Part shown: positions 1-64,000 of the stretch, piece by piece
Position numbering within the stretch: the stretch's first letter is position 1
How the letters are laid out: every line of letters begins with the position of its first letter
Virus record (IMG/VR): IMGVR_UViG_3300025098_005131
Origin: a virus
Lineage: Duplodnaviria > Caudoviricetes
Direction: 5' to 3' (one strand)
Length of the DNA stretch: 64,000 nt
Notes under the pieces: generated by a model
Databases searched by the model: none
Told to the model about the DNA's origin: nothing
What the model saw: only the letters and a program-made list of their open reading frames with translations
Made by a program: the position numbers and the translations under genes

Positions 1-2898
1 GTTTGCAGTATCGACATCAAATTGGTCAAGATCTGGAGCAGGTGAAGGTGCTAAAGCCTTTAAAACTTCATTAAATCTATCAATTGCAGTGCCTATTGTT
101 GTTTTAGGAGTAAAGTCTGTAAATAGCCCATCGTCGTAATTGTCTTCAGCATTACCTATAATACCCACTAGAGTTGCTTCGTTGTTTCCTGAATCTGTAA
201 CAGTTGCTAATTGTTCGACGTCTAAAGTTGAAGTTTGTAAAACAGATGTTGTATTATCTGTAACGGTTAAATCGGCTCCTCCCCCTCCGCCTCCATTTAT
301 GTCATCGGCAGCTACAAACTTGTTAGTATTATCATCCCACTTAAGAATTTTACCATCAGTAATAGTGTTTAAGTTAATGTCTACATTATCTAAATCAGCA
401 ATTGAAACACTAAAACCATCAGGAACAACAGCATCAATTGCACCATTAAATGAAGTAGTAATTGTTGATCCACTTATGTTTACTCCTGATATTGTTGGCG
501 CATTTGCACCCGCAGCACCCGCAGCACCCGCAGCGCCTTGAAGACCTTGAGGACCAGCTTCACCTTGAGGGCCTTGGTCCCCGGCAGCACCGGCGGCGCC
601 TGCAGCACCAGCTGGACCTTGAAGACCTTGTGGACCGGCTTCACCTTGAGGTCCCTGGTCACCCTGGGCACCTTGGTCACCTTGTAAGCCCTGAGGCCCC
701 TGATCACCTTGAATGCCTTGAGGACCTTCTGGGCCTTGTAGACCTTGTGGTCCAACTTCGCCTTGTGGTCCTTGCGGGCCAGTTGTTGCATCAACATATC
801 TAAAGTGTTCTTCAATTATATTATTAGGATCAGTTTCATCTCTGGCGACATATTGAAGTATTCTACCGTCCGATTTTGTTATGTTATTAGGATCAGGATC
901 TATGCCATCTAATTCAAAAATATTTGATTTAATTGCAGCGTCTAGCTTAATAATTGCGTCATGATGTGAGTCACCATCAGTAATATTAATTGGGTTGTTA
1001 CCGTAGGAAGGCAACTCATAGACTGCAGGTTGACCTAGATTTGCTGTGTTTTCTAAACCAACTGCAGACGCAATATTGTTTAAGTTTAATTGCTGATTGC
1101 CGCCTTCAATTCCTGCTATTAAAGCTCTACTTTCTTTAATTGCTAAATCTAGTTTACCAATAGCAATATGATGCGTATCTGTATTATTTATAAACGTTAC
1201 TGTATTATTTGCAACATAACTAGTAGGCAAATTGCCTGCTGGCGAAAGACCTGTATTGTTTGATATTGAAGAAATAATATTTCCGTTTCTAGAAATATTA
1301 TTGTTTATGCCTAAAATTTGACTGTCGATTTCATTTTTAAGACTTATTCTATTGTTATCAAGTATTTTAATGGCGCTAATTATATTTTCATTACTTATAT
1401 CGTTTAGTGTCGGGTTTTGATTATTGAACAAAGTCAGATAAGAAAAATCATTATTTTCAAGGTCTGTAAAACCTAAGTTTGTAATTATTTTATTTTGTAA
1501 GTTTGATATTCTTATATCTTCGCTATTAAGTCCTGCAATTAATTGAGAATTATCGTTTATTTCAGAATCTAATGCTACTAAAGCACCTTTTATTGTTAGA
1601 GGGTTCGGGTTTTGATTTGTTCCAACATTTTTCAGTATATTTGTAGTGTTTGCAAAAGCTTCTAGCTCTCCAAAACTATCTTCTTCTAATGATAAACCGA
1701 TGGAGCTAACAATTGTAGTAAGGTCGCTATCAATAGAGTTTATTTCAAAATCAATTGTAGAAAGATTACTAATAATACTTTCGTTTGAGTCTAGTACTGA
1801 TAAGTTATTAAAATTATTAAACGAGAGTGTGTCGTTGTTATTTGTAATGCCAACAAGCGTATTACTTTGATTTATATAATTTAGAAGTAAAAGTGAGCCA
1901 TTTAAATTATTTTCAATTTCTGTTACATTAGTTTGCGATCTAACTCTGTTTCCATCAACTACAGTTTGAAGCTGCGTTAATGTTGTGTTTATTGTATTTA
2001 TTGTGCCAGAATTGCTGCTAGTAGATGTTGCATTAGCATCAACTATTTGCCGGGTTTCCAGAAGTTTTTGATCTAAAATAGCATCAGCGTTAAAAAGAGA
2101 AGTAGCTGTATCAATATATTCTAAATTTAAATCTGCATCATAGGCGCCATTTGATAATAATCCCGAGCCTAATTGTGTATCGTCCAACTCTTGTTGAAGA
2201 TCACTTACTTCTGATGCTTCTGCTTTTGTTTCAATATTTCCTGCATTAATAAATATTTTATCATCAAGTATTGACAGAGCATTAAAAACTGAGGATACTC
2301 CAGATGGTGTATTTATATAGTTAGTGGTTTCATCTGGCGTATATTGTAATGTTTGAAGATTTAGCCCGATATTACTTTTAATAGTATCTAAATTTGTCGC
2401 TGTTTGAGTATTGACTAAATTTATTTGCGCAATACTATTTTCATTAATTTTAATTTTATTATCAAGTATAGCATCTGCTTCACCAGCAGTTGTAGGTGCA
2501 GGCTGGGCTGTACTTAGATAATTCGTATTTTGTAAATCATATCCGATTTGATTGAAATTTATAAGTTCGCCAGCAGTTGTTCTTAGATAATCTAAAAACA
2601 AAGTTCCTTTTATAAGTACATCTCCACCAAATACAGACGAATGATCATTTGGAAGAATTCCATTTCCGTCTACACCGTTTTGCGTAGGATCGCCGTGGAC
2701 GTATAACAGAGTATTACTTGGATAGTTATTGCTATTTTGCAAAAATACTTCTAAGTCATTTGTTTGACCACCTAAGTGATCACTAGCAAAATCTTCTGAG
2801 TATATTATTAGTTTTGGTTCTAATAAATTCTGACTATCTTCGTTACTCCCGATTAAGGATCCCGTTCTTATTCTAGTTGATAAAAAGTCTCTAGACAT
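1..2898 (-). CDS. Large tail fibre / virion protein with collagen-like (Gly-X-Y) repeat; 3'-truncated by window edge (>=966 codons)
   Basis: ATG at 2898 with AAGGA upstream (MSRDFLSTRIRTGSLIG...). The frame was open in every segment I translated and runs to position 1. Contains GPQGPQGEVGPQGLQG... and ...DGKILKWDDNTNKFVAAD. Missing from the ORF track because it has no stop in the window. Confidence 0.8.
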   Translation of the reverse strand, partial: MSRDFLSTRIRTGSLIGSNEDSQNLLEPKLIIYSEDFASDHLGGQTNDLEVFLQNSNNYPSNTLLYVHGDPTQNGVDGNGILPNDHSSVFGGDVLIKGTLFLDYLRTTAGELINFNQIGYDLQNTNYLSTAQPAPTTAGEADAILDNKIKINENSIAQINLVNTQTATNLDTIKSNIGLNLQTLQYTPDETTNYINTPSGVSSVFNALSILDDKIFINAGNIETKAEASEVSDLQQELDDTQLGSGLLSNGAYDADLNLEYIDTATSLFNADAILDQKLLETRQIVDANATSTSSNSGTINTINTTLTQLQTVVDGNRVRSQTNVTEIENNLNGSLLLLNYINQSNTLVGITNNNDTLSFNNFNNLSVLDSNESIISNLSTIDFEINSIDSDLTTIVSSIGLSLEEDSFGELEAFANTTNILKNVGTNQNPNPLTIKGALVALDSEINDNSQLIAGLNSEDIRISNLQNKIITNLGFTDLENNDFSYLTLFNNQNPTLNDISNENIISAIKILDNNRISLKNEIDSQILGINNNISRNGNIISSISNNTGLSPAGNLPTSYVANNTVTFINNTDTHHIAIGKLDLAIKESRALIAGIEGGNQQLNLNNIASAVGLENTANLGQPAVYELPSYGNNPINITDGDSHHDAIIKLDAAIKSNIFELDGIDPDPNNITKSDGRILQYVARDETDPNNIIEEHFRYVDATTGPQGPQGEVGPQGLQGPEGPQGIQGDQGPQGLQGDQGAQGDQGPQGEAGPQGLQGPAGAAGAAGAAGDQGPQGEAGPQGLQGAAGAAGAAGANAPTISGVNISGSTITTSFNGAIDAVVPDGFSVSIADLDNVDINLNTITDGKILKWDDNTNKFVAADDINGGGGGGADLTVTDNTTSVLQTSTLDVEQLATVTDSGNNEATLVGIIGNAEDNYDDGLFTDFTPKTTIGTAIDRFNEVLKALAPSPAPDLDQFDVDTAN
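516..780 (-). repeat. Collagen-like GXY coding repeat
   Basis: Repeated GPQ/GEA/GLQ/GAA triplets; locally GC-rich (gaagaccttg, ccttgagg units on + strand). Confidence 0.9.
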
Positions 2899-2921
2899 TG
2901 CAATTCCTTTTTTATTTAATA

Positions 2922-3467
2922 TTAAATATATTTAACGAAAGGATTTGTACCTTCGATTAGCTCAAATAAATCAGAAAATGTATCAAGATCTGTATCTATA
3001 TCGTTAAGTTGTTGTATTGTTTCTGAAGCAACATAGTTAACAATACCAGAATGTTTTGTACAATTGATTACATAAAAACTTTCATTATTAATATTTTCTA
3101 TAGTTAATACTGTGTTTTTTCCTGAAAATGAGCAAGTAATAAAAGGATTAGTAAATTTTTTATTTTTAAAATTAACTTGAAGAGCTTCTTCTTTGTTGAT
3201 AAAGACTTTACTTGCTTCCAATATTGTTGTGTATTCAATTGTTTGACTTCTAGTTCTAGTTAAATTTGCCCATGTTGTTTCAAAAAAGGGGCTTCCAAAT
3301 TTTGCGTCCAGCAAATTAACATACTCTATATTATTTATTATAACGCTTTCTGGAGAACCAAAACCAGTATTTGTGTATGTCAATGTAGAAATATTAAAAT
3401 GACTAGTTTTTAATAAAGAAGGACTACCAAATCCTAAGTCAGGGTGATTTTTATATACAATACTCAT
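2922..3467 (-). CDS. Hypothetical, probably virion-associated (three FGSP motifs)
   Basis: ORF track 181 aa; GFGSP, GFGSP and KFGSP repeats; lies between fibre-like genes. Confidence 0.55.
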   Translation of the reverse strand: MSIVYKNHPDLGFGSPSLLKTSHFNISTLTYTNTGFGSPESVIINNIEYVNLLDAKFGSPFFETTWANLTRTRSQTIEYTTILEASKVFINKEEALQVNFKNKKFTNPFITCSFSGKNTVLTIENINNESFYVINCTKHSGIVNYVASETIQQLNDIDTDLDTFSDLFELIEGTNPFVKYI

Positions 3468-3481
3468 ATTTCATCCTACTA

Positions 3482-5689
3482 CTATGCATAATATACTGTA
3501 GCTGTAAATTTTTTGTTTGAATAAGAAGAATGAATTGATGACATGTCATTAATTGAGATAAGAAGAAAGTAGTCTGACTGTAGCGCTGTCTGGTTGTTTT
3601 GATTGTAAGTGTCATCATTCCATTCGCTAAAGCCAATACCTAAGTCGCCATCTTGAACGCCAATCTTGTTTTGTTGCGACATGCTTACTGAAGTTGACAT
3701 AGCTGGTAAAGTTTCTGATTGATTTGTTATAAATTCAGCATTGGTTGCAAAGCTTGCTGACCATTTAATTGTTGACGAGTACATTTCGTTACATGTCAAA
3801 GTTATTTTTTTAATTACAAGAGAATTTCCTGTATTGTTTTTAAAAGAAAAGATGTATTTTAAAGCTCCTATTTGAGAAGCATACTTGCTTCCACTTGCAA
3901 CAAAAGCTAAACTTGTTGTCCATTCATTGCTATGCGTGGCATGCCAAGTTTTATGAGACAAATCGTTTATAGACTGACTTTGCCACTCACCGCTATTGTA
4001 GCTTAAAACACTGTTATTTTGAATACCACTATCATTGACTGTGACTATATTTTTCCCCGTTATTCCATCATTATATTTTAAATCGACTTTGTTACTATCA
4101 TCAAAATTGGTTTGAACGTATATATAATTGTTTGAAGGTGTTCTGCTGCTTTGATTTAAATATGCAATGCCATCATTAGTAAGCGCTGTGCCGTCTGCTG
4201 TTGCTTCAAATATGTGTCCCGCTGTATTAGAATCAGCCCCTACTATTTTAAAATCAATCGACCCAGGATTTTCTATTCTATATGTAGTGCCTGTTATAAT
4301 TGATTCTGGACTTACTTGTGAATTATTAAAAGTATAGTTTTTTAATGATATACTTGATATATCTAAGTCTAAACTTTTATTATTACTAGTGCTATACATT
4401 TGATCATTAATACCAATACTTAATTTAGCGTCACCTATGCTTAAAGAATTGTCACTTAAATATAAATGTCTAACTTTATTTTCAGCACTTCCAATATCAT
4501 ACTGCTCATTATCTGAAGGTATTAAGTGTCCAGAGTTGTTAAAAGTCCATCTGCTTTGATTATTTGTTTTGAAAACAATTTGTCCATCGGACCCAGAATC
4601 AATTGTCTCTACAGACGTATCTCCTTCTTCAATTTTATCACCTGTTACTACACCTCCACCCCCACTTGATGCATTTATTGTAATGCTTATGTTATTGGTA
4701 TCTGATGCTACTGACGTTGTTACATTATTGCCGCCTATAATGTTTAAAGTTCTTCCTCCCCCAAAAGTTAAAATTTCTGAACCTGTGTCAGCTCCAAGAT
4801 TTTGAGTAACTGTAGGTATATCTACTAAGTTATTATAGCTGATGTCCTGGAATGTAACTATATCACTTCCGTTTGTTACTAGCGCTTGACCTGCTGTTCC
4901 TTGAACATTAAAGTCAAAGGTTACATCATTTATTACACCTAACACAGCACTGTTTGCAACTATTGTATTTGCAAAGACAAAAGAAGGCCTATTTCCGTTT
5001 AATTCGCCAATTTGTGCATTCCCGTCAGCAAATCTCAGCTTAAAACCTGTGTCTAGTGTTAATGTATCAGTGTCATTAGAAGACAAGCCGACTAAAGAAC
5101 TTCCACCAGCAGCATCTTGCCATGACAAGCTTCCGTCGCCTGCTGTTGTTAAAACTTGTCCTCCCGTGCCATAAACAACAGGCAAAACGAAAGTCTTGTC
5201 TGAAGCAACTTTTATTTGATTTATTTTTTTCACTGAGCTGTCTACGACTTCAGTCAAATTACTATATATTGTATTCCAGTCTCTTTGAGTTGCAGCCGGT
5301 TTTTCAAGATCGTTATTTGTACTTTTAACACTTAGATTAATAAAATGAGACTCAGGTGCTACAAATAAATTTTGTTCTGAATAAATATCAGTGTTTAAGT
5401 TTCGTGCTACAACAAATACTCTATAAGAACCCCATATATCGATGCTATTAAAAGTTATTGAGCTTTTATAAGTATCGTTAGGCGTTAGCACAATAGAAGC
5501 GTTAGATGATGTTGGCTTATCAACAATATACCACTCAAATCTAAAGCTGTTATTTGCAATAGTATCTCCAGCTCTTTCAGTATCAGTAATACTATTTATT
5601 GTAAGAGTTGTATTTAAGCTTGGTGACAAGTCAACTTCATTAAAAGATGTGATATCATTAGTAGCTGTTATTGTAAAAGTAATAGACAT
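3482..5689 (-). CDS. Tail fibre-like structural protein
   Basis: 735 aa, S/T/N/G-rich. Fibre-type motifs GTGGQVLTTAGDGSLSW, GTAGQALVTNGS and GHLIPSDNEQYDIGSAENKVRHLYLSDNSL. Confidence 0.7.
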   Translation of the reverse strand: MSITFTITATNDITSFNEVDLSPSLNTTLTINSITDTERAGDTIANNSFRFEWYIVDKPTSSNASIVLTPNDTYKSSITFNSIDIWGSYRVFVVARNLNTDIYSEQNLFVAPESHFINLSVKSTNNDLEKPAATQRDWNTIYSNLTEVVDSSVKKINQIKVASDKTFVLPVVYGTGGQVLTTAGDGSLSWQDAAGGSSLVGLSSNDTDTLTLDTGFKLRFADGNAQIGELNGNRPSFVFANTIVANSAVLGVINDVTFDFNVQGTAGQALVTNGSDIVTFQDISYNNLVDIPTVTQNLGADTGSEILTFGGGRTLNIIGGNNVTTSVASDTNNISITINASSGGGGVVTGDKIEEGDTSVETIDSGSDGQIVFKTNNQSRWTFNNSGHLIPSDNEQYDIGSAENKVRHLYLSDNSLSIGDAKLSIGINDQMYSTSNNKSLDLDISSISLKNYTFNNSQVSPESIITGTTYRIENPGSIDFKIVGADSNTAGHIFEATADGTALTNDGIAYLNQSSRTPSNNYIYVQTNFDDSNKVDLKYNDGITGKNIVTVNDSGIQNNSVLSYNSGEWQSQSINDLSHKTWHATHSNEWTTSLAFVASGSKYASQIGALKYIFSFKNNTGNSLVIKKITLTCNEMYSSTIKWSASFATNAEFITNQSETLPAMSTSVSMSQQNKIGVQDGDLGIGFSEWNDDTYNQNNQTALQSDYFLLISINDMSSIHSSYSNKKFTATVYYA

Positions 5690-5709
5690 GTAATAATTTC
5701 CTTTTAATA

Positions 5710-6033
5710 CTAAGTATCAGTTCTGCTAATAATCTGAAGATGCACATAAACTTCCGGAGTTGCCTCAGCTGCTTCTGATATTTCAACAACAACATGATCT
5801 CTTGTTATACTTGCAATGTAAACATTCACGTTTTCATTTTCTGGTGAAGCTACGCAAATAGGAGCCTCGCTAAAAGCCTTTTGAAAATCATATCTTTTTG
5901 AGAACTGGTTTTCTACAAATCTAAGCTTAATTGACTCAATTACACTACTATTGAGGTCCACATAGACAGGCTTTCTTTTATATATGGGGTAAGTTTTTCT
6001 TTGTCTGTTTAAGTCATAAATGTTTTTAGGCAT
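5710..6033 (-). CDS. Hypothetical protein, possible fibre-associated beta domain
   Basis: ORF track 107 aa; same operon as the fibre genes. Confidence 0.5.
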   Translation of the reverse strand: MPKNIYDLNRQRKTYPIYKRKPVYVDLNSSVIESIKLRFVENQFSKRYDFQKAFSEAPICVASPENENVNVYIASITRDHVVVEISEAAEATPEVYVHLQIISRTDT

Positions 6034-6043
6034 ATTTTATCCT

Positions 6044-7375
6044 TTATAGTAATTTAGCAGCTTCGTTTGCTAAAGAAGATCTGTAACCTTTTGTAAATGA
6101 TATGTGTCCTGTTAGTTTGCTTTGCTTCATTTTTTCTGTGACTATTGTTAAGCCGTTTGAAAACTTATTAACGTAAGGTAAATCAACTTGATCTATATCC
6201 CCTAAAAGTATAATTTTAGAATTTGATCCAGTTCTTGTAATAACAGTTTTTAATTCGTGAACAGTTGCGTTTTGTGCTTCATCAACAATGATTATAGAAT
6301 CATTAAAGCTTCTGCCTCTTATATATGATAAAGGTGCAACATCAATAATACCTTTTTCAATCATTAGATTAAAGTAATTTAAATCACCGAATTGATTTCT
6401 AAAATTATCAACAATCGGAGCAAGCCATGGAGCCATTTTTTCTTCTAAAGTTCCTGGCAAAAAACCAATATCTTTCCCAACAGTCTGAATAGGTCTGGTA
6501 AAAATTATTCTTTTTACTTTTTCTTTTTCGATAAAACTTAGTGATGTCATAAGTGATAAAAATGTTTTGCCGCTGCCAGGAATTCCTGTTAATGAAATCA
6601 AAGGTATGTTTTCATCTAAAAGCATGCTTAAAGCAAAAGTCTGCTCTTTGTTTTTTGGCTCAATTCTTATTTGCTTAAATATCTCACTTTTGCTTTTAAC
6701 TAGATTTAAAGAATTATGCTTTTTAATACACAAAGAAGAACTTTGACCACAAGAAGTTTTTAAAATAACACATTCGTTTTCGAACAATTCAATTTCATTT
6801 ATTTCTAGTTTTGATAAAACTAAAAACTTTTCTTTGTAAATTTTATCTATTACGTTTTTTTCAACAACTATTTCTTTATATCCAGAAAATAAGTTGTCTT
6901 TTTCTTGACTAATAAATTCATAGTCTGCGTAATAGTCATTTGCTTTAATGTTTAAAGCATCACATTTTACTCTAAGATTAATATCTTTAGTAATTAATAT
7001 AATTTCTCTATATTCTTTTTTATTTTTGTTTATTACGAATTTTGAGACTGCAATGATTTTGTTATCGTTACAGTCCTTATCTAACCCATCTAATTCCTCC
7101 CAAAGACTTTTTGTTTCGACAGAAATTGTTATGTTTTTTTCGCTTAGATGAATACCCTTATTTAAGTTTCCATTTTCTCTTATATCATCTAAAAATCTGT
7201 TAATAAACCTGGCATTTTCTCCTAAAATACCTTCTCTTGATTTAAATTTATCTATTTCTTCTAAAACAATCAAAGGAATAACAATGTCATTTCCAGACAT
7301 TTTTGATATGCAGTCTTTATCATACAAAATAACACTAGTATCAATTATAAAAAGTTTTCTTTTTTCTAAGCTCAT
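6044..7375 (-). CDS. phoH: PIN-PhoH family ATPase (PhoH2/YlaK-like)
   Basis: N-terminal PIN (IIDTSVIL, VLEEIDKFK, DNKII, TKDINLRVK). Walker A GIPGSGKT; RGRSF, VDEAQN and GDIDQVD motifs. Confidence 0.93.
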   Translation of the reverse strand: MSLEKRKLFIIDTSVILYDKDCISKMSGNDIVIPLIVLEEIDKFKSREGILGENARFINRFLDDIRENGNLNKGIHLSEKNITISVETKSLWEELDGLDKDCNDNKIIAVSKFVINKNKKEYREIILITKDINLRVKCDALNIKANDYYADYEFISQEKDNLFSGYKEIVVEKNVIDKIYKEKFLVLSKLEINEIELFENECVILKTSCGQSSSLCIKKHNSLNLVKSKSEIFKQIRIEPKNKEQTFALSMLLDENIPLISLTGIPGSGKTFLSLMTSLSFIEKEKVKRIIFTRPIQTVGKDIGFLPGTLEEKMAPWLAPIVDNFRNQFGDLNYFNLMIEKGIIDVAPLSYIRGRSFNDSIIIVDEAQNATVHELKTVITRTGSNSKIILLGDIDQVDLPYVNKFSNGLTIVTEKMKQSKLTGHISFTKGYRSSLANEAAKLL

Positions 7376-7434
7376 TGTAAACCCCTAACAAGTATATTAT
7401 ACTAAATATTATATAAAAAAGAAAGGTTTAATAT

Positions 7435-7689
7435 ATGTCTTCAGAAAATAATAAGTTAACATGTTTTAGTGAACACAAAAAGTGTAATGTATCTTGCAAA
7501 ATCAAAGATTGTAGATACTGGCATGACTTATCTGGAAAAAACAATAATTGTTTTATTAATAAAATCAACGACCAAAATAATAACATTACACTTGAGGAAA
7601 TAGGAAATATATTCGGAATAACTAGAATGAGAGTTTGTCAAATTGAAAAGTCTGTGCTTTTAAAAATTAAAGATAAACTAGTCTTTTAA
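7435..7689 (+). CDS. Stand-alone sigma70 region-4-like HTH protein with Cys-rich N-terminus
   Basis: TLEEIGNIFGITRMRVCQIEKSVLLKIK matches the sigma region 4.2 HTH pattern. Confidence 0.8.
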   Translation: MSSENNKLTCFSEHKKCNVSCKIKDCRYWHDLSGKNNNCFINKINDQNNNITLEEIGNIFGITRMRVCQIEKSVLLKIKDKLVF

Positions 7690-7893
7690 TGTAAACTTAA
7701 CAAAGTCACCTGAAAATTGTTTGAGTCTTCGTAAAGATTTTCTTAGTCTCACTCCTGCTGCCTTATTTCCTTTATTTGATTTAAGGACATCAGTCTCTAA
7801 TGATTCTACAAAAACCCTTAAAGCACTATAATATTCAGCGTTATCATTTAAGTTTTCTAGTAAATCGTCAGTTTGGTTTTCTTGATCTGTCAT
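7678..7893 (-). CDS. Histone H1-like (Hc1-type) small DNA-binding protein
   Basis: KGNKAAGVRLRKSLRRLK resembles the GNKAAGTRARK-type motif of Hc1-like proteins. Confidence 0.6.
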   Translation of the reverse strand: MTDQENQTDDLLENLNDNAEYYSALRVFVESLETDVLKSNKGNKAAGVRLRKSLRRLKQFSGDFVKFTLKD

Positions 7894-7905
7894 TTTTTTC
7901 TCCTG

Positions 7906-8106
7906 TTAAATTATTATTTTTTCTTGTTTGTTTGTTACTTCTGCAACAACAGCTTTCATTATGCTTGTATCTTCTAGTTCTAAACTTAAAAGTTCAATTA
8001 ATTTTTTTATTTCACCTTGCGAAACACCAAAGTTTAAAATTTCGTTAGTAATACTTCTACATTTTTTTATTGATTCTAAGTCTTTCGGCTTGTTAGGATC
8101 TAACAT
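7906..8106 (-). CDS. Hypothetical protein
   Basis: ORF track; contiguous in the minus-strand operon. Confidence 0.6.
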   Translation of the reverse strand: MLDPNKPKDLESIKKCRSITNEILNFGVSQGEIKKLIELLSLELEDTSIMKAVVAEVTNKQEKIII

Positions 8107-8573
8107 TAAACGTACCTTTGTGTGATTTCTGTTTTAATTCTATGATGATCTTTTTCAATGTATAATAATTTATATACAATGTTGTTTTCTATTTCTTCTC
8201 GACTTAACAGAATTCTTCCTTCTTCTTTGTTTTCTATAAGATGTTCTACAAGTTCCCAGTCACTTATGTCTATATCATTTATTTCTAACAAGTCAACAAT
8301 ATCTCTTTTGTTTTTTGAGATTAGGTTAAACTTAATATCTTCTTTATTGTTAACAAGACTCTTTAAACTTTCTTTACCCCATTGTATTTCACTTTTAAAG
8401 GTTTCAGTTACTTTATGTAAAATGTCACAATTATTACACATTACATATTTTTCAACAACTTTTTCATTTTCAATTTTTGAAAAAACTTGAAATTTATGAA
8501 ATATTGGTTTCGATTTGTTTTTGTAAATCTTTAAAGTACACTGGCATTCTATTAAATGTTTTACAAAATTCAT
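8106..8573 (-). CDS. Hypothetical protein with CxC and CxxC pairs
   Basis: IECQC and MCNNC; overlaps neighbouring start/stop codons. Confidence 0.65.
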   Translation of the reverse strand: MNFVKHLIECQCTLKIYKNKSKPIFHKFQVFSKIENEKVVEKYVMCNNCDILHKVTETFKSEIQWGKESLKSLVNNKEDIKFNLISKNKRDIVDLLEINDIDISDWELVEHLIENKEEGRILLSREEIENNIVYKLLYIEKDHHRIKTEITQRYV

Positions 8574-9754
8574 TTTTGCCTCACTACAAACCCTAAGTTT
8601 TTAAAGGTTTTTAAAAAATTTTCTGAGAGAATATTGTTATATTCTATTTCTTTTTTAAGCCTTATCTTTCCAGAACAATCTTTTACTAAACCGTATATTA
8701 ATATATTATTATAACATAATATCAAGTTTTTAATTTCATATAAAAATTGCGTCATGTTGTTTGGAATATTAATTTCTACTACATTAGAAGATAATCTTTT
8801 TTTTCTTTTAAGTAGATAGTCTTTTAAACTTTGATTATTTGTCTCGCTTAACTTTTTATTAATTTTTTCAACCAGATTTTTATCAATATTAGAAAAATAT
8901 ATTTTTTCTGGAGATACTTTAAGTGACTTTAATTTTGACTTTTCAATTACAGCTTTTGAAACTATATCACCAAATTCTGAGCTCACAATATCTAACTGCA
9001 AAGCTTCAGATAAGTCTTTAAACATAAACGGGTCGTCGTTTATAAACTTTGAAGTGTAAGGGAGGACATATGCTTTGTTCTTAATCATTATTTCTCTAAG
9101 GCTTTTGACAGCATAGTCTGACATTCCTCGACAGACTAATAACACAGGTAGCTTATCTTTTATAGACTTTTCAATTAAAGTCATTATTTCTGATTCTCTT
9201 TCAATATAAGCATCTAAAACTACTGTAATGAATGTTTTTGTCATTTCTTTGTTGTTTTTAAAGAAAACATCTCTAAATCTCGGGTCAATTTCAATATTAA
9301 AAAAGCTACTATTGTATTTTGATACTTTTATTTTGTTATTATTAGTTTTTTGACAAACTAATGTTGCGTCTGGTCCTGCAAAACTTATAATTTCGAAAAA
9401 CATTTCCAGGTAATCTTTGTTCACAATAGAACTAAAATATTTCTTTGTATTTTCAATATTTTTCTGTATGTCTTTAAATTCTAATTTTTCGTTGTTTTTA
9501 AAATAACTTTGAACAATTAATTTTGACAAATAATAAGACGAACCTGGACTAACTTTTTCAGACTTACTAAAAAAATTTATCAAAAGATCTTTAAAATAAA
9601 ATGCTTGAAGATCTTTTGATCTAGATAGATGGAAAAAAAACAAAAAGCTAGAGTTAAAAACTTTTTTATTAGTAATAAATCTTAATTTGTTTTTTTCAAA
9701 TTTTTTATTGAAATTGTTTAAAAATGTAATGATTTTTATTTCTTCACTGTTCAT
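8570..9754 (-). CDS. Divergent, truncated chaperonin (GroEL/Cpn60-like apical region)
   Basis: VLDAYIERESEIMTLIEKSIKDKLPVLLVCRGMS and YLLKRKKRLSS..VEINI resemble Cpn60 apical/intermediate segments. Canonical GDGTTT is absent. Confidence 0.55.
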   Translation of the reverse strand: MNSEEIKIITFLNNFNKKFEKNKLRFITNKKVFNSSFLFFFHLSRSKDLQAFYFKDLLINFFSKSEKVSPGSSYYLSKLIVQSYFKNNEKLEFKDIQKNIENTKKYFSSIVNKDYLEMFFEIISFAGPDATLVCQKTNNNKIKVSKYNSSFFNIEIDPRFRDVFFKNNKEMTKTFITVVLDAYIERESEIMTLIEKSIKDKLPVLLVCRGMSDYAVKSLREIMIKNKAYVLPYTSKFINDDPFMFKDLSEALQLDIVSSEFGDIVSKAVIEKSKLKSLKVSPEKIYFSNIDKNLVEKINKKLSETNNQSLKDYLLKRKKRLSSNVVEINIPNNMTQFLYEIKNLILCYNNILIYGLVKDCSGKIRLKKEIEYNNILSENFLKTFKNLGFVVRQK

Positions 9755-10193
9755 TTAGTTTTTCTTTGTATGTTTTTAAAAATTTTTTTAGATAACTAGG
9801 TAATAATAAATAAGCTTCTTCGTATGTTAACCAATAATATTCTGTGTGTTCAATTATATCTGTTATGGGATTTTTTGTAAATTTTATTTCTGGTAAATTA
9901 CCGTTGATACATAAAACTTTTCCAAGAAAAATGTGTAAGCCAGTTTTATTAGAAAAATAAGAATTGTCAATAATTTTATAATCTTTATTTATAATAAGAC
10001 CCGTTTCTTCTTTTGTTTCTCTAATTGCACATTGTATTAGACTTTCAAGTTTTTCCTCTTCAACTACACCTTTTGGAAAATCTCCTTTACCGTTAATATC
10101 TTTTAAAACCAATATTAACTTTTCTTTTGCTAAACCTTTAACTAAACCTTTAACATTATCGTAGAACAATAAAAATCCGGAAGCTTTTTTCAT
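9744..10193 (-). CDS. Nudix hydrolase
   Basis: FPKGVVEEEKLESLIQCAIRETKEETGL Nudix box variant. Confidence 0.88.
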   Translation of the reverse strand: MKKASGFLLFYDNVKGLVKGLAKEKLILVLKDINGKGDFPKGVVEEEKLESLIQCAIRETKEETGLIINKDYKIIDNSYFSNKTGLHIFLGKVLCINGNLPEIKFTKNPITDIIEHTEYYWLTYEEAYLLLPSYLKKFLKTYKEKLNEQ

Positions 10194-10217
10194 TTTTAAA
10201 CACCTTTGTGACTGATA

Positions 10218-11840
10218 TTAGAATTCGCTATAATTATCAAATATCTCGCTTGTAGTGTTGTTTTTTGCGTAAGATTTAACCTTACTCCAGTCTTGGTCGA
10301 GAATGTAAGTTACAGCACTGTCATTTTCAGACCTAATACTTCTGCCTATACTTTGTATTATTGTCCTTAAAGTTTGTGTGCTATACCACCATTTCCACTT
10401 ATTCATTTTCTTTTTAACAGCCTTGTCGCCAAGAAATGGGAAAGGTACTTTACAAATCACTTGAAATTCTGAAAGTTTTCCTTTAAGATCAACACCTTCT
10501 GACATAGAAGGTGAAATCAGTACTGTATTGCCTTTACTGTTTATGTGCTTTTGAAGCATTTTTTCTCTATTTTCTCCATAAGCTAGTATTAGTCTTTTTG
10601 ATTTTATACTTTTCACTAAGTAATTAGCTATTTTCAAACTATGTGTATGTATTATACCTTTTTGTTTGTTGTGATTTTCCATTATTTTGCTGATCATCTC
10701 ACTCATAACAGGCAAAGTCTTATCTATGCATTTGTAAGACATGCTCCCTGCAGGACAAAACACAACAGGTCGATTTTCTTTTGGGAAAGGAGATGATTCT
10801 TTAATATAAATTGTATTTTCATAAGGTAGTCCTAATGATATAGAAAAGGACTCTTGTGATATGACTGTTGCTGACATAAATATTACATAGTCTGCGTAAT
10901 CAAACATATATTGTTTTGCGTAAGAAGATACGTCTACTGGCTTAAAAATAAATTTCTTGTATTTATCGTTTTTTTCTATATCGAATATCCAATTATCACT
11001 ATCATATATTTCAACAAATCTATTTATTTTCTGCTGGTGCGCAACTAGCATATCGTAGTGATTTGTGATTTTTTTAAATTCTTCTAGCTTTCTAGTAGTG
11101 ATTCCAAGTTTTTCAAGCTGTATTGATACAAAATTTATCTTATCAGTTACTTTTTTTAAATACTCGTTCTTGATCCATCTAAAAACTTGACCTTGAGTTT
11201 TTATTTCCTTAGGAATTTTAAGTTTTAAAATCTTTTCAGAGAAAAATTCGCTTACGTTTATTTCAATAAATCTTGTAAGTTCATTTTCTAAGTTATGCGC
11301 TTCATCTATTACTAATACCTTTTTATTAGGAAATTTTTTACTATAATTTTTTTCTGTTAAGAAAAAACTAAAGTTAGTAATACTTAAATCTTCTTCAATA
11401 AAAGACTTTCTCTTTTTTTTGTAAATGCAATCATAACTACATTCCTTATACGTTTTATTTTGATTGCTTGTTCTTATAGATGTTTGAATTTCTTTACAAG
11501 AAATGCTGTTTTTATCTCTTTTGCAAGTGTAGTTTTTAGAAGAGTAAAGTGATATTAACCCTTTATTTGAAAAATCTTTTTCATATTGATCTTGAAGAAT
11601 CTTCTGTGTTGTTAAAAAATAGCTTCCTTCTTGAAAGTTTCCTGTAAGACTTTTGTCACTATTTATATATTTAGCTAAAGTTAGTCCTATAGCGCTTTTA
11701 CCAATACCTGTTCCACAATCAACAATAATATACTTTTTGTTACTAGACAAAGAATTAATAATACTGTTGATCGATCTTTCTTGCTCTATTCTTGGCTTAG
11801 TGTAAGGAAAAAAATTGCTCCATTTTTCTTTATTATTCAA
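10218..11840 (-). CDS. SF2 DinG/XPD-like ATP-dependent helicase
   Basis: GTGIGKS, VIDEAHN, FMSAT, SPSMSEGVDLKG, KVPFP and QSIGRSIRS...YILD motifs. Confidence 0.9.
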   Translation of the reverse strand: MNNKEKWSNFFPYTKPRIEQERSINSIINSLSSNKKYIIVDCGTGIGKSAIGLTLAKYINSDKSLTGNFQEGSYFLTTQKILQDQYEKDFSNKGLISLYSSKNYTCKRDKNSISCKEIQTSIRTSNQNKTYKECSYDCIYKKKRKSFIEEDLSITNFSFFLTEKNYSKKFPNKKVLVIDEAHNLENELTRFIEINVSEFFSEKILKLKIPKEIKTQGQVFRWIKNEYLKKVTDKINFVSIQLEKLGITTRKLEEFKKITNHYDMLVAHQQKINRFVEIYDSDNWIFDIEKNDKYKKFIFKPVDVSSYAKQYMFDYADYVIFMSATVISQESFSISLGLPYENTIYIKESSPFPKENRPVVFCPAGSMSYKCIDKTLPVMSEMISKIMENHNKQKGIIHTHSLKIANYLVKSIKSKRLILAYGENREKMLQKHINSKGNTVLISPSMSEGVDLKGKLSEFQVICKVPFPFLGDKAVKKKMNKWKWWYSTQTLRTIIQSIGRSIRSENDSAVTYILDQDWSKVKSYAKNNTTSEIFDNYSEF

Positions 11841-11902
11841 TTTTATTATACTCTTTGATTTATATTAATTCAAAGAAAAATTATATTACAAAAAATACAA
11901 AT

Positions 11903-12409
11903 TTACAATTTATTAATATTTTTTATGAAAAAGTTGTTTATTGCTATATTCGCATCGCTTTCATCATCAAACCTTGTGTATTCATAATAATCTTCTTCTT
12001 CATCGTCATTTATTGTGCTTCTCTGCGTATTTGTATCAACTCCAACTTCAAAGTTTACGTTGTTATTTTTTGAAAGAATTTTTTTTTTAGTTATGTTACC
12101 ACTATCACCTACCAAATGAGAAGAATAATTCCTACCTGGCTCCTCATTAATTTTTTTTGTAATACTTTCCACAATTAAGTCAATATCATTATTTCTAAAA
12201 AGTCTTTCATGAGAATTTTCATAAATATTAAAAATAATTTTTTTTATGTCTTTTTTTGTTAGCTTTTGTGTAATAGTTAAAATATCTTTTAAGCTATTTG
12301 ATAAGTAAAGAGATTGGGATTCGCTTAAAAGTAGAGAACAGCCATTGATATCAATAACTATATTTTTATTTGTTTTTTTCATTTTTGTTATCCTTGTCAA
12401 ATATATCAA
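11903..12409 (-). CDS. Hypothetical protein with acidic tail
   Basis: ORF track 168 aa. Confidence 0.55.
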   Translation of the reverse strand: MIYLTRITKMKKTNKNIVIDINGCSLLLSESQSLYLSNSLKDILTITQKLTKKDIKKIIFNIYENSHERLFRNNDIDLIVESITKKINEEPGRNYSSHLVGDSGNITKKKILSKNNNVNFEVGVDTNTQRSTINDDEEEDYYEYTRFDDESDANIAINNFFIKNINKL

Positions 12410-12629
12410 CTGCAGCCGTAATATATTTGTCTAAAGCAGCCTGACCTAGAATGTAACCTATTTGTATTATACCACTTGTAATTACAACGGTCAATAAAAA
12501 AGTAAGTTCTTCTGGATCAAGTTTAGATTGTAAATGTGCAAGCATGTATAAAATAATTATTTTCCATCCGAGATCAGCTAGTAAATAAGCTAAAAATTTT
12601 TTACTTTTCAAAGGTGTTTTATCGAACAT
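12366..12629 (-). CDS. Small two-TM membrane protein (holin-like)
   Basis: KSKKFLAYLL... and ...GYILGQAALD; two hydrophobic helices and a charged C-terminus. Confidence 0.5.
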   Translation of the reverse strand: MFDKTPLKSKKFLAYLLADLGWKIIILYMLAHLQSKLDPEELTFLLTVVITSGIIQIGYILGQAALDKYITAAVDIFDKDNKNEKNK

Positions 12630-12753
12630 AAGCCTTTATCTTTCTTTATTCATCGATATTAAATATTTATTATGTATAAAAGAATCTCATATAAAATACA
12701 ATAATCTTTTTTTATTGTAAACGCACTGTCATGTCAAAGAAAGATTTTTTAAA

Positions 12754-13632
12754 ATGTCATTTGAAATAGATAAAAACATTATAGAAGCAAACATAGCAAT
12801 AGTATTAACAGATATTATTGGAAGTACTAGATTTGTTCAAAAAAATGGTTCTTACGTAGCAGCAACGTGGTTTAAGATACACGACAAGGCAGTCATGAAT
12901 TTTATTGCTAGACATAACGGTCAACTTATTGATGCTTCTGACGGTCATCTAATGATGTTTCCGTCAGTATCAAATGCGATAGGTTTTGCATTTGACTATA
13001 AAAAGTATCTTAGGAAAAAGAAGTTTCCTTTTAGAAGCAGAGTAGGAATACATTGGGACAAAATGCTCATAGTAAAGTCTGAAGCGCATATCGTCAGAGC
13101 AGGCGGGAAAAGAATAAATCTAGAAGGCATTGGTAAAAATATTGCTGCAAGAACTATGTCAATATGTGGTGAAGAACAAATTTTGCTTTCAAAGTCAGCT
13201 TTTATACAGTATAAAAAATATGGTCATAGAAGTATGTTTATTCCTAAGAAAGCACAAGCTGCACTAGTTGGGTTATATAAGTTTAAAGGTGTCTCTAATC
13301 CTGAATCTATTTATGCAATTGGTTTAATAGAAGCACAACTACAACCTCCATCAAGTGGAGAAAAAGCTAAAAGAATTGGTGGCGCAAAAAAAATAAGAAC
13401 AAGACTCAGAAATAAAACTTTAAAAGAAATTTTTTGGTGGATAATGTATCGTCTATCTTTTACTATTCTTTGCTATTTTTCCTGGGGTTTAATTAAAACA
13501 GCAAATACTTTTCACGGTAACGCAATATTCTATACAATGACAGGAATAGATTTGAAAAGTTATATTGGATGGGTTTATCCTTTTTTAAAAGAAATATATA
13601 TATTTTTATATAATACATTAACAGGATCTTAG
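12754..13632 (+). CDS. Class III nucleotidyl (adenylate/guanylate) cyclase with C-terminal TM segment
   Basis: AIVLTDIIGSTR, IDASDGHLMMF, RVGIHWD and KNIAARTMSICGEEQILLS motifs; hydrophobic C-terminus. Confidence 0.88.
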   Translation: MSFEIDKNIIEANIAIVLTDIIGSTRFVQKNGSYVAATWFKIHDKAVMNFIARHNGQLIDASDGHLMMFPSVSNAIGFAFDYKKYLRKKKFPFRSRVGIHWDKMLIVKSEAHIVRAGGKRINLEGIGKNIAARTMSICGEEQILLSKSAFIQYKKYGHRSMFIPKKAQAALVGLYKFKGVSNPESIYAIGLIEAQLQPPSSGEKAKRIGGAKKIRTRLRNKTLKEIFWWIMYRLSFTILCYFSWGLIKTANTFHGNAIFYTMTGIDLKSYIGWVYPFLKEIYIFLYNTLTGS

Positions 13633-13635
13633 ATA

Positions 13636-14106
13636 ATGTCTGACGAGAAAAAAACAAACAAACAATTTACAAAAAGCGATAAAGCTAAAAGAGGTTGGTG
13701 GGCAAGTGTCGTATTTATGTTTTGCATCTGTGAACTTATATATTTTCTATCTACAACAAAAATAGTTGAAGAAAACAGGGATATATTAATTGGTATTATC
13801 GGCATGCTCACAGGCAGTATTTCGTCAATGCTTGCCATAGCTTCTGGTAGAGATCCTTCTGAAGTTGAAGAATTAAAAGATAAACTTGCAACTGCTAACG
13901 CTGATCGAGCTGCATTAATAGCACGTCTGCGTGATTCTCAAATCCAAATGCAGTTATTAAGAGAACAAATATTTGAATTACAAAATGCTGTAATAGATAA
14001 ACTTTCTGTTTTTCAAAATGAAAAACCTATTAAAACAAAGGATCAATCTCAAGTTATACTACATCCTGAAGTCGATGAATGGATGCCAAAAATTGATAAA
14101 AAATAA
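13636..14106 (+). CDS. Two-TM plus coiled-coil protein
   Basis: Hydrophobic segments WWASVVFMFCICELIYFL and ILIGIIGMLTGSISSMLAI, then heptad-rich region. Starts 3 nt after the cyclase stop. Confidence 0.75.
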   Translation: MSDEKKTNKQFTKSDKAKRGWWASVVFMFCICELIYFLSTTKIVEENRDILIGIIGMLTGSISSMLAIASGRDPSEVEELKDKLATANADRAALIARLRDSQIQMQLLREQIFELQNAVIDKLSVFQNEKPIKTKDQSQVILHPEVDEWMPKIDKK

Positions 14107-14124
14107 GAAGTAAATGTTTTTTAA

Positions 14125-14418
14125 CTAAACATTCCACCACTCATCAAAAGAACCAAATATTATTTTTTCATACAAACTCTCAGGAATACTTCCAACACAA
14201 TCATAACTAAACCACTCACCTTCGAGTCGATATCTATCAAGTCTTTCGTGCACTATTTTTTCTTTCCACCCTTCTCCTTTAAACGAAGCAATTAATTTTA
14301 ACTTGTTAGGATTTCCAGTTTGAAGCTGTTTTAATCTTTTTTGCGGATTTCTAGATCTACCTATTTTTATCATACCAGTCATATCAGACTGAATAATATA
14401 TAAATCGTCATTATTCAT
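14125..14418 (-). CDS. GIY-YIG / T5orf172-type nuclease
   Basis: LYIIQ...IKIGRSRNPQKRLKQLQTGNP...EKIVHERLDRYRLEGEWF. Confidence 0.88.
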   Translation of the reverse strand: MNNDDLYIIQSDMTGMIKIGRSRNPQKRLKQLQTGNPNKLKLIASFKGEGWKEKIVHERLDRYRLEGEWFSYDCVGSIPESLYEKIIFGSFDEWWNV

Positions 14419-14492
14419 ATTACTTCTTTCTAAAATTAATTAAAACATTTTATAATTATCTTATAATAAAAAACAAAAAGGTACAGACAAAT

Positions 14493-15905
14493 ATGATTAT
14501 AATTGCTGAAAATAAACATAATCACTACTTACTCAAAAACTTCTATAAAGAAATATCTAAAGTAGATATAAATGAAAGTTTAAGAAAAGATCAAGCAGGA
14601 GAGCACACAGCGCTAGATATTAGTGCTTTAGACTTAAATGATACTATAATTGACAATCCAATAATAACTGATAATTTAGAAACAAAGGTAGACAAAGAAG
14701 ACCTGATAAAAGCTTCACAGTTAAAGCCTAAAATGAAAAATTTACTTTCTTTATTTAACCTTAAAAAAGGCTTAAAAATATCAGCATTGGCTGCAGCTTT
14801 GTTTTTTAGTGGCGATACTCCAGATGAAGAATTTAAAGCTTTAAGACAAATTGCTAATGATAACAATATTGAAGTGCAACAAGTAATAAAAGTTATTAAC
14901 AACAAACCAAAAGAAACAGTTTATAGTGCAACATCTAATGTGTCTAAAGAAAATCAAAAAACAAAGATGAAAAATGTAAGTTTAAGCGAAAAGTCAAAGT
15001 TATTAGCAAGATCTAAAACAAGGATAAAAAACTTTGAAGGGTTTAAACCCTATCCCTACAAAGATAGAGATGGAGTTTCAATAGGCTACGGTACTTTTTT
15101 TATTGACAATATCGAACCAGACAACTTGCCTGAAAATTGGGTTGATAACTTGTATAAAAAATGCAACATATCTGATAGTGAAAAAAGTCAGTATGAGCAA
15201 GAAAATCAAAAAGAATTACTTAAACACTTTAGCGAGACAATCAAAGCAAAAAAAACAAAAATTGATAAAATAATTTTAAGAGTTAACAATAAAATTAAAC
15301 TAAAAAATGCTGAACTTAAAAAATGGAAAAAAATAAAAGATACGAAAAAAAGAAAAAGGTATACTGACACTGTTGAAGCTGAAATTGAAAGATTAGGAGA
15401 AAGAAAAGATTCTTTAGAAAATCAAAAAAACGATCTCGATTTAGAAAAAGAAACTGCAGAATCGAGAGGATTTATATCAGCAGAATTAGCAGAAGAATGT
15501 CTAAATAGATATATTAACCAATCAATAGATTATCATAATACTAACTCAGATGTTTTTAAAAAATATTTTTTCCAGATGGATAAAGATGTGCAAGATGTAA
15601 TTATTGACATGTCTTATAATGTAGGTATGTATTTCTTAGAAGAAGAATTTCCTAACTTTCAAGGCTTTGTTAAAAAATATATTAATTCAATTGCAGACAA
15701 TAATGACCAATTAGAAATCCAGTCTCTGAAAAATATGTTTGAAGAAATCAAGAATCGATCTCCTGAATATCATGCACAACAATCTTCAAATAAAAGAGCA
15801 GAAAAAAATACAAATTTATTAAAAAGAGCACATGAAAGAGCAAAAAATAATTTAAAAGAAAATTTGTATTCTTTAAAGTCAGTTTATAATATACTTTATA
15901 GCTAA
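14493..15905 (+). CDS. Lysozyme (GH24/T4-lysozyme-like) with long N-terminal extension and internal coiled coil
   Basis: RIKNFEGFKPYPYKDRDGVSIGYGT catalytic region; VIIDMSYNVG and ...KRAEKN C-terminal lobe. Confidence 0.8.
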   Translation: MIIIAENKHNHYLLKNFYKEISKVDINESLRKDQAGEHTALDISALDLNDTIIDNPIITDNLETKVDKEDLIKASQLKPKMKNLLSLFNLKKGLKISALAAALFFSGDTPDEEFKALRQIANDNNIEVQQVIKVINNKPKETVYSATSNVSKENQKTKMKNVSLSEKSKLLARSKTRIKNFEGFKPYPYKDRDGVSIGYGTFFIDNIEPDNLPENWVDNLYKKCNISDSEKSQYEQENQKELLKHFSETIKAKKTKIDKIILRVNNKIKLKNAELKKWKKIKDTKKRKRYTDTVEAEIERLGERKDSLENQKNDLDLEKETAESRGFISAELAEECLNRYINQSIDYHNTNSDVFKKYFFQMDKDVQDVIIDMSYNVGMYFLEEEFPNFQGFVKKYINSIADNNDQLEIQSLKNMFEEIKNRSPEYHAQQSSNKRAEKNTNLLKRAHERAKNNLKENLYSLKSVYNILYS

Positions 15906-15919
15906 TAAGGAGTTATAAT

Positions 15920-16684
15920 TTGAAATTAAATTATTTATCAACTATTTTTTTTGTTTGTATTTTCAATATAAACATAACTTTTTCTCAAGTCAACATAGAA
16001 TCTATTAGAAGTCAAAATAAAGACACAGTTTTCTGGGGTGAGGCTAAAGGAGGACTTGAATTACAAAGAGGTAATGTTGATATTACTGCTTTTGACTCAG
16101 ATATTCTAGTTCATTTTAAAAAAAATAAGCATCATACTTTTTTGCAAACAAAATCTTCACAAGGACGTCAATCAGACAAGAAATTTAAAAACAACTCGTT
16201 TGCACATCTTAGATGGACATGGATGACTTGGAAGATTTTAGGTTTTGAGTTGTTTACACAGATACAGCAAGATGAATTTAAAGCACTCAATATAAGACAG
16301 TTAAATGGTATAGGCCTAAGATCTGAGATAATTCAATCAAAAAATCTTTCTTTAAGCTTAGGCACAGGAGTAATGACAGATTATGAAATGTTAAAAGATA
16401 GAAAAGAAAGCACTTTAATTCGTAGCACGTCTTATATTACCATGGCAAAATCAGTTTCAAAAGATAAAAAGAATTTAATCCTGTTTACACTTTATTATCA
16501 ACCGCTATTTACCAATCAAGAAGACTATAGAATCAATCTAGAAGCAAACGTCAGAACAATTTTAATATCTTCTTGGAACATATCTTTAGATAACTCTTTA
16601 AAGTATATGTACGATACAAAGCCACCAGAAGATATTTTGACTAACGACATCGTGATAAAAACAAGTCTACTTTACACTTGGTAG
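15920..16684 (+). CDS. DUF481-type outer-membrane beta-barrel
   Basis: Signal peptide then QVNIESIR; FTQIQQDEFKAL; YYQPLFTNQEDYRI; YMYDTKPP; aromatic C-terminal residue. Confidence 0.75.
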   Translation: MKLNYLSTIFFVCIFNINITFSQVNIESIRSQNKDTVFWGEAKGGLELQRGNVDITAFDSDILVHFKKNKHHTFLQTKSSQGRQSDKKFKNNSFAHLRWTWMTWKILGFELFTQIQQDEFKALNIRQLNGIGLRSEIIQSKNLSLSLGTGVMTDYEMLKDRKESTLIRSTSYITMAKSVSKDKKNLILFTLYYQPLFTNQEDYRINLEANVRTILISSWNISLDNSLKYMYDTKPPEDILTNDIVIKTSLLYTW

Positions 16685-16706
16685 TTATACATGATAAATA
16701 ATTGTC

Positions 16707-17597
16707 TCACAATAAATTATTAAAGTCAAAATTACCGTTTGATTTATCAAACATTTTGCTTCTAAGTCTATCATGATGTGAACCAGACTTTAAAGTATCA
16801 GGTAAGACAAAGAAAAAAACAAGTGATGCCTTTTTATGAGCTATTTCACTTTTAAAGTATTCTCTATGCACAAGACGCCCAGATCTAACAGATTTAAAAT
16901 TTACGTCGTCATCTGTATTAATATCTGCAGGATTAATTTTTCCTACTCCTTCGACTCCTTCATAAGACTCACCGGACGACATTTTTTTTGACGCAAATTT
17001 TTTTATTTTACCCATTCTTGTACTTCCAACAGCAGTTTCTGCTATATCATACATGTCTTCGATTTCTCTGTCACTCATTTCACTTATAGACCTTGCTACT
17101 TCTTTATTGAATTTATCTGCTAAATCATTAGAATTATCACGTCTCGCTTTTTTAGCCAATTTAGATAACGGCCCACGGTGCTCAATAGAAAGCTTTAATA
17201 TTGCAAGCTCTCTAGCATTCATGTTTCTTGCATCATCTGAACCGTATATTAAAATGTTAGAGTTTTTTTCCCCATTTTCATTATATTCAGCACAAGTCTT
17301 TTCAGCACCTTCTTTACTTTTTGCAAGAATAGTCATATAACCATTGTCACCTGACACATTATAAGCTGATATTGCACCGTCTGTTCTATTCTCTACTGAA
17401 ATTGAGATTTCATCTTGAATCGTAGATGTAGGAACTGCTTCAGCATAATTTGGCACTAAAGCTGCTGCTGACATTGCTAAAGTTAAAAGTGTATTTTTTA
17501 AATTTATTTCATTTAGCATTTGATTTTCGCTATATAAATCATCATTTAGCATTTTTCGCCAGTTTTCTACTAAAAGTTTTGTTTCTTGTTTATTCAT
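16707..17597 (-). CDS. Putative internal virion protein (leader family)
   Basis: N-terminus MNKQETKLLVENWRKMLN...MLNE, followed by a hydrophobic helix. Confidence 0.65.
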   Translation of the reverse strand: MNKQETKLLVENWRKMLNDDLYSENQMLNEINLKNTLLTLAMSAAALVPNYAEAVPTSTIQDEISISVENRTDGAISAYNVSGDNGYMTILAKSKEGAEKTCAEYNENGEKNSNILIYGSDDARNMNARELAILKLSIEHRGPLSKLAKKARRDNSNDLADKFNKEVARSISEMSDREIEDMYDIAETAVGSTRMGKIKKFASKKMSSGESYEGVEGVGKINPADINTDDDVNFKSVRSGRLVHREYFKSEIAHKKASLVFFFVLPDTLKSGSHHDRLRSKMFDKSNGNFDFNNLL

Positions 17598-17635
17598 TTC
17601 GTCTTTACCGCTCTTTTTATACTATATATTCTACT

Positions 17636-19300
17636 TTAGTCAAAATTTGAATCTATCAAAATTATCAAGTTATCCATTTGAGAAATTACGTATTCTTTGT
17701 CATAGGCTTTTTTAGCTCCTAATTCAATACCCATTAAACTAGATAGTTTTTGTGAAATATCATTATCAACATCATTTTGTAAAAGACTTTTCTGCCATTC
17801 ACCGTAAGCTTGAATATCAAAGTTTTTCTTTTCATACTTATCGTAAAAAACATTTTTCTTAGTTATCTTTTTTACCTTTTTTAAGGTCTTAATCAAAGTA
17901 GACTTGTCCATCTTAAGACCCTCAATTAAACTATGATGTATTGTTTCTACTCTCTCTTCAAGACTGTGCAAATAAATATCCCACCAACCAGAGCTAACTT
18001 CTAACTTAAAACTTCCATCTTCTAACGCTTTTATGCACCCTGAGCCTATTAACATATTTATAAAAAGTTTAGAGTTTTCTATTAACTTTTTTTGACCACT
18101 TTCGTTTAAATCGTTAATGTCTGAAATGTTGAAATTATATTGACTTGAAACTTTTTTTAACAAAAAGTCGGTTACGTCTTTAAGCGTAATTTTTTCTTTT
18201 TGATTACTATGCATATTTTCCATAAAATCATAATATGAATTATTAATATTTTCTCTAACATCGTCAATATTCATGCTAATAACATGCCCCAGCTCATGCT
18301 CGACAACAGCTTCTGATGCGCTTGGTGATAGCAAAATTAAACCTCCATGCTCGCCTGTGTCTATATTTTCTAGCGATATTGTTATACCCTTCATATCTTC
18401 AGAATTTAGAGTTTTATCTAATGCTTTATTTAATAAAAAAGTAAAATAGTGATAAGGATATGTTAAACCTTTTTCTGTTTTATTTTTTATCATCTTAAAA
18501 AAACTATTAGATACTTCTTGTAATATTTTATTTTTTAGATCTGGAAAATCTTTTCCATTTTTTTTCACAGACAGTTTATCTTCAAAAAAAACTTTAGTAA
18601 TAATATCTGCATAGTTTTTATAATTTCCAGGTTTCATAATTCCGACGTGCAAATCAAAATCGCTTGCTACGTTAACCTTTATAATATCACTACTTTTATT
18701 TTTATACAATTTTGTCACAGAATCATAAATTTCTTTTGTTACTTTTTCGCTAGACTCTGGATTTAGACATTGCGCTGTTACTTTAGTATAAACTCCTTGA
18801 AATAGCTTGTTAACTTTTTGATTTTCTACGCTATCTAAGCCTTTTTTAAAAGATTTTCTAAAAAGATCTTCAATATCAGCTTCATTTGATTTATTAAATA
18901 TTTTATCAAAAACATTTCTATCTTTGTTTAAATCTTTTGGATTAAATAATTTAAACTTATTAACAACTTTACAAGCTTGCTTAAAGTCGTTTTCATCAAA
19001 ATCTTCAGTGCTAATTTTGTCATGCTCATCTGCAGCAGCTTGCACTTGCGAATATGTCGGTAAATTATTTTCACTGCCGTCATGAGCGTGTGCCACATCT
19101 GTATATAATGATATTGTTTTAATTAAAAGTATAGGAATCAATACAGAATTTTTTATTCCTTTAGCTCTTAGATTTTTTAAAAAATTTTCATTAATTAGAT
19201 TTCTTTGAGTTAAATTTTCTTCAAGGATACAGATTTTATCCTCAGCAAGTAAATAGTTGTTCCAGTTTTCTACTAGAAGTTTATATTCTCTATTATTCAT
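17636..19300 (-). CDS. Putative internal virion protein with HExxH metallopeptidase motif
   Basis: N-terminus MNNREYKLLVENWNNYLLAE; VVEHELGHVIS; later EERVE. Confidence 0.65.
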   Translation of the reverse strand: MNNREYKLLVENWNNYLLAEDKICILEENLTQRNLINENFLKNLRAKGIKNSVLIPILLIKTISLYTDVAHAHDGSENNLPTYSQVQAAADEHDKISTEDFDENDFKQACKVVNKFKLFNPKDLNKDRNVFDKIFNKSNEADIEDLFRKSFKKGLDSVENQKVNKLFQGVYTKVTAQCLNPESSEKVTKEIYDSVTKLYKNKSSDIIKVNVASDFDLHVGIMKPGNYKNYADIITKVFFEDKLSVKKNGKDFPDLKNKILQEVSNSFFKMIKNKTEKGLTYPYHYFTFLLNKALDKTLNSEDMKGITISLENIDTGEHGGLILLSPSASEAVVEHELGHVISMNIDDVRENINNSYYDFMENMHSNQKEKITLKDVTDFLLKKVSSQYNFNISDINDLNESGQKKLIENSKLFINMLIGSGCIKALEDGSFKLEVSSGWWDIYLHSLEERVETIHHSLIEGLKMDKSTLIKTLKKVKKITKKNVFYDKYEKKNFDIQAYGEWQKSLLQNDVDNDISQKLSSLMGIELGAKKAYDKEYVISQMDNLIILIDSNFD

Positions 19301-19312
19301 TTTTTAATAACT

Positions 19313-19555
19313 TTAATTGTTTTCTATATAAAACAATATACCTTTACAACTATCTATTTTTTTAATTTCATTTAAAGATGAATCACCACAACTTTTAATA
19401 TAGTCAAAGGCACCTCTATGTAATCCCATGCAATCTGTTACGATGTCTTTTATTTGCTTGCACTCAGATTCTACTTCTACCTCTTGCTTTTTCTCTGAAC
19501 ATGAAACTGTTGAAGCAAAGAAAAAAGCAAAACAAATTATTATTTTTTTTAACAT
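19313..19555 (-). CDS. Small Cys-patterned lipoprotein (paralog of 20383-20628)
   Basis: Lipobox-like TVSC; C..I...V..C.G...C...C pattern. Confidence 0.6.
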   Translation of the reverse strand: MLKKIIICFAFFFASTVSCSEKKQEVEVESECKQIKDIVTDCMGLHRGAFDYIKSCGDSSLNEIKKIDSCKGILFYIENN

Positions 19556-19590
19556 TGTAAACCTTCTTATATTAACTTAATATAAATATT

Positions 19591-19734
19591 ATGAATTATA
19601 AAATAAATCACACGCAGTTAACATGTATTAATATATTAATAAAAATATTGCAAGAAGCAATTAATAGAAAATGCTTTGACGAAGAAGAAATTAAAAAAAT
19701 TTACAAAACTGTAGAAAAATTAACAAAAACCTAA
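19591..19734 (+). CDS. Small hypothetical protein (47 aa, not in ORF track)
   Basis: MNYKINHTQLTCINILIKILQEAINRKCFDEEEIKKIYKTVEKLTKT*, translated by hand. Confidence 0.4.
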   Translation: MNYKINHTQLTCINILIKILQEAINRKCFDEEEIKKIYKTVEKLTKT

Positions 19735-19970
19735 TTACAACTGCAATCTTTAATTTTATCATTAGCTAAAATAATTAAACTATGAAGCTTTTCATTAACT
19801 GCTTGCAGACTTTTATAATCTTCTTCTAGTTTTTCAACTTTTTCATTTAAGTCATCAATAGAAGTTGTATCTTTAGAAATAAAGGCAGTCCCTAACGACG
19901 TCACTGATGTTATTACTGCTAGAGAAACTGCTAACCACATATTTTTATTGCTATTGTTCACTTCAGACAT
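19731..19970 (-). CDS. TM plus coiled-coil small protein
   Basis: MWLAVSLAVITSVTSLGTAFI followed by heptads. Confidence 0.6.
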   Translation of the reverse strand: MSEVNNSNKNMWLAVSLAVITSVTSLGTAFISKDTTSIDDLNEKVEKLEEDYKSLQAVNEKLHSLIILANDKIKDCSCN

Positions 19971-19995
19971 GTTTTTTTACCTCAGTTTAAAAAAA

Positions 19996-20328
19996 TTAGG
20001 CGCCACAACAAATATCACAAATATCACAGCATTTTGCACATGCACAAATTTGATCTAAGCAATCACAACATCCTTCCATGTCACCATCACATACGCATTT
20101 GCATAATTGTTTGCAAAGATCACACATTTCAGGGTTTTGTGAACAAATCATTGTGCACATCATGAACAACTTTTGTGCATCCATTCCCATACAAGCTTGT
20201 GCTTTTTGCATCATTGAATGTCCTGTGCTTGGTGTTGAATGCATTACTGGCATAGAAACCATTTCGTGATGCATCTCGTTCATTGTTCTCTTTATGACTC
20301 TTCTTAACTGCTTTTCTGTTATTCTCAT
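19996..20328 (-). CDS. Cys/Met-rich putative metal-binding protein with leader
   Basis: Likely start MRITEKQLRRVIKRTMNE (AAAGGA upstream); 18 Cys and 15 Met in 110 aa. Confidence 0.7.
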   Translation of the reverse strand: MRITEKQLRRVIKRTMNEMHHEMVSMPVMHSTPSTGHSMMQKAQACMGMDAQKLFMMCTMICSQNPEMCDLCKQLCKCVCDGDMEGCCDCLDQICACAKCCDICDICCGA

Positions 20329-20382
20329 TTTAAATCCTTTTCCTGGTCTGTTTATTATATATATTTTAAAAAACAAAAACTG

Positions 20383-20628
20383 CTATTCTTTTAAATTTTC
20401 TAATCTTAGTTTCCACTTCACCTCTTCACAATCTCTCGCCCAAGCAATATCCGTAGGCACTTCGCGACATCCCCCCCATGTCTCAACGCCTGTTCCAGTA
20501 CAGGCACGCACTCTCACTTTTATTGAGTCGCACACCTTCTTTTCACCCAAACTATCAAAACCTTCGTTGTCATGATAATCACTGCAGCATAACGTAAAAA
20601 ACAAAAAACAATAAGCAATCCGACTCAT
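20383..20628 (-). CDS. Small Cys-patterned lipoprotein (paralog of 19313-19555)
   Basis: FFTLCC signal end; CDSIKVRVRACTG...C...C. Confidence 0.55.
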   Translation of the reverse strand: MSRIAYCFLFFTLCCSDYHDNEGFDSLGEKKVCDSIKVRVRACTGTGVETWGGCREVPTDIAWARDCEEVKWKLRLENLKE

Positions 20629-20766
20629 AATAAATGCCCTTTCAAATAAGTCAAATCTACCTATTAATCAGCCTCCAAAAATACTCCTAAATTTCAAATA
20701 ATTTATTGCATTTGAAAAAGTCCATCGCATTGTATAAAGCATAACTTTTTCAAGACTTTGCTCAAA

Positions 20767-21549
20767 TTATAAATCTATTTCAATTAAGTTTTCATCTAAG
20801 GTTTCTATATAATTAAGCACCTCAGGTTCTAACTTATAATAAGCATACGCTAAAGGGCTTTCAAAATTTTTCCAGTCACCATCAACAAAATTACCTTTTT
20901 CAGCTGAATTTAAAATAGCTGAATATTGGTATATGTCATCTGTCGGATCATCTTCTGTGTATTTTTTTGTTTGCTTGAATCTTTCCTGTTCCTCATCAGA
21001 CATATCTGAAAAAGGTGCATCATACATTACATCATCCCAAGACTCATCAGAAAAATCCATCTTAACAGCTTCAAGATTAAATTCAGACTTAGCTCTTCTA
21101 AGATAGCGATCCCAAACACGTTCAGCTTCCTCAGATACTTCACTTCTATCACTCATTAATGCACCATCCAAGTTACAGCTAACAATCTCTAATCCTATCT
21201 CATAAAGCAAAGGACCAAATCCTCCTCCTACATCTGAATATTTTATTACGTAAGGATCACGCTCGCCATTAACTTTTACATTTCTATCTACTGTTCCAAG
21301 ATGATTAAGCCATGCTTTTTGATAAAATACACCATTCATTCTTAAAACTGAATAGTTTAATAAATTAACTTCTAATACAGTGCCATTTAGTCTCGCCCTA
21401 ATCTTGATATCTTTTCCAGTCTCTTCACGTAAAGCAACTATTCTATCAACAAATGACTTAATCTTCGTTACACCACTTATATCAGATGCAATTTCGTTTA
21501 AATAACCCTTCCATCCTTCAACCAATAATTTATATTCTTTACGATTCAT
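20767..21549 (-). CDS. Leader-family protein with GNAT-like segment
   Basis: MNRKEYKLLVEGWKGYLNE; GGGFGPLLYEIGLE...SDRSEVSEEAERVW. Confidence 0.6.
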   Translation of the reverse strand: MNRKEYKLLVEGWKGYLNEIASDISGVTKIKSFVDRIVALREETGKDIKIRARLNGTVLEVNLLNYSVLRMNGVFYQKAWLNHLGTVDRNVKVNGERDPYVIKYSDVGGGFGPLLYEIGLEIVSCNLDGALMSDRSEVSEEAERVWDRYLRRAKSEFNLEAVKMDFSDESWDDVMYDAPFSDMSDEEQERFKQTKKYTEDDPTDDIYQYSAILNSAEKGNFVDGDWKNFESPLAYAYYKLEPEVLNYIETLDENLIEIDL

Positions 21550-21621
21550 ATTTCAATCCCAGTTTAATCTTATACATACACTTGATAATATATATATTTC
21601 TGCGTACAATATTAACTCAGA

Positions 21622-21656
21622 ATAAACGTCGTGACTCTAGAGCTACCTAGCTCGAT
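21622..21656. repeat. 35-bp intergenic repeat, copy 1
   Basis: ATAAACGTCGTGACTCTAGAG-N6-AGCTCGAT; fixed positions identical to 22949-22983. Confidence 0.85.
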
Positions 21657-22390
21657 TAATTGTTTTTATGCAAAGATCTGAAATGACCTATAGCGTTTTT
21701 GCTCACAGGTACGTCAATTACTTCATCAAACTCTTTTTCTAGTGGGCCTTGATAGTTTGAGGTCATTCTGTCATAAGCAGCATCAGGAATAGTTTTAGAT
21801 TTACCTTGTTCTTGATACTTTTTACTTCTATCTTTAGAAATTGATTTTAAATCATCTAAATAAGAAATACCGTCTTCTTCCCAATGAAAAACAACACCTA
21901 CTGTCTTGTAATTAGAAAGATCTAATTGATCTTTTATTCTACTTCTACTAGCTTGATTCATATTAGTCATGTCAATTACAACATCACGACCAGAAGATTT
22001 TGCGTTTTCTATGTTTCTTTCGTGATTTTCTAAAACTTCTAATTCAGCATTATTAATTTTTTCCCATGCTTTCGGTACCCAAGTTTTCCAACTTATTTGT
22101 TGATCAATAATTGGACCAAACTCGGGATGAACTACATCTTTTTCTATTTCTTCTTTTGTAGGTGACAAAAACATATCATCATAAGTCAATCCATACTTTT
22201 TTGAAACAGCTTCATTTTCGACATCTAGACTTATTATATAAGGATTATCTAAATTGTTCTCAACCCAAAAACTCTTACCTATTGCTGGCGGTCCGATCAA
22301 AAAAAACAAACTATTATTTTGACTTGATCCTTCTTTTAAAAATAATCGCCAACTTTCAACTAATAAATTATATTCTTTTTTATTCATCAT
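21656..22390 (-). CDS. P-loop kinase (AAA_33 / polynucleotide-kinase-like) with leader
   Basis: MMNKKEYNLLVESWRLFLKE; LIGPPAIGKS; VVIDMTN; KTIPDAAYDRM. Confidence 0.75.
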   Translation of the reverse strand: MMNKKEYNLLVESWRLFLKEGSSQNNSLFFLIGPPAIGKSFWVENNLDNPYIISLDVENEAVSKKYGLTYDDMFLSPTKEEIEKDVVHPEFGPIIDQQISWKTWVPKAWEKINNAELEVLENHERNIENAKSSGRDVVIDMTNMNQASRSRIKDQLDLSNYKTVGVVFHWEEDGISYLDDLKSISKDRSKKYQEQGKSKTIPDAAYDRMTSNYQGPLEKEFDEVIDVPVSKNAIGHFRSLHKNN

Positions 22391-22446
22391 CTAATATTTC
22401 TTTCATTAATGTTACTATTTATCATGCAAATATTAAATATATTTTA

Positions 22447-22875
22447 TTATTTAAGACAACAAGCCCAAGTCTCCATATACAACACAACATCTTCTCGACG
22501 ACGATGATCTAAATTTCGGCGCCTTTCGATAGGAATTCGCTTCAACACTTTAGGATCACTCAATCGCTCAAGATCTCTTAACTCTTGCAAAGTTGCACCC
22601 AAATCCAACAAAGCGCTAATCACAAAATCCAAAGGATAACCACTCGTCGGACAATACTCTCTTGTCTGCTCAGCCCAATCGCCCGCCCTCTGCAGAGCAA
22701 TCTTGTGCAACACTTCAGGCGAATTAAATGTCACAGTCTGTGCTAAATGCCCACAATTACATGCTCCCATATGCGTCCACTTATAACGACTCCCAGAAGC
22801 AATACGCTTTGCTGTTACTCTCAACGCTTCACCTAAAGTTCTAGGCACTTGAGGCACATATCTAATCTGTGTCAT
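22447..22875 (-). CDS. Conserved-looking bacterial-type hypothetical protein
   Basis: YKWTHMGACNCGHLAQT...YCPTSGYPLD...LERLSDP. Confidence 0.65.
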   Translation of the reverse strand: MTQIRYVPQVPRTLGEALRVTAKRIASGSRYKWTHMGACNCGHLAQTVTFNSPEVLHKIALQRAGDWAEQTREYCPTSGYPLDFVISALLDLGATLQELRDLERLSDPKVLKRIPIERRRNLDHRRREDVVLYMETWACCLK

Positions 22876-22948
22876 ATATAAATCCTTGTCTATTCTTTCT
22901 ACATTATCATATATGTTTAAACAAATCAGTTAAAAAGATTTAACACAT

Positions 22949-22983
22949 ATAAACGTCGTGACTCTAGAGATTCCCAGCTCGAT
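22949..22983. repeat. 35-bp intergenic repeat, copy 2
   Basis: ATAAACGTCGTGACTCTAGAG-N6-AGCTCGAT. Confidence 0.85.
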
Positions 22984-23435
22984 CAAATCTTGTCACCCCA
23001 AATATTTTTTAAACCTTTACCAACAAGACGCGCTTCAAGATCTTTTCTTTCTCTGTTTTTAATATCACGATGCAAGCCTCTAGACGACTGCGTACGCAAT
23101 CCTAAGTCTTCTAAGTAAGCAACAACAGCCTTTACACAAACACCAATCGGCATATAAGACACAGAATCAGTATGCTCTTCCCATAACTCTTCCAAAAGAT
23201 TTCGACCCGACTCAGTCATCGTAAAGTCAACTTCCTCATTATTTATCTTCATTCTAAATCTACTTCTAGAATATTCAAAACTATAAAATTGATCATCATT
23301 TACAAAAAATACAGCGCTAACACCTTCAGCAATTTTCTTGAAAAACAATTCTTTGTCTACGGTTCGACTTGAATCAGAAACTTCACTTATCACTTGTCGA
23401 ATCAACCTTCTCAATCTATGTTCAGATATACGCAT
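22983..23435 (-). CDS. Leader-family hypothetical protein
   Basis: MRISEHRLRRLIRQVISE N-terminus. Confidence 0.65.
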   Translation of the reverse strand: MRISEHRLRRLIRQVISEVSDSSRTVDKELFFKKIAEGVSAVFFVNDDQFYSFEYSRSRFRMKINNEEVDFTMTESGRNLLEELWEEHTDSVSYMPIGVCVKAVVAYLEDLGLRTQSSRGLHRDIKNRERKDLEARLVGKGLKNIWGDKI

Positions 23436-23492
23436 ACGTTTAATCTCCCTCTACAACAAACATTATATAACTCTACTTATCAGTTTATAAAC

Positions 23493-23527
23493 AAAAAGTT
23501 TTCCAAAATTTCTCTCGAAGTTTTTTG
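23493..23527. repeat. A/T-tract repeat around TTTCTCTCGAAG, copy 1
   Basis: AAAAAGTTTTCCAAAATTTCTCTCGAAGTTTTTTG; compare 24111-24146. Confidence 0.75.
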
Positions 23528-23573
23528 CTAAAAAACTGAAATTACTATTCCAAGTAAGTGCCGTAAAAATTTT

Positions 23574-24077
23574 CTACGTCTGTGACTCACGAGACGCCCT
23601 GCTCCACACAGTCGCTTCCCAAACATCACTATCATCAACATACTTTTTCCTAGTATCTTTAAATCCAGCATTACTAAACGCTCTCTGCGAAGAAATATTG
23701 TCCACACCAATAAGCAAATCAGAAGCTTCTCTACCCTCAAAAAACTTCGATATCGCTATACTTCCAATTCCCTTAACTCTCTCTCTTACTTCATTATCAA
23801 TATATATTGCTCCAACTCTCCAACCACCTTTCTCTTCTCTCGGCGTCATAAACCCAACCAATTCACCTCGCCAATATATACCACCTCTCAAACGACTACC
23901 ACCATCAGGATAAACAAAACCACTTATCTCACTATCAGCGTCTCCCTTCAATAACAAATCTCTATTAATACTATCAGGAAATATAACTTCAACTTCACTC
24001 TCAATAGCTACTTCTCGCGACTCATTTAAAAAAACTTTCCACTCGCTTAATAACAAAGACATGTCTTTTCTAATCAT
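23574..24077 (-). CDS. GNAT acetyltransferase with leader
   Basis: MSLLLSEWKVFLNE; VGAIYID...KGIGSIAI...NISSQRAFSNAGF. Confidence 0.75.
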   Translation of the reverse strand: MIRKDMSLLLSEWKVFLNESREVAIESEVEVIFPDSINRDLLLKGDADSEISGFVYPDGGSRLRGGIYWRGELVGFMTPREEKGGWRVGAIYIDNEVRERVKGIGSIAISKFFEGREASDLLIGVDNISSQRAFSNAGFKDTRKKYVDDSDVWEATVWSRASRESQT

Positions 24078-24110
24078 ACTGAAAACCTTTAACTTTATAT
24101 TCGAATTATT

Positions 24111-24146
24111 AAAAAGTTTTTTGAAATTTCTCTCGAAGTTTTTTTG
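24111..24146. repeat. A/T-tract repeat around TTTCTCTCGAAG, copy 2
   Basis: AAAAAGTTTTTTGAAATTTCTCTCGAAGTTTTTTTG. Confidence 0.75.
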
Positions 24147-24220
24147 TGGAAAACGATGTATTCAGATGTGATCCCTAAAAGCTTTTTGAAAAAGTCCCGC
24201 GAAGAAAATTCGGGTAGACG

Positions 24221-24320
24221 ACCAGGCCCAGCCCCCGTGTAAGTCCCACAGAGTTAGTGCAGATAGGCCTCGCATGGCCCCCTAGAAAGGCCCCTTAGGG
24301 CCCCGGGGCTTTTGGGCCTT
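24221..24320. other. GC-rich palindromic junction with six GGCC motifs at the transcription divergence point
   Basis: GGCC at 24225, 24266, 24276, 24289, 24299 and 24315; perfect palindrome GCCCCGGGGC at 24300-24309. Confidence 0.7.
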
Positions 24321-24353
24321 CGTCGTGTAACTCTAGAAGAGTAAGGATATAAT

Positions 24354-24527
24354 AAACCATAAGGAGGGATAGGAACGGCGGTTCCTAAGGACGAAGAGGA
24401 CGGGATGGCAACCGGCTTCGGGATTCCAACTCCAGATATTTGAAAACTAGGTAACTCCAGCTGATGAAGCGGTCAAGATACACGAGGACTGCGATGTGAG
24501 ATGACTCAGCTGAAAAGGACGTAAAAC
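24354..24527 (+). ncRNA. Candidate structured small RNA under the first promoter
   Basis: No convincing ORF. Stems GGAAC/GTTCC and CAGCTGA (24458)/TCAGCTG (24506), enclosing GTCA/TGAC and CAC/GTG. Confidence 0.35.
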
Positions 24528-24601
24528 GTGTAAAACTAGATTCCTTAGTCTATAATACAGATGTAAGGACAAACGATCAATCATTTAATCAAGGAGGTCT
24601 C

Positions 24602-24670
24602 ATGGAGGCTTATATGATTCCCGACGTAATAACCTTTCTTTCTCTTGCGGCATTTGTCTGGTGGTTGTAA
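24602..24670 (+). CDS. 22-aa membrane micro-peptide
   Basis: MEAYMIPDVITFLSLAAFVWWL*; own promoter (24528) and AAGGAGG SD. Confidence 0.7.
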   Translation: MEAYMIPDVITFLSLAAFVWWL

Positions 24671-24741
24671 CCACTCACCTCGTCAACTCGAAACGTGTAA
24701 CTCATCTAAAGTAAAGATATAATAAACCATAAGGAGGACAA

Positions 24742-24819
24742 ATGATCTACAGCTTAATCCCACTCATTCTTGGCTCAGCATTCTTGGCGATTCCCTTCGC
24801 GATCTGGTATTACAATTAA
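24742..24819 (+). CDS. 25-aa membrane micro-peptide
   Basis: MIYSLIPLILGSAFLAIPFAIWYYN*; own promoter (24695) and AAGGAGG SD. Confidence 0.7.
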   Translation: MIYSLIPLILGSAFLAIPFAIWYYN

Positions 24820-24878
24820 TAAGGAACCAAACTCAGCTCAACCCGTGTAACTAATAAAACAAAGGATTATAATAAACC

Positions 24879-25565
24879 ATGGAAAACATTCAATCAAACA
24901 TTCAAGGAGACAACATGGAAACAACAACAATACAACAACTATTTCAGGAGTTCATTAACGATGGTGGTGAACCTAAAGTGACTTCATTCAAGAGACATCT
25001 TGATAAGTTGATTAATCAAGAGATTAAAGGTCTTTGTGGTCGCTCGGCGAAGGCTGGTCTCGTCGACGATTGGCGTAGCGAGGTGAAGGCCCGTTTCTCA
25101 GGTCGTGGGGCGAAGTGGGTTAAGGTATCTGTTAATGATATCCTTCCGACTCTCGAAGGATTTGATGATACAACTGAATATATGGGATGGGTTCAGACAG
25201 CGGGATTTGCGTGGATTCGTTTCGCTGGACCTCGCGTCGCGAATGGAAGTCATTGTGCGGCCTTTGAGGTTCGAACTGGTGGATCGACGATTGATCATCC
25301 TAAACAGCTTCACTACATTCCCGCTCAGTTGCTTGACGACAAGATCGAGCCTCTCAATTCGACTCCCCACGCGATGAAGCTTGAAGAGGTCGCGACGACT
25401 CCCGTAGTGGAGGAGCCTGAAGTAGAGGAAGAGGTTATCGAGCTTAGCGGTTACGAGTTAAACCCGGACGACGACGGCGGTTCAGCTTGGGCTGAAGATG
25501 ATGACGAGGACATGATGGGTGACATTGAGGACCTCATGGACGACGAGGACAACTTAGACTTCTAA
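24879..25565 (+). CDS. Unknown 'GRGAKW' family, paralog A, acidic tail
   Basis: RFSGRGAKWVKV, GFAWIRF and FEVRTGGSTIDHPKQLH. Likely start 24915 (AAGGAG SD). Confidence 0.85.
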   Translation: MENIQSNIQGDNMETTTIQQLFQEFINDGGEPKVTSFKRHLDKLINQEIKGLCGRSAKAGLVDDWRSEVKARFSGRGAKWVKVSVNDILPTLEGFDDTTEYMGWVQTAGFAWIRFAGPRVANGSHCAAFEVRTGGSTIDHPKQLHYIPAQLLDDKIEPLNSTPHAMKLEEVATTPVVEEPEVEEEVIELSGYELNPDDDGGSAWAEDDDEDMMGDIEDLMDDEDNLDF

Positions 25566-25695
25566 GGTGTTTTGGGTGGTGGTGGCTTCGTGGCGTCGTC
25601 TCGCTTCGTGTAAATAATAATACCTTAGGTTATAATATGACCATAAGGACAAACAAACTAAACAAACAACAACAACAACGTGAAAGGACTTCTAT

Positions 25696-26037
25696 TTGAG
25701 AAGTAACAGCACATTCCTTACCCTCATCGCTTCCTTTTGTCTCTCAGCAGTTGCTTACAACGTCGCTCAGCCGGTTGAGGTTCCTGTTCAACATCTTGAG
25801 TTTGATGACTATGTGATTCAACCTCGCGTCGAGACATATGTGTTTGATGACTATGTGATTCAATCTTCAGCTGAAGTTATTGACATGGACGAGGTGATCA
25901 TCATTTCGCAGGAGGACGAATCAGATGACGGTGACGGTGCAAACATTGACATGATGAATGCTAACTGGTGTCTCATCCACCCTGACGACGTGATCTGTCA
26001 AGATGCAGACGAGGAGGACGAAGTAGAAGGTTGCTAA
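25696..26037 (+). CDS. Acidic secreted/membrane-anchored protein
   Basis: Signal-like N-terminus; internal repeat FDDYVIQ x2; own promoter. Confidence 0.65.
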   Translation: MRSNSTFLTLIASFCLSAVAYNVAQPVEVPVQHLEFDDYVIQPRVETYVFDDYVIQSSAEVIDMDEVIIISQEDESDDGDGANIDMMNANWCLIHPDDVICQDADEEDEVEGC

Positions 26038-26149
26038 GACTCAGGGTGTCTACCCCTCGATGCGTCGTCTCTTAACGTGTAACTCTTTAAGAGATTAAGT
26101 ATAATATAACATAAGGTTTAACAAACAACAACGTGACGAAAGGTTCAAT

Positions 26150-26395
26150 ATGATCTTCATAACAGTTAATCAACGAGGTTACTCTGACTCTGAACTTTAT
26201 GGTCCATTCACTTCAGTTGACGAAGGGAAACGAAAGGTGACTGATGGTGTTGATCGAGGACATGATGGTGATGAGACCAAGTATACATTCTTCGAGATGA
26301 CAACTGACGGGATGAAGGAGATTGGTTACGTTCATCTTGACGATGAGTGTGAAGGTGACGAGGATAATCTAAGAAGTGAAGTGTTTTACAACTAG
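26150..26395 (+). CDS. Acidic hypothetical protein
   Basis: ORF track; promoter 26077 and AAAGG SD. Confidence 0.7.
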   Translation: MIFITVNQRGYSDSELYGPFTSVDEGKRKVTDGVDRGHDGDETKYTFFEMTTDGMKEIGYVHLDDECEGDEDNLRSEVFYN

Positions 26396-26460
26396 GATGT
26401 AACGACGTTAACGTGTAAGACGACGAAAGACAATGTATAATAAAACATAAGGAGGAACAA

Positions 26461-26652
26461 ATGACAGTTCAACAGCTAATCGAAAAGCTACAATCTTTAG
26501 ATCCTCACAACGAGGTGGTTATTGAGGTGAATCATGATGACATCGTTCTTCTGAAAGAAGACAGGATTGTTGAGGACGTTATTACACAGGATTATCGTCT
26601 CGCGACGCAAGAAGACGTAGAAACACGAAAGGTTATAACACTAAGAGTATGA
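26461..26652 (+). CDS. Small hypothetical protein (MTVQQLIEKLQ type)
   Basis: Promoter 26413; AAGGAGG SD. Confidence 0.75.
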   Translation: MTVQQLIEKLQSLDPHNEVVIEVNHDDIVLLKEDRIVEDVITQDYRLATQEDVETRKVITLRV

Positions 26653-26747
26653 TTACTTTTACTGAATCTGCGGCAAATGGTGGGCTTCTCTTCGCAAGTT
26701 TCTTTATGGCGACACTTCTATACGCCTACATTACAGATGCACTTTAA
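26649..26747 (+). CDS. 32-aa membrane micro-peptide
   Basis: MITFTESAANGGLLFASFFMATLLYAYITDAL*; ATGA overlap with the upstream gene. Confidence 0.55.
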   Translation: MITFTESAANGGLLFASFFMATLLYAYITDAL

Positions 26748-26756
26748 GGATAAACT

Positions 26757-26813
26757 ATGACTTTAATCTATATGCTACTACTACTTTTCATCATCACTCA
26801 ATTCAACAAATAA
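26757..26813 (+). CDS. 18-aa hydrophobic micro-peptide
   Basis: MTLIYMLLLLFIITQFNK*; AAGGA SD. Confidence 0.5.
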   Translation: MTLIYMLLLLFIITQFNK

Positions 26814-26824
26814 GGAGCAATCAC

Positions 26825-27058
26825 ATGGACATCGAAGTTATTCAAAATCACAGACGTCGCGCTGAACTCATCATTGACAATACACTACTTGCTAACGGCG
26901 TACAACCAACCGCATCGCTCATCGAGGAGTTTCTTTCTTTCTACGACTACAACGGATTAGCTGCAACAATCAACAATATCTACAGCTACTCAAAAACAGT
27001 TCTTCATTCACGTCACGAACAACCTTACTTCCAACTAAACTTAGTGACTCACCGTTAG
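26825..27058 (+). CDS. Hypothetical protein
   Basis: ORF track; AAGGAG SD. Confidence 0.7.
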   Translation: MDIEVIQNHRRRAELIIDNTLLANGVQPTASLIEEFLSFYDYNGLAATINNIYSYSKTVLHSRHEQPYFQLNLVTHR

Positions 27059-27163
27059 GACCCTTGGTGGCGTCGTCCCTCATCGTGTAACTTTCAAATA
27101 AGCTTAGTATAATATATCATAAGGCAACAAACAATCAATCAACCCAAACAAAGGATAATCAAT

Positions 27164-27373
27164 ATGATTAAAACTAAAAAAGTTAGAAGAAGAATAACAG
27201 ACAAACCAAGCACTTTAATCTGGAGTGAGGCAAACAAAAACGGCGGATATACTATCTTCCACGGCGTGAAGGGAACTGATACTAAAACTATCGTTGGCGG
27301 TGCAGCTTCTCGTGATTCTCTTGAATACAACATTCGTAAAGCTAAGCACAAGTACGGCTACAAACTAAGCTAA
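27164..27373 (+). CDS. Basic hypothetical protein
   Basis: Promoter 27085; AAAGGA SD. Confidence 0.7.
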   Translation: MIKTKKVRRRITDKPSTLIWSEANKNGGYTIFHGVKGTDTKTIVGGAASRDSLEYNIRKAKHKYGYKLS

Positions 27374-27482
27374 TGACTCGGGGTTACCACCCTGCATGGC
27401 GTCGTCTCTCCTCGTGTAAGATTTAAATAATCTTGGTATAATAAACCATAAGGCAACATCAACTAAATAAAGGATTTGATCT

Positions 27483-27635
27483 TGAAATACAATAAGATTC
27501 GAAAACAAATCAAAAATCTTTCAAACCGAGCAATGCATGAGGAGAACTTGACAAACTACAAAAAGGCTGATGAGCTTCGCAATCAGGCTTACTTCTTATC
27601 TCAGGTCTTGGAAAACAAATCAAGAGGGTTTTAAC
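27483..27635 (+). CDS. 50-aa hypothetical protein (TTG start, not in ORF track)
   Basis: MKYNKIRKQIKNLSNRAMHEENL...; follows promoter 27414 and AAAGGA. Confidence 0.5.
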
Positions 27636-27723
27636 TCCAAACGTGTAAGTCTCAAATAATCAAGTTATAATAAAACATAATCCAAACAAACAAACAATCA
27701 TTCAATCCAAAAGGATAACAAAT

Positions 27724-28386
27724 ATGGAAAACTCAAACAATCAATCAATCAACTCAAACGAGGTTCCTATGTCAGACATTCAATCAATCTTCCAAGCTTT
27801 CGTCGAGTCCGGTGGCGAACCAAAGGTTACAAGTTTCAAACGTCACCTTGATAAACTTATCAATCAAGAGATTAAGGCTCTTTGTGGTCGCTCATCCAAA
27901 ACAGGCGGCGATGATTGGAGAAGTGAACTCAAATCTAAGTTCGGAGGCCGAGGAGCGAAATGGGTCTTTGTCAGCCTTGAAAACATTAAACCTACTCTTG
28001 ATCGCCTCGCAACTGAAGGTATCGATATCGAAGATTATAATAAGTTTACTCAAGCTCACGGCCAAGCTTGGATTCGATTCAGCGGTCCTCGAATTGATAA
28101 TGGAGTTCAATCGGCAGCTTTCGAAGTTCGAACTGATGGGTCAACTATCGATCATCCAAAACAACTTCACTATGTCCCTGTAAGCGAGTTAGATGAGACC
28201 ATTACATTCATGAACACAACTCCGCACTCAATGAGAGTTGAAGAAGTTGCGAAGCCTCAAGAAGTAGAGGAAGAGGTCGAGGTTAAGCTCAGCGAAACTG
28301 AAGAGACTCCAGTAGTTGAAGAAGATTACGTTGATGTAATGGATGATATCGATGAGCTCATGGACTTCGAAGAGATGGACCTCTAA
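27724..28386 (+). CDS. Unknown 'GRGAKW' family, paralog B, acidic tail
   Basis: GGEPKVTSFKRHLDKLINQEIK shared with paralog A; KFGGRGAKWVFV; FEVRTDGSTIDHPKQLH. Confidence 0.85.
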   Translation: MENSNNQSINSNEVPMSDIQSIFQAFVESGGEPKVTSFKRHLDKLINQEIKALCGRSSKTGGDDWRSELKSKFGGRGAKWVFVSLENIKPTLDRLATEGIDIEDYNKFTQAHGQAWIRFSGPRIDNGVQSAAFEVRTDGSTIDHPKQLHYVPVSELDETITFMNTTPHSMRVEEVAKPQEVEEEVEVKLSETEETPVVEEDYVDVMDDIDELMDFEEMDL

Positions 28387-28513
28387 GGTTTAGGTCGATA
28401 TTGATTCGGCGTTGCCACCCTTGGTAGCGTCGTCCCGGGACGTGTAACTTTTACATACCTTAGATATAATATATCATAAGGCAAAACAATCAATCAATCA
28501 ACGAGGAGACAAT

Positions 28514-28807
28514 ATGTCTGTAACAAACAAAATAAAAGTGCAATGGGAGTTTGACATCGAGACCAATGAAGAGTTGCAGTCGCGACTAGGTCTTACTGAA
28601 GGTGATGTTGCTGAGATGCTTAGCGACGAGGATGATGCAGTAAAGCTTCACGATCTATGTTGTGATGAAATGGGTGTTCCTCGCTACGTGGACATGGATC
28701 TTTTCTTCGACAACCCGCACGCAGCAAGTGACGACCAGATTACAGACGCACTAAGCGACGAACACGGATGGCTAATCAATGAATGGCACTACGTGCAAAA
28801 ACGTTAA
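28514..28807 (+). CDS. Acidic hypothetical protein (similar to 61217-61429)
   Basis: KIKVQWEFD...DQITDALSDEHGWLI. Confidence 0.7.
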   Translation: MSVTNKIKVQWEFDIETNEELQSRLGLTEGDVAEMLSDEDDAVKLHDLCCDEMGVPRYVDMDLFFDNPHAASDDQITDALSDEHGWLINEWHYVQKR

Positions 28808-28877
28808 TCCACGTTGTATAATATATCATAATCCAAACAATAACATTCAATCAATCTTTTAATCAATCAGGAGCTTA

Positions 28878-29111
28878 ATGAGCGACTATCAATACCAAGA
28901 AATCTTCGAGACGTGGCGCAACAAAACATTGTCAGAAGGCTTTACCCTTAATCAATTCCGGAGTCGATATAACTTCTTTGTAGAACGTGACAATATATGC
29001 GAACTCACCAAAGCTGTAGGCGCAAAGATGGCTTACATGAGCCTCGTCAAACAGCATCAAGAAGAGCTTCGACTCGTGCAAAGTGAAATGGAGAACGTAA
29101 GATGGATATAG
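28878..29111 (+). CDS. Hypothetical protein
   Basis: ORF track; AGGAG SD. Confidence 0.65.
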   Translation: MSDYQYQEIFETWRNKTLSEGFTLNQFRSRYNFFVERDNICELTKAVGAKMAYMSLVKQHQEELRLVQSEMENVRWI

Positions 29112-29332
29112 TCAAATATACAAAAGAGTTTCTCTATCTCTTCTCAGGTATGACAGCTCTTTTTGCCTGTACGATCGGAATCATAGTTGTTTCTTTGGCA
29201 CCTTTCGGTTTATGCATTTATCTCGGCGACGTACTAGGGTATCACGGTGTGATCGCGATGGGAGCAACAGTTTCCGTATACGCTTTTTACTATATCATAG
29301 CACGTCGTTTCAATCTACTCGGGGAAGTATAA
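29102..29332 (+). CDS. Two-TM small membrane protein
   Basis: Two hydrophobic helices. Confidence 0.6.
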   Translation: MDIVKYTKEFLYLFSGMTALFACTIGIIVVSLAPFGLCIYLGDVLGYHGVIAMGATVSVYAFYYIIARRFNLLGEV

Positions 29333-29568
29333 TGAATGTTGATCATACACAAATCCTTACATGGCCAACTCCAACAGGCATCGCAGCGTCGAACAAAGTC
29401 ACTCAAACGGCGAGGATTAATAACTACCTTGCAACAACAAAAACCTTTCTGGCTGACGGAACGGAAGTTATACCAAATAGCGAAACACTCAAAATAATCC
29501 TTCAAGGCTGGGATGACTTTGGTGTTGAAGTTGTTATCTCTTCAGACTCTTACATTGTAAAGGACTAA
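29332..29568 (+). CDS. Hypothetical protein
   Basis: Likely start MNVDHTQ at 29332, within track ORF 29212-29568. Confidence 0.55.
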   Translation: MNVDHTQILTWPTPTGIAASNKVTQTARINNYLATTKTFLADGTEVIPNSETLKIILQGWDDFGVEVVISSDSYIVKD

Positions 29569-29572
29569 ATAT

Positions 29573-29752
29573 ATGATTGAAACTATTATGTCTGCAAACT
29601 TTTGGCTTAGTGCTCTTGTTCCTGTTTCTTTACTTGCATTGCCTATCATGCTTGTTGGCAAAGCAACTCCAGTTCGTTCTTTTATGGCTGCTGTTGTAAT
29701 CTATCTCATGATTATTCTTCTCTCATCATGCAATATACCTGGTCCATTCTGA
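29573..29752 (+). CDS. 59-aa two-TM membrane protein (not in ORF track)
   Basis: MIETIMSANFWLSALVPVSLLALPIMLVGK...LLSSCNIPGPF*; AAAGGA SD. Confidence 0.55.
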   Translation: MIETIMSANFWLSALVPVSLLALPIMLVGKATPVRSFMAAVVIYLMIILLSSCNIPGPF

Positions 29753-29959
29753 TTCGCTATGTCCACCCTACGGTGTCGTCCTAATCACTAGCAGTGACAT
29801 TTTGATCTACTTTTGCGTAGATCTGGTCGCTGCTTTTTTGTATTCAGAGTATGCTCAAGGGTATAACAGCTCATCCCGTCTAGCGTGTAATATTTACTTT
29901 TTTAGTGTATAATATATCATAAGGCAACACAAACAATCATTCAATTCAAAGGAATCCTC

Positions 29960-30250
29960 ATGGCTTCAATAAGAACAACTAAAATCGGCGATACTCTAAC
30001 AATCAAAAAGATAGCACAGATCTATGGCCATCACCCTAACGGAAGATTCCTCACCAATCACAGCTCACATCCTGATTGCGCATACCCAAAGGTTAATGAT
30101 ACCCAATACATCATACAACCTGGCACAAAACTCGCTGTTATTAATAAAGGCAAAGCTGAAACAAAGTTTAGAGAAAGCTATGTCACTGTAGTTCATAACC
30201 AACACGAATTCGATATCATGTCTTCAGACCTAAGAAGATTCTGCGATTAA
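29960..30250 (+). CDS. Hypothetical protein
   Basis: Promoter 29885; AAAGGA SD. Confidence 0.7.
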   Translation: MASIRTTKIGDTLTIKKIAQIYGHHPNGRFLTNHSSHPDCAYPKVNDTQYIIQPGTKLAVINKGKAETKFRESYVTVVHNQHEFDIMSSDLRRFCD

Positions 30251-30336
30251 CACTTATCGTGTAATATAGATCAATCCTGTTTTATAATATATCATAATCC
30301 AATACAAACAATCATTCATCCCAAAAGGAAACAAAC

Positions 30337-30690
30337 ATGAATAACGTTTTAAAAGAAAACACCTACTTCATTATCGATTATCGCAGCCTCCCTTCAGGCA
30401 TCGGATCTATCGTCTTTCCAGACGACAAGACAATACTCGTCACAGACGAAGAATGCGGACCAAAAAACATGGAAGAAGCAAAACAACATATCAAAAAAGA
30501 GTTTCTCCCATCAGATGTTTCTCACATTCCATTCAGCACATCTGAACACTACAAAGTCGGCCAATCAGCACTAAGCACTATCCTTGAACATCATAACGTC
30601 AAATACGTTTACGATTCTGAAATGGGATACGAATTCAACAACGGCGAAACTACATTCACTCTAAATCAATGGTTAAAGATGAGAGGTTAA
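30337..30690 (+). CDS. Hypothetical protein
   Basis: Promoter 30259; AAAGGA SD. Confidence 0.7.
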   Translation: MNNVLKENTYFIIDYRSLPSGIGSIVFPDDKTILVTDEECGPKNMEEAKQHIKKEFLPSDVSHIPFSTSEHYKVGQSALSTILEHHNVKYVYDSEMGYEFNNGETTFTLNQWLKMRG

Positions 30691-31097
30691 CATGACATTA
30701 GAACAACTAAACAAAGCTATCCACGACGAAAGACAGAGTCGCGGCCTTACTGGTCGCCTAGAAGACCTCATCAATAAACGCAACAAACTCTTAAAAGGTA
30801 AGTCATGATATACTTTACTACTTACTTCATAGGATTAGTCATCGGCTTCTTTGCAGGCTCCTTATTCACTAAAGCTGTCGAGCCTAAAGAAGAATACATT
30901 TCTCTCACTCCAAAAGGCCAAGACTATCTCGATAAACTAAATAACAGTGACTCAACCGAACAACCCTAACGTCTCGTCATCATCACTGCTGCAAACATTT
31001 TAATCAAACCATCAGCTAAAGTTACCTCCTCAATCGTGTAACCCTGTTTAATCTCTTTATATAATATATCATAACAACCTTCCAAAGGATTTACAAC

Positions 31098-31463
31098 ATG
31101 AATAATCAAATAAGTTTAACTCAATGGAATGAGCTCATCGAAACTGTTAAGAACTCACCTGTTACTAAAGTCCAAGCAGATGACACTCTATACATCAGCT
31201 CACGTAACTTCGGCAACTCTAAACGCTACTTCTGCTACGATAACTACGATCGATTCGATGTTCCAGGTCTAGACTTCATCATCTCAAACAACGATGAACT
31301 CGGAAAACTCACAGTCTACAGCGCTAGCGAACAAGCTAGAGCTCCTATCAGCTTCGAACAAGGTAAACAAATTGCCCGAAACCTCTTCAATGAATACGGT
31401 GACCAGATGGCAGAAGAGATCGTTTGTGAATGGGTTATGGAAGGCAACAACAGCACTTTCTAG
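31098..31463 (+). CDS. Hypothetical protein
   Basis: Promoter 31036; AAAGGA SD. Confidence 0.7.
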   Translation: MNNQISLTQWNELIETVKNSPVTKVQADDTLYISSRNFGNSKRYFCYDNYDRFDVPGLDFIISNNDELGKLTVYSASEQARAPISFEQGKQIARNLFNEYGDQMAEEIVCEWVMEGNNSTF

Positions 31464-31745
31464 TCAAGCTGCTCTGTCTCACGTAGCACAGCTTTGAATC
31501 AGCTTTCCCCGGGACAGAATTGAAAAAAATGTTAATGATAATGATTATCAATATCAGTACGCGTCTCGAGCTTAGTCGTGAGGGTAGTAGCCGTGAGGCA
31601 GAATAGAATCCTTACGTTAACGCTGTTTTGGTTTTTTGCGTCGCGATGATAGTTTGTTTGTATAAGTGTAGAAGTTTAACGTGTGTGTAAATTCGGCCAC
31701 TTGTTGATTAAGATAGGGTGGTATATGATAGAAGGAGAAGAGTGA

Positions 31746-32045
31746 GTGAAGAGAAGATATATTTTAGTGTTGGTATTGAGTTTATTGTGGAGTGGTTGTG
31801 GAGCGATGTTGGGTTCTTCGAATGGAGTGAAGAGGTATGAGATTGGGAGTGAGAAGAGTTATGAGGTGAGTTGTATGGAGGGGGGAGAAGAGGTTGTGTA
31901 TGAGTGGGTGAGAGTGAGGGAGGGGAGTTTAGCGTATGACGTTGAGAAGAGGGTGTGGGATTTTGTAGGGAAGAGGAAGAGAGATGGTAAGTTATTGAGG
32001 GTGATTAGTAGTAGTTGTAGGATGGAGATGGGGGATTTGATATGA
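31746..32045 (+). CDS. Lipoprotein (similar to 47026-47322)
   Basis: Lipobox WSGC; CMEGG...SSSC pattern. Confidence 0.65.
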   Translation: MKRRYILVLVLSLLWSGCGAMLGSSNGVKRYEIGSEKSYEVSCMEGGEEVVYEWVRVREGSLAYDVEKRVWDFVGKRKRDGKLLRVISSSCRMEMGDLI

Positions 32046-32242
32046 CGTATATGATTGGTGGAGTGTTAGGATTGGGGTTATTGATGTATGTATTAGTGAT
32101 GTTTTTGTTTTTGCGTGGGAAGAGTGGATTAGAGAGGGAGGTAGAGAGGAAGATGAAGTTGGGGATGGAGTTGCAGCGTAGTGGGAAGTTGAGGGAGTAT
32201 GGTGAGTTGATGAGGGAGATAGAGGAGTTGGAGGGGAAGTGA
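32042..32242 (+). CDS. Single-TM small protein
   Basis: N-terminal TM helix and amphipathic tail. Confidence 0.6.
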   Translation: MTYMIGGVLGLGLLMYVLVMFLFLRGKSGLEREVERKMKLGMELQRSGKLREYGELMREIEELEGK

Positions 32243-32341
32243 TTGTGTGTTTGTTATGAGATTTATCGAGTGTATATTGAGTATGCGAGAGAGTATAATA
32301 TAATATAGGGAATCAATCAATTATTTGAGAGGGGTTATGAT

Positions 32342-32749
32342 ATGGTTAGATCATTGGTAGAAGTAGAGTTTCATGAGATTAATCCGTTTGAAGAGATAGT
32401 GTATGTGCATGATCATTCTGAGCATAATATGTTGGGAGAGTTGCATACGAGGGAGAGGGGAGTGGAGGCAGTGACGTATGCGGGGAGCGTAGATCATGTA
32501 GAGAAGTTTGATTTGAGGGATGTGACGAAGACTTGGGATTCGCAGGTGAGGGTGGAGTGGGGATTTCATAAGGGAGAAGAGTTTGATGAGGTGTTGCATA
32601 TACCTGTTAATATAAGTCAGCAGCCTATATTGGGGAATTTAGTTTTGGTGAACTTATTGAAGGCGCATAATGTTGGGTATGTGACGTTAGGGAAGATTAA
32701 TGAGGATAAGTTTATGAAGTTAGAAGATTTCTGTGAGAATTATTTATAG
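32342..32749 (+). CDS. Hypothetical protein, paralog of the C-terminal part of 40115-40735
   Basis: DVTKTWDSQ...LHIPVNI...NVGYVTLG versus DITKVWDSQ...VHIPLNI...NVEFVSFG. Confidence 0.75.
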   Translation: MVRSLVEVEFHEINPFEEIVYVHDHSEHNMLGELHTRERGVEAVTYAGSVDHVEKFDLRDVTKTWDSQVRVEWGFHKGEEFDEVLHIPVNISQQPILGNLVLVNLLKAHNVGYVTLGKINEDKFMKLEDFCENYL

Positions 32750-32826
32750 GTGTAGGTTAGATTAACTTTGTATTATAATATACTATAAGGTACGTTCAAT
32801 CGATCATTCAATTAGAGGGATATATT

Positions 32827-33339
32827 ATGAAGAGGGTAAAAGATGTTTTTGGTGAGCTGCGAGCTTTAGCGGATGTAGCGCAGGAGATTTATGTGAGTAA
32901 TGATCCTTATGATAAGTTTACTTCGGAGTATTCAGCAGCGAACAAGTTAGCTAGAGATTTTCAAGCGGGTATAGCTCCGGAGCTTGTTGTGAGTCTTAAG
33001 AAGGCGCAGGAGTGGATTAGGGAGAAGCATTCTGTAGTTTATTGTGGGAGTAATTGGACTAATTGTTTTGGTATGGAAGAAGCGTTGTTTGAGTATGTGG
33101 GATTTAATCGGTATAGGATGGATAGGGAGCGTGGAGAAGAGGAGTTTAAGGTAGTAGATGTTTCTCCTAAGCAGATGATTGTAGATGGTTATAAGTATTA
33201 TAAGATTCTTGCGGATCGAGAAGCAGATGTTTTGGCTGCAGGTGGTGTTGATACAGAGAGAGTCTTTACTTTAGAAGATGCTATAGCAAGTATGTTATTA
33301 GATTTGAAAGAGTTTGATGATCAGTTAGAGTCTGTATAG
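32827..33339 (+). CDS. Hypothetical protein
   Basis: Promoter 32750; GAGGG SD. Confidence 0.7.
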   Translation: MKRVKDVFGELRALADVAQEIYVSNDPYDKFTSEYSAANKLARDFQAGIAPELVVSLKKAQEWIREKHSVVYCGSNWTNCFGMEEALFEYVGFNRYRMDRERGEEEFKVVDVSPKQMIVDGYKYYKILADREADVLAAGGVDTERVFTLEDAIASMLLDLKEFDDQLESV

Positions 33340-33413
33340 GTGTAAATGAGATTGATTGTATATTATAATATATTATAAGGTATGTTTGGATTATTATTTT
33401 AGGAGGAAGCAGC

Positions 33414-33779
33414 ATGGATTTATTTAATGAGGCAGCTGAAGCTTTTGATAGCAGCAGAGATTTTGTGAAGTATCATATTGAAGAAGAGAGTTCTATTGAG
33501 TGGATGGGAGTTGCTGCGTGTGTTTCTGGTTTGGAGCCTGTTTCTTTGATTGAGAGAGATGATGGATTGTTAGGGCTTGCCTTTAGATATAAGGAGACAA
33601 TAACAGAAGCTCATTTTTCTACTGATGTTCATGGTAATGAAAGAGTTAATCCTGGTCAGCTTAGGTATTATCCTTCAGATATATTATATGGTGTTTATGA
33701 TCAGCAAGGAAATGTTTTTACAACTAAGAAAAAAGACTTTGAATCTTTATGTTCTAGTTTGAATGCAAGAGGCGTTTAG
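33414..33779 (+). CDS. Hypothetical protein
   Basis: Promoter 33340; AGGAGG SD. Confidence 0.7.
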   Translation: MDLFNEAAEAFDSSRDFVKYHIEEESSIEWMGVAACVSGLEPVSLIERDDGLLGLAFRYKETITEAHFSTDVHGNERVNPGQLRYYPSDILYGVYDQQGNVFTTKKKDFESLCSSLNARGV

Positions 33780-33839
33780 TAGTATTGTATATGTGTAAAT
33801 AAGACTAGTGTGTAGGTATAATATACCATAGGGGGATAT

Positions 33840-34172
33840 ATGATAAAAAGAAAAAGAAGATCTGATAGAAATCATATAATCTACCGGCTGAAGAATGCTG
33901 AGACAGGTAATGAGTATATTGGTATTACTGTGCAAAAAGATCAAAAAGTTATTGGTAGTGTGAAGTTACGTTTTAAGCAGCATGTATCTCGTTGTAAAAC
34001 ATCTGGTAAGCAGTGGTTATTATATCAGGAAATGAGAGAGTATGGATATGAGAGCTTTAGTTATGAAGTGATAGAAGTTGTTCGTGGTAAGAAGAAAACT
34101 CATCAGAGAGAAATAGAATATATCAATGTTTATAATCCTCAGCTTAACACTAAGAAGAAATCAATTATATAG
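33840..34172 (+). CDS. GIY-YIG nuclease
   Basis: HIIYRLKN...EYIGITV...RFKQH...EIEYI...PQLN. Confidence 0.8.
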   Translation: MIKRKRRSDRNHIIYRLKNAETGNEYIGITVQKDQKVIGSVKLRFKQHVSRCKTSGKQWLLYQEMREYGYESFSYEVIEVVRGKKKTHQREIEYINVYNPQLNTKKKSII

Positions 34173-34184
34173 AAGGGTAGTATC

Positions 34185-34637
34185 ATGAGCAGCACGAACT
34201 TTAAGAAGGCATATACTGAGACGGGTTATCAGCGGACGACTTATATGTCGCATTCAGTCGAGGGTATCTGTAATTTTGATGTGCATGGAGATGATTATTC
34301 TGAGAGTATTGAGGTTTTTCATAAATCTTATGTTGCTTCACGCAAGCAGCTCTTTAAAGATATAGGTTTGGGCAAGTGGAGTGAAGACAGCGACATAGGT
34401 TATCAGAATTATCTACGTGTTTTAGAGAGCGGAGAGTATGAGTTAGGTTATTATGAGAACGAATTTTCTTACAGGGTGCCAGCACAGATTAAGTGTTGTG
34501 ATGTCTGGTTAAGCTTAGGTAAGTTTACTAATACTTGTAGCTTGTGTGATGCAGATTATAATGGAAGCGGGCAGCTCTTAGCCTCTCGTTCCCAATGGGG
34601 TGAGGAGACTGGTGAGCATTGGTCTGAGTGTACGTGA
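34185..34637 (+). CDS. Hypothetical protein with Cys-rich C-terminal domain
   Basis: CC...FTNTCSLCDADYNGSGQLLASRSQWGEETGE. Confidence 0.7.
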   Translation: MSSTNFKKAYTETGYQRTTYMSHSVEGICNFDVHGDDYSESIEVFHKSYVASRKQLFKDIGLGKWSEDSDIGYQNYLRVLESGEYELGYYENEFSYRVPAQIKCCDVWLSLGKFTNTCSLCDADYNGSGQLLASRSQWGEETGEHWSECT

Positions 34638-34736
34638 TCTAGAAAGACACTTAATAAGTGTAAATAAGATTAGTGGTATATTATAATATGTTATAAGGCA
34701 ACAACATTCAATCATTCAATTAAAAGGAAATCCAAT

Positions 34737-35363
34737 ATGGGTAAATATACTTCTAATGATAATAGGTCTATGCAGTGTAATCCTAATAACGAAAGATACT
34801 GGTCGTCAAGAGGGTATAATGATTATGATGATGAAGATTCATATTCCAATAATGATCATGACAAATGGGCTAAAGAAAGAGATTTTAAATACAAAGAAGC
34901 AATTGATGAAACGGCTTTTAGCTATTTAGACAAAAAAATTCTATTCAAAGATGCTACTCGGGCTGTATTTGGTTTTGATCCTATTGGTGGAACCGTTGAG
35001 TATTTAAGTGAAAACATTCTTGAAGAAAAGTTAATCTTTAAAAAAGACTTTAATATTAAAAGGTCTGATTTGAGAAGTTTTCTTTTAAACAATACTCCTT
35101 CAAAGAATATTGAAATAAAACAAAATTGGTTTATAAGGGACATAGTTGAAAAAGAAGGTGGTTATTTTCGAAGATACGAGTATTTATTATTAGAAATGTT
35201 TGTGAGTTTAAACTATGTTATATTCTTATTTAACGATTATCGGCAAGGATTGAAGTCTATACCAAGTTACGGCCCTCAGCGTTGGATGTTTAAAGACTTT
35301 AAGAGTGGAGAGCTCGATTTTAAGACAGACAACGTAGTAGAAGATTTGTCTGAGTGTTATTAA
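34737..35363 (+). CDS. Hypothetical protein
   Basis: N-terminal NDNRSMQCNPNNERYWSSRG motif; promoter 34658. Confidence 0.7.
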   Translation: MGKYTSNDNRSMQCNPNNERYWSSRGYNDYDDEDSYSNNDHDKWAKERDFKYKEAIDETAFSYLDKKILFKDATRAVFGFDPIGGTVEYLSENILEEKLIFKKDFNIKRSDLRSFLLNNTPSKNIEIKQNWFIRDIVEKEGGYFRRYEYLLLEMFVSLNYVIFLFNDYRQGLKSIPSYGPQRWMFKDFKSGELDFKTDNVVEDLSECY

Positions 35364-35379
35364 TTTAGAAAGTTTTACT

Positions 35380-35622
35380 ATGAAGTATATGTTATTGTTA
35401 TTAGTTATGTTTTCTATTGCATGCAGCGAAACTAACGCTGCTGAAGGCGATCAGAAATACGAATTAGTTTGTAAGCATCCTATAGGACATATTGTGAGAT
35501 ATCCCGTAAGCTTTGATACGTTCTGGAGTCCTGTCAATACAAGAGGCGGAATCTTTAGATTTAAGACGTTAAATGGACTGATTGTTAGAAGTAGTTTTTG
35601 CCATGGAGAAGCTAAGCATTAA
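35380..35622 (+). CDS. Lipoprotein (paralog of 44933-45211)
   Basis: Lipobox SIAC; VCKHP...FRFKTLNG...SSFC. Confidence 0.7.
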   Translation: MKYMLLLLVMFSIACSETNAAEGDQKYELVCKHPIGHIVRYPVSFDTFWSPVNTRGGIFRFKTLNGLIVRSSFCHGEAKH

Positions 35623-35746
35623 AAGACTTGTTTATAGCGATTTGTAATACTTCTGTAATGTTATTAATGTGTAAATAAGATTTATTTTGTATTATAATAT
35701 ACCATAAGGTACATTCAATCATTCAATCACACAAGGCTTTATTATT

Positions 35747-36652
35747 ATGAAGAAATTTTTAATAGCTGCATCTATAATAGCTAATTCTGGCTGTGGCGTT
35801 TTGATGACAGTCGAAAGTCATAATATGATTATCTCAGCTCGAGATAAGATTATAAAACGTAACATGCAAGAAATCAGCGTTAAAAAAAGAACAATAGAGG
35901 AAATAGAAGAAAAGAATGCAAATTATAAATATAAACATGTTGTTCTAAATCAAAGCATTAAAAGAAAAGAAAAGTCTGTTAGTGTCTTGCGTCAGCAAAT
36001 AAAGAGTATCAATGCTAAGTATGCAGATTTAAACAAACAATTTACTAAAGTATTAGCAGAGAAGAGTAAGCTGGAGTCAAACAGAGTTAAGCAAATTGCA
36101 ATTAGTCAGGATAGTAAAGAGTTTCTAGCACTATATTTGCTTGCTTTAGAAGAAGGCTACGATGGTTTCTTTCGACAATATGCAGAAAACTTTTCAGAGT
36201 CTGGACATAGTAGTAAGAGTGTAGAAAAAGAAGTTAGAAAGATTTATGATCAAACTTTAAAACTTGGAAAGAAAACTATATTTGAGAAAAGTGCAGACTT
36301 TAAAATTGAGTACATAAACAAAAAAGTTCAAGGTGAAATAAGTTTTGAAGTAGGTAATCATTTATATGTGCATGAGTTCATAGTAAAAAGAGATTTAAGC
36401 AAACTTAAAAATAGCGGCATAAATTATGTTGTAGGCTTTAAAGTAAAAAATGACAATTGTTTTAAGATAATAGAAAAGCCTTTATACGACAAGTACGGGG
36501 ATCCGGTCATTGAGTATAAGGATGTTAATGATTATGAGCAGGTAGCAGTAGAAAAATATAAAAAAGTAAAGAAGAAATATAAGTGTTTAAAGGTAAACGC
36601 AAGTTACTTAGTCTACACATACAATGGAGAAGCTATAAAATATGAAACTTAA
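35747..36652 (+). CDS. Coiled-coil lipoprotein
   Basis: Lipobox NSGC; long heptad region. Confidence 0.65.
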   Translation: MKKFLIAASIIANSGCGVLMTVESHNMIISARDKIIKRNMQEISVKKRTIEEIEEKNANYKYKHVVLNQSIKRKEKSVSVLRQQIKSINAKYADLNKQFTKVLAEKSKLESNRVKQIAISQDSKEFLALYLLALEEGYDGFFRQYAENFSESGHSSKSVEKEVRKIYDQTLKLGKKTIFEKSADFKIEYINKKVQGEISFEVGNHLYVHEFIVKRDLSKLKNSGINYVVGFKVKNDNCFKIIEKPLYDKYGDPVIEYKDVNDYEQVAVEKYKKVKKKYKCLKVNASYLVYTYNGEAIKYET

Positions 36653-37790
36653 TAAAAAGCATTTGTTGATTTTGTGCGTGCCGTTATTTTGCTGCAGTGA
36701 AAGTAAAAACATAACGACTTCTGACAAAGAACAAATTAGGCAAGAAGATCGTAATGAAAAAGGATTTGATCTGGAAACAGGAGAAGAAAAACTATTTTGT
36801 GCTAAAGAAGACTTAATCTGTAATGAAGACTTGGACTGCACAACTTCAACAGGCGTTTCAGCTTCTTGCGTGCAAGGTGTATGTGTTACTGATGGTCCGG
36901 GCTGTATGTATGATAGTGATTGTTTTGATAGCAATCCGTGTGTTGTGCATACTTGTGAAGAAGGAATGTGTAAACCTTATAGTAGTTCAAGTAAAAGTAG
37001 CTGTGAGGATCCTGAGACTGGATTGAGTGGTATTTGCGCAGGCACTACTTGTGTTGTATTAAAAGAGACGTTAGAAGAAAACATAAAAAACGTTTGTGAT
37101 ACTGAAGCTGAAGGTTTTAATGAAGACGAATGTGTTTTTTCAAGTAATAGTTGTATGAAGTTTTCTATGAAAGAAAATACTTTTAAGCAGCTGCCAAACG
37201 GAACTGAGTGTGAGAACGATCTTGGCGCTCCAGGCCAATGCCAATCAGGTTATTGTAGATATGATGATGACATAGAAATAAAAACTGAAGTTAAGTGTGG
37301 TTACAAGAATTATTATGACAACTGGGGTAGAGTAATCTATAGAGAAAAAAAGTGCAGAAACAAAAAGAAAATCCAGTTTAAGATTAGTAAAGAAAAGTTA
37401 AGCAAATCAGCAAAGAAACTTAAGCGATCGATAATGAAAAACTTAAGATACGATGTGCATGTTGGAATAGTTCACAGTCATAGTGGTGGTTATAATATAG
37501 TTATAACAAACACAAACAAAAAAGATAAAGTTAGAGGTATGATTGATCCATCTTTGATTGCATGGGAAATTGCATCGTTTACAAAGAAAACAAATTGGAG
37601 AAGCGCAAACTTACAAGTATGGACAAGACCTAGACACGATGGCTGGCATATGTCTACTAGCGGTTCAAGAAGAGCAGTTAGAAAAGGTCAACAAGGTGCG
37701 GGATGGTTAGGCATGTATGGTGTAGTTAACGTTCGAACGTTTAGAGTGTGGTTGGAAAAGAATTTTAGATATATTGAAAAGGGTTATTGA
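36642..37790 (+). CDS. Cysteine-rich repeat lipoprotein with basic C-terminal domain
   Basis: PLFCCS; repeats such as CMYDSDCFDSNPCVVHTCEEGMC. Confidence 0.7.
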   Translation: MKLNKKHLLILCVPLFCCSESKNITTSDKEQIRQEDRNEKGFDLETGEEKLFCAKEDLICNEDLDCTTSTGVSASCVQGVCVTDGPGCMYDSDCFDSNPCVVHTCEEGMCKPYSSSSKSSCEDPETGLSGICAGTTCVVLKETLEENIKNVCDTEAEGFNEDECVFSSNSCMKFSMKENTFKQLPNGTECENDLGAPGQCQSGYCRYDDDIEIKTEVKCGYKNYYDNWGRVIYREKKCRNKKKIQFKISKEKLSKSAKKLKRSIMKNLRYDVHVGIVHSHSGGYNIVITNTNKKDKVRGMIDPSLIAWEIASFTKKTNWRSANLQVWTRPRHDGWHMSTSGSRRAVRKGQQGAGWLGMYGVVNVRTFRVWLEKNFRYIEKGY

Positions 37791-37869
37791 TATGTGTAAA
37801 TAAGATTTATTTTGTATTATAATATACCATAAGGTACGTTCAATCATTCATTTAAAAAGGATATAATAT

Positions 37870-38340
37870 ATGAATCCAGCAATCCAGAAACTAAACGAGC
37901 TTATTTGTGAAGAATATAATGTCGAGATAAAGCTTGATCAATCTCTTATACACGACTCTTACGATGAAGGTGAGTTAGAAGAGTATTATTTTTATCATAA
38001 TGTTGCTGAATACTGTTTTTACTCTCAACCTGACACTTTATCTGAAAAGTTAAGAAATAAGTTAAACTTCATCTCAAATGGAGAATTGCAGACTGAAATT
38101 GTTTCTGATTTAGATAGTGATGATGAGCTTAGTTGTTTTGAAGACAGACTTTGTATGATGCAGCAGACAAGAGAAGATAGGACACAACCATCTGAAGATG
38201 AAGTTGAGTTATGGAAAAAGGGAGAGTTTAAGCTGTTTAATCTTTATACAGAGTTTAAGATTTACTTTAATGGTCAACAGATTTCAGATCTTGATCTAAT
38301 CAGAGATCTGGTAAAAGAAAATACGTATCTAACAGCATGA
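37870..38340 (+). CDS. Acidic hypothetical protein
   Basis: Promoter 37794; AAAGGA SD. Confidence 0.7.
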   Translation: MNPAIQKLNELICEEYNVEIKLDQSLIHDSYDEGELEEYYFYHNVAEYCFYSQPDTLSEKLRNKLNFISNGELQTEIVSDLDSDDELSCFEDRLCMMQQTREDRTQPSEDEVELWKKGEFKLFNLYTEFKIYFNGQQISDLDLIRDLVKENTYLTA

Positions 38341-38350
38341 TGAGGTTGAG

Positions 38351-38857
38351 TTGATGAAGAAGTTTATTGTATTATTGGTTACAGCATTTATGATGTCTGC
38401 TGCTGCAGTTCAAGCTAAGCCTAAAGAGTTATCTGGCCCTAGGCTAGGATTGACGTATATTACCCCTGGAGAAATAACAAATGAGATTGATGGAAGTTTC
38501 ATAACACAGTATGGCTGGCAATTTGAAACAAGATTTGTTTCTGGAGATGAGTTAGCTGGTTTAGTAGAGTGGGTGCTTTTAGCAGGTGGATTAGAGAAGG
38601 GATACGTATTACCATCAGTAACTTCTATAATTGGTTTAAGAGCTAAGAATGGTTTTGAAATAGGAGCTGGACCTAATTTATCTTTAGTGGGCGTTGGTTT
38701 AGCTTTTGCTATTGGATATAACTTTAGTATAGGAAGTTTAAATCTACCTTTAAACTTTTCTTGGGTGCCTTCAACACGAATTGAAGATGAGGATGATTCG
38801 TCTAAAACTCTTGATGCCGGGCATAGAGTTTCTTTAACTTTTGGGTTTAATATGTAG
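38351..38857 (+). CDS. Exported outer-membrane beta-barrel-like protein
   Basis: Signal peptide ending AVQA; alternating hydrophobic strands (QYGWQFE, FEIGAGPNL, VSLTFGFNM). Confidence 0.6.
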   Translation: MMKKFIVLLVTAFMMSAAAVQAKPKELSGPRLGLTYITPGEITNEIDGSFITQYGWQFETRFVSGDELAGLVEWVLLAGGLEKGYVLPSVTSIIGLRAKNGFEIGAGPNLSLVGVGLAFAIGYNFSIGSLNLPLNFSWVPSTRIEDEDDSSKTLDAGHRVSLTFGFNM

Positions 38858-38948
38858 AGTAATCTTAGCGTGTAATTAGGTTCAACTTTATATTATAATA
38901 TATCATAAGGTAAAAACAAACAATCAATCAATCAAAAGGAAAACAATA

Positions 38949-39185
38949 ATGAGTAACAAATATAGATTTGAAGAAATAAAAGAGCAAATCAAAGAACTAC
39001 TTGATGAGGCATTTGATCTTGTTCCTGATCATGCAAGAGCTCGAGCTGAGTCTTATTGGTATGCACACATATCTACAGCATTAGACGAAGATCATGGTTA
39101 TCTTGGTGGTAGTATGTGTAGCATGCAAGATACCTTGGAAGAGTTTGATGAAGAGGATGAAGAAGATGAAGAGGATGAAGACTAA
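38949..39185 (+). CDS. Small protein with highly acidic tail
   Basis: Ends EEFDEEDEEDEEDED; promoter 38870. Confidence 0.7.
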   Translation: MSNKYRFEEIKEQIKELLDEAFDLVPDHARARAESYWYAHISTALDEDHGYLGGSMCSMQDTLEEFDEEDEEDEEDED

Positions 39186-39347
39186 TGCTGTATACTGTTT
39201 GGGTTGGTGGACAAGAAGTTAATGATTATTACTTCGATAACATTACTAAAGCAAGACTTTTGGCAAGTAAATATGTTAACAAAGGATATACAGACGTGTG
39301 TATCGAAGCGTTTAAAAAAGAAACATTAAAAGAAAGAGATCAATAAT

Positions 39348-39566
39348 ATGCCAATGCCTAGAGAATATACTATTATTATGCGAGACTTAGTTGAAAACGA
39401 GGTCTTAGATCCTAAAGAAGTTTTGTTTAGCCTTCTAAACTGGTTGCCGGAAGATGATGTATATATGTTCAGTCAGGATGAATATGATGTAGCAACCAAT
39501 TCTGAGTATAAATCAAAGTATGACGCTTTGGATGCAAGCAATGAGGAAATAGAAGAATATGATTAA
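39348..39566 (+). CDS. Acidic hypothetical protein
   Basis: ORF track. Confidence 0.6.
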   Translation: MPMPREYTIIMRDLVENEVLDPKEVLFSLLNWLPEDDVYMFSQDEYDVATNSEYKSKYDALDASNEEIEEYD

Positions 39567-39750
39567 GAATCCTTTTAAGACTGGTGACATTATTAATTTT
39601 AGAAGTCTTTACTATGGTTTAATAGTTAAAGCGAAATACCATAATAGCTACATCTTTCTTGAGGTTTTAAATACAAGTAATCATGTTAGACAGCTTAATT
39701 TGACGCTTTTAGAAAATCATAATTACGCTTATAAAGTTATTAACGTGTAA
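39559..39750 (+). CDS. Small SH3-like hypothetical protein
   Basis: FKTGDIINF..YGLIV pattern. Confidence 0.5.
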   Translation: MIKNPFKTGDIINFRSLYYGLIVKAKYHNSYIFLEVLNTSNHVRQLNLTLLENHNYAYKVINV

Positions 39751-39818
39751 GTTAGATTAATTGTTGGTTATAATATATTATAAGGCAACAACAAACATTC
39801 ATTCAATAAGGACATAAT

Positions 39819-40028
39819 ATGTTTTTTATATTTACTCACAACGATCAAAAAGTTTTCGAAGGCATTTTAAAAGAAAATGCTTTCAAGATAAGCAAACATA
39901 TACAGAGTAATCCAAACGACAGCTTTTCGCTTAAGATTGTAAAGCCGCTTAAAACAAAAGTTAAAGTTCTTAAAGAGATAACAAACACATGTGACATCAC
40001 AGAGTATTGCTTGTATAGCTTAATGTAA
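39819..40028 (+). CDS. Hypothetical protein
   Basis: Promoter 39745; AAGGA SD. Confidence 0.65.
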   Translation: MFFIFTHNDQKVFEGILKENAFKISKHIQSNPNDSFSLKIVKPLKTKVKVLKEITNTCDITEYCLYSLM

Positions 40029-40114
40029 TACTCTTATCGTGTAACTTAGATTAATTTCATATTATAATATACCATAAGGTACATTCAATCATTCAATCAA
40101 AAAGGACATTTAAT

Positions 40115-40735
40115 ATGACACTTTCAAGAGATAAATACGTTCCAAATAGTTTAGAAAACATCGAAAAGCTTACACGAAAAATTTTGGAAAGCATGGATTT
40201 CGATACAATGCGGGAGTCAGCTTACCAAGGTTTAATTAATCATTATACTGATAATGATCAATGTTTTGTTGAGGATTATTATAAGACATTTTCAGACGAA
40301 GATCCTGAGTTAAACGGTTTTCAAGAAGAAGAAGCTGATAAGATAATTTACTATCATGGTCATCATTCCAATCCATGTGTAGTAGGAGAAATCCACAAGC
40401 ACGAAACTGTAAAAATGAGTGATGGTTCAATGCACAAGGGTATTGAAGTTATCATAATAACACATGACATTATATGTGAAGACTATGATGATAACCTTAG
40501 CGACATTACCAAAGTCTGGGATAGTCAAACGCAATCTGAAGTTTGTAACAGACGATATGATACAGATCCAGATACATGTGTTCACATTCCCCTAAATATA
40601 GGTGAACATACCAATTTAAGCAATCAAGTCCTCAAGCAAATTTTATTAAATAACAATGTAGAGTTTGTATCTTTTGGTCGTAAAGATGATCTAACAAGTC
40701 TCAGCAATTTCTTAAAGAACAATTTAGGAGCATAA
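40115..40735 (+). CDS. Two-domain hypothetical protein; C-terminal domain paralogous to 32342-32749
   Basis: Shared motifs listed under 32342; promoter 40039. Confidence 0.75.
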   Translation: MTLSRDKYVPNSLENIEKLTRKILESMDFDTMRESAYQGLINHYTDNDQCFVEDYYKTFSDEDPELNGFQEEEADKIIYYHGHHSNPCVVGEIHKHETVKMSDGSMHKGIEVIIITHDIICEDYDDNLSDITKVWDSQTQSEVCNRRYDTDPDTCVHIPLNIGEHTNLSNQVLKQILLNNNVEFVSFGRKDDLTSLSNFLKNNLGA

Positions 40736-40738
40736 GAT

Positions 40739-40939
40739 ATGAAGTTCTATGCTTATAAGCCTTCACCATATGGCCAAGAGCCGATTGGTAAGAATGGCAG
40801 AATTCTATTTAAAAGTAACACGAACGAAGACGCAATTAAACATACAGAAAGTATTCTTGGTAATAGATACATGCTGTTTAGTTATACTACTATCTATAAA
40901 GACAAAAAAAAGTATAAGCTTGTGATGGCTTCTGTTTAA
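40739..40939 (+). CDS. Hypothetical protein (similar to 46042-46257)
   Basis: KFYAY...FKS...AIK...GNRYMLFSY versus NYYAY...FKS...AIK...GKNKYKLFSF. Confidence 0.65.
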   Translation: MKFYAYKPSPYGQEPIGKNGRILFKSNTNEDAIKHTESILGNRYMLFSYTTIYKDKKKYKLVMASV

Positions 40940-40965
40940 AGTAATTAGGTTTGAAAGGATAAGAT

Positions 40966-41259
40966 ATGTTTCATTTTTCAGAGCAGTGGCGTATAAAACC
41001 TGAAAGAGAAGCTTTAATTGATCCAGCTGCAGACTTTGTTGGTGAGACTAAATTACTCAAGAAGCCTTCACTGAAAGATTTATATGACAAGGGTGTTAAG
41101 GTAAGAAGAAGTAGTTGGTGCAGAGGTGCTGCTGATATAGAAAACTATGCAAACAAAATGGAAGACATCACAGGTAAAAAAGAGTTCAGAGCATATCATT
41201 ATTTTGATAGCGAATATAAGATGTGGTGCACAGAGTACTATGAGTTAACGTATCCTTAG
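40966..41259 (+). CDS. Hypothetical protein
   Basis: ORF track; AAAGGA SD. Confidence 0.65.
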   Translation: MFHFSEQWRIKPEREALIDPAADFVGETKLLKKPSLKDLYDKGVKVRRSSWCRGAADIENYANKMEDITGKKEFRAYHYFDSEYKMWCTEYYELTYP

Positions 41260-41267
41260 GTAAATGT

Positions 41268-41570
41268 ATGAAGAAAATTAAAAGATTAAACAACGGTTTT
41301 ATTATCAGTAAATGGCGTTCTATGATTGGCAGTGAAAGAGAAGTTGAAGGCGAGTTAATATGCTATAGTAATCACAGTGGTAATCTTAAACTATATAATG
41401 ACGGAAGTATTTACTATTACAAGTTATTGATTGCTGATATTGTTGACGGGGTTCATACAGTCTATGATCACACAGCAACAGGTGGAAGCTTTGTGTCTAA
41501 AACTACAAGTCGTAGAGTAAATACTTTAAAAGAATACGCATTAAAGGTAGTAAGCTATAATGAAAAGTGA
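41268..41570 (+). CDS. Hypothetical protein
   Basis: ORF track. Confidence 0.6.
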   Translation: MKKIKRLNNGFIISKWRSMIGSEREVEGELICYSNHSGNLKLYNDGSIYYYKLLIADIVDGVHTVYDHTATGGSFVSKTTSRRVNTLKEYALKVVSYNEK

Positions 41571-41784
41571 CAAGATGAGTTTTTTTGGAGTTGAAGTTGA
41601 GAGAGACTGTATTACTAAGCTGCCTTCTTTTTTCAGGTATGATAACAGGAGATGGGATTACGCAATTAAGACTAATTCTGGAACCGCTAAAGATTTTGCA
41701 ATGAAACTGCAGTCTACAGGAATTTTCAGAACAGCACAAATTCCAGAATCTGGTGTCTGGATCATTAAAGAGATAAGACACTAA
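41560..41784 (+). CDS. Hypothetical protein
   Basis: ORF track. Confidence 0.6.
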   Translation: MKSDKMSFFGVEVERDCITKLPSFFRYDNRRWDYAIKTNSGTAKDFAMKLQSTGIFRTAQIPESGVWIIKEIRH

Positions 41785-41835
41785 TCGTGTAATTTAGATT
41801 CATTTTATATTATAATATACCATAAGGCAACAACA

Positions 41836-41931
41836 ATGATTTATATCACATCAGGAATCATTATATCGTTAATCGCTTACTCTTTCTATATTGTGTACAA
41901 TATATGCACAGGAAAAATCTACAGGAGATAA
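41836..41931 (+). CDS. 31-aa membrane micro-peptide
   Basis: MIYITSGIIISLIAYSFYIVYNICTGKIYRR*; directly after promoter 41787. Confidence 0.55.
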   Translation: MIYITSGIIISLIAYSFYIVYNICTGKIYRR

Positions 41932-41933
41932 AA

Positions 41934-42311
41934 ATGGAATCGATCACAGTCAAAGTAAATGTTAGTGACAATCCTTGGCTTGCAAACTATAAAGAGTTTT
42001 CTTTTTCCAAGGAAAAAATTGTGACCATTGCAAAAGATCTTGTAGTTGAATGCACAGGTAGAGACTATAAGGCTTCACACGATTACGGTAAACATGTTTC
42101 TTTTGTTATGGAAAAATCTTGGGATAACACATGTGGTTCGATCATACCTCTTTATAAAGCTTTACAAGTTGTTTTAAGAGAGTTGAAAAAACCTGATGAG
42201 GGTTGGAGTGGTGGTGCAACTGCTGCAATAAGATGTATTGAAAGAAGAATGGCTTACGCTACACCAGGCTTTATCGAAGCAAAAAGATATAATGAAATAT
42301 ACGGGAGTTAA
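41934..42311 (+). CDS. Hypothetical protein
   Basis: Likely start MESITV (AGGAG SD), within track ORF 41904-42311. Confidence 0.65.
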   Translation: MESITVKVNVSDNPWLANYKEFSFSKEKIVTIAKDLVVECTGRDYKASHDYGKHVSFVMEKSWDNTCGSIIPLYKALQVVLRELKKPDEGWSGGATAAIRCIERRMAYATPGFIEAKRYNEIYGS

Positions 42312-42334
42312 TATGAATAGTCGAGGTTTCTATA

Positions 42335-42544
42335 ATGGCTGATGATTTTGCTTTACTTTTTACAAGTCTTTGGTTTTTTTTATTGACAATCATGTTATCC
42401 ATTGCGAAAAACTTGTTTTGTTTTGAATGCATAGGCACTTTAAATACATCATTAATAGCTTTACTCTGCATCCTTTGCAGCCATGAAATTGCTGTTACAA
42501 TATCTTCGAGATTTTTCAAGGTGAATAAAAACCAAAAGAATTAA
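42335..42544 (+). CDS. Small membrane protein
   Basis: Two hydrophobic segments. Confidence 0.45.
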   Translation: MADDFALLFTSLWFFLLTIMLSIAKNLFCFECIGTLNTSLIALLCILCSHEIAVTISSRFFKVNKNQKN

Positions 42545-42626
42545 TTCTTCGTGTAAATTAGACCAAATACCAATTATAATATACCATAAGGTAACAACAA
42601 CAAATTTTTTAAAAAGGACATTAAAT

Positions 42627-43322
42627 ATGAACAACAACTTAATTGAAATTACAACTCCACTTCAATCTAAAAACGGAACTCGTATGTTTGAGTGCACTCG
42701 TACCGGAGCACATTACGGAAGTTACGCATCAGGTTACGTAAGAAGAAAAACTAACGGAAGTCACAATACTAAACGTTTTTACCAGTTAAACAAAAAGAAA
42801 AATTTCCCTGTGTTTAATGCTGCACTCAATATGACATTCAAAAATACGCAGCGTGTCATGATTGATACAGAAGAAGAAAGGCTTGCGCTTATTAATCAGC
42901 GAAGTTTAAAGTTTAAGTCTAATACACAACAAGTTAATACACAACAAGTTAATACACAACAAGTTAATACACAACAAGAAGAAGTTATGCTTAAAACTAA
43001 TACTACTACAAACACAAATCTTGATAAAAGTATATCTCATAGAAGCAGATCTTATGCTAATGCTAGAAAGAACTTGAAGTGGCCATCATACATTGTCCAG
43101 GTTGTTCACTCAAGTATGATGCTTAACGAAACACCTGGCATTATCGCAAGCCGTTTAGACCAGATGCTAACAGATATCCCAGGACATAGGTTTAATTTCA
43201 ACTCTCAGGAAGCAAAGATTGAAGCTATTCATAATGTCATGCAACACTTACAGTCTCGAGCTCGCCAATCTGTTAATCGTATGATTGATCACATTGATAA
43301 TGTAGATAGAACTAGAGGATAG
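42627..43322 (+). CDS. Two-domain hypothetical protein with NTQQV linker repeat; N-terminal domain similar to 48948-49334
   Basis: QSKNGTRMF...HYGSYASGYVRR versus QLKNGTIQF...YYTTHRNGNINR. Confidence 0.75.
   Translation: MNNNLIEITTPLQSKNGTRMFECTRTGAHYGSYASGYVRRKTNGSHNTKRFYQLNKKKNFPVFNAALNMTFKNTQRVMIDTEEERLALINQRSLKFKSNTQQVNTQQVNTQQVNTQQEEVMLKTNTTTNTNLDKSISHRSRSYANARKNLKWPSYIVQVVHSSMMLNETPGIIASRLDQMLTDIPGHRFNFNSQEAKIEAIHNVMQHLQSRARQSVNRMIDHIDNVDRTRG
42921..42978 (+). repeat. 15-bp tandem coding repeat (NTQQV), about 3.9 copies
   Basis: AATACACAACAAGTT x3 plus AATACACAACAAG. Confidence 0.95.
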
Positions 43323-43343
43323 AACTAGAGGATAGAACTAGAG
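43305..43343 (+). repeat. 13-bp tandem repeat x3 across a stop codon
   Basis: GATAGAACTAGAG x3. Confidence 0.95.
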
Positions 43344-43427
43344 AGATTCTCTTGCGTGCAACTTAGATTAAATTCATATTATAATATACCATAAGGCAAC
43401 AACAATTAATCATTCAAAAGGTCTTAA

Positions 43428-43703
43428 ATGAAAAACAATTATTCAGCAAGCTTGGCATCTGATGTGATAAGAGGTAGCAGAAATTTAGGTAGAAATAGAG
43501 AACTAAATAATCTATCTTCAGATGACTTAATTAACTTAATTAAAGACTACGTTAACAAGTACGGTCAGCCTGAAAATTATAATGGCATGTTGGTTTGGTC
43601 AAATGTTTCAGGTAACACTTATAGTTTAAGTGCCTATAAAAACAACAAGCCTTTCAATCCAGAAGAATTAAATCTAAATAATGCTCTCTTAAGTGTAACT
43701 TAG
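43428..43703 (+). CDS. Hypothetical protein
   Basis: Flanked by near-identical promoter repeats at 43356 and 43693. Confidence 0.65.
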   Translation: MKNNYSASLASDVIRGSRNLGRNRELNNLSSDDLINLIKDYVNKYGQPENYNGMLVWSNVSGNTYSLSAYKNNKPFNPEELNLNNALLSVT

Positions 43704-43766
43704 ATCAACTTCATATTATAATATACCATAAGGCAACAACAATTAATCATTCAAAAGGACTTTATT

Positions 43767-44534
43767 ATGAATACCAACATTCAAAACATCAATACTAATA
43801 ATAACAACCAGCCTGTAGGGGTTTCCATGAACACAACAAATTCTTTGATTCAAGCACTTGTTACTCACTTTAATGATAATCCTCAAGGATTTACTTCTTA
43901 TCGAAAAGAAATTGAAAGCCTTCTCAAGGAAAATATCAAGCCTATTGCTTCTCGCAGTTCTAAAGTTGGTGATAACTGGCGTGCTGATCTTAAATCCAAG
44001 TTCAGCGGCCGAGGTGCTAAATGGGTCTTTGTTTCGCTTGAAAGCATCGAACAAACACTCGTTCAGCTTGAAACTAACGGCATTGATTGCGCTGACTATC
44101 GTAAAAACGTTGTGAAGCTTGGTAAGGCTTGGGTTCGATTTAATGGTGCTCGGGTTGACAGTGGTATTAAATGTGCTGCATTTGAAGTTCGTACTGAAGG
44201 CTCAACCATTGATCACCCCAAGCAGGTTCATATGATTAATGTTGATGACTTGGATGATTTAATTGAGGTTATGCCTGGTACGCCAAAAGGTTTAAAGCTT
44301 GAAGAAGACGCAGCTCCAATGCCTAGAATTTCTAAGTCTAAAGTAGAGAACAAACCAAAATCAAAACCAGCTGTTAGCGAGCTTGAAGCTTTAAGTGAAG
44401 AAATTAATCTAGAGCTTCGAGAGCCAGAACTAAATGACACTCCAGAAAGTAACGATCCTGCAGACTGGGAAGCATTCTTAGCTTCAGAAGGTCTTATTGA
44501 TGATGACTTTGATATGATTGATGACGAGATCTAA
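43767..44534 (+). CDS. Unknown 'GRGAKW' family, paralog C, acidic tail
   Basis: KFSGRGAKWVFV; GKAWVRF; FEVRTEGSTIDHPKQVH; ends DDDFDMIDDEI. Confidence 0.85.
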   Translation: MNTNIQNINTNNNNQPVGVSMNTTNSLIQALVTHFNDNPQGFTSYRKEIESLLKENIKPIASRSSKVGDNWRADLKSKFSGRGAKWVFVSLESIEQTLVQLETNGIDCADYRKNVVKLGKAWVRFNGARVDSGIKCAAFEVRTEGSTIDHPKQVHMINVDDLDDLIEVMPGTPKGLKLEEDAAPMPRISKSKVENKPKSKPAVSELEALSEEINLELREPELNDTPESNDPADWEAFLASEGLIDDDFDMIDDEI

Positions 44535-44607
44535 TACATAATACATGTCTTGCGTGTCCTACCCCTTGTCCCGTCAAGCCCGTTCTCTTTTTGTGTTCGG
44601 CAAATAT

Positions 44608-44680
44608 CCTCTTGTAGCTCAGTGGTAAGAGCAGTATTCTTAAAAAGTAAAGGTCGGCAGTTCAATCCTGCCCAAGAGGT
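44608..44680 (+). tRNA. Atypical tRNA, anticodon TAA but short variable loop (possible pseudo-tRNA)
   Basis: Acceptor CCTCTTG/CAAGAGG; D arm GCTC/GAGC; T arm GGCAG-TTCAATC-CTGCC; loop CTTAAAA; weak anticodon stem; U73. Confidence 0.7.
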
Positions 44681-44730
44681 CTCTGTTTTACGACAGGATT
44701 AATCTTATTCAATACAAAGGAAATTATATT

Positions 44731-44925
44731 ATGAATCATTCTACATACACTACATTCAATAATCAAGCAAACGTTCTAGTTGTATACTCAGCTGTGTCTC
44801 ATGTTATTAATGACAAAAGCGAAGGCTGTTGGATTTGGTTCCATAGTGGTAAGTGTGTTCACGTCGCTGAATCGATGAGCGATGTAACAGCTGATGTTGG
44901 TGACTACCTTGACACTTTAAAATAG
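44731..44925 (+). CDS. Hypothetical protein
   Basis: ORF track; AAAGGA SD. Confidence 0.65.
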   Translation: MNHSTYTTFNNQANVLVVYSAVSHVINDKSEGCWIWFHSGKCVHVAESMSDVTADVGDYLDTLK

Positions 44926-44932
44926 GAGACAC

Positions 44933-45211
44933 ATGAAAACACTCATGCTTTCAGCTTTGCTTGTAATATGCGGTTGCAATTTTAAAGAGCCACGTCGCGA
45001 CGGCAAGACTAAAATCCCAGTTTTTAAAGTTATATGTAAACACCCACATAAAGGTTACGTATCTTATTTTGTCAAAGATGTTTACAAAAATATAAGACCA
45101 TATAAACATAGAAACTCTATCTGGTTTTTTAGAGATATCAATGGTGTTTTAGTTGAATCTAGTCTAGGGTGTTATACAGACTCCACCATGAAAGGCTTTA
45201 TGAAAAAATGA
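44933..45211 (+). CDS. Lipoprotein (paralog of 35380-35622)
   Basis: Lipobox ICGC; ICKHP...WFFRDING...SSLGC. Confidence 0.7.
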   Translation: MKTLMLSALLVICGCNFKEPRRDGKTKIPVFKVICKHPHKGYVSYFVKDVYKNIRPYKHRNSIWFFRDINGVLVESSLGCYTDSTMKGFMKK

Positions 45212-45996
45212 AATTACTAACAGTAAAAAGCTCTTTTGTGTTAAACAGTAAAGATTTAAATTGTATTGTGCCAGTAGGTGCTAAACTCAATTATATTAAG
45301 GAAACATATCACTTTTATCATGCTTATTATGAGTCACATAATTACAAGGCAGCTGCTGTGTATAAAGAAAAAGAGTTAGAATTAAGAGTTCATAGAGTTC
45401 ATGGGTCAAAAAGTTTTAAGATCTTAGACTGCAAGCCTACACATGGTGATAAAAGCAAAGCATACTGGCAGGACTTATTTGAAGAAGAGTGCCCGTTGGA
45501 GATTAGGTAGTTTTATGATAATCAATGAAGATTTACAAAGCATTGTAACTATTATACTTTTAATCTGTGCAGTATTTATGACTTTTTATCTTGTCGTCAT
45601 TTTTCCAACTTATTTCGCCGGATTCTTTTTTGGTCTATTGTTCTACTCTTTTATAGATGCGTTTATAAAGAAAGATCTGTAAGGTAAATGAAATTGGAAG
45701 CCTTCAAAGTAAAAAGTTTAATAACACTAAGAAAAGATATGGGTAGCTTTCCTTTAGCAAACCAGTTACCTGACTTTACAAAGAAGTTTGATGTTATTCC
45801 TTACTATCTAGGACCACATCATGATGGCTTTGCGCTAGAAGATGACACTTTACTTATCTTAGAAACTTTTACGCAGAAGAGAAAGTCTATGCCTTACGCT
45901 TATAAATGTTTATTTAAAGACAGAATAGTTTATCTTGTTCATATGCAAGCAGAAAGAATAGATCCTAATATATGTTTTGTCACGTGTAATAAATAA
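45169..45996 (+). CDS. Run of three small hypothetical ORFs (about 45208-45510, 45515-45682 membrane, 45688-45996)
   Basis: ORF track; closely packed on the plus strand; starts approximate. Confidence 0.5.
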
Positions 45997-46041
45997 AATT
46001 ATTGTTTATAATATAAAGTCAGGAAAAAAAGGAGAATAAAT

Positions 46042-46257
46042 TTGATAAATTATTATGCATATTCAGGTGATAAAACTCTTGAAGAAAGTAGAAAGTCTGA
46101 TATTAATTCAACTAACTTTAAATCAGGAAGCAGCGATTTTGCAATAAAACTTTGCAATAAAAAATTCGGAAAGAATAAATATAAATTGTTTTCATTCAAA
46201 AACTTTAACGACTTAACAACTTTTGATCAAATTATTCAGGAGGCAAAATGTTCATAA
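46042..46257 (+). CDS. Hypothetical protein (similar to 40739-40939)
   Basis: Shared motifs listed under 40739; promoter 45984. Confidence 0.65.
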   Translation: MINYYAYSGDKTLEESRKSDINSTNFKSGSSDFAIKLCNKKFGKNKYKLFSFKNFNDLTTFDQIIQEAKCS

Positions 46258-46753
46258 CAGACTTTTACGAGATCGCTGACGGCGCCGAACAAGAAATCGG
46301 AGTCAACATGTATTTAGACATAATTTTCAGTGATGAATTAAACAAGTATTTTAATTATAAGTACAATTATGACGATGATGTTATTACCTTAAACTTCGAA
46401 GTTGAAAAAGGCTCAGCGTCTATTGATATAGTTAATGCTCAATCACCAAATTATAGTTATCGTTTTAACAATATTTTTGAAAAACATATCGAGAGTGAGT
46501 GATAGATGTTATGTCAATATCTAAAAAACTTTGCAAAATAAGAATTGTTACTGATTGTACAGAATCTGGTAGAGAAGATATAAACGAAGAATCTCTAATT
46601 AAAGTTATAGACTTGAAAACTATCTATTATGATTTGAAAAGTAGTTCAAAAACAATCTTGGAAGATAAAAGATTAACAGCAGTCAACGAAAACAGACTTT
46701 TGTCAATTCTTATCTTAGACCAAAATATTGACTGGAGCAAAATAATTTCTTGA
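46248..46753 (+). CDS. Two small hypothetical ORFs (46248-46502, 46499-46753)
   Basis: ORF track; overlapping stop and start. Confidence 0.55.
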
Positions 46754-47025
46754 AAAGGAATGATAGTTTTTTAGATATTGACATTGTCAAATACGCATTT
46801 TTCATTTGGTCGTTAAGCTTTTGTACTTGGCTAATTGAAATTAACTTTAAAATAGAAAGACTTTTAGCAGGAGCCTTTGTGTTCTTAGCTTTAATTTTAT
46901 TTCTAATTGTTAGGAGACTTTTGTGAGTTGTTATTACGACTACTTTGTTGGAGCATGTATTTGTGAAGAAAAAATTGAACAGATACCTTTAAGCCAACTT
47001 TTTACTTTTGCAATGGAGTTGCTTA

Positions 47026-47322
47026 ATGTATAAATTAACATTACTATTAGCAAGTGCTTTTTTAATATTAGACGGATGCACAGATGCTGAATTTAGTAGA
47101 TATACAACGTTCGGACAGCGTGCTGAAATTATTTGTCGTAGTGGCGGCAAGATTACTTTTCATGGGATATCTACAGGCAAGGTATCTAATGAAAAAAATA
47201 GTGATGGTTACTTTGCCAAGTGGGAAGTAATTTCAGCACCTGATTACAGGCATGCAAAGCCAGGAGACGTTACTCCTGCAACGCTTTCAAGCGACTGTGA
47301 TATAATTTATATAGAAGACTAA
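47026..47322 (+). CDS. Lipoprotein (similar to 31746-32045)
   Basis: Likely start MYKLT; lipobox LDGC; ICRSGG...LSSDC. Confidence 0.65.
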   Translation: MYKLTLLLASAFLILDGCTDAEFSRYTTFGQRAEIICRSGGKITFHGISTGKVSNEKNSDGYFAKWEVISAPDYRHAKPGDVTPATLSSDCDIIYIED

Positions 47323-47345
47323 AAACAAAAACAAGGACTTATTTA

Positions 47346-47720
47346 GTGACATTTAGAAATATGTTTGCCCTACTTCTCTCTCTACAATATGGCTGTGAAG
47401 CTGATTCTAAATCTACAAGTCATATAGAATTTTTAAAAGATTCCGGTTACAAACGTTTATCATGTAATCTGGCATATAATAACACAGTTAATTCATATGA
47501 CTTTACTGCTGAAGTTGTTCCTGTTTCTAATAACTTAGAAATGCTCTTAGCAAGATGCAGTAAAAATGGATGTGATTTTAAAGTAATAAAAGATAATTCT
47601 ACGCCAAACAAGATTTTGTGTCAAAGGTATTATAACAACGACAGCTTTGATTCTGAGTTCGACAAAGATCAATTAGTCTTAACCTTTAATACAAAATATT
47701 TCTTAGATATAAAAGAATAA
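47346..47720 (+). CDS. Lipoprotein
   Basis: Lipobox-like QYGC; four further Cys. Confidence 0.6.
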   Translation: MTFRNMFALLLSLQYGCEADSKSTSHIEFLKDSGYKRLSCNLAYNNTVNSYDFTAEVVPVSNNLEMLLARCSKNGCDFKVIKDNSTPNKILCQRYYNNDSFDSEFDKDQLVLTFNTKYFLDIKE

Positions 47721-47794
47721 TATAAAGTGTAAATTATCAAATAATAAATTATAATATATTATAATAAATAAAAAACAAATTTAGGAGCAAATAC

Positions 47795-48820
47795 TTGAAC
47801 ATTCCTTATATAAGCTTAATGATGCTTTATCTTATTCCAATTAGCGCAATGTTAATATTAAATTCTATTCAAGACATCAAAGACATATTTAGAAGAATAA
47901 AGACAGGTGATTATTTTGTTGTAGTAGAAAAATGTGCTGCACCGATCTTATCTTTGGGAATTGCAGCTTCTTTTTATCTTTACTGAAAGGGTTTTATGAA
48001 AGACTTAATTGAATACAAGTTTGGAGATATTTCTATTAAAAAGGTTTCAAACGGTTGGATGCTCGTTGAAGGCTCTTCAAGAGATGAAGATGAAATAATG
48101 TTTTCTGTTTATGAGTCTGAAGAAAGACCTTTTTTAGATCATACTAATGCTACTTTAGGTGATGCCGAATCACTAGTAAGGCTTTTAGAAGATGCATTTG
48201 AATCTTATCTTCAATGCAAGCAGTTTGGTGGCATTTCAATCAGTTTTCATGAAAAAGGTTATGAAGATGATAAAGAAAAATTAATTGAAACATAATGTGT
48301 AAATTAGATTAAATACAAATATAATAATAGTATAAGGCAACAAAAATTAATTCTTTAAAGGTATAAAAAATGGCAAGGTATATTTCAAAGTTCGAGTTTG
48401 CTTGTGAATTATTTGGCTATGAAAAAGCAATTAACATGGACAAGCCCATTATAGAATCATATTATAATGACTGGAAATCTTCTACTTATTCTTTAAAAAT
48501 TTACAAAAACTTACTTAAAACTAGAGGTTAATTTGATTATCAAAGAAGACTTTATGATGCTAGACTTTAATAAATTTGAACACACGAAAAAATACTGCCA
48601 GCTTCTTAGCTCTAAACCAGAAGATTTAATGATGTGCAAAGAGTCTAATTCTTACAACAGCTTAATTAATAAGTCTAATAAGATGGGAACACTTAATCTC
48701 AAATATAACGGTGAGTTTTTTGATGTAGTTTTTAGAAACATTGCAGGAAACCCTTTTGCTTTCTATCCTGGAATGAAGTTAATAATCATCGGCCGCCGAT
48801 CTTTAGATCGCTTACTTTAA
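47795..48820 (+). CDS. Small hypothetical ORFs (47795-47986 membrane, 47996-48295, 48533-48820)
   Basis: ORF track; promoters at 47727 and 48297. Confidence 0.55.
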
Positions 48821-48947
48821 CAATAAAAGACTACATCTGTAGTCAAAACAAACGCAATAATAAGTTTATTGTGAATTACTTAGTTAAACTATAATATAGT
48901 TTTTCTAAGCTACCCAAACTTAAACACACCACTTGAAAGGAAAAAGC

Positions 48948-49334
48948 ATGGGAAATACACTTTTTGATACTAATCGTTTTGTTGAGAATACTTCTGTAAA
49001 CCAATTGAAGAATGGCACAATCCAATTTATGGACACACAAAATCCAGGAGTTTATTACACAACTCATCGTAACGGAAACATCAATAGAGTAATTAAGACT
49101 AACGAGACAATTGTAACATCTGATGGAACTAATACTACTCGTCAAATTGTTAAACCACGTACACGATCTTATTCAGTAAATTATCGACAGTCAGGTAATG
49201 GTGGCTTTGTAAAGCTCCACCGTCTATCAGACCAACTTGGTCGTATCCAAGAGGTAGGAGCTTTCTATTCTACAGATCAGACTATGAATGTTGTTAACGC
49301 AGATGGTCAAACAATTATTACAACACCTCGTTAA
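48948..49334 (+). CDS. Hypothetical protein similar to the N-terminal domain of 42627-43322
   Basis: AAAGGA SD; shared motifs listed under 42627. Confidence 0.7.
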   Translation: MGNTLFDTNRFVENTSVNQLKNGTIQFMDTQNPGVYYTTHRNGNINRVIKTNETIVTSDGTNTTRQIVKPRTRSYSVNYRQSGNGGFVKLHRLSDQLGRIQEVGAFYSTDQTMNVVNADGQTIITTPR

Positions 49335-49406
49335 AACTTGTTTAAACTTTTAACTTATTAGTTATATAATGTAACTAAGGTTTATCCATCGGGATAAGCC
49401 AATTTA

Positions 49407-49479
49407 GGGCCTTTAGCTCAGTGGTTAGAGCATCCGACTCATAATCGGCAGGTCCTGGGTTCAAACCCCAGAGGGCCCA
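49407..49479 (+). tRNA. tRNA-CAT, most likely Ile2 (lysidine type)
   Basis: GGGCCTT/AGGGCCC acceptor; TCCGA-CTCATAA-TCGGC; overall resemblance to bacterial Ile2; no encoded CCA. Confidence 0.88.
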
Positions 49480-49505
49480 TTCTTTTAAATTAATAAATCA
49501 AATAT

Positions 49506-49578
49506 GCTGGTGTAGCTCAATTGGCAGAGCAGCTGATTTGTAATCAGCAGGTTAAGGGTTCGAGTCCCCTCATCAGCT
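49506..49578 (+). tRNA. tRNA-Thr(TGT)
   Basis: GCTGA-TTTGTAA-TCAGC anticodon arm; full cloverleaf. Confidence 0.95.
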
Positions 49579-49626
49579 TTCCCGTAATTAAACAATTACA
49601 GACACAGACACAGAAAGGAGTTTGAT

Positions 49627-49830
49627 ATGGGAGATTTAAATAAAAACGGTTACGAGATTCGTGAGAGTTTACTTGGACTTGCAGTCGGAATTTTGGATAC
49701 AAGAAACGCTACTTTGCGTGAAAACGAGTATTTAAAAGCTGAAGGTAAGCAACAAGAAATTCAACCGTACGACGTTCAAGAAGTTTTAAAAACTGCTGAG
49801 ACATTGTATCAATTCGTATCCAAGAAGTAA
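49627..49830 (+). CDS. Small phage-type hypothetical protein
   Basis: YEIRESLLGLA...EVLKTAETLYQFVS; AAAGGAG SD. Confidence 0.75.
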   Translation: MGDLNKNGYEIRESLLGLAVGILDTRNATLRENEYLKAEGKQQEIQPYDVQEVLKTAETLYQFVSKK

Positions 49831-50018
49831 TGAGTTTTTATGTTGCACAAAGTAGTAAGATTTTTATTAGGTTTGCATGGTTCTTTTCATGTTGTTGAAA
49901 CAGGATTAAATCTATATGAAGGTGCTTATCTTAGTGCAGCATTAACTTTATTTTCTTCAATTGTGATGTTACTTGGCGCTTATATTGATCATGAGCATCA
50001 CAGATAATTAATAATTTA

Positions 50019-50100
50019 GCTCTGATGGTGGAACGGTATACACAGAAGACTTAAAATCTTCCGCCTTTAAGGCTTGCGGGTTCGAATCCCGCTCGGAGCA
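50019..50100 (+). tRNA. tRNA-Leu(TAA)
   Basis: GAAGA-CTTAAAA-TCTTC; long variable arm; A73. Confidence 0.95.
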
Positions 50101-50141
50101 TTTATTTTACAACCTTTTAATTTAAAATGCGAGTTTAAATC

Positions 50142-50408
50142 ATGCATTCTTATATAGACTTATTAAGAGAAAACAATTACCTTAAAGGTTGTCTTAAGTT
50201 TGAAGACTTTGTTTATGCTGTATGTATAGGTGCTTCAGGTTCCCAAGTAAAAGCGCTAGGATGCATAAAGTTTCAAAACGGCGTTGATCACTATAGAAGC
50301 AGAGATAAAATGTTTAAGAACGTTGATTGCGAAAAATATTGGGTTCTCGTTGAAGAAGATGTTTACACTAACTTCAAAAAAGGATATAATACTTTTGTAG
50401 TAAAATAA
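50142..50408 (+). CDS. Hypothetical protein
   Basis: ORF track; lies between tRNAs. Confidence 0.55.
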   Translation: MHSYIDLLRENNYLKGCLKFEDFVYAVCIGASGSQVKALGCIKFQNGVDHYRSRDKMFKNVDCEKYWVLVEEDVYTNFKKGYNTFVVK

Positions 50409-50412
50409 TTAA

Positions 50413-50485
50413 GGGATATTAGCTTAATCGGTAAAGCACCGGACTTTTAATCCGTTGAGTGTAGGTTCGAGTCCTACATGTCCCA
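50413..50485 (+). tRNA. tRNA-Lys(TTT)
   Basis: CCGGA-CTTTTAA-TCCGT arm; GTAGG-TTCGAGT-CCTAC T arm. Confidence 0.93.
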
Positions 50486-50489
50486 TTCA

Positions 50490-50561
50490 GCACTCGTAGC
50501 TCAGCGGAAGAGCAGTGGCCTTCTAAGCCATTGGTCGTAGGTTCAAATCCTACCGGGTGTA
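50490..50561 (+). tRNA. tRNA-Arg(TCT)
   Basis: GTGGC-CTTCTAA-GCCAT arm; full cloverleaf. Confidence 0.93.
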
Positions 50562-50593
50562 CTTATATGTTTTTTTAATATGAAAAGCAAAAA

Positions 50594-50800
50594 ATGATAA
50601 AAAAATCAAACGTCAATGATCTTGTTAGAATAGTAGGCCGGTCATATATGCCCCTAAAAGATAGGCCAGTTTACCTTGTTTTAAAGAAAAAAGAAGATGA
50701 TTATAAATATGATTTTCTTTTATTGAGTGAAAACGGAGAATCATTCTGGACCAGATTTGTTAGGAAAAGTAAAGACGGTAACTTAGTCATTATATCCTAA
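50594..50800 (+). CDS. Small hypothetical protein
   Basis: ORF track. Confidence 0.55.
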   Translation: MIKKSNVNDLVRIVGRSYMPLKDRPVYLVLKKKEDDYKYDFLLLSENGESFWTRFVRKSKDGNLVIIS

Positions 50801-52983
50801 ATAAATACTTCATCTCTCAGCGTAGGCAAGTTAAATGTATCTTCAACGATCCATCCAAGATTATCTATTTTTTCTCTAATAACCTTCATCTTAACAAAAT
50901 CACTTGAAAGAGCAGTAGCACTATTAAATGCTTTCATGCCTTCTTTAAACATTTCTTTAGGTAAATCCGCTGCATCTCTTAAAGCATATCCGTCTTTTAC
51001 ATCATACATTTTTTCTAATATAAACTTAGGATCAAACTTATCTCTATTTATAGTGTAAGCTGATGCACCAAAGTCCACTACACCAATTTGCTCTGAAAGT
51101 GTGTAAAATATGTCTCCCCCGCCGCCACAGGAGTTAGAGTAATAGCCAAATTGTTTAGCAATCTCGTCAAAATTAATAGAACCATTGACTAGTCCTTCTT
51201 TTTCAAGGTTGATAACTGTGTTGTATTTAAATAAGTTTTTTAAAACAGTCAAACTTTCGGATGTTTTAAGTCTTTCGTCATTAAATAAATCAATCAATTC
51301 TTTCTCTACATCACTTGCTGTTGACGAATTACTTTCAAGTGAATCATTTAAAGCTTTCGCATCGTTTGTTGTATTTAATATGATGTCGTCTATTTTAAAT
51401 CTAGAAATAGAATTATCAACTACACAAGTGCCTCCGCTACCAATGACATCATCATAAATTTTATATACAAATTCATCAGCAAGACCTTCGTCATTCATTA
51501 AATAAAACTTACCCTTTAAAGGTTCAAGCTCTTGCTCTACAAGTCTTGCAAATTCTTCTTCGTTTTGTGCTACACATTTTAAACCGTTAAGTTCAAAGTC
51601 TGCTAACTTTGGTTCATTTGGATCAAAAGATAGTGCATACTTTTTTAATAGATAACAATACTTTTCAAATTCATCTTTACTAACAATTTCAAGTCCTGGA
51701 CCAAAAGTATCAACAAAAGTTAGAAAAGGTTCAGCTAAGATAGAACAGATAAATTGTATGTACTTATATGACTTAGCTAAATCTCTACAATAATTGTCAA
51801 AAGCAGGCTGAGTATTTTCTACTCTTGAAATAATAAGGTCTTCAGCGGCATCACCATAAGCTTCCATTAAAGGATCTAGCACACTGTTAACTTCCTTAGG
51901 AAAGTTTTCTAAAAACTCATCATCGCTATCATTTTCTTTTGAAAAGTTTGCAAGTTTTTGTTTTAGTTCTTCACCTCTCTTTAGATTAAACTCATTATCA
52001 TCTTCGTCTATTTCTTGTGAGAAAGTAAATACATCTTCAAGACTTGTTCCTGATCTGCCTATTAACCTTTCAATTTCATCTTCAATTATAGGTTCACCTT
52101 CTTTGCCAAAATATCCTGCACCTGTGAGTTTATATGAATTTGACATTTCCGGGTAATAAATAACGCAAACAGGACCATCATTTCGCCCGTGAAAGATTAC
52201 ACCAGTTATAACATCTCTCAGTTTTGTATACTTTCCTCTTTTAAATAGCTTACTATATTTATTTATAACATGCAATGCCATTGGAGCAGTTCTAATATCT
52301 GTCTCATAAGTGCTATTTAAAAATTCAGGTCTGTCTGACATTTTTGATAATACATCAAGAAAGCTGCTTATAGCATCATCAGCATCAGGTGAAATATCTA
52401 GTTTAACTTCTTGATTATAGAAACCACGAATATCAACGTTCATTTTTCTGCATATTTCTAAAAACTGGTCTTCTAATCTAAAATTGTCTCCGTATATACC
52501 TTTTGCTATTCCTGCATTAAAAATTAGCATTGAAGATATATCAACATCAAATCTTAAAATAACGCTACCATATGTTCTTGCAATTTCTGGGTTTAATTTA
52601 TAACATGTATAAAGACCTTTAGCATACATCCTACCCTCTCCAGCTATGAAATAGCTACCTGCGTCCCAAGAACCAGTTCTAATACTATCTGCTATATGAT
52701 ATGCTTGTCCTTGAGGCGTCTTAAATTTCTCAAGATCTTTTGCGGCGGCTTTGTATTCCATTTTAGATAAAATACTTTTTGCTCTTGTTTTTTTCTTGCT
52801 CTTGCTTTTTGCTTCAATTTCATCTCTCAAGCCTTTGTCTGTTTTGTCCAACTTTTTCTTATAGGCAGAGTCGTACTGAGATGTCTTAAATCCTGTCAAG
52901 TGGTAGACAGTTGCTTTCTTTGAGCTATAATCTATTTCTTCTTTAAGCAGCTTTTGATAATGCTCTTTTAATAACTTTCTCAT
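50797..52983 (-). CDS. Large protein with N-terminal leader and PARP-like ADP-ribosyltransferase domain
   Basis: MRKLLKEHYQKLLKEE; VYHLT; GEGRMYAKGLYTC; YGSVILRFDV (H-Y type ART-like motifs). Confidence 0.6.
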   Translation of the reverse strand: MRKLLKEHYQKLLKEEIDYSSKKATVYHLTGFKTSQYDSAYKKKLDKTDKGLRDEIEAKSKSKKKTRAKSILSKMEYKAAAKDLEKFKTPQGQAYHIADSIRTGSWDAGSYFIAGEGRMYAKGLYTCYKLNPEIARTYGSVILRFDVDISSMLIFNAGIAKGIYGDNFRLEDQFLEICRKMNVDIRGFYNQEVKLDISPDADDAISSFLDVLSKMSDRPEFLNSTYETDIRTAPMALHVINKYSKLFKRGKYTKLRDVITGVIFHGRNDGPVCVIYYPEMSNSYKLTGAGYFGKEGEPIIEDEIERLIGRSGTSLEDVFTFSQEIDEDDNEFNLKRGEELKQKLANFSKENDSDDEFLENFPKEVNSVLDPLMEAYGDAAEDLIISRVENTQPAFDNYCRDLAKSYKYIQFICSILAEPFLTFVDTFGPGLEIVSKDEFEKYCYLLKKYALSFDPNEPKLADFELNGLKCVAQNEEEFARLVEQELEPLKGKFYLMNDEGLADEFVYKIYDDVIGSGGTCVVDNSISRFKIDDIILNTTNDAKALNDSLESNSSTASDVEKELIDLFNDERLKTSESLTVLKNLFKYNTVINLEKEGLVNGSINFDEIAKQFGYYSNSCGGGGDIFYTLSEQIGVVDFGASAYTINRDKFDPKFILEKMYDVKDGYALRDAADLPKEMFKEGMKAFNSATALSSDFVKMKVIREKIDNLGWIVEDTFNLPTLRDEVFI

Positions 52984-53520
52984 CTATTCTCCGAATTTTA
53001 TGTTTTGAGGTTTTCTATCTTTTGGTAATACATAACTATGTTTAATGACTTTAAATATATCTTCTTCTGAGCTAAAGTCATAGACTTTTTTAGTTTTATG
53101 GTTAATAAACCTAAAAGGTGTGTATCTTATATCAGTATTGTTTTTTAAGTGCTTCATAATTCTTAAATTCCAATCTTCACATCCTGTTAAAAAGAAAAGC
53201 ATAGAATAATAATTGTGATGCCCAGCAATAAATAAATCAATACCCGTATCAAGTATTTGACCTTTATAAAAAGATCCTTTAGAGAAAAACTGGTAATCCA
53301 TTGTATCTTCTAATGTTTTCCCTGCAAGCTGGGGATTGTCTACTTCAATAACGATATCTAAATCACCTATTGTTTTTCTTCCTCTTCTTAAAGATCCTGC
53401 AGGCGAAATGTTTTTAACTTGGATGCCATTCTGCTCAAGAACAAAAACAATATCTTTTGACTCTAATTGGTATAAACTATTTGCACTTTCCCAAGACATC
53501 CTATTAGGTTTAATCCTCAT
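52984..53520 (-). CDS. Minimal DNA polymerase X (palm and thumb only)
   Basis: AGSLRRGRKTIGDLDIVI; IDLF; FFLTG; SEEDIF...YVLPKDR; 178 aa. Confidence 0.88.
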   Translation of the reverse strand: MRIKPNRMSWESANSLYQLESKDIVFVLEQNGIQVKNISPAGSLRRGRKTIGDLDIVIEVDNPQLAGKTLEDTMDYQFFSKGSFYKGQILDTGIDLFIAGHHNYYSMLFFLTGCEDWNLRIMKHLKNNTDIRYTPFRFINHKTKKVYDFSSEEDIFKVIKHSYVLPKDRKPQNIKFGE

Positions 53521-53611
53521 TTTTTTCCTTGTGTGTAAAATAAAAATATTTATGTTATAATATAAAAAACAATAAAGATATTAAATTTAAATTAAAAGAA
53601 AAATTTAAAAA

Positions 53612-54274
53612 ATGAAAAAAAAGTTAAACAACATAAAGCATAATCTATTAGAACAGTGGAAAAAATCCTTTGATTATAAAGGATTTAGTGACTTAAAACT
53701 TGAAGAAATTAAAAAACTTTTATTGAAGCAGAAAAACATATCTTTGTTAACTGAAAAGTATGGTGCAGATATTTTGCTAGATCTAGAAAAACTAAATATA
53801 AGTTTAATAAAGTCTCAAGCTATAGCAAAAAAGCGTGGTGACCTTTTTGAAGAATTTATACTTAGTAATTCTTTAAAAATAACAGCGAGTAAAGATGTTG
53901 AAATATATACTCAAATAGATAAGAAAAGCATTTTATTTCCTGACTTTTTAAAAAAAGATATTCCAATAGACAAGATCGATCTCTTAATTAAAAGTAAAGA
54001 CTATAATGCAGTCTGTTATATTCAAGTAAGTCTTTGGGGAGGAGGTCAACAGCTAAACAGGGGCGAAAAATATAACTCTATTGAAAAAAACAGCTTATAT
54101 GATATATGTCGTGCTAATGGCTGGAAATTTCATACTATAGTTTGTAATGAGCCTCCCAACATATCAGCTACGAAAAAAGAAACAAGAACTTTTCAGATAA
54201 TAAAGTCTGGTCATGAAAACAATATAATGATGTACCCATCAAAGTTTTTTCATATTTTAAAGGAAATACAATGA
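53612..54274 (+). CDS. Putative PD-(D/E)xK restriction endonuclease
   Basis: RGDLFEEFI...KIDLLI...YIQVSLWGGGQQLNRG; ATGA-coupled to a methyltransferase. Confidence 0.5.
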   Translation: MKKKLNNIKHNLLEQWKKSFDYKGFSDLKLEEIKKLLLKQKNISLLTEKYGADILLDLEKLNISLIKSQAIAKKRGDLFEEFILSNSLKITASKDVEIYTQIDKKSILFPDFLKKDIPIDKIDLLIKSKDYNAVCYIQVSLWGGGQQLNRGEKYNSIEKNSLYDICRANGWKFHTIVCNEPPNISATKKETRTFQIIKSGHENNIMMYPSKFFHILKEIQ

Positions 54275-55101
54275 TTAAGAGCGAAGTAACGAACGATCAA
54301 TTCTATACAAAAGATGCAGTTGCGCATACCTTAATTAAAAAATTGCAGAACAAATATAAAAGTATAGACATGTATTTAGAACCATCAGCTGGGTCTGGTT
54401 CTTTTTATAACTTTTTGCCTAAAGGTAAAAGGATGGGTCTAGATATCGACCCTAAGCATGAAGAAATAAAAAAGCAAGACTTTTTTAGTTTCGATAGCAG
54501 TAACTTAATAAAATCATACAACAGTATTTGTGTAGTAGGAAATCCTCCTTTTGGGAAGAACTCATCTTTAGCAATTAAATTTTTTAATCACAGCGCTGAA
54601 TTTGCCAAATATATAGCTTTTATTGTTCCTAGAACGTTTCGTAAAGAGTCAGTAGTTAATAGACTAGATAAACACTTTCACTTGGTATATGAAGAAATTT
54701 TAGAAAAAAAATCATTCAAGCTAGTTGATAACACTGACTATTCTGTGCCATGTACCTTTCAAGTATGGGAAAAGAAAAACTTTAGTCGTAAAGTTGTGTT
54801 AAGAAGTAAAAATCACAAAGATTGGTCTTGGGTTTCGAAAGAAGACAATCCAAAATTTGCTATAAGGAGAGTTGGTGTAAACGCTGGTAAGATTTTTAAA
54901 TTTGATAAAAACATATCACCTTCTTCACACTACTTTATAAAATGTGATTTGCGAGTATTTGATAATTTTAAAAAGCTATTTGAAACAATGTATAGTAAAG
55001 AAAACAATAACACACATAAGTATGATACAGTTGGAAACCCTTCAATTAGTATGTCCGACTTGGTTGAGGACTATTCTAGATTATTCCAGCGTGCAACTTA
55101 A
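54271..55101 (+). CDS. N6-adenine DNA methyltransferase
   Basis: DQFYT; LEPSAGSGSF (motif I); VGNPPFG (motif IV). Confidence 0.9.
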   Translation: MIKSEVTNDQFYTKDAVAHTLIKKLQNKYKSIDMYLEPSAGSGSFYNFLPKGKRMGLDIDPKHEEIKKQDFFSFDSSNLIKSYNSICVVGNPPFGKNSSLAIKFFNHSAEFAKYIAFIVPRTFRKESVVNRLDKHFHLVYEEILEKKSFKLVDNTDYSVPCTFQVWEKKNFSRKVVLRSKNHKDWSWVSKEDNPKFAIRRVGVNAGKIFKFDKNISPSSHYFIKCDLRVFDNFKKLFETMYSKENNNTHKYDTVGNPSISMSDLVEDYSRLFQRAT

Positions 55102-55193
55102 CAAACTTTAATAATTCATAATAGACAGTTATAGATATAAAACGATATTAAAACTAATCACGTATTAATCCAGTTTTAAAGGACCGAAAATAA

Positions 55194-56177
55194 ATGAATA
55201 ATCATATCAATTCCATCAGACTTCCTAACCATATTCAATACGTGCTTTCTACATTATTTAAGACAATTGATGTTTATGATTACTTAAAAGAAGAAGCTTG
55301 GATTGCCGGGGGTTTTCCCAGAATTATTAGTAAAGAACTTAACTCTAATACGTCAGAGACTTTAGGAAAAGTTTATAGATATTTTTATAACATGGGTGAT
55401 ATCGACATTTTTTCAAGCAATAAAGATAAAGTTAATGATATCACCAACGTAATTAGTAATAGAGTTAAAGCTATTAGAGAAGAAATAATGTATGACGGCT
55501 TTTGTCTTAATAAAGTAAGTGATGCAATTAAAGACGTAAACAGTTTTGAACTACCTTTTACTTTTAATTACGAAAGAAATTTAACTGCTTTAAATAAAAT
55601 CTGCAAGAAAAACAAAGTTAAATATGTAGATGAAGCCCTAAAAGTAGACTTAGAGTTTAGTGTAATACAGACACAGTTTGTTAATAAGTTTATATTTAAA
55701 GACATTAATGAATGCTTTGATAATTTTGACTTTTCTAATTCTAAACTAGCAATATCATTCAAAAGTGGAGAATATTATTTACATTATACAGACTTAGCAG
55801 AGTTTTACAATTCTAGAAACATTTTGAATATTGAGAAAGTTGAGTCACCATATCTTTCAAGTAGAATAACAAAGTATACAAGAAAATACATGTTTGATAT
55901 TGATGATAACAAAAATTTTAGAAATCAGATCAAAGATTATCTATATAAGATACTGCAAGGAAAGTGGCCTGATGTATATAATGGTGCATTCGATATGTCT
56001 AGTTCTGTAAAGAATCTTCATTCTAGTATCGAGCTAGACAGCAAAGATCTTTGCCTTTTCCTGGGAATGTTTACGCACATGAACAGAGTAGCAAGTAAAA
56101 GTGGGTATGGTTTTATGCGTAGTAAAATTATTGAAGTTGACTGGGCAAAACATGAAATGAGTCAAAAAAATGGTTAA
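55194..56177 (+). CDS. Nucleotidyltransferase (CCA-adding / poly(A) polymerase head-like)
   Basis: AWIAGGFPR; GDIDIF; QFV; NFDFSNSK. Confidence 0.7.
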   Translation: MNNHINSIRLPNHIQYVLSTLFKTIDVYDYLKEEAWIAGGFPRIISKELNSNTSETLGKVYRYFYNMGDIDIFSSNKDKVNDITNVISNRVKAIREEIMYDGFCLNKVSDAIKDVNSFELPFTFNYERNLTALNKICKKNKVKYVDEALKVDLEFSVIQTQFVNKFIFKDINECFDNFDFSNSKLAISFKSGEYYLHYTDLAEFYNSRNILNIEKVESPYLSSRITKYTRKYMFDIDDNKNFRNQIKDYLYKILQGKWPDVYNGAFDMSSSVKNLHSSIELDSKDLCLFLGMFTHMNRVASKSGYGFMRSKIIEVDWAKHEMSQKNG

Positions 56178-56957
56178 AAAAGAAGAAATTAAAACAAAGT
56201 TAGAAAAGTGTCCGTATTGTAAAAAGAAGACAGTTACATTCTATCTGCATGAATGTGAAAGATCAATGTCAGAGTATTACGGTTGCAATAAGTGTGACGA
56301 CTGGTGTGTTCACTGCAATAAGGAGTGGGCTGATGGAACAAATAAAAAAGGGTAAAATTTATATTCTTGATAATGGTTTTGATGACATCAAGATTGTTAT
56401 CGCCTTAGAAACTGAAAGAGAATTGCGTTATGAAGAGGACGTTGTATATAATATGTCTTTAGACTTTGTCGAAGTTCTTATAGAAAATAAAGTAGAGACA
56501 ACATTAGTTTCAGACTTACATAAAATTACAGGAGTTAAGTATAATGATTAGTGTAGTATTCGGAATTACACATCCCAGACTATGTGAAGAGTTACCAGAA
56601 GGTAAACATAAGTTTTTTGATATTGGTGAGACAAAGTCTTCTACGTTGATATTAAAAAACTTAATGAAAGATTTGCTGGATTATGACAGCCATCCAGATA
56701 TTGATTTAGTTTTTAGCGACTTTTGTAAAAGCAGAGTATTAAATAACGAAAGCAATTACCATCACATAAGACTTAAAAATATATTCAAAGAGTTTAGCAA
56801 ATGGTACAATGGAACAAAGGTCTCCGCTACTAAAATGTATTTAATTAAAAGAGAAGGAAACAAAGTCTTAGATGTATATGAAAGATGGAATACTTATAGA
56901 GAAAATCCATTCTTTGTTCCGAAAAAAGCAAAGCCTAAAAAGACTTTTTATGTGTAA
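56170..56957 (+). CDS. Three small hypothetical ORFs (56170-56355 Zn-ribbon CxxC, about 56333-56551, 56544-56957)
   Basis: CPYC, CNKC and CVHC in the first ORF; overlapping starts and stops. Confidence 0.6.
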
Positions 56958-56999
56958 TTTATATAATAAAAACTTATAATAGTCTATAAGGAGAAAATA

Positions 57000-58133
57000 G
57001 TGATTCAATTAAATAAAATATACTTTGATGGTAAAGGTTATATACAAAGGCGTATAGACTTAAATGATCTGCCTGCAAATGATCTTATCAAGATCTGCTC
57101 GAGATTTAATTTTACGCCTGTTGATAGTATATCATTTGAAAACTATGAACCACAAACTTTTTGTGACATTACAATAAATGACTACTTCATTCAATGCGTT
57201 TCAATTAAACACATCTATACAGACTCTAAAAAGTCGACTCATACTGTATTGTATCCTTCACACAATCCAAGTAGACTTTATTAAATAGAAAGAAATATAA
57301 ATGCAGCAAGTACAAAGTAAACATAAATGGATTCCAGTCGTAGTTGATTATCTATATGTTGCTGGTGATAAACTAGAAAACATTTTTGCTCATGCAAAAG
57401 TTATACATGGTTATCGTGAAGATGGATATGAGTATTACGAAATAATGATTCCATCACACAACTTTTTTACTTGCTATATTGATGCAGATAAAATAGAGGA
57501 ATTTCTATGAAAATCGACAAACTTAGTATTTTATCTGGTATTTTTTTCTGTTTAACTTTCATACCTGTTTCAATGGTTATGATAGGAACAACACTTACTA
57601 TTTTAGGAATTTTATAGTTAAAATGACAGAAGAAAACATTAAAGAGTTTTTTTACAGTATCAATAGTTTGAATCTTAATAAAAAACAAAAAAAAAGAATA
57701 CTACAGCTTTTTCAAGTAAGAGGTATTAATAAGAAAAACAAAGTAATGACTTACTGTGAATTCAAGAAAATTCTTTTAAATAGACAAGGCAAGATAACTA
57801 GTTTAGTATTAGGGCCAAAGTGGAATAGACTTGTTTTTGCTGATATAGACATAGAGTTATAAAATGAAAGATAAAGATGCAAACGAAGTTCAAAAACAAG
57901 TTATTGACGAAATTAAAGAAAGTGGTGCAATATTAGTTTATATAAATGTTGACGGAAACATTACTCTGTTAACGTCAGGCAATATAACTAAATTGCAATC
58001 AAAGACTGCTGAGCGTATGTTAATTTCTGTAAATCCTTCAATTATTTTAAGTATCATAATATGGATGGAAATTAACTTTGTTAAGCTAGAAGATACAGTT
58101 TATGGGTTTCTTAGGAAGATATTCAAAGTGTAA
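57000..58133 (+). CDS. Small hypothetical ORFs (57000-57284, 57301-57510, 57623-57862, 57864-58133)
   Basis: ORF track; promoter 56952. Confidence 0.6.
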
Positions 58134-58189
58134 TTTGTACAATTAATGTTTATAATATAATGTAAACAACAATCATTGAGGACAAAAAT

Positions 58190-58744
58190 ATGTCAAAAAA
58201 TAAATTTAAAAAACAAATTCAAGAAAAGTACAAAGGTAGAGGAAATACGTGGGTAAAGATTCCAAAAGACTCTCCTGCTTTTCAAAGTTTTTTAAGTCTT
58301 ATTCCTAGTTGTAGTGATGGAACTATGTTTCTTGATCATGTTAATCGCGAAGGTTTTGGTTGGGCTAGATTTTCCAAAGTCGAAGGAGATGAATCAAATC
58401 CTGTTGAATTATTTGAAGTTAGATATAAAGGATCTAGGTTTGATCATCCTGAAAATATTTTAAACGTTCCTCATTCTGTGTCTAAAGACTTTCCTTTACT
58501 AGGCAATACTCCTGTTAAGATTGATATCGAAGTACTTCCAGAAAACAGGAAAAGCAAAAAACAAGTAAATACTTTCAAACGTAAGATTGTTAAAAACAGT
58601 GAAGAAGTAATTGAAGACTATCAAAGTATAGAACAAGAAATTACAATTATTAAAGAAGCAGCACTAACTAAACCTTCAAACAAAGAGCTTGAAAACTGGT
58701 ATGAGTTTTTAAAGCTTAACGGGCTTTATGAGGAAAATGTTTGA
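58190..58744 (+). CDS. Unknown 'GRGAKW' family, paralog D
   Basis: KYKGRGNTWVKI; GFGWARF; FEVRYKGSRFDHPE; LGNTP; C-terminal WYEFLKLNGL resembles WEAFLASEGL of paralog C. Confidence 0.8.
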   Translation: MSKNKFKKQIQEKYKGRGNTWVKIPKDSPAFQSFLSLIPSCSDGTMFLDHVNREGFGWARFSKVEGDESNPVELFEVRYKGSRFDHPENILNVPHSVSKDFPLLGNTPVKIDIEVLPENRKSKKQVNTFKRKIVKNSEEVIEDYQSIEQEITIIKEAALTKPSNKELENWYEFLKLNGLYEENV

Positions 58745-58906
58745 CTTTTATACTTTAACTGCGTTTGTTATACTATTTAGTTATTTGCATTCTTTCTACA
58801 ACCATAGAAAAAGAACAGACGTTTACTTTATATTTTTATTTACAGAACTTACTTTATTGTTTACTTATATTAACTTCCAAAGCTTTTTTAAATAAAGGAC
58901 TTAGCT

Positions 58907-59239
58907 ATGACACAATGGGTTGAAATCAGACAAGGTGATACTATTCACTTCAAAGAAAAGTCTGGAAAAGGATCAGTTGTATTTACTTCTAACAACGGAA
59001 ACTATTTTATGCCGGCAAAAGTCGGCATGAGAATTAAAGGTGTTGCAAAGCCTATTTTGAAAAATGAAGAGTTTATCTTTAGCCAAAGCACAGTTCAGTC
59101 TGTTTCAGGTGCAACTCGTGTTGTTAAATGTGAGTTATTAAGACTTTCTGATAATTCTAACTTCTTTGTATCAGAAATGGACTTAATGTCATACTTTTCT
59201 AAATCAAACAAAAGCAGTCTAGGCGGACACGTTTATTAA
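58907..59239 (+). CDS. Hypothetical protein
   Basis: ORF track; AAAGGA SD. Confidence 0.65.
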   Translation: MTQWVEIRQGDTIHFKEKSGKGSVVFTSNNGNYFMPAKVGMRIKGVAKPILKNEEFIFSQSTVQSVSGATRVVKCELLRLSDNSNFFVSEMDLMSYFSKSNKSSLGGHVY

Positions 59240-59248
59240 GGAATAAAC

Positions 59249-59506
59249 ATGAAATATCTTTACGTAATATGTTTTATAATTATAACTTTGTATTCTTGTA
59301 TATCGAAAAGAGAATATGATAGAGTGTTAAATGAAAACAAAGATATCATGAAAACAATTGAGAAAAACGACCTATTAACACAAGATGTAAGACAGCTTGA
59401 ATTTAAGATTAAAAACATTGAGTTTAGCTTACAAATGTGTGAAATAAAATTAAGAAAGCAAGATAGAAAACTTGTTGAATGTATAAACATGCGAGGTTGC
59501 AAATGA
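59249..59506 (+). CDS. Coiled-coil lipoprotein
   Basis: Lipobox LYSC; heptads. Confidence 0.6.
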   Translation: MKYLYVICFIIITLYSCISKREYDRVLNENKDIMKTIEKNDLLTQDVRQLEFKIKNIEFSLQMCEIKLRKQDRKLVECINMRGCK

Positions 59507-59733
59507 TTAGATCTAGCGATGAACTTATAGATAGAAAAATAGAAATAGACTTAAGAGGCAGAGATGGTAATGCTTTTGTTTTATTAGGATATGTGGACAC
59601 AATTGGCGAGCAAATCAACATACCAAAAAGAGTTAGAAACGACATTAAAAAAACAATGATGATGGGTAATTATGATCAGTTGATTAATACTTTTGATATT
59701 TGGTTTGGTAACTATGTCGACCTCTACAGATGA
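59503..59733 (+). CDS. Conserved-type phage hypothetical protein
   Basis: IEIDLRGRDGNAFVLLG...GNYDQLINTFDIWFG. Confidence 0.7.
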   Translation: MIRSSDELIDRKIEIDLRGRDGNAFVLLGYVDTIGEQINIPKRVRNDIKKTMMMGNYDQLINTFDIWFGNYVDLYR

Positions 59734-59989
59734 TTTCTATTTAAATCCTGGTGATATGATATGGGTTCACTTAAAAGGTCCAGACCAAAATTATGGCCAT
59801 GGTGAAGTTAAAGAAGTTTGGTTTGATGAAGAAATCAAAGAAGAGCTTTTTTGCTTTCATTGTTTAGTTAACGGTGGTTATAGAATGGGGAAAACATCTG
59901 AGCTAATAGAGAAACCAAACGCAAGAATGGTTTCAAAACTCTTACAGTCAAGAAAAGAATTCAATGAGATAATGAAGGAAAGAAGATAA
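59693..59989 (+). CDS. SH3-like hypothetical protein
   Basis: LNPGDMIWV...GHGEVKEV. Confidence 0.6.
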   Translation: MIFGLVTMSTSTDDFYLNPGDMIWVHLKGPDQNYGHGEVKEVWFDEEIKEELFCFHCLVNGGYRMGKTSELIEKPNARMVSKLLQSRKEFNEIMKERR

Positions 59990-60050
59990 TAAAGTGTAAC
60001 TCTTAAAATGTAGTGTTATAATAATAAAAACAAGGAAAAGGAATATTAAA

Positions 60051-60671
60051 ATGGACATTCAATCAATCAGAAAAATTATTTTCCCAAAAGTAAATGATAT
60101 CATTGCTAAGCTTGAAGAAGATCAACACGAAATTAAACTAACATTACTTCGAGAAATATTTAATGATGCAATCAATAGTCATCTAAACATTAGTCATACA
60201 AGCAATGTAAGTATTAAAGCTATGTTTTCAGGTAGAGGGCGTGCTTGGGCAAAAGTTAATGTAGACGATAATAACCCAGCCTGGGTCGAAATAAAAAACT
60301 CTTTAAGTCATGAGATATCAACATCTGTCAGTAGTTCAAATATGTTTGCAGAATGTAGTAATATGATTGATATATTTGAGAGTGCTGGGTTTGCATGGAT
60401 AAGATTTTCTTCTTCCTCGAAAGGATTTTCAAAATTTCAGATAAGAACAAAAGGTTCAAAGCTAGAAGACCATATAAAAGTAAGAATAGAAAATACAGAT
60501 TTATTAAATAATAATGTAGTCAATCTTGAAGGAGTTCCTCATAATCTAGGATTAGAAACAGGAATCTTTGAAAACAAAAAATGCATAAAAGAAATTATCA
60601 ACATTCCTGTTGAAACTAAAGACTTAGATGCAGTAGGTATTATAAGACTAGAAGACTTGCTAGATGCCTGA
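60051..60671 (+). CDS. Unknown 'GRGAKW' family, paralog E
   Basis: MFSGRGRAWAKV; GFAWIRFS; FQIRTKGSKLEDH; LEGVPHNLGLE. Confidence 0.8.
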   Translation: MDIQSIRKIIFPKVNDIIAKLEEDQHEIKLTLLREIFNDAINSHLNISHTSNVSIKAMFSGRGRAWAKVNVDDNNPAWVEIKNSLSHEISTSVSSSNMFAECSNMIDIFESAGFAWIRFSSSSKGFSKFQIRTKGSKLEDHIKVRIENTDLLNNNVVNLEGVPHNLGLETGIFENKKCIKEIINIPVETKDLDAVGIIRLEDLLDA

Positions 60672-60879
60672 GTTAGTGGTTGGTGAACTTGTTTTATTTA
60701 AATCACCTATGTATCAAAAAGGTTTATTGTGTTTAATAATTTCTATTGACAAGATATATAATATCCCTACTAAGGATTATTTTCTTCAGTACAATTTGTT
60801 TTGTCCAGAATCTATTCATAAATTTAGAATCTGGAATAGTTCTTGTAAAAATTCATCCAAGATAGAAAAGGTAAATTAA
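60664..60879 (+). CDS. Small hypothetical protein
   Basis: ORF track. Confidence 0.5.
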   Translation: MPELVVGELVLFKSPMYQKGLLCLIISIDKIYNIPTKDYFLQYNLFCPESIHKFRIWNSSCKNSSKIEKVN

Positions 60880-60880
60880 T

Positions 60881-61165
60881 ATGTCAAAGTGTGCTCGATG
60901 TACAACCTGTACTGCTGGTATTATGTGCCAATGTGGTAAATCAAAAAAGAAAGAAAGATCAAGCGTAAATCATCCTGATCATTATATGAAGACATCAGGC
61001 CATGAAGTCATCGACGTGATTGATGCATGGCGTCTTGATTTTAATTTAGGAAATGCAGTTAAATATATTGGTAGAGCAGGAAAAAAGAATCCAGATAAAG
61101 CTGTAGAAGATCTTGAAAAAGCTGTCTGGTATATTACTCACGAAATTAATTCTTTAAAAAAGTAA
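60881..61165 (+). CDS. DUF3310-type protein
   Basis: VNHPDHY...EVIDVI...FNLGNAVKYIGRAGKK...EDLEKAVWYI. Confidence 0.9.
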   Translation: MSKCARCTTCTAGIMCQCGKSKKKERSSVNHPDHYMKTSGHEVIDVIDAWRLDFNLGNAVKYIGRAGKKNPDKAVEDLEKAVWYITHEINSLKK

Positions 61166-61216
61166 AAACAAATACAATTTTTATGTTATATATAGACTCA
61201 AAATAGGAGATTTAAT

Positions 61217-61429
61217 ATGATTAAAGTTAAGAAAATTGTTTGGTCGTTTGATGGAACAGACTTTGAAGATTGTGATTACGAAGAATCAAGAAAGATTGCA
61301 GTATTACCTAAGTCGTTAAAAATAAATGAAGATGATATTGATAGCGACGCGCAAGAAGAAGATATCTTTGAATATCTTGAATCTATTTACGGATTTGAAG
61401 TTGAATCAGTAGTTTTCGAAGAGGACTAA
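61217..61429 (+). CDS. Acidic hypothetical protein (similar to 28514-28807)
   Basis: IKVKKIVWSFD...LPKSL...IFEYLESIYGFEV. Confidence 0.7.
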   Translation: MIKVKKIVWSFDGTDFEDCDYEESRKIAVLPKSLKINEDDIDSDAQEEDIFEYLESIYGFEVESVVFEED

Positions 61430-61478
61430 ACGTGTATTAACATTAATTTTGTTTTATAATAACAAAAAAAAGGAAATT

Positions 61479-62024
61479 ATGAAAAACAAAATTAAAGAAA
61501 AATTTAGTGGTGTAAAACATAAATGGATATACTTTCATACTGATACTGTTGAGTTTCAGCATATTCTAGACAAAATAACAATTGCCATTCATGAAAAAAG
61601 ATTTTCTTCAAAGAAAGCAATAACGCTTATTAAGTCTTTTAAGCTTCATGAAAAAGCTTTTATAAAATTTATAAAAACATCAGGCAGGAAAAAATTTGTT
61701 TGTGTCTGCAATATTATCGACAAGGAAAATAACAAATTAGAAGTTATCTTAAAACCAGAAACCCTTATTAACGCCAATATGCTTTCTAATACGCCTAAGG
61801 CATTGAAGTTATATAAGACAGATGAAAAAAACAAAGGACAATGGAAAAAGCCAGACGATGGATTTGTTGATCCAGTTCAATATCCTTTAGTTGAAGAAGA
61901 GCTTACAGAACTTGGATATGCAATGTACAAAGACTGGACTGAAGAGGTTGCTGCTTCTGGCTTGAGTAGCACTGATTATTATAGAAAGATTTGTGGGACG
62001 CTTAAATTCTATCAGAGAGGATAA
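61479..62024 (+). CDS. Possible distant 'GRGAKW' family member F
   Basis: IKEKFSGVKHKWIYF; LSNTPKALKL. Likely start 61479 (AAGGA SD) because the track start overlaps the promoter. Confidence 0.55.
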   Translation: MKNKIKEKFSGVKHKWIYFHTDTVEFQHILDKITIAIHEKRFSSKKAITLIKSFKLHEKAFIKFIKTSGRKKFVCVCNIIDKENNKLEVILKPETLINANMLSNTPKALKLYKTDEKNKGQWKKPDDGFVDPVQYPLVEEELTELGYAMYKDWTEEVAASGLSSTDYYRKICGTLKFYQRG

Positions 62025-62025
62025 T

Positions 62026-62223
62026 ATGGCTTATTGTAATGTTTGCAGTCGAGAATACCCTAACAAAAGAAAAGAATTAGGGTATGAAACATGTATTAGT
62101 TGTGGTGATAAATTTGCAAAAAAAGAAGCAAAAAGAAAATCTAAGTGTGTTGCTCCCCTATTTAATAAAGGCGCATATCAGTTTATTGGTAATATAAATG
62201 AAGCAAAAACTCTAGGCAGATAA
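62026..62223 (+). CDS. C4 zinc-finger small protein
   Basis: CNVC...CISC; PLFNKGAYQ. Confidence 0.7.
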   Translation: MAYCNVCSREYPNKRKELGYETCISCGDKFAKKEAKRKSKCVAPLFNKGAYQFIGNINEAKTLGR

Positions 62224-62230
62224 TGAAAGT

Positions 62231-62713
62231 TTGGCAATGAAAGAATGCTGGAAGACAGGAAAAAGAGAGTCTATATCTATTAAAGATATGTTTCAAATAT
62301 TAGAGAATGTGTCTAAGTGTGAAGGGCATAAAATAATAGTAGGAACTGATAGTTTTAAATTGGGCTACAACTTTGTCTTTGCTAGCGCTATCTGCGTTTT
62401 AAATTCTGATTTTTATGACAGAAGATATTTTTATATAAGAGAAAAATATAGAGATGATATTTATTTAGACTTATCAAGAAGACTTCTCAAAGAAGCAGAA
62501 GATTCAATTAAGATTGCAATAAATATTAAAGAAAAACTCAATACAGCTAATATTGAAATTCACGCTGATATAAATGAAAGTTTAAATCATTTATCTTCTA
62601 AGTACAAGAATATGATTAAAGGTTATGTGACAGGTTGTGGATTTAATGTAAAAACAAAACCACGATCATTCGTTGCTTCATCAATTGCTGATCTTCATAC
62701 AAGAAAGGCCTAG
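62231..62713 (+). CDS. RNase H-like YkuK (DUF458) family protein
   Basis: IIVGTDS; RLLKEAEDSI; EIHADIN; KPRSFVASSIAD. Confidence 0.85.
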   Translation: MAMKECWKTGKRESISIKDMFQILENVSKCEGHKIIVGTDSFKLGYNFVFASAICVLNSDFYDRRYFYIREKYRDDIYLDLSRRLLKEAEDSIKIAINIKEKLNTANIEIHADINESLNHLSSKYKNMIKGYVTGCGFNVKTKPRSFVASSIADLHTRKA

Positions 62714-63239
62714 CATTTTGAGCAGAGTAGCTTCTCACTTTTTAGTCAATATTGAAGAAGTAAACTCTGTTTTTGGTTATAGTATTAAAAACCCTGCAAA
62801 AAAAATAAAGTCTACCTATTTAAAAACAGGTGTATATCTTTGCTTTGTTGATGAAATGTTATTAAATAAAAACATTGACGAACAATTTTGCGAAATATTA
62901 TATGAAGGAGAAATAATAATACTCAGACATAAAGATATTATTAAACTCGTAATATAAACACTTATATTTAATATAAGGAGGTGTATTATGTCCACTTTAT
63001 TAATTACTGTTAATGATGCAAACAATACGTTTGAAATTGCAAACAAAACAAAGATTTATGTTTTTGACAATGTAAAGGAATACAAAGAAGAGTTGTGTGA
63101 CATTATTGAAAAAAATAAAATGTCTTACGTTGAAATAAAGTCTTTAGTTGAAAGCTGGGGAGGAAACATTGATTTAGTTGATTTGAATACTTTAATAAAA
63201 AATTATAAAAAAAATGAGACAAAAGGGTTACCAATTTAA
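62673..63239 (+). CDS. Two hypothetical ORFs (62673-62957, 62988-63239)
   Basis: ORF track; second has an AAGGAGG SD. Confidence 0.55.
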
Positions 63240-63284
63240 ATTTAGTGTTTAAATTATTCATAACAATATTTTAGGAGAAAAATT

Positions 63285-63686
63285 ATGTTTAACACAGTTT
63301 ATGGAGAATTTCCAGTCAATTGCTATTCTTATAAAGACTACAGTAAAGTAATTGATGCTATTACAAATGATGTTTTAAATCTTGCGTCTTCAGCAAATAA
63401 TTCATCTTATTTATTAAAAGAAATAGACAGTAATCTTGTTTTTGATTGTATTGCGACTAGTATTACAAAAGAAAATCTGTCTATAACTTTTAAAGATAGA
63501 AAGCTCATCGTAAAGACTATTGATGAATCAAAAGATTTATCTTATTTCAAGCCTGTTAATATTTCTTTAACTCTAAGAAAAGATATTGATGTTAAGTCTT
63601 CTTTTGCAGAACTTGAAAACGGTGTTCTTAAAATCACGATGCCTTTAAAAGAAGACTCTAAAGAAAAGAAGATTAGCTTTAAATAA
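63285..63686 (+). CDS. Small heat-shock protein (Hsp20/alpha-crystallin)
   Basis: LTLRKDIDVKSSFAELENGVLKITMP. Confidence 0.85.
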   Translation: MFNTVYGEFPVNCYSYKDYSKVIDAITNDVLNLASSANNSSYLLKEIDSNLVFDCIATSITKENLSITFKDRKLIVKTIDESKDLSYFKPVNISLTLRKDIDVKSSFAELENGVLKITMPLKEDSKEKKISFK

Positions 63687-63707
63687 AGATTTTGAAAAAA
63701 GAAAACA

Positions 63708-63736
63708 AAAAAAAACCAGCTTACGCTGGTTTTTTT
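63708..63736. terminator. Bidirectional intrinsic terminator
   Basis: A-tract-CCAGC-TTAC-GCTGG-T-tract between convergent genes. Confidence 0.85.
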
Positions 63737-63757
63737 GTATTTAAAAAAAGAATTAAA

Positions 63758-63982
63758 TTATTGATCGATAGTAATAGATTTCTGCGAAGTGTAAAGTGTT
63801 TCTTCTCCTTCAACGATATCTATAGTTTCTACATTATCTTCTAGATAACCTATATAGCCTTGTCCTTCTATATAGACCTCACACTCATGACTATATAGTT
63901 TTACTCTATGTTTATCTAGCAAAGCTCTTAAGTCATTTAAAAAATACTTGACTCTCTTGTCAGCACTTGCATTTAACTGCAT
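63758..63982 (-). CDS. Hypothetical protein
   Basis: ORF track; converges on the terminator. Confidence 0.6.
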   Translation of the reverse strand: MQLNASADKRVKYFLNDLRALLDKHRVKLYSHECEVYIEGQGYIGYLEDNVETIDIVEGEETLYTSQKSITIDQ

Positions 63983-64000
63983 ATAGTCTGTCTCTGTAAA

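Follow-up and report, generated by a model that had tools for sequence, protein, structure and literature searches.

Phages T5 and SPO1 carry early genes in long terminal repeats. According to the abstracts on PeSL cassettes and T4-type hyperplastic regions, variable arrays of small early genes are each bounded by a repeated promoter-containing motif, and cassette insertion, deletion and swapping distinguish relatives (PMC2839356, PMC4122927); the same abstracts mention neither compositional gradients nor recoding by position. It has been reported that bacterial sense strands are purine-rich with G over C, a genome-wide and mild bias that shapes codon usage: C-over-G, pyrimidine-rich stretches are Rho targets (>150 nt, C>G plus T-richness), purine-rich sense strands escape termination, and synonymous recoding alone turns termination on (Dierksheide, Taggart, Johnson and Li 2026, PMC13323073, in which the word "phage" is absent). 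In GRINS, duplicated regions of >500 bp with >80% identity inside one cluster that are linked to gene conversion, homologous proteins are recoded most strongly at third positions, the bias changes sign abruptly on one strand, and G/T-rich parts are enriched in Gly, Val, Cys and Trp and depleted in Pro, Thr, His and Gln (2021, PMC8256042). The strand-asymmetry gradient of vertebrate mitochondria is a very strong, gene-independent four-fold skew graded from a fixed point, with a transition signature (C>T, A>G), constant purine content and genome-wide extent (PMC4182315, PMC9561281). Finally, the T4 origins oriF and oriG consist of a promoter and an A+T-rich unwinding element of ~50 bp, where an R-loop, a stable RNA-DNA hybrid, leaves the non-template strand single-stranded (Kreuzer and Brister 2010, PMC3016281).

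Here we describe a locus in a 64-kb window, the whole stretch of DNA analyzed, of an uncultured marine giant phage that resembles each of these systems in part. It shares with PeSL and T4-type regions the variable small-gene cassettes, but its promoter is GTGTAA-type, not the T4 early consensus. As in Rho avoidance, the sense strand is purine-rich with G over C; here, however, the bias is local, extreme (GC3 skew +1.0, amino-acid loss) and graded over ~1.5 kb, and it is tied to one conserved junction with an opposite zone upstream on the same strand. The third-position recoding, abrupt sign change and amino-acid preferences recall GRINS, although the skewed zone is single-copy, position-anchored and purine-rich instead of G+T-rich. 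In contrast to the mitochondrial gradient, purine content moves by as much as 28 points, and no effect is left beyond <3 kb. As at oriF and oriG, a promoter is followed by a zone whose non-template strand could be displaced by an RNA-DNA hybrid, but that zone spans 0.6-1.5 kb and is G-rich and protein-coding; unlike at T4 origins, no MotA-box match was seen.

Strand composition along the window

Plus-strand GC skew was -0.45 to -0.65 at 23.2-24.1 kb (-0.65 at 23.8-24.1 kb), mixed within 24.2-31.5 kb (+0.3 to -0.33, with -0.18 to -0.33 at 29.8-31.3 kb), and +0.74, +0.91 and +0.69 across 31.6-32.5 kb; the 600 nt at 31700-32299 hold 12 C and 247 G on the plus strand. Cumulative skew reaches the minimum of the window at 31 kb. 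The flip that a sequence-only reading had placed at 31.55 kb is real, as is its fading to the right, to ~+0.3 by 34 kb and ~+0.1 beyond 40 kb. Because plus-strand genes lie on both flanks, a change of coding strand is ruled out as its cause; GC3 skew is -0.65 to -0.82 in four genes at 29960-31463 and +0.91 to +1.00 in four genes at 31746-33339. A mis-join artefact at 31.5 kb is ruled out as well, since contigs L001, L002, L004, L005 and L006 span 31.55 kb. Contigs L006-L013 span 24.2 kb, and the spanning contigs come from different samples at 99.9-100% identity, amounting to at least five independent assemblies per junction.

Between the junctions lies an early-type cassette block (24325..31463, plus strand), delimited by composition, promoter repeats and comparison with relatives. 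A CGTGTAA-N17-TATAAT promoter repeat precedes each of its small ORFs, some of which also have a GGCGTCGTC element, and its GC content is 0.40-0.48 against ~0.30 elsewhere. The block had been credited with the densest promoters, and it does hold 15 GTGTAA-N17-TATAAT copies in 6.8 kb, but they are not confined to it, as plus-strand copies continue to ~48 kb. In relatives, the block is 4.8-8.7 kb long and its gene content is shuffled. Its last four genes (29960..31463, plus strand) form a C-rich, G-poor tail, hereafter the pre zone, with 30-39% C and 4-8% G at third positions. The sense-strand excess-C score has its window maximum here (5.21 at 30-31 kb) and is exactly 0.00 over 32-39 kb. In the pooled relatives, C at four-fold sites (C4) rises from 0.10 to 0.29 and G4 falls from 0.19 to 0.05 as junction 2 is approached from upstream.

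Junction 2 (31464..31745, plus strand; alignments A1 and A3) is a conserved non-coding element made up, in order, of an imperfect inverted repeat (31467-31493), an A-run, a predicted sigma70-like promoter (TTGAAA-17-GATTAT, 31520-31548) and ~140 nt of conserved sequence. A terminator scan found no canonical intrinsic terminator at the block end or junction 2, and no consensus RNA fold was obtained there on either strand (alifold energy 0). Pattern matching identified a perfect, Fur-box-like palindrome, TTGATAATGATTATCAA (31535..31551, no strand assigned), which overlaps the promoter spacer and -10 and is the sole zero-mismatch match to TGATAATNATTATCA in the window. It agrees at 17/19 positions with the Vibrio Fur consensus quoted in PMC7536154. 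Most of the 17 aligned relatives have the palindrome; L014, L017 and L039 carry the palindrome ATGAATCGCTATTCAT instead. Further downstream, the 20-mer GGCCACTTGTTGNTTAAGAT (31695..31714, plus strand) occurs once in the window and is identical in 17/17 true relatives; it may represent a special promoter whose -10 is TAAGAT. The motif CCCCGGG, previously noted at both junctions, is indeed found in the window only at 24301/24302 and 31507, but relatives do not conserve its junction-2 copy.

The C-poor zone starts ~60 nt ahead of GGCCACTTGTTGNTTAAGAT and is complete just past it, with a C fraction of 0.011 in the following 40 nt. By codon-position counts, the first two genes (31746..32242, plus strand) are nearly C-free at all three positions. 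In their products, one of 99 aa bearing a lipoprotein-like signal and one of 66 aa assigned to DUF6435 (E 1.7e-7, above the cut-off), P, H, Q, T and A jointly make up 2-3% of residues; the chance of a 99-codon open frame here, estimated from local base composition, is ~1e-4. Third-position skew then defines a decay zone (32342..34637, plus strand) with normal positions 1 and 2: C is absent from third positions at 32342-33339 (GC3 skew +0.91, +0.93), followed by +0.64, +0.68 and +0.32. Pooled relatives are back at baseline composition ~3 kb past junction 2.

Junction 1 (24078..24324, no strand assigned; alignment A2) is a conserved non-coding divergence region containing GATGTATTCAGATGTG at 24155-24170 and GCCCCGGGGC at 24300-24309. 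Mean column identity in A2 is 77%, the same relatives' proteins are 70-83% identical, and the motif is present in 8 distinct relatives. Gene strands and codon-position skew place to its left an arm transcribed away from the block (16707..24077, minus strand), whose strong skew over the whole sequence is the usual excess of G over C on a coding strand. In 6-7 relatives this skew is broad (-0.3 to -0.4 over 5 kb), and in six relatives C4 is 0.04-0.06, G4 0.13-0.18 (first 2 kb) and four-fold purine 0.43-0.51, near baseline. The proposal that the two junctions are paired sites is therefore not supported: the flip at 24.2 kb is ordinary divergent transcription, and the special site is junction 2.

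Conservation and recoding by position

The same switch is found at junction 2 in all 17 true relatives. In 17/17 with downstream sequence, skew is +0.68 to +0.89 in the 300 nt right after GGCCACTTGTTGNTTAAGAT, and upstream, from -2.1 to -0.3 kb of it, ~-0.2. Gene families found on either side in different relatives have GC3 skew of -0.4 to -0.7 upstream and +0.5 to +1.0 downstream; for a family of 105-131 aa, the values are -0.43 to -0.72 and +0.54 to +0.81. A 100-aa family follows distance, with +1.00 at 54-76 nt, +0.86 at 2347, +0.38 at 2451 and -0.18/-0.19 at 5484/9573. In 9/9 families represented both within the post zone and beyond it, GC3 skew is higher in the members within. These results show that cassettes entering either zone take on its composition through synonymous changes and, beside the junction, through amino-acid changes too.

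The base changes involved were resolved at degenerate sites. At two-fold sites, where only transitions are synonymous, A>G outnumbered G>A (81 vs 2) and C>T outnumbered T>C (67 vs 0). At four-fold sites, the purine fraction is 0.72 (n=676) in the first 600-nt bin downstream and 0.59 in the second, and 0.35-0.37 upstream, against a baseline of 0.44 (z-scores 12.9 and -5.5); T4 drops from 0.48 to 0.28 downstream and G gains fivefold. Per 100 nt there are 11.8 YC dinucleotides upstream and 2.7 downstream, with a baseline of 5.0. We thus find a composition that is conserved and anchored by position, that recodes the genes within it, and for which a transitions-only model fails.

A proposed transcription boundary and the alternatives

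The switch looks like a transcription boundary written in synonymous sites, rather than a terminal repeat, and the view of 31.55 kb as a functional boundary holds up, as it is conserved and adjoins the early-type, promoter-dense block. Junction 2 is conserved as DNA and has an operator-like palindrome in a sigma70-like promoter, which points to a separately regulated unit that would need insulation. We favor, at a probability of roughly 40%, selection on nascent RNA along an axis read by Rho, with a Rho-prone tail of the early block followed by a Rho-proof head of the next unit; we infer both Rho as the reader and the sites where transcription starts and stops. Within a T4-type hyperplastic early region, junction 2 would be the conserved border between one transcription unit and the next, and the skew flip a position-dependent nascent-RNA composition maintained by selection. 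The block's final 1.5-2.5 kb, with more C than G and more pyrimidines on the sense strand and no intrinsic terminator at its end, would have a Rho-binding composition. In the unit that follows, the initial 0.6-1.5 kb, nearly C-free and G/purine-rich from ~60 nt before GGCCACTTGTTGNTTAAGAT, would not allow Rho to load. The excess-C scores and YC counts given above vary along the same axis. Read-through from ~15 strong early promoters may thus be halted ahead of a unit separately controlled by the putative Fur-box-like operator and special promoter, while that unit's own transcripts would be shielded from premature termination.

Several observations fit the Rho reading less well. A simple rule that every 5' end needs protection fails, because the arms have many internal GTGTAA-type promoters without local re-peaking of skew. 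Since translation normally shields an ORF from Rho, extra assumptions are required for a Rho-prone tail that consists of translated genes. Unskewed cassettes are tolerated within the post zone (in L017, at 12.9-13.5 kb; in L041, 1.2-1.8 kb past the motif), and this tolerance agrees more readily with slow amelioration than with a strict functional need. Mirror symmetry around one point would be just as natural for a process at the DNA level.

Such a process could be replication initiation, as an earlier reading of the flip had suggested, with junction 2 as an origin, R-loop site or strand-displacement start, which we regard as unlikely. The plus strand rightward and the minus strand leftward would be longer single-stranded and undergo C>T and A>G, and a G-rich transcript could reinforce an R-loop. 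In its favor, the switch is mirror-symmetric around one conserved non-coding point regardless of gene direction, two-fold sites are mirrored (A>G and C>T downstream, T>C and G>A upstream), the cumulative skew minimum lies close by, junction 2 holds an A/T-rich stretch, palindrome and promoters as T4 origins pair a promoter with an unwinding element, and the tolerated unskewed inserts resemble recent arrivals in a mutational regime. However, origin-type single-strand deamination is insufficient: from a baseline of 0.44, four-fold purine climbs to 0.72 downstream and drops to 0.36 upstream, impossible by deamination transitions, and T decreases although C>T should increase it. The extra skew also decays within 1.5-3 kb without filling a replichore, and typical bacterial replication asymmetries are smaller than a GC3 skew of +1.0. 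T4 unwinding elements are A+T-rich (PMC3016281), whereas the zone here is 40-45% G; neither iterons nor an initiator gene were identified, junction 1 is explicable without an origin, and contig depth, a weak test, has no peak. The two-fold-site differences are the deamination pair, which counts against the Rho reading, as does the fact that C depletion sets in ahead of GGCCACTTGTTGNTTAAGAT and does not coincide exactly with a start site.

A C-free message or non-template strand could also be selected on grounds unrelated to Rho (host RNases or toxins with C-containing sites, cytidine-analogue chain terminators, or a strand free of the phage's modified cytosine), which is, in our estimate, fairly improbable. 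Such selection would account for the stripping of C from all codon positions of the first two genes, which costs them five amino acids, and for a C-poor property kept with unrelated first genes in different relatives. It predicts C loss alone, though, and not the G gain, the four-fold T loss, the mirrored C-rich upstream zone or the graded decay, and C-containing cassettes are tolerated in the C-poor zone.

Highly doubtful is translation-level codon choice, in which host-like C-ending optimal codons would serve immediate expression of the block, and G-ending rare codons would limit or time translation of the next genes. GC3 is raised throughout the block, the pre zone combines an NNY C-fraction of up to 0.57-0.69 with a low NNR G-fraction of 0.20-0.28, a common high-expression signature, and all phage tRNAs read A-ending codons. 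On the other hand, skew tracks position rather than gene family, codon positions 1 and 2, promoter bases and spacers near junction 2 are stripped of C too, and C4 rises to 0.29, at sites for which C-ending codons are not usually optimal in A+T-rich genomes.

The suggestion that 24.2-31.55 kb is a long direct terminal repeat of T5 or SPO1 type, collapsed in assembly with the flips at its borders, can practically be dismissed: the block, with its dense promoters and tiny ORFs, resembles an early takeover module, and both borders are conserved non-coding DNA, but its depth is not doubled, its length varies between relatives, and one 187.7-kb contig plus several others cross both borders uninterrupted. 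Logan per-contig k-mer depth of the block equals or trails the left flank in two runs (X1: block 56.3/47.8/56.0, left 57.9/55.7, right 40.8/44.0; X3: block 23-40, left 35.6, right 24.6-30.5). Contigs break recurrently in the block at 24452, 26868-26994 and 27151-27291; at the latter two, the pair overlaps equal the assembler k-mer (127, 141), which identifies them as strain-variant graph forks, not ends.

Strand composition at the two junctions

The window derives from an uncultured marine phage of about 30% GC and encodes a tail fibre, a PhoH-like protein, a helicase and six tRNAs; the longest contig with a protein of this phage measures 277,787 bp. Genes lie on the minus strand from 16.7 to 24.08 kb and on the plus strand from 24.3 to about 50.8 kb. 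Plus-strand GC skew was -0.65 at 23.8-24.1 kb, mixed over 24.2-29.5 kb, -0.18 to -0.33 over 29.8-31.3 kb and +0.74, +0.91 and +0.69 across 31.6-32.5 kb, and was down to about +0.3 near 34 kb; between 31700 and 32299 we counted 12 C and 247 G. The flip at about 31.55 kb without a change of coding strand, first noticed by eye, is confirmed by this profile: the genes flanking the non-coding stretch 31464-31745 (junction 2) are co-directional, with a third-position GC skew (GC3 skew) of -0.65 to -0.82 before it and +0.91 to +1.00 after it. A mis-join at 31.5 kb, which had been raised as a possible artefact, can be set aside, since contigs from separate JGI, ENA and Logan samples, which are 99.9-100% identical to the window, pass through both borders of the early block (24325-31463). 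The 31.55-kb border is crossed by contigs L001, L002, L004, L005 and L006 and the 24.2-kb border by L006-L013, and L006, from a 187.7-kb contig, covers the whole block, where GC is 0.40-0.48 compared with about 0.30 in the rest of the window. Megablast with 23-34 kb returned 0 matches among deposited phages, IMG/VR scans for close relatives with two flank proteins found none, PHROGs and Pfam assigned almost no functions to about 25 proteins of the region, and Rfam found only tRNAs in the window. The zone where the skew decays includes a small gene of the GIY-YIG (Seg-like) homing-endonuclease type (33840-34172).

Junction 2 is strongly conserved in two alignments (A1, A3), although identity between the adjoining proteins is no higher than 70-83%. 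Within it lies an invariant 20-mer, GGCCACTTGTTGNTTAAGAT, which occurs once in the window and with which we gathered relatives from IMG/VR and metagenomes (L034, L035 and L042 were excluded as chance matches). In each of the 17 true relatives whose sequence extends downstream, the skew over the first 300 nt was +0.68 to +0.89. Averaged over the relatives, the skew was about -0.2 between -2.1 and -0.3 kb relative to the 20-mer and, after it, +0.74, +0.65, +0.43, +0.40, +0.29 and +0.21 before a plateau of about +0.25; within 40 nt after the 20-mer the C fraction was 0.011. The first gene past the junction varies by relative (lipoprotein-like, membrane, pentapeptide-repeat protein and others), and it is always nearly C-free.

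At the 24.2-kb flip (non-coding 24078-24324, junction 1), eight relatives aligned on a conserved motif showed a broad left-arm skew of -0.3 to -0.4 over 5 kb; of 24 hits to the junction-1 16-mer, 21 arose by chance and were left out. Synonymous composition in this arm (minus-strand genes 16707-24077) is close to the genome baseline, with a four-fold-site C fraction of 0.04-0.06, purine of 0.43-0.51 and G of 0.13-0.18 near the junction, and in the window strain the skew is somewhat stronger in the first gene. Ordinary divergent transcription, with coding strands that carry a strong excess of G over C, explains this flip. The two flips are thus not the equivalent pair that the sequence-only reading took them for, and the anomaly lies at junction 2. 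Its observation of CCCCGGG at both junctions holds in the window, but the motif is not conserved at junction 2 in the relatives, and the double occurrence is probably a coincidence.

Position-dependent recoding of shuffled cassettes

Composition around junction 2 is set by position, not by gene. Cassettes are shuffled among relatives, so the same families occur at different places, and in 9 of the 9 families with members both within and beyond the first 1.2 kb, the inside members had the higher skew. GC3 skew in a family of 105-131 aa was -0.43 to -0.72 at -1.4 to -2.3 kb, +0.81 at +338 and +0.54 and +0.58 at +801, and in a family of 78-138 aa it was -0.12 to -0.58 upstream and +0.83 to +0.89 at +240 to +505. 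Members of a 100-aa family had +1.00 at 54-76, +0.86 at 2347, +0.38 at 2451, and -0.18 and -0.19 at 5484 and 9573. Some copies break this pattern: DUF6435 and lipoprotein copies that have been displaced retain +0.9, the C-poor zone after the junction in relative L017 holds, at 12947-13557, two normally upstream cassettes that are unskewed (-0.25, 0.00), and relative L041 carries, about 1.2-1.8 kb past the 20-mer, an unskewed cassette whose gene lies upstream of the junction in other relatives. The unskewed cassettes are probably recent transpositions and would be useful to date recoding.

When copies outside the C-poor zone were compared with copies inside it at identical amino acids, A>G exceeded G>A by 81 to 2 and C>T exceeded T>C by 67 to 0. 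Two-fold sites of the upstream zone gave the mirror image (T>C 50 against C>T 14; G>A 22 against A>G 8). This pattern resembles single-strand deamination, but only transitions are synonymous at two-fold sites. Four-fold sites had a baseline of A 0.36, C 0.08, G 0.09 and T 0.48 (purine 0.44), compared with A 0.24, C 0.01, G 0.48 and T 0.28 (purine 0.72) in the first 600 nt past the junction and A 0.31, C 0.29, G 0.05 and T 0.35 (purine 0.36) in the last 600 nt before it. Purine was still 0.59 in the second 600-nt bin past the junction, and the purine shifts are highly significant, with z values of 12.9 downstream and -5.5 upstream. Comparisons of diverged ortholog pairs are saturated at four-fold sites and reflect the composition of the zone, not the path of mutation. 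Because transitions leave purine content unchanged and C>T should raise T, an origin-type model of deamination alone is insufficient, and either selection or some transversion-generating process is at work.

A literature search found no published description of such a switch in phages. We consider as new the mirrored C-rich upstream zone, the fixed position of the switch at an invariant junction element across 17 relatives, the direct evidence for position-dependent recoding of shuffled cassettes, the purine test against deamination alone and the depth test against a terminal repeat. The region shares with GRINS (PMC8256042) the recoding of homologous proteins and an intense skew that is strongest at third positions. 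However, GRINS are defined by a duplicate of >500 bp and >80% identity in the same locus (PMC8256042), and no such duplicate of 31.7-33.4 kb was found: the sole paralogue has 32% protein identity and the repeats found are promoter-sized, so that membership is rejected by definition.

Possible Rho termination and competing readings

It has been reported that Rho-terminated fragments carry stretches of >150 nt with C over G and are T-rich, that purine-rich sense strands evade Rho termination, and that synonymous recoding alone can create it (Dierksheide et al. 2026, PMC13323073). With a simplified form of the metric of that study, run on the sense strand of the window, the excess-C score reached its 64-kb maximum of 5.21 at 30-31 kb, just ahead of junction 2, and was exactly 0.00 over 32-39 kb and 0.00-0.04 over 20-24 kb. 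YC dinucleotides numbered 11.8 per 100 nt upstream and 2.7 downstream, against a baseline of 5.0. The two sides of junction 2 therefore have the composition of Rho targets and of Rho avoidance, respectively, and the region resembles an extreme, local and graded form of the Rho-avoidance purine bias (PMC13323073). No intrinsic terminator was detected at the block end, no consensus RNA structure at junction 2 on either strand, and no canonical G-quadruplex motif in the C-free zone. Junction 2 carries a sigma70-like promoter (31520-31548), part of which lies within a perfect palindrome, TTGATAATGATTATCAA (31535-31551). This palindrome is kept in most relatives and is replaced at the same place by a different one, ATGAATCGCTATTCAT, in L014, L017 and L039. 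It follows the 7-1-7 pattern of a Fur box and agrees with the Vibrio Fur consensus (PMC7536154) at 17 of 19 positions. These features suggest control of the unit after junction 2 by a host iron regulator or a phage repressor.

The excess-C and YC pattern, together with the lack of a terminator or RNA fold and the presence of a promoter and palindrome, fits a boundary with two functions, a possibility to which we give somewhat less than even odds. With Rho as the reader, read-through from about 15 early promoters would be halted ahead of a separately regulated unit, and the transcripts of that unit would be shielded from termination. Our boldest reading, at a probability of roughly 0.35, is that synonymous-site composition acts as a position-specific code for host Rho. 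A hairpin-less terminator would be spread across the last 2 kb of the early block, a factor-free anti-termination zone would head the next unit, and any mobile cassette landing in either zone would be recoded, at the extreme to the point where five amino acids are lost. Three observations weaken the case for Rho at this boundary: internal promoters show no renewed skew peaks, the genes ahead of the junction are translated and translation as a rule protects RNA against Rho, and unskewed inserts are tolerated past the junction. If the Rho code is true, ordinary genes hold strong regulatory information in their synonymous sites that depends only on gene location, the same families on both boundary sides offer a natural comparative test bed for the speed of recoding after gene moves, and the Rho-avoidance code extends from bacterial genomes to phage gene timing. 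In an equally novel variant, the C-free head would be a self-reinforcing R-loop zone serving replication.

An origin or R-loop site at junction 2 with strand-biased mutation would account for the mirror symmetry of the switch and has a precedent in the R-loop origins of T4 (PMC3016281), but we consider it unlikely. The earlier proposal that skew flips mark replication-initiation sites survives in one respect: the sign change is independent of gene orientation at junction 2 in 17 relatives. It does not extend to junction 1, the signature is not one of deamination alone (purine shifts, and T falls from 0.48 to 0.28), and the skew, instead of being kept over a replicated arm, decays to the coding-strand plateau of about +0.25 in 1.5-3 kb. 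In T4 oriF and oriG, a middle-mode promoter is followed by an A+T-rich unwinding element (PMC3016281); junction 2 has a promoter-like 20-mer, but the zone downstream is 34-46% G and 40-45% GC rather than A+T-rich, on which ground an origin of this type is not supported. No MotA box was seen by eye at junction 2. Selection for C-free RNA or DNA on other grounds, for example anti-defence or modified cytosine, ranks behind the origin and is doubtful, as it predicts neither the gain of G, the loss of T nor the upstream zone. Translational codon choice is improbable: the effect depends on position, and C is also lost from sites that are non-synonymous or non-coding.

In Logan run X1, k-mer depth was 56.3, 47.8 and 56.0 in the block, 57.9 and 55.7 in the left flank and 40.8 and 44.0 in the right, and in run X3 it was 23-40, 35.6, and 30.5 and 24.6, respectively; these are per-contig means from metagenome contigs with zero mismatches, not raw-read depths. 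The idea that 24.2-31.55 kb is a collapsed long direct terminal repeat of the T5/SPO1 type is thus very improbable, since nothing near the roughly twofold depth expected over such a repeat appears in either run, and the block varies from 4.8 to 8.7 kb among relatives, with shuffled gene content. The region is neither a terminal repeat, a deamination-type origin switch nor a T4 oriF-type origin by the properties compared, and on present evidence the skew flips mark neither genome ends nor origins, which corrects a tempting mis-annotation.

Features of the early block and the left arm

Contigs from several independent assemblies end recurrently within the block, at 24452, 26868-26994 and 27151-27291. 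Contig pairs at the latter two places share exactly 127 and 141 nt, the k-mer lengths of the assemblers, so these are graph forks from strain variants, and physical ends there were rejected. All three places are hot spots of strain-level cassette variation. Contig joints were likewise rejected as genome ends; their short sides (22-42 nt) lie at promoter or leader repeats, and we take them for graph cross-links or strain variants.

The promoter density ascribed to the block was borne out, with 15 promoters in 24.3-31.1 kb and promoter repeat families D1-D3, D6 and D8. Promoter-bearing repeats surround small variable ORFs, and cassettes are shuffled, as in PeSL-type hyperplastic regions. T4-type regions of this kind, according to PMC2839356 and PMC4122927, consist of PeSL-bounded cassettes shuffled among relatives, and the phage block is alike in the two features compared, promoter repeats and cassette shuffling. 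The first block promoter (24325-24353) is followed by about 170 nt free of ORFs (24354-24527) and almost invariant among relatives, including the pieces GGAACGGCGGTTCC and GGGATTCCAACTCCAGATATTTGAAAAC; this stretch, which has no Rfam match, is a candidate small RNA and first early transcript. Most GTGTAA promoters from 24360 to 44000 open into a leader that is rich in CAA and lacks G (CAACAAACAATCAATCA), and junction 2 has a leader of this kind in reverse complement (31645-31663; inverted repeats I3 and I4).

A five-member paralogue family of 184-255 aa without a known domain (24879-25565, 27724-28386, 43767-44534, 58190-58744 and 60051-60671) has 872 marine-metagenome homologues, mostly on short contigs. 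Within the block, third-position G and C in a 220-aa paralogue family were 0.22-0.27 and 0.11-0.22 near junction 1, and 0.06 and 0.30 near junction 2.

Directly upstream of the first left-arm gene, relatives carry a T4 late-promoter-like sequence, ATAAATAG, whose window counterpart is TATAAAGT (24078-24110, minus strand). The minus strand from about 12 to 44 kb, a stretch that takes in the entire left arm, yielded no GTGTAA promoters, and on these two grounds the left arm may be a late unit.

Finally, 31720-32320 contains 17 GGAG motifs and 20 runs of at least 3 G in 600 nt, compared with 0-3 GGAG motifs in each kb elsewhere. The T4 RegB nuclease cleaves at GGAG, and messages from this zone after junction 2 may have very short lifetimes should the phage possess a RegB-like enzyme.

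Follow-up and report, generated by a model that had tools for sequence, protein, structure and literature searches.

A promoter-headed cassette array with a GTGYAA −35 element in an uncultured marine jumbo phage of the far-T4 lineage

The source of the DNA is an uncultured marine jumbo (giant) phage of the far-T4 lineage, whose relatives have T4-type capsid and portal genes. Analysis of a 64,000-nt window (the whole stretch of DNA analysed) indicated that the region from 24.3 to 61.5 kb is probably a hyperplastic non-structural (pre-late) region, composed of cassettes of ORFan genes that are each headed by a sigma70-family promoter and recombine at the promoter-leader units, with early reading by the host as the slightly favoured option.

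Anatomy and conservation of the promoter-leader units

Both strands of the window were scanned with the regular expression GTG[CT]A[ATG]-N17/18-TATAAT. This returned 37 matches on the + strand, from 24325 to 61432 (the last −10 ends at 61460), and none on the − strand, precisely the number of same-strand GTGTAA-type copies given in a preliminary description of this DNA. In 200 dinucleotide-preserving shuffles of positions 24001–62000, both strands included, the mean was 0.14 matches and the maximum 2. GTGTAA and TATAAT were both perfect in 32 sites, the other five carrying one mismatch in the −35. Canonical promoters were not enriched in the array (85 versus 68.8, s.d. 8.5). All 37 sites lie in gaps immediately 5′ of + strand genes, 20–60 nt from the start codon and always in the orientation of the genes; about two thirds start at most 20 nt from the preceding stop codon or overlap it, and the promoter-leader unit occupies most of each intergenic gap. 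Cassettes consist of one to seven ORFan genes, each cassette behind one promoter copy. The array splits into three sub-blocks: A (24.3–31.5 kb, GC 40–45%, spacer mostly 17), B (32.2–44 kb, spacer always 18, longest conservation) and C (45–61.5 kb, AT-rich, spacer 17, weak leader conservation).

Blocks A and B
24078–24324, no strand: divergent GC-rich intergenic region between a − strand block (1–24077, no GTGTAA promoters) and the array
24325–24353, +: promoter GTGTAA-N17-TATAAT, first in array; heads a micro-ORF or short RNA
24528–24556, +: promoter, spacer 17; heads a micro-ORF
24695–24723, +: promoter, spacer 17; ATAAGGAGG itself is the SD of a hydrophobic micro-ORF
24845–24873, +: promoter, spacer 17; heads 24915–25565 (paralog family member)
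25608–25636, +: promoter, spacer 17; heads 25696–26037
26077–26105, +: promoter, spacer 17; heads 26150–26395
26413–26441, +: promoter, spacer 17; heads 26461–27058 (3 ORFs)
27085–27113, +: promoter, spacer 17; heads 27164–27373
27414–27442, +: promoter, spacer 17; heads 27482–27634
27643–27671, +: promoter, spacer 17; heads 27724–28386 (paralog family member)
28442–28470, +: promoter, spacer 17; heads 28514–28807
28793–28822, +: promoter, GTGCAA variant, spacer 18; overlaps preceding stop codon; heads 28878–29752
29885–29913, +: promoter, spacer 17; heads 29960–30250
30259–30288, +: promoter, spacer 18; heads 30337–30969; in L029 cassette absent and promoter chimeric with that at 31036
31036–31065, +: promoter, spacer 18; heads 31098–32242; homology blocks in relatives often begin here
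32270–32299, +: promoter, GTGTAT variant, spacer 18; heads 32342–32749
32750–32779, +: promoter, GTGTAG variant, spacer 18; heads 32827–33339
33340–33369, +: promoter, spacer 18; heads 33414–33779
33793–33822, +: promoter, spacer 18; heads GIY-YIG gene 33840–34172 and 34185–34637; junction rearranged most often
33840–34172, +: GIY-YIG catalytic-domain protein, candidate Seg-like free-standing endonuclease (PF01541, 25.5 bits versus cut-off 22.6)
34658–34687, +: promoter, spacer 18; heads 34737–35622
35669–35698, +: promoter, spacer 18; heads 35747–37790; unit 58/59 identical to that at 37794
37794–37823, +: promoter, spacer 18; heads 37870–38857
38870–38899, +: promoter, spacer 18; heads 38949–39750 (4 ORFs)
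39745–39774, +: promoter, spacer 18; heads 39819–40028
40039–40068, +: promoter, spacer 18; heads 40115–41784 (5 ORFs)
41787–41816, +: promoter, spacer 18; heads 41836–42544
42551–42580, +: promoter, spacer 18; heads 42627–43322
43356–43385, +: promoter, GTGCAA variant, spacer 18; heads 43428–43703; unit 60/62 identical to that at 43693
43693–43722, +: promoter, spacer 18; heads 43767–44534 (paralog family member) and tRNA-Leu 44608–44681
Block C
45984–46012, +: promoter, spacer 17; heads 46042–47720 (7 ORFs)
47727–47755, +: promoter, spacer 17; heads 47795–48295
48297–48325, +: promoter, spacer 17; heads 48370–50800, including five tRNA genes
53533–53561, +: promoter, spacer 17; heads 53612–56957
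56952–56980, +: promoter, spacer 17; heads 57000–58133
58128–58156, +: promoter, spacer 17; heads 58190–59989 (first gene a paralog family member)
59994–60022, +: promoter, spacer 17; heads 60051–61429 (first gene a paralog family member)
61432–61460, +: promoter, GTGTAT variant, spacer 17; heads 61479–62713

The units at 35669 and 37794 match at 58 of 59 positions and those at 43356 and 43693 at 60 of 62, including a 49-nt exact run, and every copy of a five-member paralog family in the array stands under its own promoter. The preliminary description was thus accurate on copies near or overlapping stop codons, cassettes of one to several genes, near-identical neighbours and scattered paralogs. 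It had also extended most copies into a downstream unit: ATAYCATAAGG was exact in 11 of the 37 sites and had at most two mismatches in 24, and A/C-rich leader words were present in 27. The A+C content was 0.66 in leaders versus 0.50 window-wide.

A YR start motif is found at the expected distance from the −10. The sequence C-A-T would place the predicted +1 at A, about 6–7 nt after the −10, so that the predicted transcript would begin with an SD-like 5′-AUAAGG, followed by an A/C-rich, G-poor leader and the real SD, AAAGGA; speculatively, the 5′ AUAAGG and unstructured leader would aid ribosome loading or 5′-end protection. The units contained no stem-loop and folded no more strongly than shuffles (mean z −0.31), and 3 terminator-like sites were counted in the array versus 9.9 expected. 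No terminators separate the cassettes, and transcription would therefore be expected to continue from one into the next and build up along the array.

Conservation was assessed over 31 orthologous promoter-relative pairs covering 18 promoters. At orthologous positions in diverged relatives the −35 was 91% and the −10 99% identical, versus 72% for the spacer and 74–78% for the flanks, a pattern that shows purifying selection on both hexamers, the spacer sequence being free. The extended motif occurred in 49 IMG/VR stretches. The strict motif was present 26 times in the complete 239.5-kb genome of relative G002 and 33 times in G001, versus 0 and 1 occurrences of a control pattern; the 77–206 kb interval of G002, which holds the T4-type capsid and portal genes, contained no strict copy. 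Distant relative G046 carried GTGCAA-N17/18-TATAAT 17 times versus 0 for the control, and, since more distant relatives use GTGCAA, the family-wide −35 is GTGYAA. Canonical sites were almost absent, with 0–1 TTGACA-N16–18-TATAAT per genome. Selected hexamers, a free spacer, co-orientation with genes and family-wide use support the earlier proposal that the repeats are promoters. They would form a lineage-specific class with a −35 GTGTAA (GTGYAA family-wide), a 17 or 18 bp spacer and a −10 TATAAT that, we infer, would be read by host core RNA polymerase with a sigma70-family factor.

Candidate readers of GTGYAA

With confidence a little below even, we lean slightly towards the host holoenzyme acting early, as in T4, because a phage sigma-like gene lies directly 3′ of a GTG(T/C)AA promoter in all four relatives examined. 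It is awkward for a host sigma factor that GTGYAA matches TTGACA at 3 of 6 positions at best, yet persists in phage subgroups whose GC contents are 30% and about 40%.

A tentative but serious possibility retains the same anatomy and assigns reading to the phage's own sigma70-like factor, with regions 1.2, 2, 3 and the start of 4.1, and an adjacent small helix-turn-helix protein supplying the module for −35 reading that the factor lacks. On this view GTGYAA would be a −35 private to the phage, insulating phage transcription from host promoter grammar, and the initial supply of sigma would have to be carried in the virion or expressed weakly under host control. The sigma-like ORF and an abutting or overlapping ORF of 84–92 aa are kept in four relatives spanning 45% helicase identity. 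Pfam regions 1.2, 2 and 3, and no region 4, were identified in the sigma ORF, and its region 2 is by eye near that of housekeeping sigma70 (FSTYACWWIKQ), in keeping with a −10 of TATAAT. The persistence of GTGYAA across GC subgroups and the near absence of TTGACA-type sites also favour this possibility, and no second −35/−10 class was seen for the factor to read instead. A predicted complex between the sigma C-terminus (residues 185–249) and the small ORF scored 0.54 versus 0.00 for the best of three controls, the runs agreeing in at least 67% of contacts with a partner pLDDT of at least 68; this is weak support on the tool's own calibration, where 51 of 78 solved complexes attained this mark, as did 2 of 108 mismatched pairs, but scores of 0.60 or under comprised only 5 of those 78 and every one of the 4 passing mismatches.

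The case for the phage factor is further favoured by hints of a host among the Bacteroidota, whose housekeeping sigma factor is established not to use TATAAT/−35 promoters. One relative's contig belongs to a Flavobacteriales MAG, and infection of Bacteroidota is predicted for aquatic 'moraphages', a lineage that has a core sigma gene and in which the place of this phage is putative (PMC12619734). The motif was not enriched in 41 Flavobacteriales genomes. Strong SD use by array genes, however, speaks against such a host. Also against reading by the phage factor, the sigma gene's own position behind a GTG(T/C)AA promoter means that a bootstrap would be needed, no evidence for virion targeting of sigma was found, and the small ORF had neither a Pfam region-4 match nor a PDB sequence match.

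Cassette gain, loss and movement

Comparison with IMG/VR contigs yielded 76 distinct non-collinear junctions. Cassette gain, loss and translocation distinguish relatives, and cassette content also differs between natural populations; judged from these comparisons, the array is hyperplastic. In blocks A and B the downstream homology block typically starts 28–46 nt before the −10 end, that is, at the −35. Three-way alignment identified four independent junctions as in-register chimeric promoters: 32790/33783 (L064), joining the −35 half of the promoter at 32750 to the −10 half of that at 33793, a fusion also found in contigs of runs X16 and X17; 30308/31036 (L029); 43419/43664 (L041/L043), where there is a single unit and the gene between the 43356 and 43693 units is precisely absent; and 39785/33817 (L053 group, six contigs/relatives), where the −35 half of the promoter at 39745 is fused to the 33793 cassette. 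Most of the shared exact runs do not reach the length of assembler k-mers, which makes assembly artefacts an unlikely source of these chimeras.

Joints at units were found in independent contigs from other marine metagenomes as well (40036 to 43693 in a contig of run X6, linking the starts of two promoters; 32764 to 33817; 26116 to 26402; 35721 to 31084; 35734 to 27684; and others). Several run from promoter to promoter or leader to leader, and by our count a unit contains one or both ends in 16 of the 18 large contig joints listed; the RNA-library material consisted of contigs only, which may contain DNA and carry no 5′ ends. It is probable that the promoter-leader unit would provide a site of short homology for recombination and thereby keep the recombinants viable. 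Selection for intergenic junctions would also contribute to cassette boundaries, as would the Seg-like endonuclease for one cassette.

Less likely, though deserving some weight, is that the promoters are real but not recombination substrates, and that illegitimate recombination and homing-endonuclease transfer occur anywhere, the survivors being intergenic junctions that preserve one working promoter. Units do fill most of each gap, and promoter-bearing boundaries were preferred over promoterless ones only about 3-fold, which was not significant (gene starts, 15/26 versus 6/21, Fisher p = 0.076; gene ends, 15/24 versus 8/23, p = 0.082). Some junctions coincide with gene starts that lack a promoter, for example 38350 and 40732. 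The cassette at 26039–26401 is missing in L054, L048 and contigs of five other metagenome runs, and this indel in the closest relative has its breakpoints at stop codons, outside the promoter, with 4 filler bases. At three of the four chimeras the present copies share just 9–15 nt exactly, and much may therefore be explained by selection for viable junctions in intergenic DNA. Furthermore, the most mobile cassette is that of the GIY-YIG gene, flanked by two of the four chimeric junctions. Against this stand the four in-register chimeras, the promoter-promoter and leader-leader joints, and the precise absence of the gene between the most similar units in two diverged relatives; moreover, it is in blocks A and B, with their long repeats, that promoters contain the junctions, whereas block C has short repeats and breakpoints mostly unrelated to promoters.

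The preliminary description had regarded the repeats as homology handles of an integrase-free array, with breakpoints inside them. At least four independent junctions within promoter copies agree with such handles, while the boundary tests (p about 0.08) and the short exact homology weaken the idea. Breakpoints inside repeats hold for blocks A and B, but not for most of block C or the stop-to-stop indel. No integrase or transposase was found among the 89 array ORFs, but a mobility gene, GIY-YIG, is present. Finally, the idea that the repeats bind a protein of replication, packaging or silencing, or are small mobile-element remnants, draws on the non-canonical −35 and is highly improbable, given a perfect TATAAT and a second conserved hexamer spaced as for sigma70, a spacer variable in sequence and fixed in length, the constant orientation and distance to start codons, the YR motif, the unremarkable folding, and the absence of terminal inverted repeats and target duplications at the units.

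Comparison with known systems

In integrons, cassettes lack promoters, carry a structured attC site at their end and require the IntI integrase. The present array resembles them as a set of small exchangeable cassettes in one direction, but its cassettes all have promoters of their own, and a structured repeat and an integrase were not found in the array. The SPO1 host-takeover module and similar early clusters of large phages have in common with it many close-set strong promoters, located on one side of the genome and heading small genes whose function is unknown; their promoters, however, match the host consensus, and promoter-mediated shuffling is not a defining trait there. T4 early promoters, with a phage-specific −35 region GTTTAC, are read by host sigma70. 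They too are a phage-wide class in which a perfect TATAAT adjoins a −35 that departs conservedly from the host consensus, but the T4 −35 matches TTGACA at 5 of 6 positions if shifted by one base, compared with at best 3 for GTGYAA.

Of the likenesses proposed beforehand, that to the PeSL (promoter-early stem-loop) cassettes found in T4-type phages (Arbiol et al. 2010, PMC2839356; Comeau et al. 2014, PMC4122927), stands for the repeated promoters in hyperplastic regions and the junctions at the motif, but not for the stem-loop. The stem-loop/terminator component is absent here (z −0.31; 3 terminator-like sites versus 9.9 expected), the −35 is GTGYAA instead of TTGACA, TTTACW or TTGYVH, the conserved unit reaches into the transcribed leader, DNA upstream in block A is GC-rich rather than AT-rich, and the far-T4 jumbo phage has its own sigma70-like factor. 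Both systems nevertheless contain dozens of repeated sigma70-type motifs in hyperplastic regions, mostly immediately 5′ of ORFans, both show indel or replacement junctions between relatives in or beside the motif, the promoter consensus varies by phage–host pair, and relatives of the present phage have the T4-type structural genes. Cassette gain, loss and movement at promoter copies have already been described for T4-type phages, and the present array, its units being devoid of a stem-loop, represents a variant of the T4-type PeSL system, found here in a far-T4 lineage.

Layout of the promoter copies and evidence for their function

Scanning of both strands of the window with the regular expression GTG[CT]A[ATG]-N17/18-TATAAT returned exactly the 37 same-strand copies claimed in the preliminary description, all on the + strand between 24325 and 61460 and none on the - strand. 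Dinucleotide-preserving shuffles of 24001-62000, scanned on both strands, gave a mean of 0.14 sites and a maximum of 2. Both hexamers were perfect (GTGTAA/TATAAT) in 32 of the 37 copies, and one base of the -35 was changed in the other 5. In a simple gene model all 37 sites sit in the gap ahead of a + strand gene, with 20-60 nt between the -10 and the start codon, and about two thirds begin within 20 nt of, or overlap, the preceding stop codon, as had been described. The A/C-rich leader was likewise recovered, its words being present in 27 of the 37 copies, as were two near-identical pairs, named by the starts of their copies: 35669/37794, matching at 58 of 59 positions, and 43356/43693, matching at 60 of 62 with an exact run of 49 nt. 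The downstream ATAYCATAAGG, said to follow most copies, was exact in 11 of 37 and present with up to two mismatches in 24. Three blocks were distinguished.

Sub-blocks of the array
24.3-31.5 kb (+): block A, GC 40-45%, spacer mostly 17
32.2-44 kb (+): block B, spacer always 18, conservation spanning -35 to SD
45-61.5 kb (+): block C, AT-rich, spacer 17, slight conservation of the leader

DNA upstream of the promoters is AT-rich in blocks B and C; block A instead has a GC-rich conserved element ending GCGTCGTC. This second element of block A, GAYTC ... CCACCCT ... GCGTCGTC, lies between the stop codon and the next promoter on the + strand at 25593, 26062, 27070, 27399, 28427 and 29773, and inspection by eye revealed neither a U-tract nor a consistent hairpin in it. 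Block A (24000-32000) is also a compositional island, with a GC of 40-45% versus about 30% elsewhere, and GC skew is extreme (+0.59) at 32000-34000; a mosaic origin may account for island and skew, as may a coding bias specific to the strand. At 24325-24873, preceded by a GC-rich divergent intergenic region (24078-24324), four promoter copies in 550 bp are followed only by short RNAs or by micro-ORFs of about 12-37 aa, one of which is hydrophobic. A tandem 13-nt unit (GGATAGAACTAGA-like) is present in three copies at about 43300-43355 (+), at the end of gene 42627-43322 and just ahead of the 43356 promoter, and has fewer copies in two relatives, L041 and L043. On the opposite strand, the leader word ATTCAA and the palindromic AT core at the -10 combine into canonical-looking antisense promoters, TTGAAT-N16-18-TATAAT, that are aimed into the upstream gene and may be a by-product of the repeat.

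Examples of opposite-strand TTGAAT-N16-18-TATAAT sites
40088-40061 (-)
39806-39777 (-)
37843-37816 (-)
35718-35691 (-)
32799-32772 (-)
24893-24866 (-)

The repeats had been proposed to be promoters, and three independent lines of sequence evidence (selection footprint, genome-wide use in relatives and start geometry) support their designation as putative promoters. In 31 cases in which a diverged relative (<92% identity) aligned over a window promoter and over 100 nt or more to either side of it, identity was 91% in the -35 hexamer and 99% in the -10, versus 72% in the spacer and 74-78% in the flanks. Genome-wide counts were taken from the records of relatives rather than from the window's own genome. 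Strict GTGTAA-N17/18-TATAAT occurred 26 times in G002, a 239.5-kb record with direct terminal repeats that is rated complete (0 in the reversed control), and 33 times in G001, a 211-kb record (1 in the control). The G002 sites lie at 6.6-77 kb (- strand) and 206.7-234.2 kb (+ strand), and no copy is found in the structural region between 77 and 206.7 kb. Beyond the -10, C-A-T stands at the spacing expected of a pyrimidine/purine start. Contigs of RNA-library runs X15-X17 and X19, compared with the array, resolved no 5' ends and gave no proof of transcription.

Assignment to the canonical sigma70 class (TTGACA-N17-TATAAT) was rejected: the -35 is not near TTGACA, a canonical scan of the array showed no enrichment, and 0 of the 37 sites passed it on the + strand. 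Each relative genome has 0-1 perfect copies of TTGACA-N16-18-TATAAT, compared with 26-33 of the GTGTAA form. GTGTAA sites drop to only 1-2 in relatives that are more distant (about 45% helicase identity, about 40% GC); one of these, G046, contains 17 GTGCAA-N17/18-TATAAT (0 in the control), often with TGG ahead of the -10, which points to GTGYAA as the predicted -35 consensus across the family. Neither Bacteroidota-type TTTG/TAnnTTTG nor T4-late TATAAATA motifs were enriched in the window.

Window 1-24 kb is a - strand block with tail fibre, PhoH and helicase genes and contains no copy of the promoter. The helicase-flanking loci of relatives (L001-L023) likewise contain none, a result that has no bearing on the arrays of those phages. 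The sole - strand site within one mismatch is TTGTAA-N17-TATAAT at 11908-11880 (-), placed some 40 nt ahead of the TTG at which the helicase gene starts. Several - strand genes (7375, 11840, 17597, 23435) have in front of them an AGTATAA(T/A)A-like box and no -35, which may represent a further promoter class with a -10 alone, perhaps a late one.

Phage lineage and candidate readers of GTGYAA

Sequence near-identical to the window occurs in several marine metagenome runs, and megablast of window 1-12000 and 24000-44000 gave no match among GenBank phages; the source is an uncultured marine phage. Its helicase matches IMG/VR contigs at 99% and at 40-64% identity, and the extended promoter motif retrieves 49 IMG/VR stretches, among them contigs 211 and 239.5 kb long. 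Both G001 and G002 encode a Gp23 major capsid protein (PF07068, E about 1e-66) and a T4 portal (PF07230, E about 1e-73 to 1e-78), and capsid comparison places Rhodothermus phage RM378 (34%) nearest among isolates; the lineage is therefore that of a far-T4 jumbo phage. A ribosomal protein S21 homolog (PF01165, 36.3 bits) is encoded in G046 (G046:C1:42315-42443, -) and no such gene was found in the closer relatives G001 and G002.

A sigma70-like protein is encoded by each of the four large relatives; Pfam recognises regions 1.2, 2 and 3 in it, and it stops just past the start of region 4.1. On its 3' side an ORF of 84-92 aa with a helix-turn-helix-like stretch abuts or overlaps the sigma-like gene in the four relatives, a pair that is kept across 45% helicase divergence and adjoined by a GroEL-like gene.

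Sigma-like loci on contigs of relatives
L074:831-1824 (-): sigma70-like gene and the small ORF behind it
L073:807-1824 (-): sigma70-like gene and the small ORF behind it
L078:1387-2420 (+): sigma70-like gene and the small ORF behind it

The small ORF showed no Pfam region-4 match and no PDB sequence match. Complex prediction of the sigma C-terminus with the small ORF scored 0.54 (best of three controls, 0.00), with runs agreeing in at least 67% of contacts and a partner pLDDT of at least 68. This score is weak by calibration: solved complexes attained the mark in 51 of 78 cases and mismatches in 2 of 108, and scores of 0.60 or under comprised only 5 of the 78 solved complexes and all 4 passing mismatches.

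In T4, early-type promoters are read by the host holoenzyme, and reading of the GTGYAA promoters in the same manner has, in our judgement, nearly an even chance of being correct. It is favoured by the presence of GTG(T/C)AA-N17/18-TATAAT directly upstream of the sigma-like gene in every relative checked, since a promoter in that position calls for a reader present before the phage factor is made. The same observation speaks against reading by the phage's own sigma-like factor, which we entertain tentatively, at only slightly lower odds than reading by the host. In its favour, a -35 that matches TTGACA at only three positions is kept across phage subgroups differing in GC, and no other -35/-10 class was seen for the phage factor to read. 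Bacteroidota do not use TATAAT-type promoters, so that a host from this phylum, if such is the case, would also favour the phage factor.

Evidence on the host is thin and mixed. A single genome-contig match was obtained, at 45% identity, to a contig of 5.9 kb that belongs to a Flavobacteriales MAG. Bacteroidota are the predicted hosts of aquatic jumbo phages that have sigma among their core genes (PMC12619734), and the window phage is only a candidate member of that group. By contrast, strong SD use by the array genes argues against a Bacteroidota host, and the motif was not enriched in 41 Flavobacteriales genomes (about 1.4 matches per genome versus 0.9 for the control).

A broader reading, which we regard as rather doubtful, is that GTGYAA-N17/18-TATAAT is the private grammar of a two-piece phage sigma, composed of the sigma70-like protein ending in 4.1 and a separate -35-reading HTH protein, conserved across marine far-T4 jumbo phages possibly infecting Bacteroidota. 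If so, the array of ORFans in its entirety would form the regulon of a phage sigma, with promoter-leader units serving also as the recombination joints through which it evolves. The GTGYAA promoters and the conserved split sigma-like factor frame a testable question as to reader and host.

Cassette gain, loss and movement among relatives

The window was compared by blastn with fetched loci of relatives, redundant contigs being collapsed. Against every relative compared the array is a patchwork, with 76 distinct non-collinear junctions. The homology block on the downstream side typically begins, in blocks A and B, 28-46 nt ahead of the end of the -10, i.e. at the -35 hexamer. Four independent chimeric promoters were identified by three-way alignment, and further joints were found in contigs of eight more marine runs.

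Chimeric promoters in relatives (units named by window start, +)
L064: upstream flank and -35 of the 32750 unit joined to -10 and gene of the 33793 unit, two cassettes absent
L029: front of the 30259 unit joined to the 31036 unit, as in the L064 pattern
L041 and L043: one unit in place of the 43356 and 43693 units that enclose a 91-aa gene in the window
L053 group (six contigs): -35 half of the 39745 unit ahead of the 33793 cassette

Joints in contigs of marine runs (window positions, +)
40036>43693: promoter start to promoter start
32764>33817: contig joint
26116>26402: contig joint
35721>31084: contig joint
35734>27684: contig joint

In the marine-run contigs gene 34185 is joined to two different promoter-leaders, and among the joints listed, which are the best-supported ones and no complete census, 16 of 18 large joints have at least one end in a unit. 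Assembly artefacts are an unlikely source, because the copies at the joints mostly share exact runs of only 9-15 nt. Joints that run backward fit permutations or tandem duplications as well as circles.

The idea that the units act as homology handles was upheld in part: junctions do fall inside promoter copies, with no significant excess over promoterless gene boundaries. Under a gene-boundary null, promoter-headed gene starts were used as breakpoints in 15 of 26 cases and promoterless ones in 6 of 21 (Fisher, p=0.076); gene ends followed by a promoter were used in 15 of 24 and others in 8 of 23 (p=0.082). Promoterless gene starts such as 38350 and 40732 also lie at junctions, and cassette 26039-26401, an indel between the window and both its nearest relative and five other populations, is bounded by a stop codon at each end, with four filler bases. 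In block C most junctions have no connection with promoters, which fits the shortness of the shared runs there. These data are read most economically as recombination through short homology at the conserved promoter core, with selection for intact cassettes acting as a filter.

Paralogs had been thought to fit cassette duplication, and five related proteins (24915, 27724, 43767, 58190 and 60051) each have their own promoter, as do the members of a second pair (32342 and 40115). The array had also been called integrase-free. No integrase or transposase family was detected among its 89 ORFs, but it does include a GIY-YIG gene.

33840-34172 (+): GIY-YIG catalytic-domain protein (Seg-like)

The cassette of this gene (33793-34646) occurs in at least four different contexts in relatives and has two of the four chimeric promoters at its flanks, so that it may be moved by Seg-like homing. 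Six tRNA genes lie in the array on its strand (+), at 44608-44681 and 49407-50562 (Leu-TAA twice, Met, Thr-TGT, Lys-TTT and Arg-TCT), and a block C ORF, 54271-55101 (+), matches PHROG DNA methyltransferase families (phrog_5172 at 5.9e-66, phrog_799 at 1.1e-14).

Comparison with known systems

An integron-like array was rejected, as neither the IntI integrase (no integrase family among the array ORFs) nor a structured attC (no conserved inter-cassette stem-loop) was found. The closest known system is the PeSL (promoter-early stem-loop) of T4-type phages (PMC2839356, PMC4122927). It differs in its defining stem-loop, which is absent from the array units: over a span from 45 nt ahead of the -35 to 12 nt past the -10 of each unit, the mean folding z was -0.31 and z was below -2 in only 2 of 37, and a terminator scan gave 3 sites versus 9.9 expected. 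In addition, the array -35 is farther from consensus than that of any reported PeSL, and its conserved unit runs on into the transcribed leader; the conserved 5' AUAAGG and A/C-rich leader make a compact candidate expression module.

Both systems have early-type promoters that recur in hyperplastic regions ahead of ORFans, cassette junctions within the motif, and a consensus that differs by phage-host pair. The array carries repeated putative sigma70-like promoters (37 copies versus 0.14 expected, with conserved hexamers, a free spacer and a non-canonical -35), concentrated in a hyperplastic region ahead of ORFans (76 junctions; a Pfam match of any kind in only 6 of 89 array ORFs), in what is predicted, from relatives G001 and G002 rather than from the window itself, to be a T4-type phage. 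The sharply conserved non-canonical GTGYAA can be used to annotate pre-late genes of the lineage. With evidence at the population level from many metagenomes, the comparison carries promoter-mediated modular shuffling beyond the cultured T4-type phages of Proteobacteria in which it has been described, into a marine jumbo-phage lineage that is abundant and uncultured.

Follow-up and report, generated by a model that had tools for sequence, protein, structure and literature searches.

The window analysed is a stretch of 64,000 nucleotides from an uncultured marine giant phage, and it contains six dispersed genes, A to F, all on the plus strand and each the first gene downstream of a promoter of the form GTGTAA-N17/18-TATAAT. 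All six ORFs claimed in a preliminary description of the sequence are present at the positions given there, and a pattern scan returned exactly the six promoter positions that it had listed. Paralogue A (P0001; 24879..25565, 228 aa as read) follows a promoter at 24845..24873, with GTGTAA, a 17-nt spacer and TATAAT, and is built from an N-terminal helical hairpin, a barrel core and an acidic tail ending in DNLDF. The ATG at 24879 is only 5 nt past the −10 box and the ATG at 24915 is preceded by AAGGAG; going by the sequence, the latter is the likelier true start. Paralogue B (P0002; 27724..28386, 220 aa; promoter at 27643..27671) is 59% identical to A and has the same layout, with an acidic tail ending in EEMDL. 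Both A and B are monocistronic, with the next promoters at 25608 and 28442, respectively. Paralogue C (P0003; 43767..44534, 255 aa), whose promoter at 43693..43722 has an 18-nt spacer, was characterised from its sequence and its model, and carries from the N- to the C-terminus a predicted dimerisation hairpin (residues 21–56), the barrel core (70–180), a basic linker, a W-x-x-F-L helix (231–240) and an acidic tip ending in MIDDEI. Paralogue D (P0004; 58190..58744, 184 aa; promoter at 58128..58156) is a minimal form without the N-terminal hairpin, consisting of the core (residues 1–115), a basic linker and, at the C-terminus, a W-x-x-F-L helix (164–176, pLDDT ~97). Paralogue E (P0005; 60051..60671, 206 aa; promoter at 59994..60022) has N-terminal helices, a longer insert in the core and a short tail ending in LEDLLDA. 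Paralogue F (P0285; 61479..62024, 181 aa from the ATG at 61479), preceded by a promoter at 61432..61460 with the −35 hexamer GTGTAT, has a highly diverged core that lacks GRG and W..RF and retains TP..LKL and a C-terminal DW....SGL.

When the six-frame ORFs of the window, 512 in all, were searched with phmmer, A to E were linked to one another at E-values of 1e-5 to 1e-70, with no further match among these ORFs. An HMM built from A to E picked up F at 7.8e-4, with the next ORF at 0.64, and an hhalign comparison of 28 F orthologues with the 106-member family alignment gave a probability of 97.5% (E 7.5e-12), with the 106 aligned columns spanning the entire core. The F orthologues of two related phages were also matched by the family profile, at 1e-11 and 2e-12. 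The homology that had been claimed for all six genes, D to F included, is thus borne out by phmmer, HMM and hhalign, and on these profile comparisons F is a very diverged member of what is the largest paralogue family in the window. The shared motifs quoted for the family (FxGRGxxW, GxAWxRF, FEVRxxGS..DHP and (T/V)P) hold in A to E, while F contains only degenerate forms of them, namely FSGVKHKW, KAFIKF and NTP. The stretch noted as common to A and B comprises 22 identical residues, encoded with 17 differences in 66 nt, all of them synonymous, and it covers helix 2 of the predicted dimer interface.

Between 24325 and 61460, 37 promoter copies were detected on the plus strand and one on the minus strand, with 34 of the 83 array genes (41%) having a promoter ≤120 nt upstream. 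Each family member is indeed the first gene after a promoter, but to present an own promoter as a distinguishing mark of the family was overstated, because 41% of the array genes have one. The probability that all six would be promoter-proximal by chance is ~0.005 if placement is independent, and this placement is kept in all 32 related loci with upstream sequence. Short contigs from two RNA runs cover 43786–44174 of gene C at ≥95% identity, which weakly suggests that gene C is expressed; DNA carry-over is possible, and the contigs say nothing on level, strand or timing. The array of small genes with strong sigma-70-type promoters is probably the first expression wave, a timing that is read from promoter type and gene content.

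The core was examined in two independent AlphaFold models, of C and D, with core pLDDT values of 95–98. In these models, the core of ~111 residues forms an N-terminal helix and a five-stranded small barrel of the SH3/Tudor/Sm-like kind, with bent strands, a short helix leading into the final strand and an insert of two helices (~30 residues) that separates strands 1 and 2. The invariant polar/aromatic set of the core includes three Arg, two Trp, two Phe and two Glu, together with Gly-Ser and Thr-Pro loops, and the net charge of the core is about zero (median −0.5, pI 6.6). Two early candidates were discarded, of which a winged helix-turn-helix, suggested by a first view of the element order in model C, appeared in none of the fold searches, the strands being those of the five-stranded barrel, and an ADP-ribosyltransferase R-S-E motif, suggested by the invariant Arg, Ser and Glu, fitted neither in spacing nor in fold, with no such structure matched. 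Foldseek searches against PDB, BFVD, AFDB clusters and Swiss-Prot returned no match at an E-value of 0.001 or better, and the best structural match reached Z 5.0 (3be3, rmsd 3.6 Å, 65 residues aligned), a level that according to the search tool's own note may mean a common arrangement only.

All of the closest structures are small barrels, namely DUF1653, the RID domains of Mfd, CarD and CdnL, the Tudor domains of UvrD and PcrA, Hfq, KOW, WYL/DriD bound to ssDNA and the SH3 domain of RecD2. This class (PF02559 RID, UvrD/PcrA Tudor, Hfq, KOW, WYL, DUF1653) supplies the sole recurrent structural neighbours; the likeness lies in the order of an N-terminal helix and five bent strands, the last of them preceded by a short helix, whereas the family differs in its two-helix insert, its lack of sequence similarity and its own set of conserved motifs. 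Hfq aligns at Z 3.4–3.6 over 61–65 residues and the element order of the family core agrees with that of Sm/Hfq proteins, although the Sm fold has no such two-helix insert. The WYL C-domain of DriD with ssDNA aligns at Z 3.6–3.7 over 72–77 residues, with no Pfam match to WYL in the six ORFs or the 106 members. Mfd, CdnL and CarD gave Z 3.3–4.4. One reading of these neighbours is that the proteins modulate host RNA polymerase, with a Tudor-like barrel that would dock on the beta subunit as in CarD, CdnL, Mfd and the UvrD C-terminus, redirect or shut off host transcription and possibly aid the GTGTAA promoters. The Mfd RID, CdnL, CarD and the UvrD C-terminal domain on the RNA polymerase lobe recur at these Z-scores with both models, PF02559 is carried by four of ten atlas rows for model C, and the genes come first in the promoter units of a transcription-dense array. 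However, the PF02559 (CarD_TRCF RID) profile matched none of the six ORFs or 106 members, the Z-scores fall inside the noise range quoted by the search tool, and the atlas rows for model D were generic Tudor, SH3 and RimP ones instead. We regard a polymerase modulator as quite improbable.

A, B, C and E have an N-terminal helical hairpin, which D and F lack. When two copies of residues 18–182 of C were modelled together, the dimer reached a model confidence of 0.60 vs 0.01 for the best control, with ≥72% of the contacts common to three runs and a partner pLDDT of ≥82. In calibration, 20 of 30 solved homodimers attained this score mark, as did one of 23 solved monomers, counts that are only rough here because a custom alignment was used. 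The interface falls on residues 23–62, that is on the helical hairpin and not on the barrel, and the hairpin of A, B, C and E is predicted by the modelling to form a symmetric dimer. The TraM tetramerisation domain and the PKA D/D domain align to residues 13–68 of C at Z 3.9–4.0, a weak resemblance that is generic to two-helix hairpins and has no sequence relation.

The C-termini differ in their make-up. The acidic tails reported for A, B and C were confirmed, with net charges of −25, −18 and −15, respectively, and each carries a hydrophobic or aromatic tip, such tails being absent from D, E and F. A strongly acidic end occurs in 45 of the 106 representatives. In 41 of these 45, at least one of the last three residues is hydrophobic, and in 31 the final residue is F, L, I, M or V. 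Endings found in the family include DLDSAF, DTDAF, SLFGEF, NLDF and EEMDL. An amphipathic W-x-x-F-L...G-L helix, often preceded by a Lys/Arg-rich linker, occurs in C, D and F, and the W-x-x-F-L helix is found in 29 of the 106 representatives, modelled at pLDDT 89–97. Compared across the family, the C-termini are modular, interchangeable peptide units. Bacterial SSB, T7 gp2.5 and T4 gp32 combine an oligomeric binding core with a disordered acidic tail and a hydrophobic or aromatic docking tip. The family's tail layout resembles theirs, with short, acidic motifs that may be likened to SSB tips or clamp-binding peptides. A phage clamp as tail partner is unsupported, since neither DnaN (PF00712) nor gp45-type clamps (PF09116, PF02916) were found in the related phages G001 and G002.

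The layout had been interpreted as that of ssDNA- or RNA-binding proteins. Taken strictly, this would make the family true SSB-type proteins, with ssDNA or RNA coated by the barrel and an acidic tail that would fold back over the binding face and reach enzymes of replication or recombination, different paralogues acting in different DNA transactions. Consistent with this are the acidic tail and its hydrophobic tip (A, B, C and 41 of 106 representatives), the invariant Arg, Trp and Phe residues, the predicted dimer and the weak likeness to DriD WYL with ssDNA and to Hfq (Z 3.6–3.7 and 3.6, respectively), as is the finding of no PF00436 SSB in related phages. However, the core is an SH3/Sm-like barrel with an insert and no recognisable OB fold, it is electrically neutral, no SSB occurs among the best 50 structural rows, and an acidic tail is lacking in D, E and F. 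PF00436 matched none of the six ORFs (E up to 1) or 106 members (E up to 0.01), and the gp32 profile PF08804 matched none of the six ORFs, while G001 and G002 already encode, in a different gene, a gp32-type SSB above Pfam's cut-off. We also know of no precedent for six replicative-type SSBs in a single phage. The tail part of the earlier interpretation thus stands, and the strict SSB reading is rather unlikely. The nucleic-acid idea is weakened yet kept, because the tail is real and small barrels of the SH3/Tudor/Sm class often bind RNA, ssDNA or RNA polymerase.

A total of 449 relatives (up to 98% identity) were found, falling into 171 clusters at 50% identity, and the members of this unnamed family occur solely in marine phage contigs. 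The family had been described as unrecognised, and it indeed has no sequence match in Pfam, PHROGs, NCBIfam, PADLOC, PDB sequences or ESM Atlas features, nor in isolated phages by tblastn and megablast. In the part of the marine jumbo phage literature available to us (PMC12619734), no link between its 'moraphages' and this phage was found. The related phage G001, which is complete (239,550 bp, with terminal repeats), harbors copies at 206.8, 210.2, 222.1, 234.2 and 236.6 kb, and G002 also contains five. The subfamilies are kept separately and in the same order in related phages, with no orthologue of E found in G001. Judged from these sequences, the copies are anciently diverged, separately conserved subfamilies, which fits specialisation to different partners and is in line with the divergent expansion suggested earlier.

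Multiple copies, fast divergence and restriction to phages, in a probable first-expressed region, could also point to anti-defence decoys or sponges. In that case, the strongly acidic tails would block host nucleases or defence sensors by mimicking the SSB tip or DNA, or else a nucleotide signal would be sequestered in the Arg/Trp pocket, the invariant Arg/Ser/Trp set being able to hold a phosphate-bearing ligand, and the paralogues would track different host defences. However, no known anti-defence protein is among the structural matches, and the subfamilies are kept across distant relatives rather than patchily, so a core infection function fits better than an accessory arms-race gene. We regard decoys or sponges as quite unlikely. 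PADLOC models, which represent known anti-phage defence proteins, gave no match at E up to 0.01.

Our leading, still tentative proposal, held at somewhat under even chances, is that A to F are phage-lineage-specific, first-wave modular hub or adaptor proteins of putative function. The barrel would bind one common ligand through its invariant Arg/Trp patch, most likely single-stranded nucleic acid and less likely a protein of the host, for example RNA polymerase. The differing tails would recruit or titrate different partner proteins, as the C-terminal tip of SSB or T7 gp2.5 does, so that each paralogue may couple the same target to a different partner in host takeover. A bolder form, which we consider quite improbable, would make the family a new class of hub and a so far undescribed elaboration of the small barrel, in which a dimeric Arg/Trp barrel sits on single-stranded nucleic acid or host polymerase while paralogue-specific end-peptides mimicking the SSB tip, or docking peptides of another kind, capture or disable different host replication, repair or defence proteins, the six separately promoted genes acting as a graded set of takeover adaptors. 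It runs against the hub reading that the core is not basic, that no Z-score exceeds 5.0 and that the specific likeness to the CarD/TRCF RID in the atlas rows of model C did not recur with model D.

Large uncultured phages are common in the ocean, and their first-expressed genes are mostly unexplained. The present family offers a tractable entry point, being small, soluble-looking, modelled at high confidence, kept across the lineage and unlike anything solved, and it comes with predictions of a dimer, a ligand patch and docking tails. Should the tails indeed mimic docking peptides of the host, the family would illustrate how a phage diversifies one scaffold towards several host targets; if they do not, a Pfam entry and a structure would still be warranted for it as a new domain family.

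In a scan of prokaryote genomes, the family was matched by a single contig, which belongs to a MAG with the label uncultured Cellvibrionales. This contig probably comes from a phage and was binned with the MAG, and it gives at most a weak hint of the host. Three longer members (P0254, P0282 and P0142), checked for fusions, contain no informative Pfam domains. The carrier of a Response_reg match was not traced among 22 of the 106 members scanned singly and four other family matches, though one of the 106 did match that profile, at 3.7e-9.

The translations of the six plus-strand ORFs A (24879), B (27724), C (43767), D (58190), E (60051) and F (61479) agree with the preliminary description, in which they were presented as dispersed paralogues of an unrecognised protein family. 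When phmmer was run over the complete set of 512 six-frame window ORFs, it connected A, B, C, D and E with one another at E 1e-5 to 1e-70 and linked no further ORF to them, while a profile built from A–E brought out F as the next best window ORF (E 7.8e-4), with the following ORF at 0.64. A total of 59 orthologues of F itself were obtained from the protein database, and hhalign comparison of 28 of these with the 106-member family alignment gave a probability of 97.5% (E 7.5e-12) over 106 columns, which represent the entire core. In addition, the F orthologues of two related phage genomes were matched by the family profile at 1e-11 and 2e-12. Because phmmer links A–E, and the profile, hhalign and the relatives' orthologues tie in F, all six are homologous as judged by sequence comparison, and the kinship of D–F, for which a family profile had been proposed as the check, was upheld (D and E by phmmer, F by profile and hhalign). 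F is an extremely diverged member, in which the GRG and W..RF motifs are lost.

The label "unrecognised" was also borne out, since Pfam, PHROGs, NCBIfam and PADLOC gave no hit for A–F, and the family had none among PDB sequences and no tblastn match in 50,697 phage records. No Pfam or PHROGs match was shared by any two of the 106 family members; a Pfam Response_reg match (PF00072, 3.7e-9) was observed in one representative, which was not found among the 22 scanned singly. We conclude that the family is genuine and well conserved, and that it has no known relatives. Apart from A–F, the window contains just one paralogue pair, 32342-32749 with 40115-40735 (E 1e-13; 32% identity across 143 residues).

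For C alone, 449 relatives with identities of up to 98% were retrieved from 5.8 billion database proteins, all of them unnamed and all from marine assemblies, including Tara, and an exhaustive search with a profile across 1.84 billion representatives yielded 171 clusters at E ≤ 0.001 and 126 at ≤ 1e-10. The complete related genome G001 (239,550 bp, with direct terminal repeats) harbors five family copies at 206.8, 210.2, 222.1, 234.2 and 236.6 kb, in the same order as in the window and in the same promoter array, which lies at the genome's right end, and five copies were also found in a second relative, G002. C, D and F have one-to-one orthologues in G001 (58%, 44% and 69% identity, respectively), A and B correspond to a G001 pair that groups together, and an orthologue of E was not found in this genome. 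The quick maximum-likelihood tree revealed starred clades for F, E and A/B, full support for C with its G001 orthologue, 92% support for the D clade, and several more family clades without any window member. Among 185,579 prokaryote species genomes scanned for a family pattern, one contig matched, CALCNB010000146.1 (14.9 kb), which carries an A/B-type gene (63% identity) and was binned into a Tara-sample MAG bearing the label uncultured Cellvibrionales, so the family is essentially phage-only. The contig itself probably comes from a phage that was binned together with a bacterium, and its label hints weakly at the host group. In one database match, P0148, the core is tandemly duplicated.

The AlphaFold2 models, generated with the 106-sequence alignment, reached pLDDT 95–98 at residues 70–180 of C and 11–120 of D, and both present the same order of elements, namely a helix, strand 1, two inserted helices, strands 2–3 as a long hairpin, strand 4, a short helix and strand 5. 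As modelled, this layout is that of a small barrel of the SH3/Tudor/Sm-like kind, headed by an N-terminal helix and carrying the insert in its first loop. When the models were fully aligned with 48,161 PDB representatives, the highest Z was 5.0 for C (with DUF1653, 3be3; rmsd 3.6 Å over 65 residues) and 4.7 for D, and the match lists were dominated by small barrels, namely the RID of Mfd/CarD/CdnL, the Tudor domains of UvrD and PcrA, Hfq, KOW, the DriD WYL domain with ssDNA, CAP-Gly and the biotin ligase C-terminal domain. Foldseek searches of PDB, BFVD, AFDB clusters and Swiss-Prot yielded none at E ≤ 0.001. In the ESM Atlas shape search, C retrieved CarD_TRCF_RID clusters and D retrieved generic Tudor, RecD2-SH3 and RimP clusters, all with TM < 0.4 by query. 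From these results, a small barrel is the likely fold class of the predicted core, and its assignment to any specific barrel family is unproven. Across the 106 representatives, F79, G81, R82, G83, W86, W122, R124, F139, E140, R142, G145, S146, T172, P173 and E179 (C numbering) are invariant or nearly so, and the core is neutral in charge (median −0.5, pI 6.6).

Residues 21–56 of C are modelled as two helices forming an N-terminal hairpin, which is lacking in D and F. Prediction of a two-copy complex of C residues 18–182 scored 0.60, versus 0.01 for the best control, and three runs had at least 72% of contacts in common, with a partner pLDDT of at least 82; among the solved structures used for calibration, 20 of 30 homodimers and one of 23 monomers passed the dimer mark, figures that are approximate here owing to the self-made alignment. 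The predicted interface comprises residues 23–62 of both copies in a four-helix arrangement, which supports a putative dimerisation of C through the hairpin. The 22 residues identical in A and B fall on the hairpin loop and helix 2, and the 17 nucleotide differences within these 66 nt are all synonymous, so the identity is kept by selection and not by recent conversion. We infer that A and B may have a common partner or pair with each other.

The acidic tails reported for A, B and C carry net charges of −25, −18 and −15, respectively, and the family median is −7. A strongly acidic end was observed in 45 of the 106 representatives, 41 of which have a hydrophobic residue among the last three (31 end on F/L/I/M/V), with DLDSAF, DTDAF, SLFGEF, LFGDL and DDMF as recurrent tips. 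A W-x-x-F-L...G-L helix, modelled at pLDDT 89–97, occurs in 29 of 106 representatives, including C, D and F, and these three also contain a Lys/Arg-rich linker behind the core. Docking tips are present in E. coli SSB, T7 gp2.5 and T4-type clamp-binding peptides, and the likeness of the family's acidic tails with hydrophobic tips to these may serve as a lead. The family might be read as true SSB-type binders, but the relatives G001 and G002 already encode a gp32-type SSB (PF08804, above the Pfam cut-off, at G001:C1:76240-76755 and G002:C1:194162-194686), and we consider this reading unlikely. PF00436 SSB was not found in either genome, nor was a DnaN or gp45-type clamp detected. With the gp32-type protein present in both, there would be no missing replicative SSB to explain in this lineage. 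That the proteins act as anti-defence decoys or sponges appears quite improbable, and a role as RNA polymerase modulators more improbable still. Our tentative proposal is that A–F are first-wave hub or adaptor proteins, in which the barrel of all paralogues would bind one common ligand, most likely single-stranded nucleic acid, and the tails would couple it to partners specific to each paralogue.

The source phage is uncultured, marine and AT-rich, and DNA of it or of close relatives is contained in marine/seawater metagenomes of several studies. The minus strand of the first 24 kb carries tail-fibre, PhoH and helicase genes, with jumbo phages as the nearest relatives of the helicase (~30% identity), and a plus-strand array of small genes with six tRNAs extends from 24.3 kb onwards. 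One tRNA-Leu(UAA) is isolated directly downstream of C (44608-44681), and another (50019-50100) lies within the tRNA cluster at 49.4–50.6 kb. A composition step was observed at 24000-34000, with G+C of 39–44% at 24–32 kb versus 30–33% further on and 24–36% before, and a GC skew that rises abruptly to +0.59 at 32–34 kb; A and B sit inside the G+C-richer block.

A pattern scan with the promoter element (GTG(T/C)AN, 17–18 nt, TATAAT) reproduced exactly the six promoter coordinates given earlier, and detected 37 plus-strand elements, spread over 24325-61460, together with one on the minus strand. Though the six positions are correct, having an own promoter is common in the array, because such an element lies no more than 120 nt upstream of 34 of the 83 non-overlapping plus-strand ORFs. 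The chance of all six being promoter-proximal is ~0.005, assuming independent placement, and this placement is kept in 32 of 32 related loci with upstream sequence, also in G001, whose last 34 kb, adjoining the terminal repeat, contain the same array (30 plus, 0 minus). A and B each form a monocistronic unit. Spacers measure 17 nt at 24.3–29.9 kb and again from 46 kb onwards, with 18 nt at 28.8–43.7 kb, and behind most of the array's promoters come CATAAGG and a leader rich in CA (CAATCAATCA-like). This leader sequence, untranslated elsewhere, is read as the first 12–20 codons of A (24879-24915), B (27724-27769), C (43767-43827) and E (60051-60070), and in each of these genes a better Shine-Dalgarno precedes an in-frame ATG further downstream. 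The annotated starts of these four genes may thus lie too far upstream, most clearly in A, whose annotated ATG is 5 nt past the −10 hexamer and for which the in-frame ATG at 24915, after AAGGAG, is the likelier start; alternatively, the repeat may be a translation enhancer within the coding region. In DNA contigs from other seawater runs, the promoter repeat at 43356 runs directly into the one at 43693, skipping 43417 to 43693, and the 91-codon ORF at 43428-43703 (region 43344-43756) is missing, while many contigs match the promoter repeat alone and then diverge. With the caveat that these contigs are metagenomic and were compared at 85% likeness, they are consistent with cassette gain or loss via recombination between promoter repeats.
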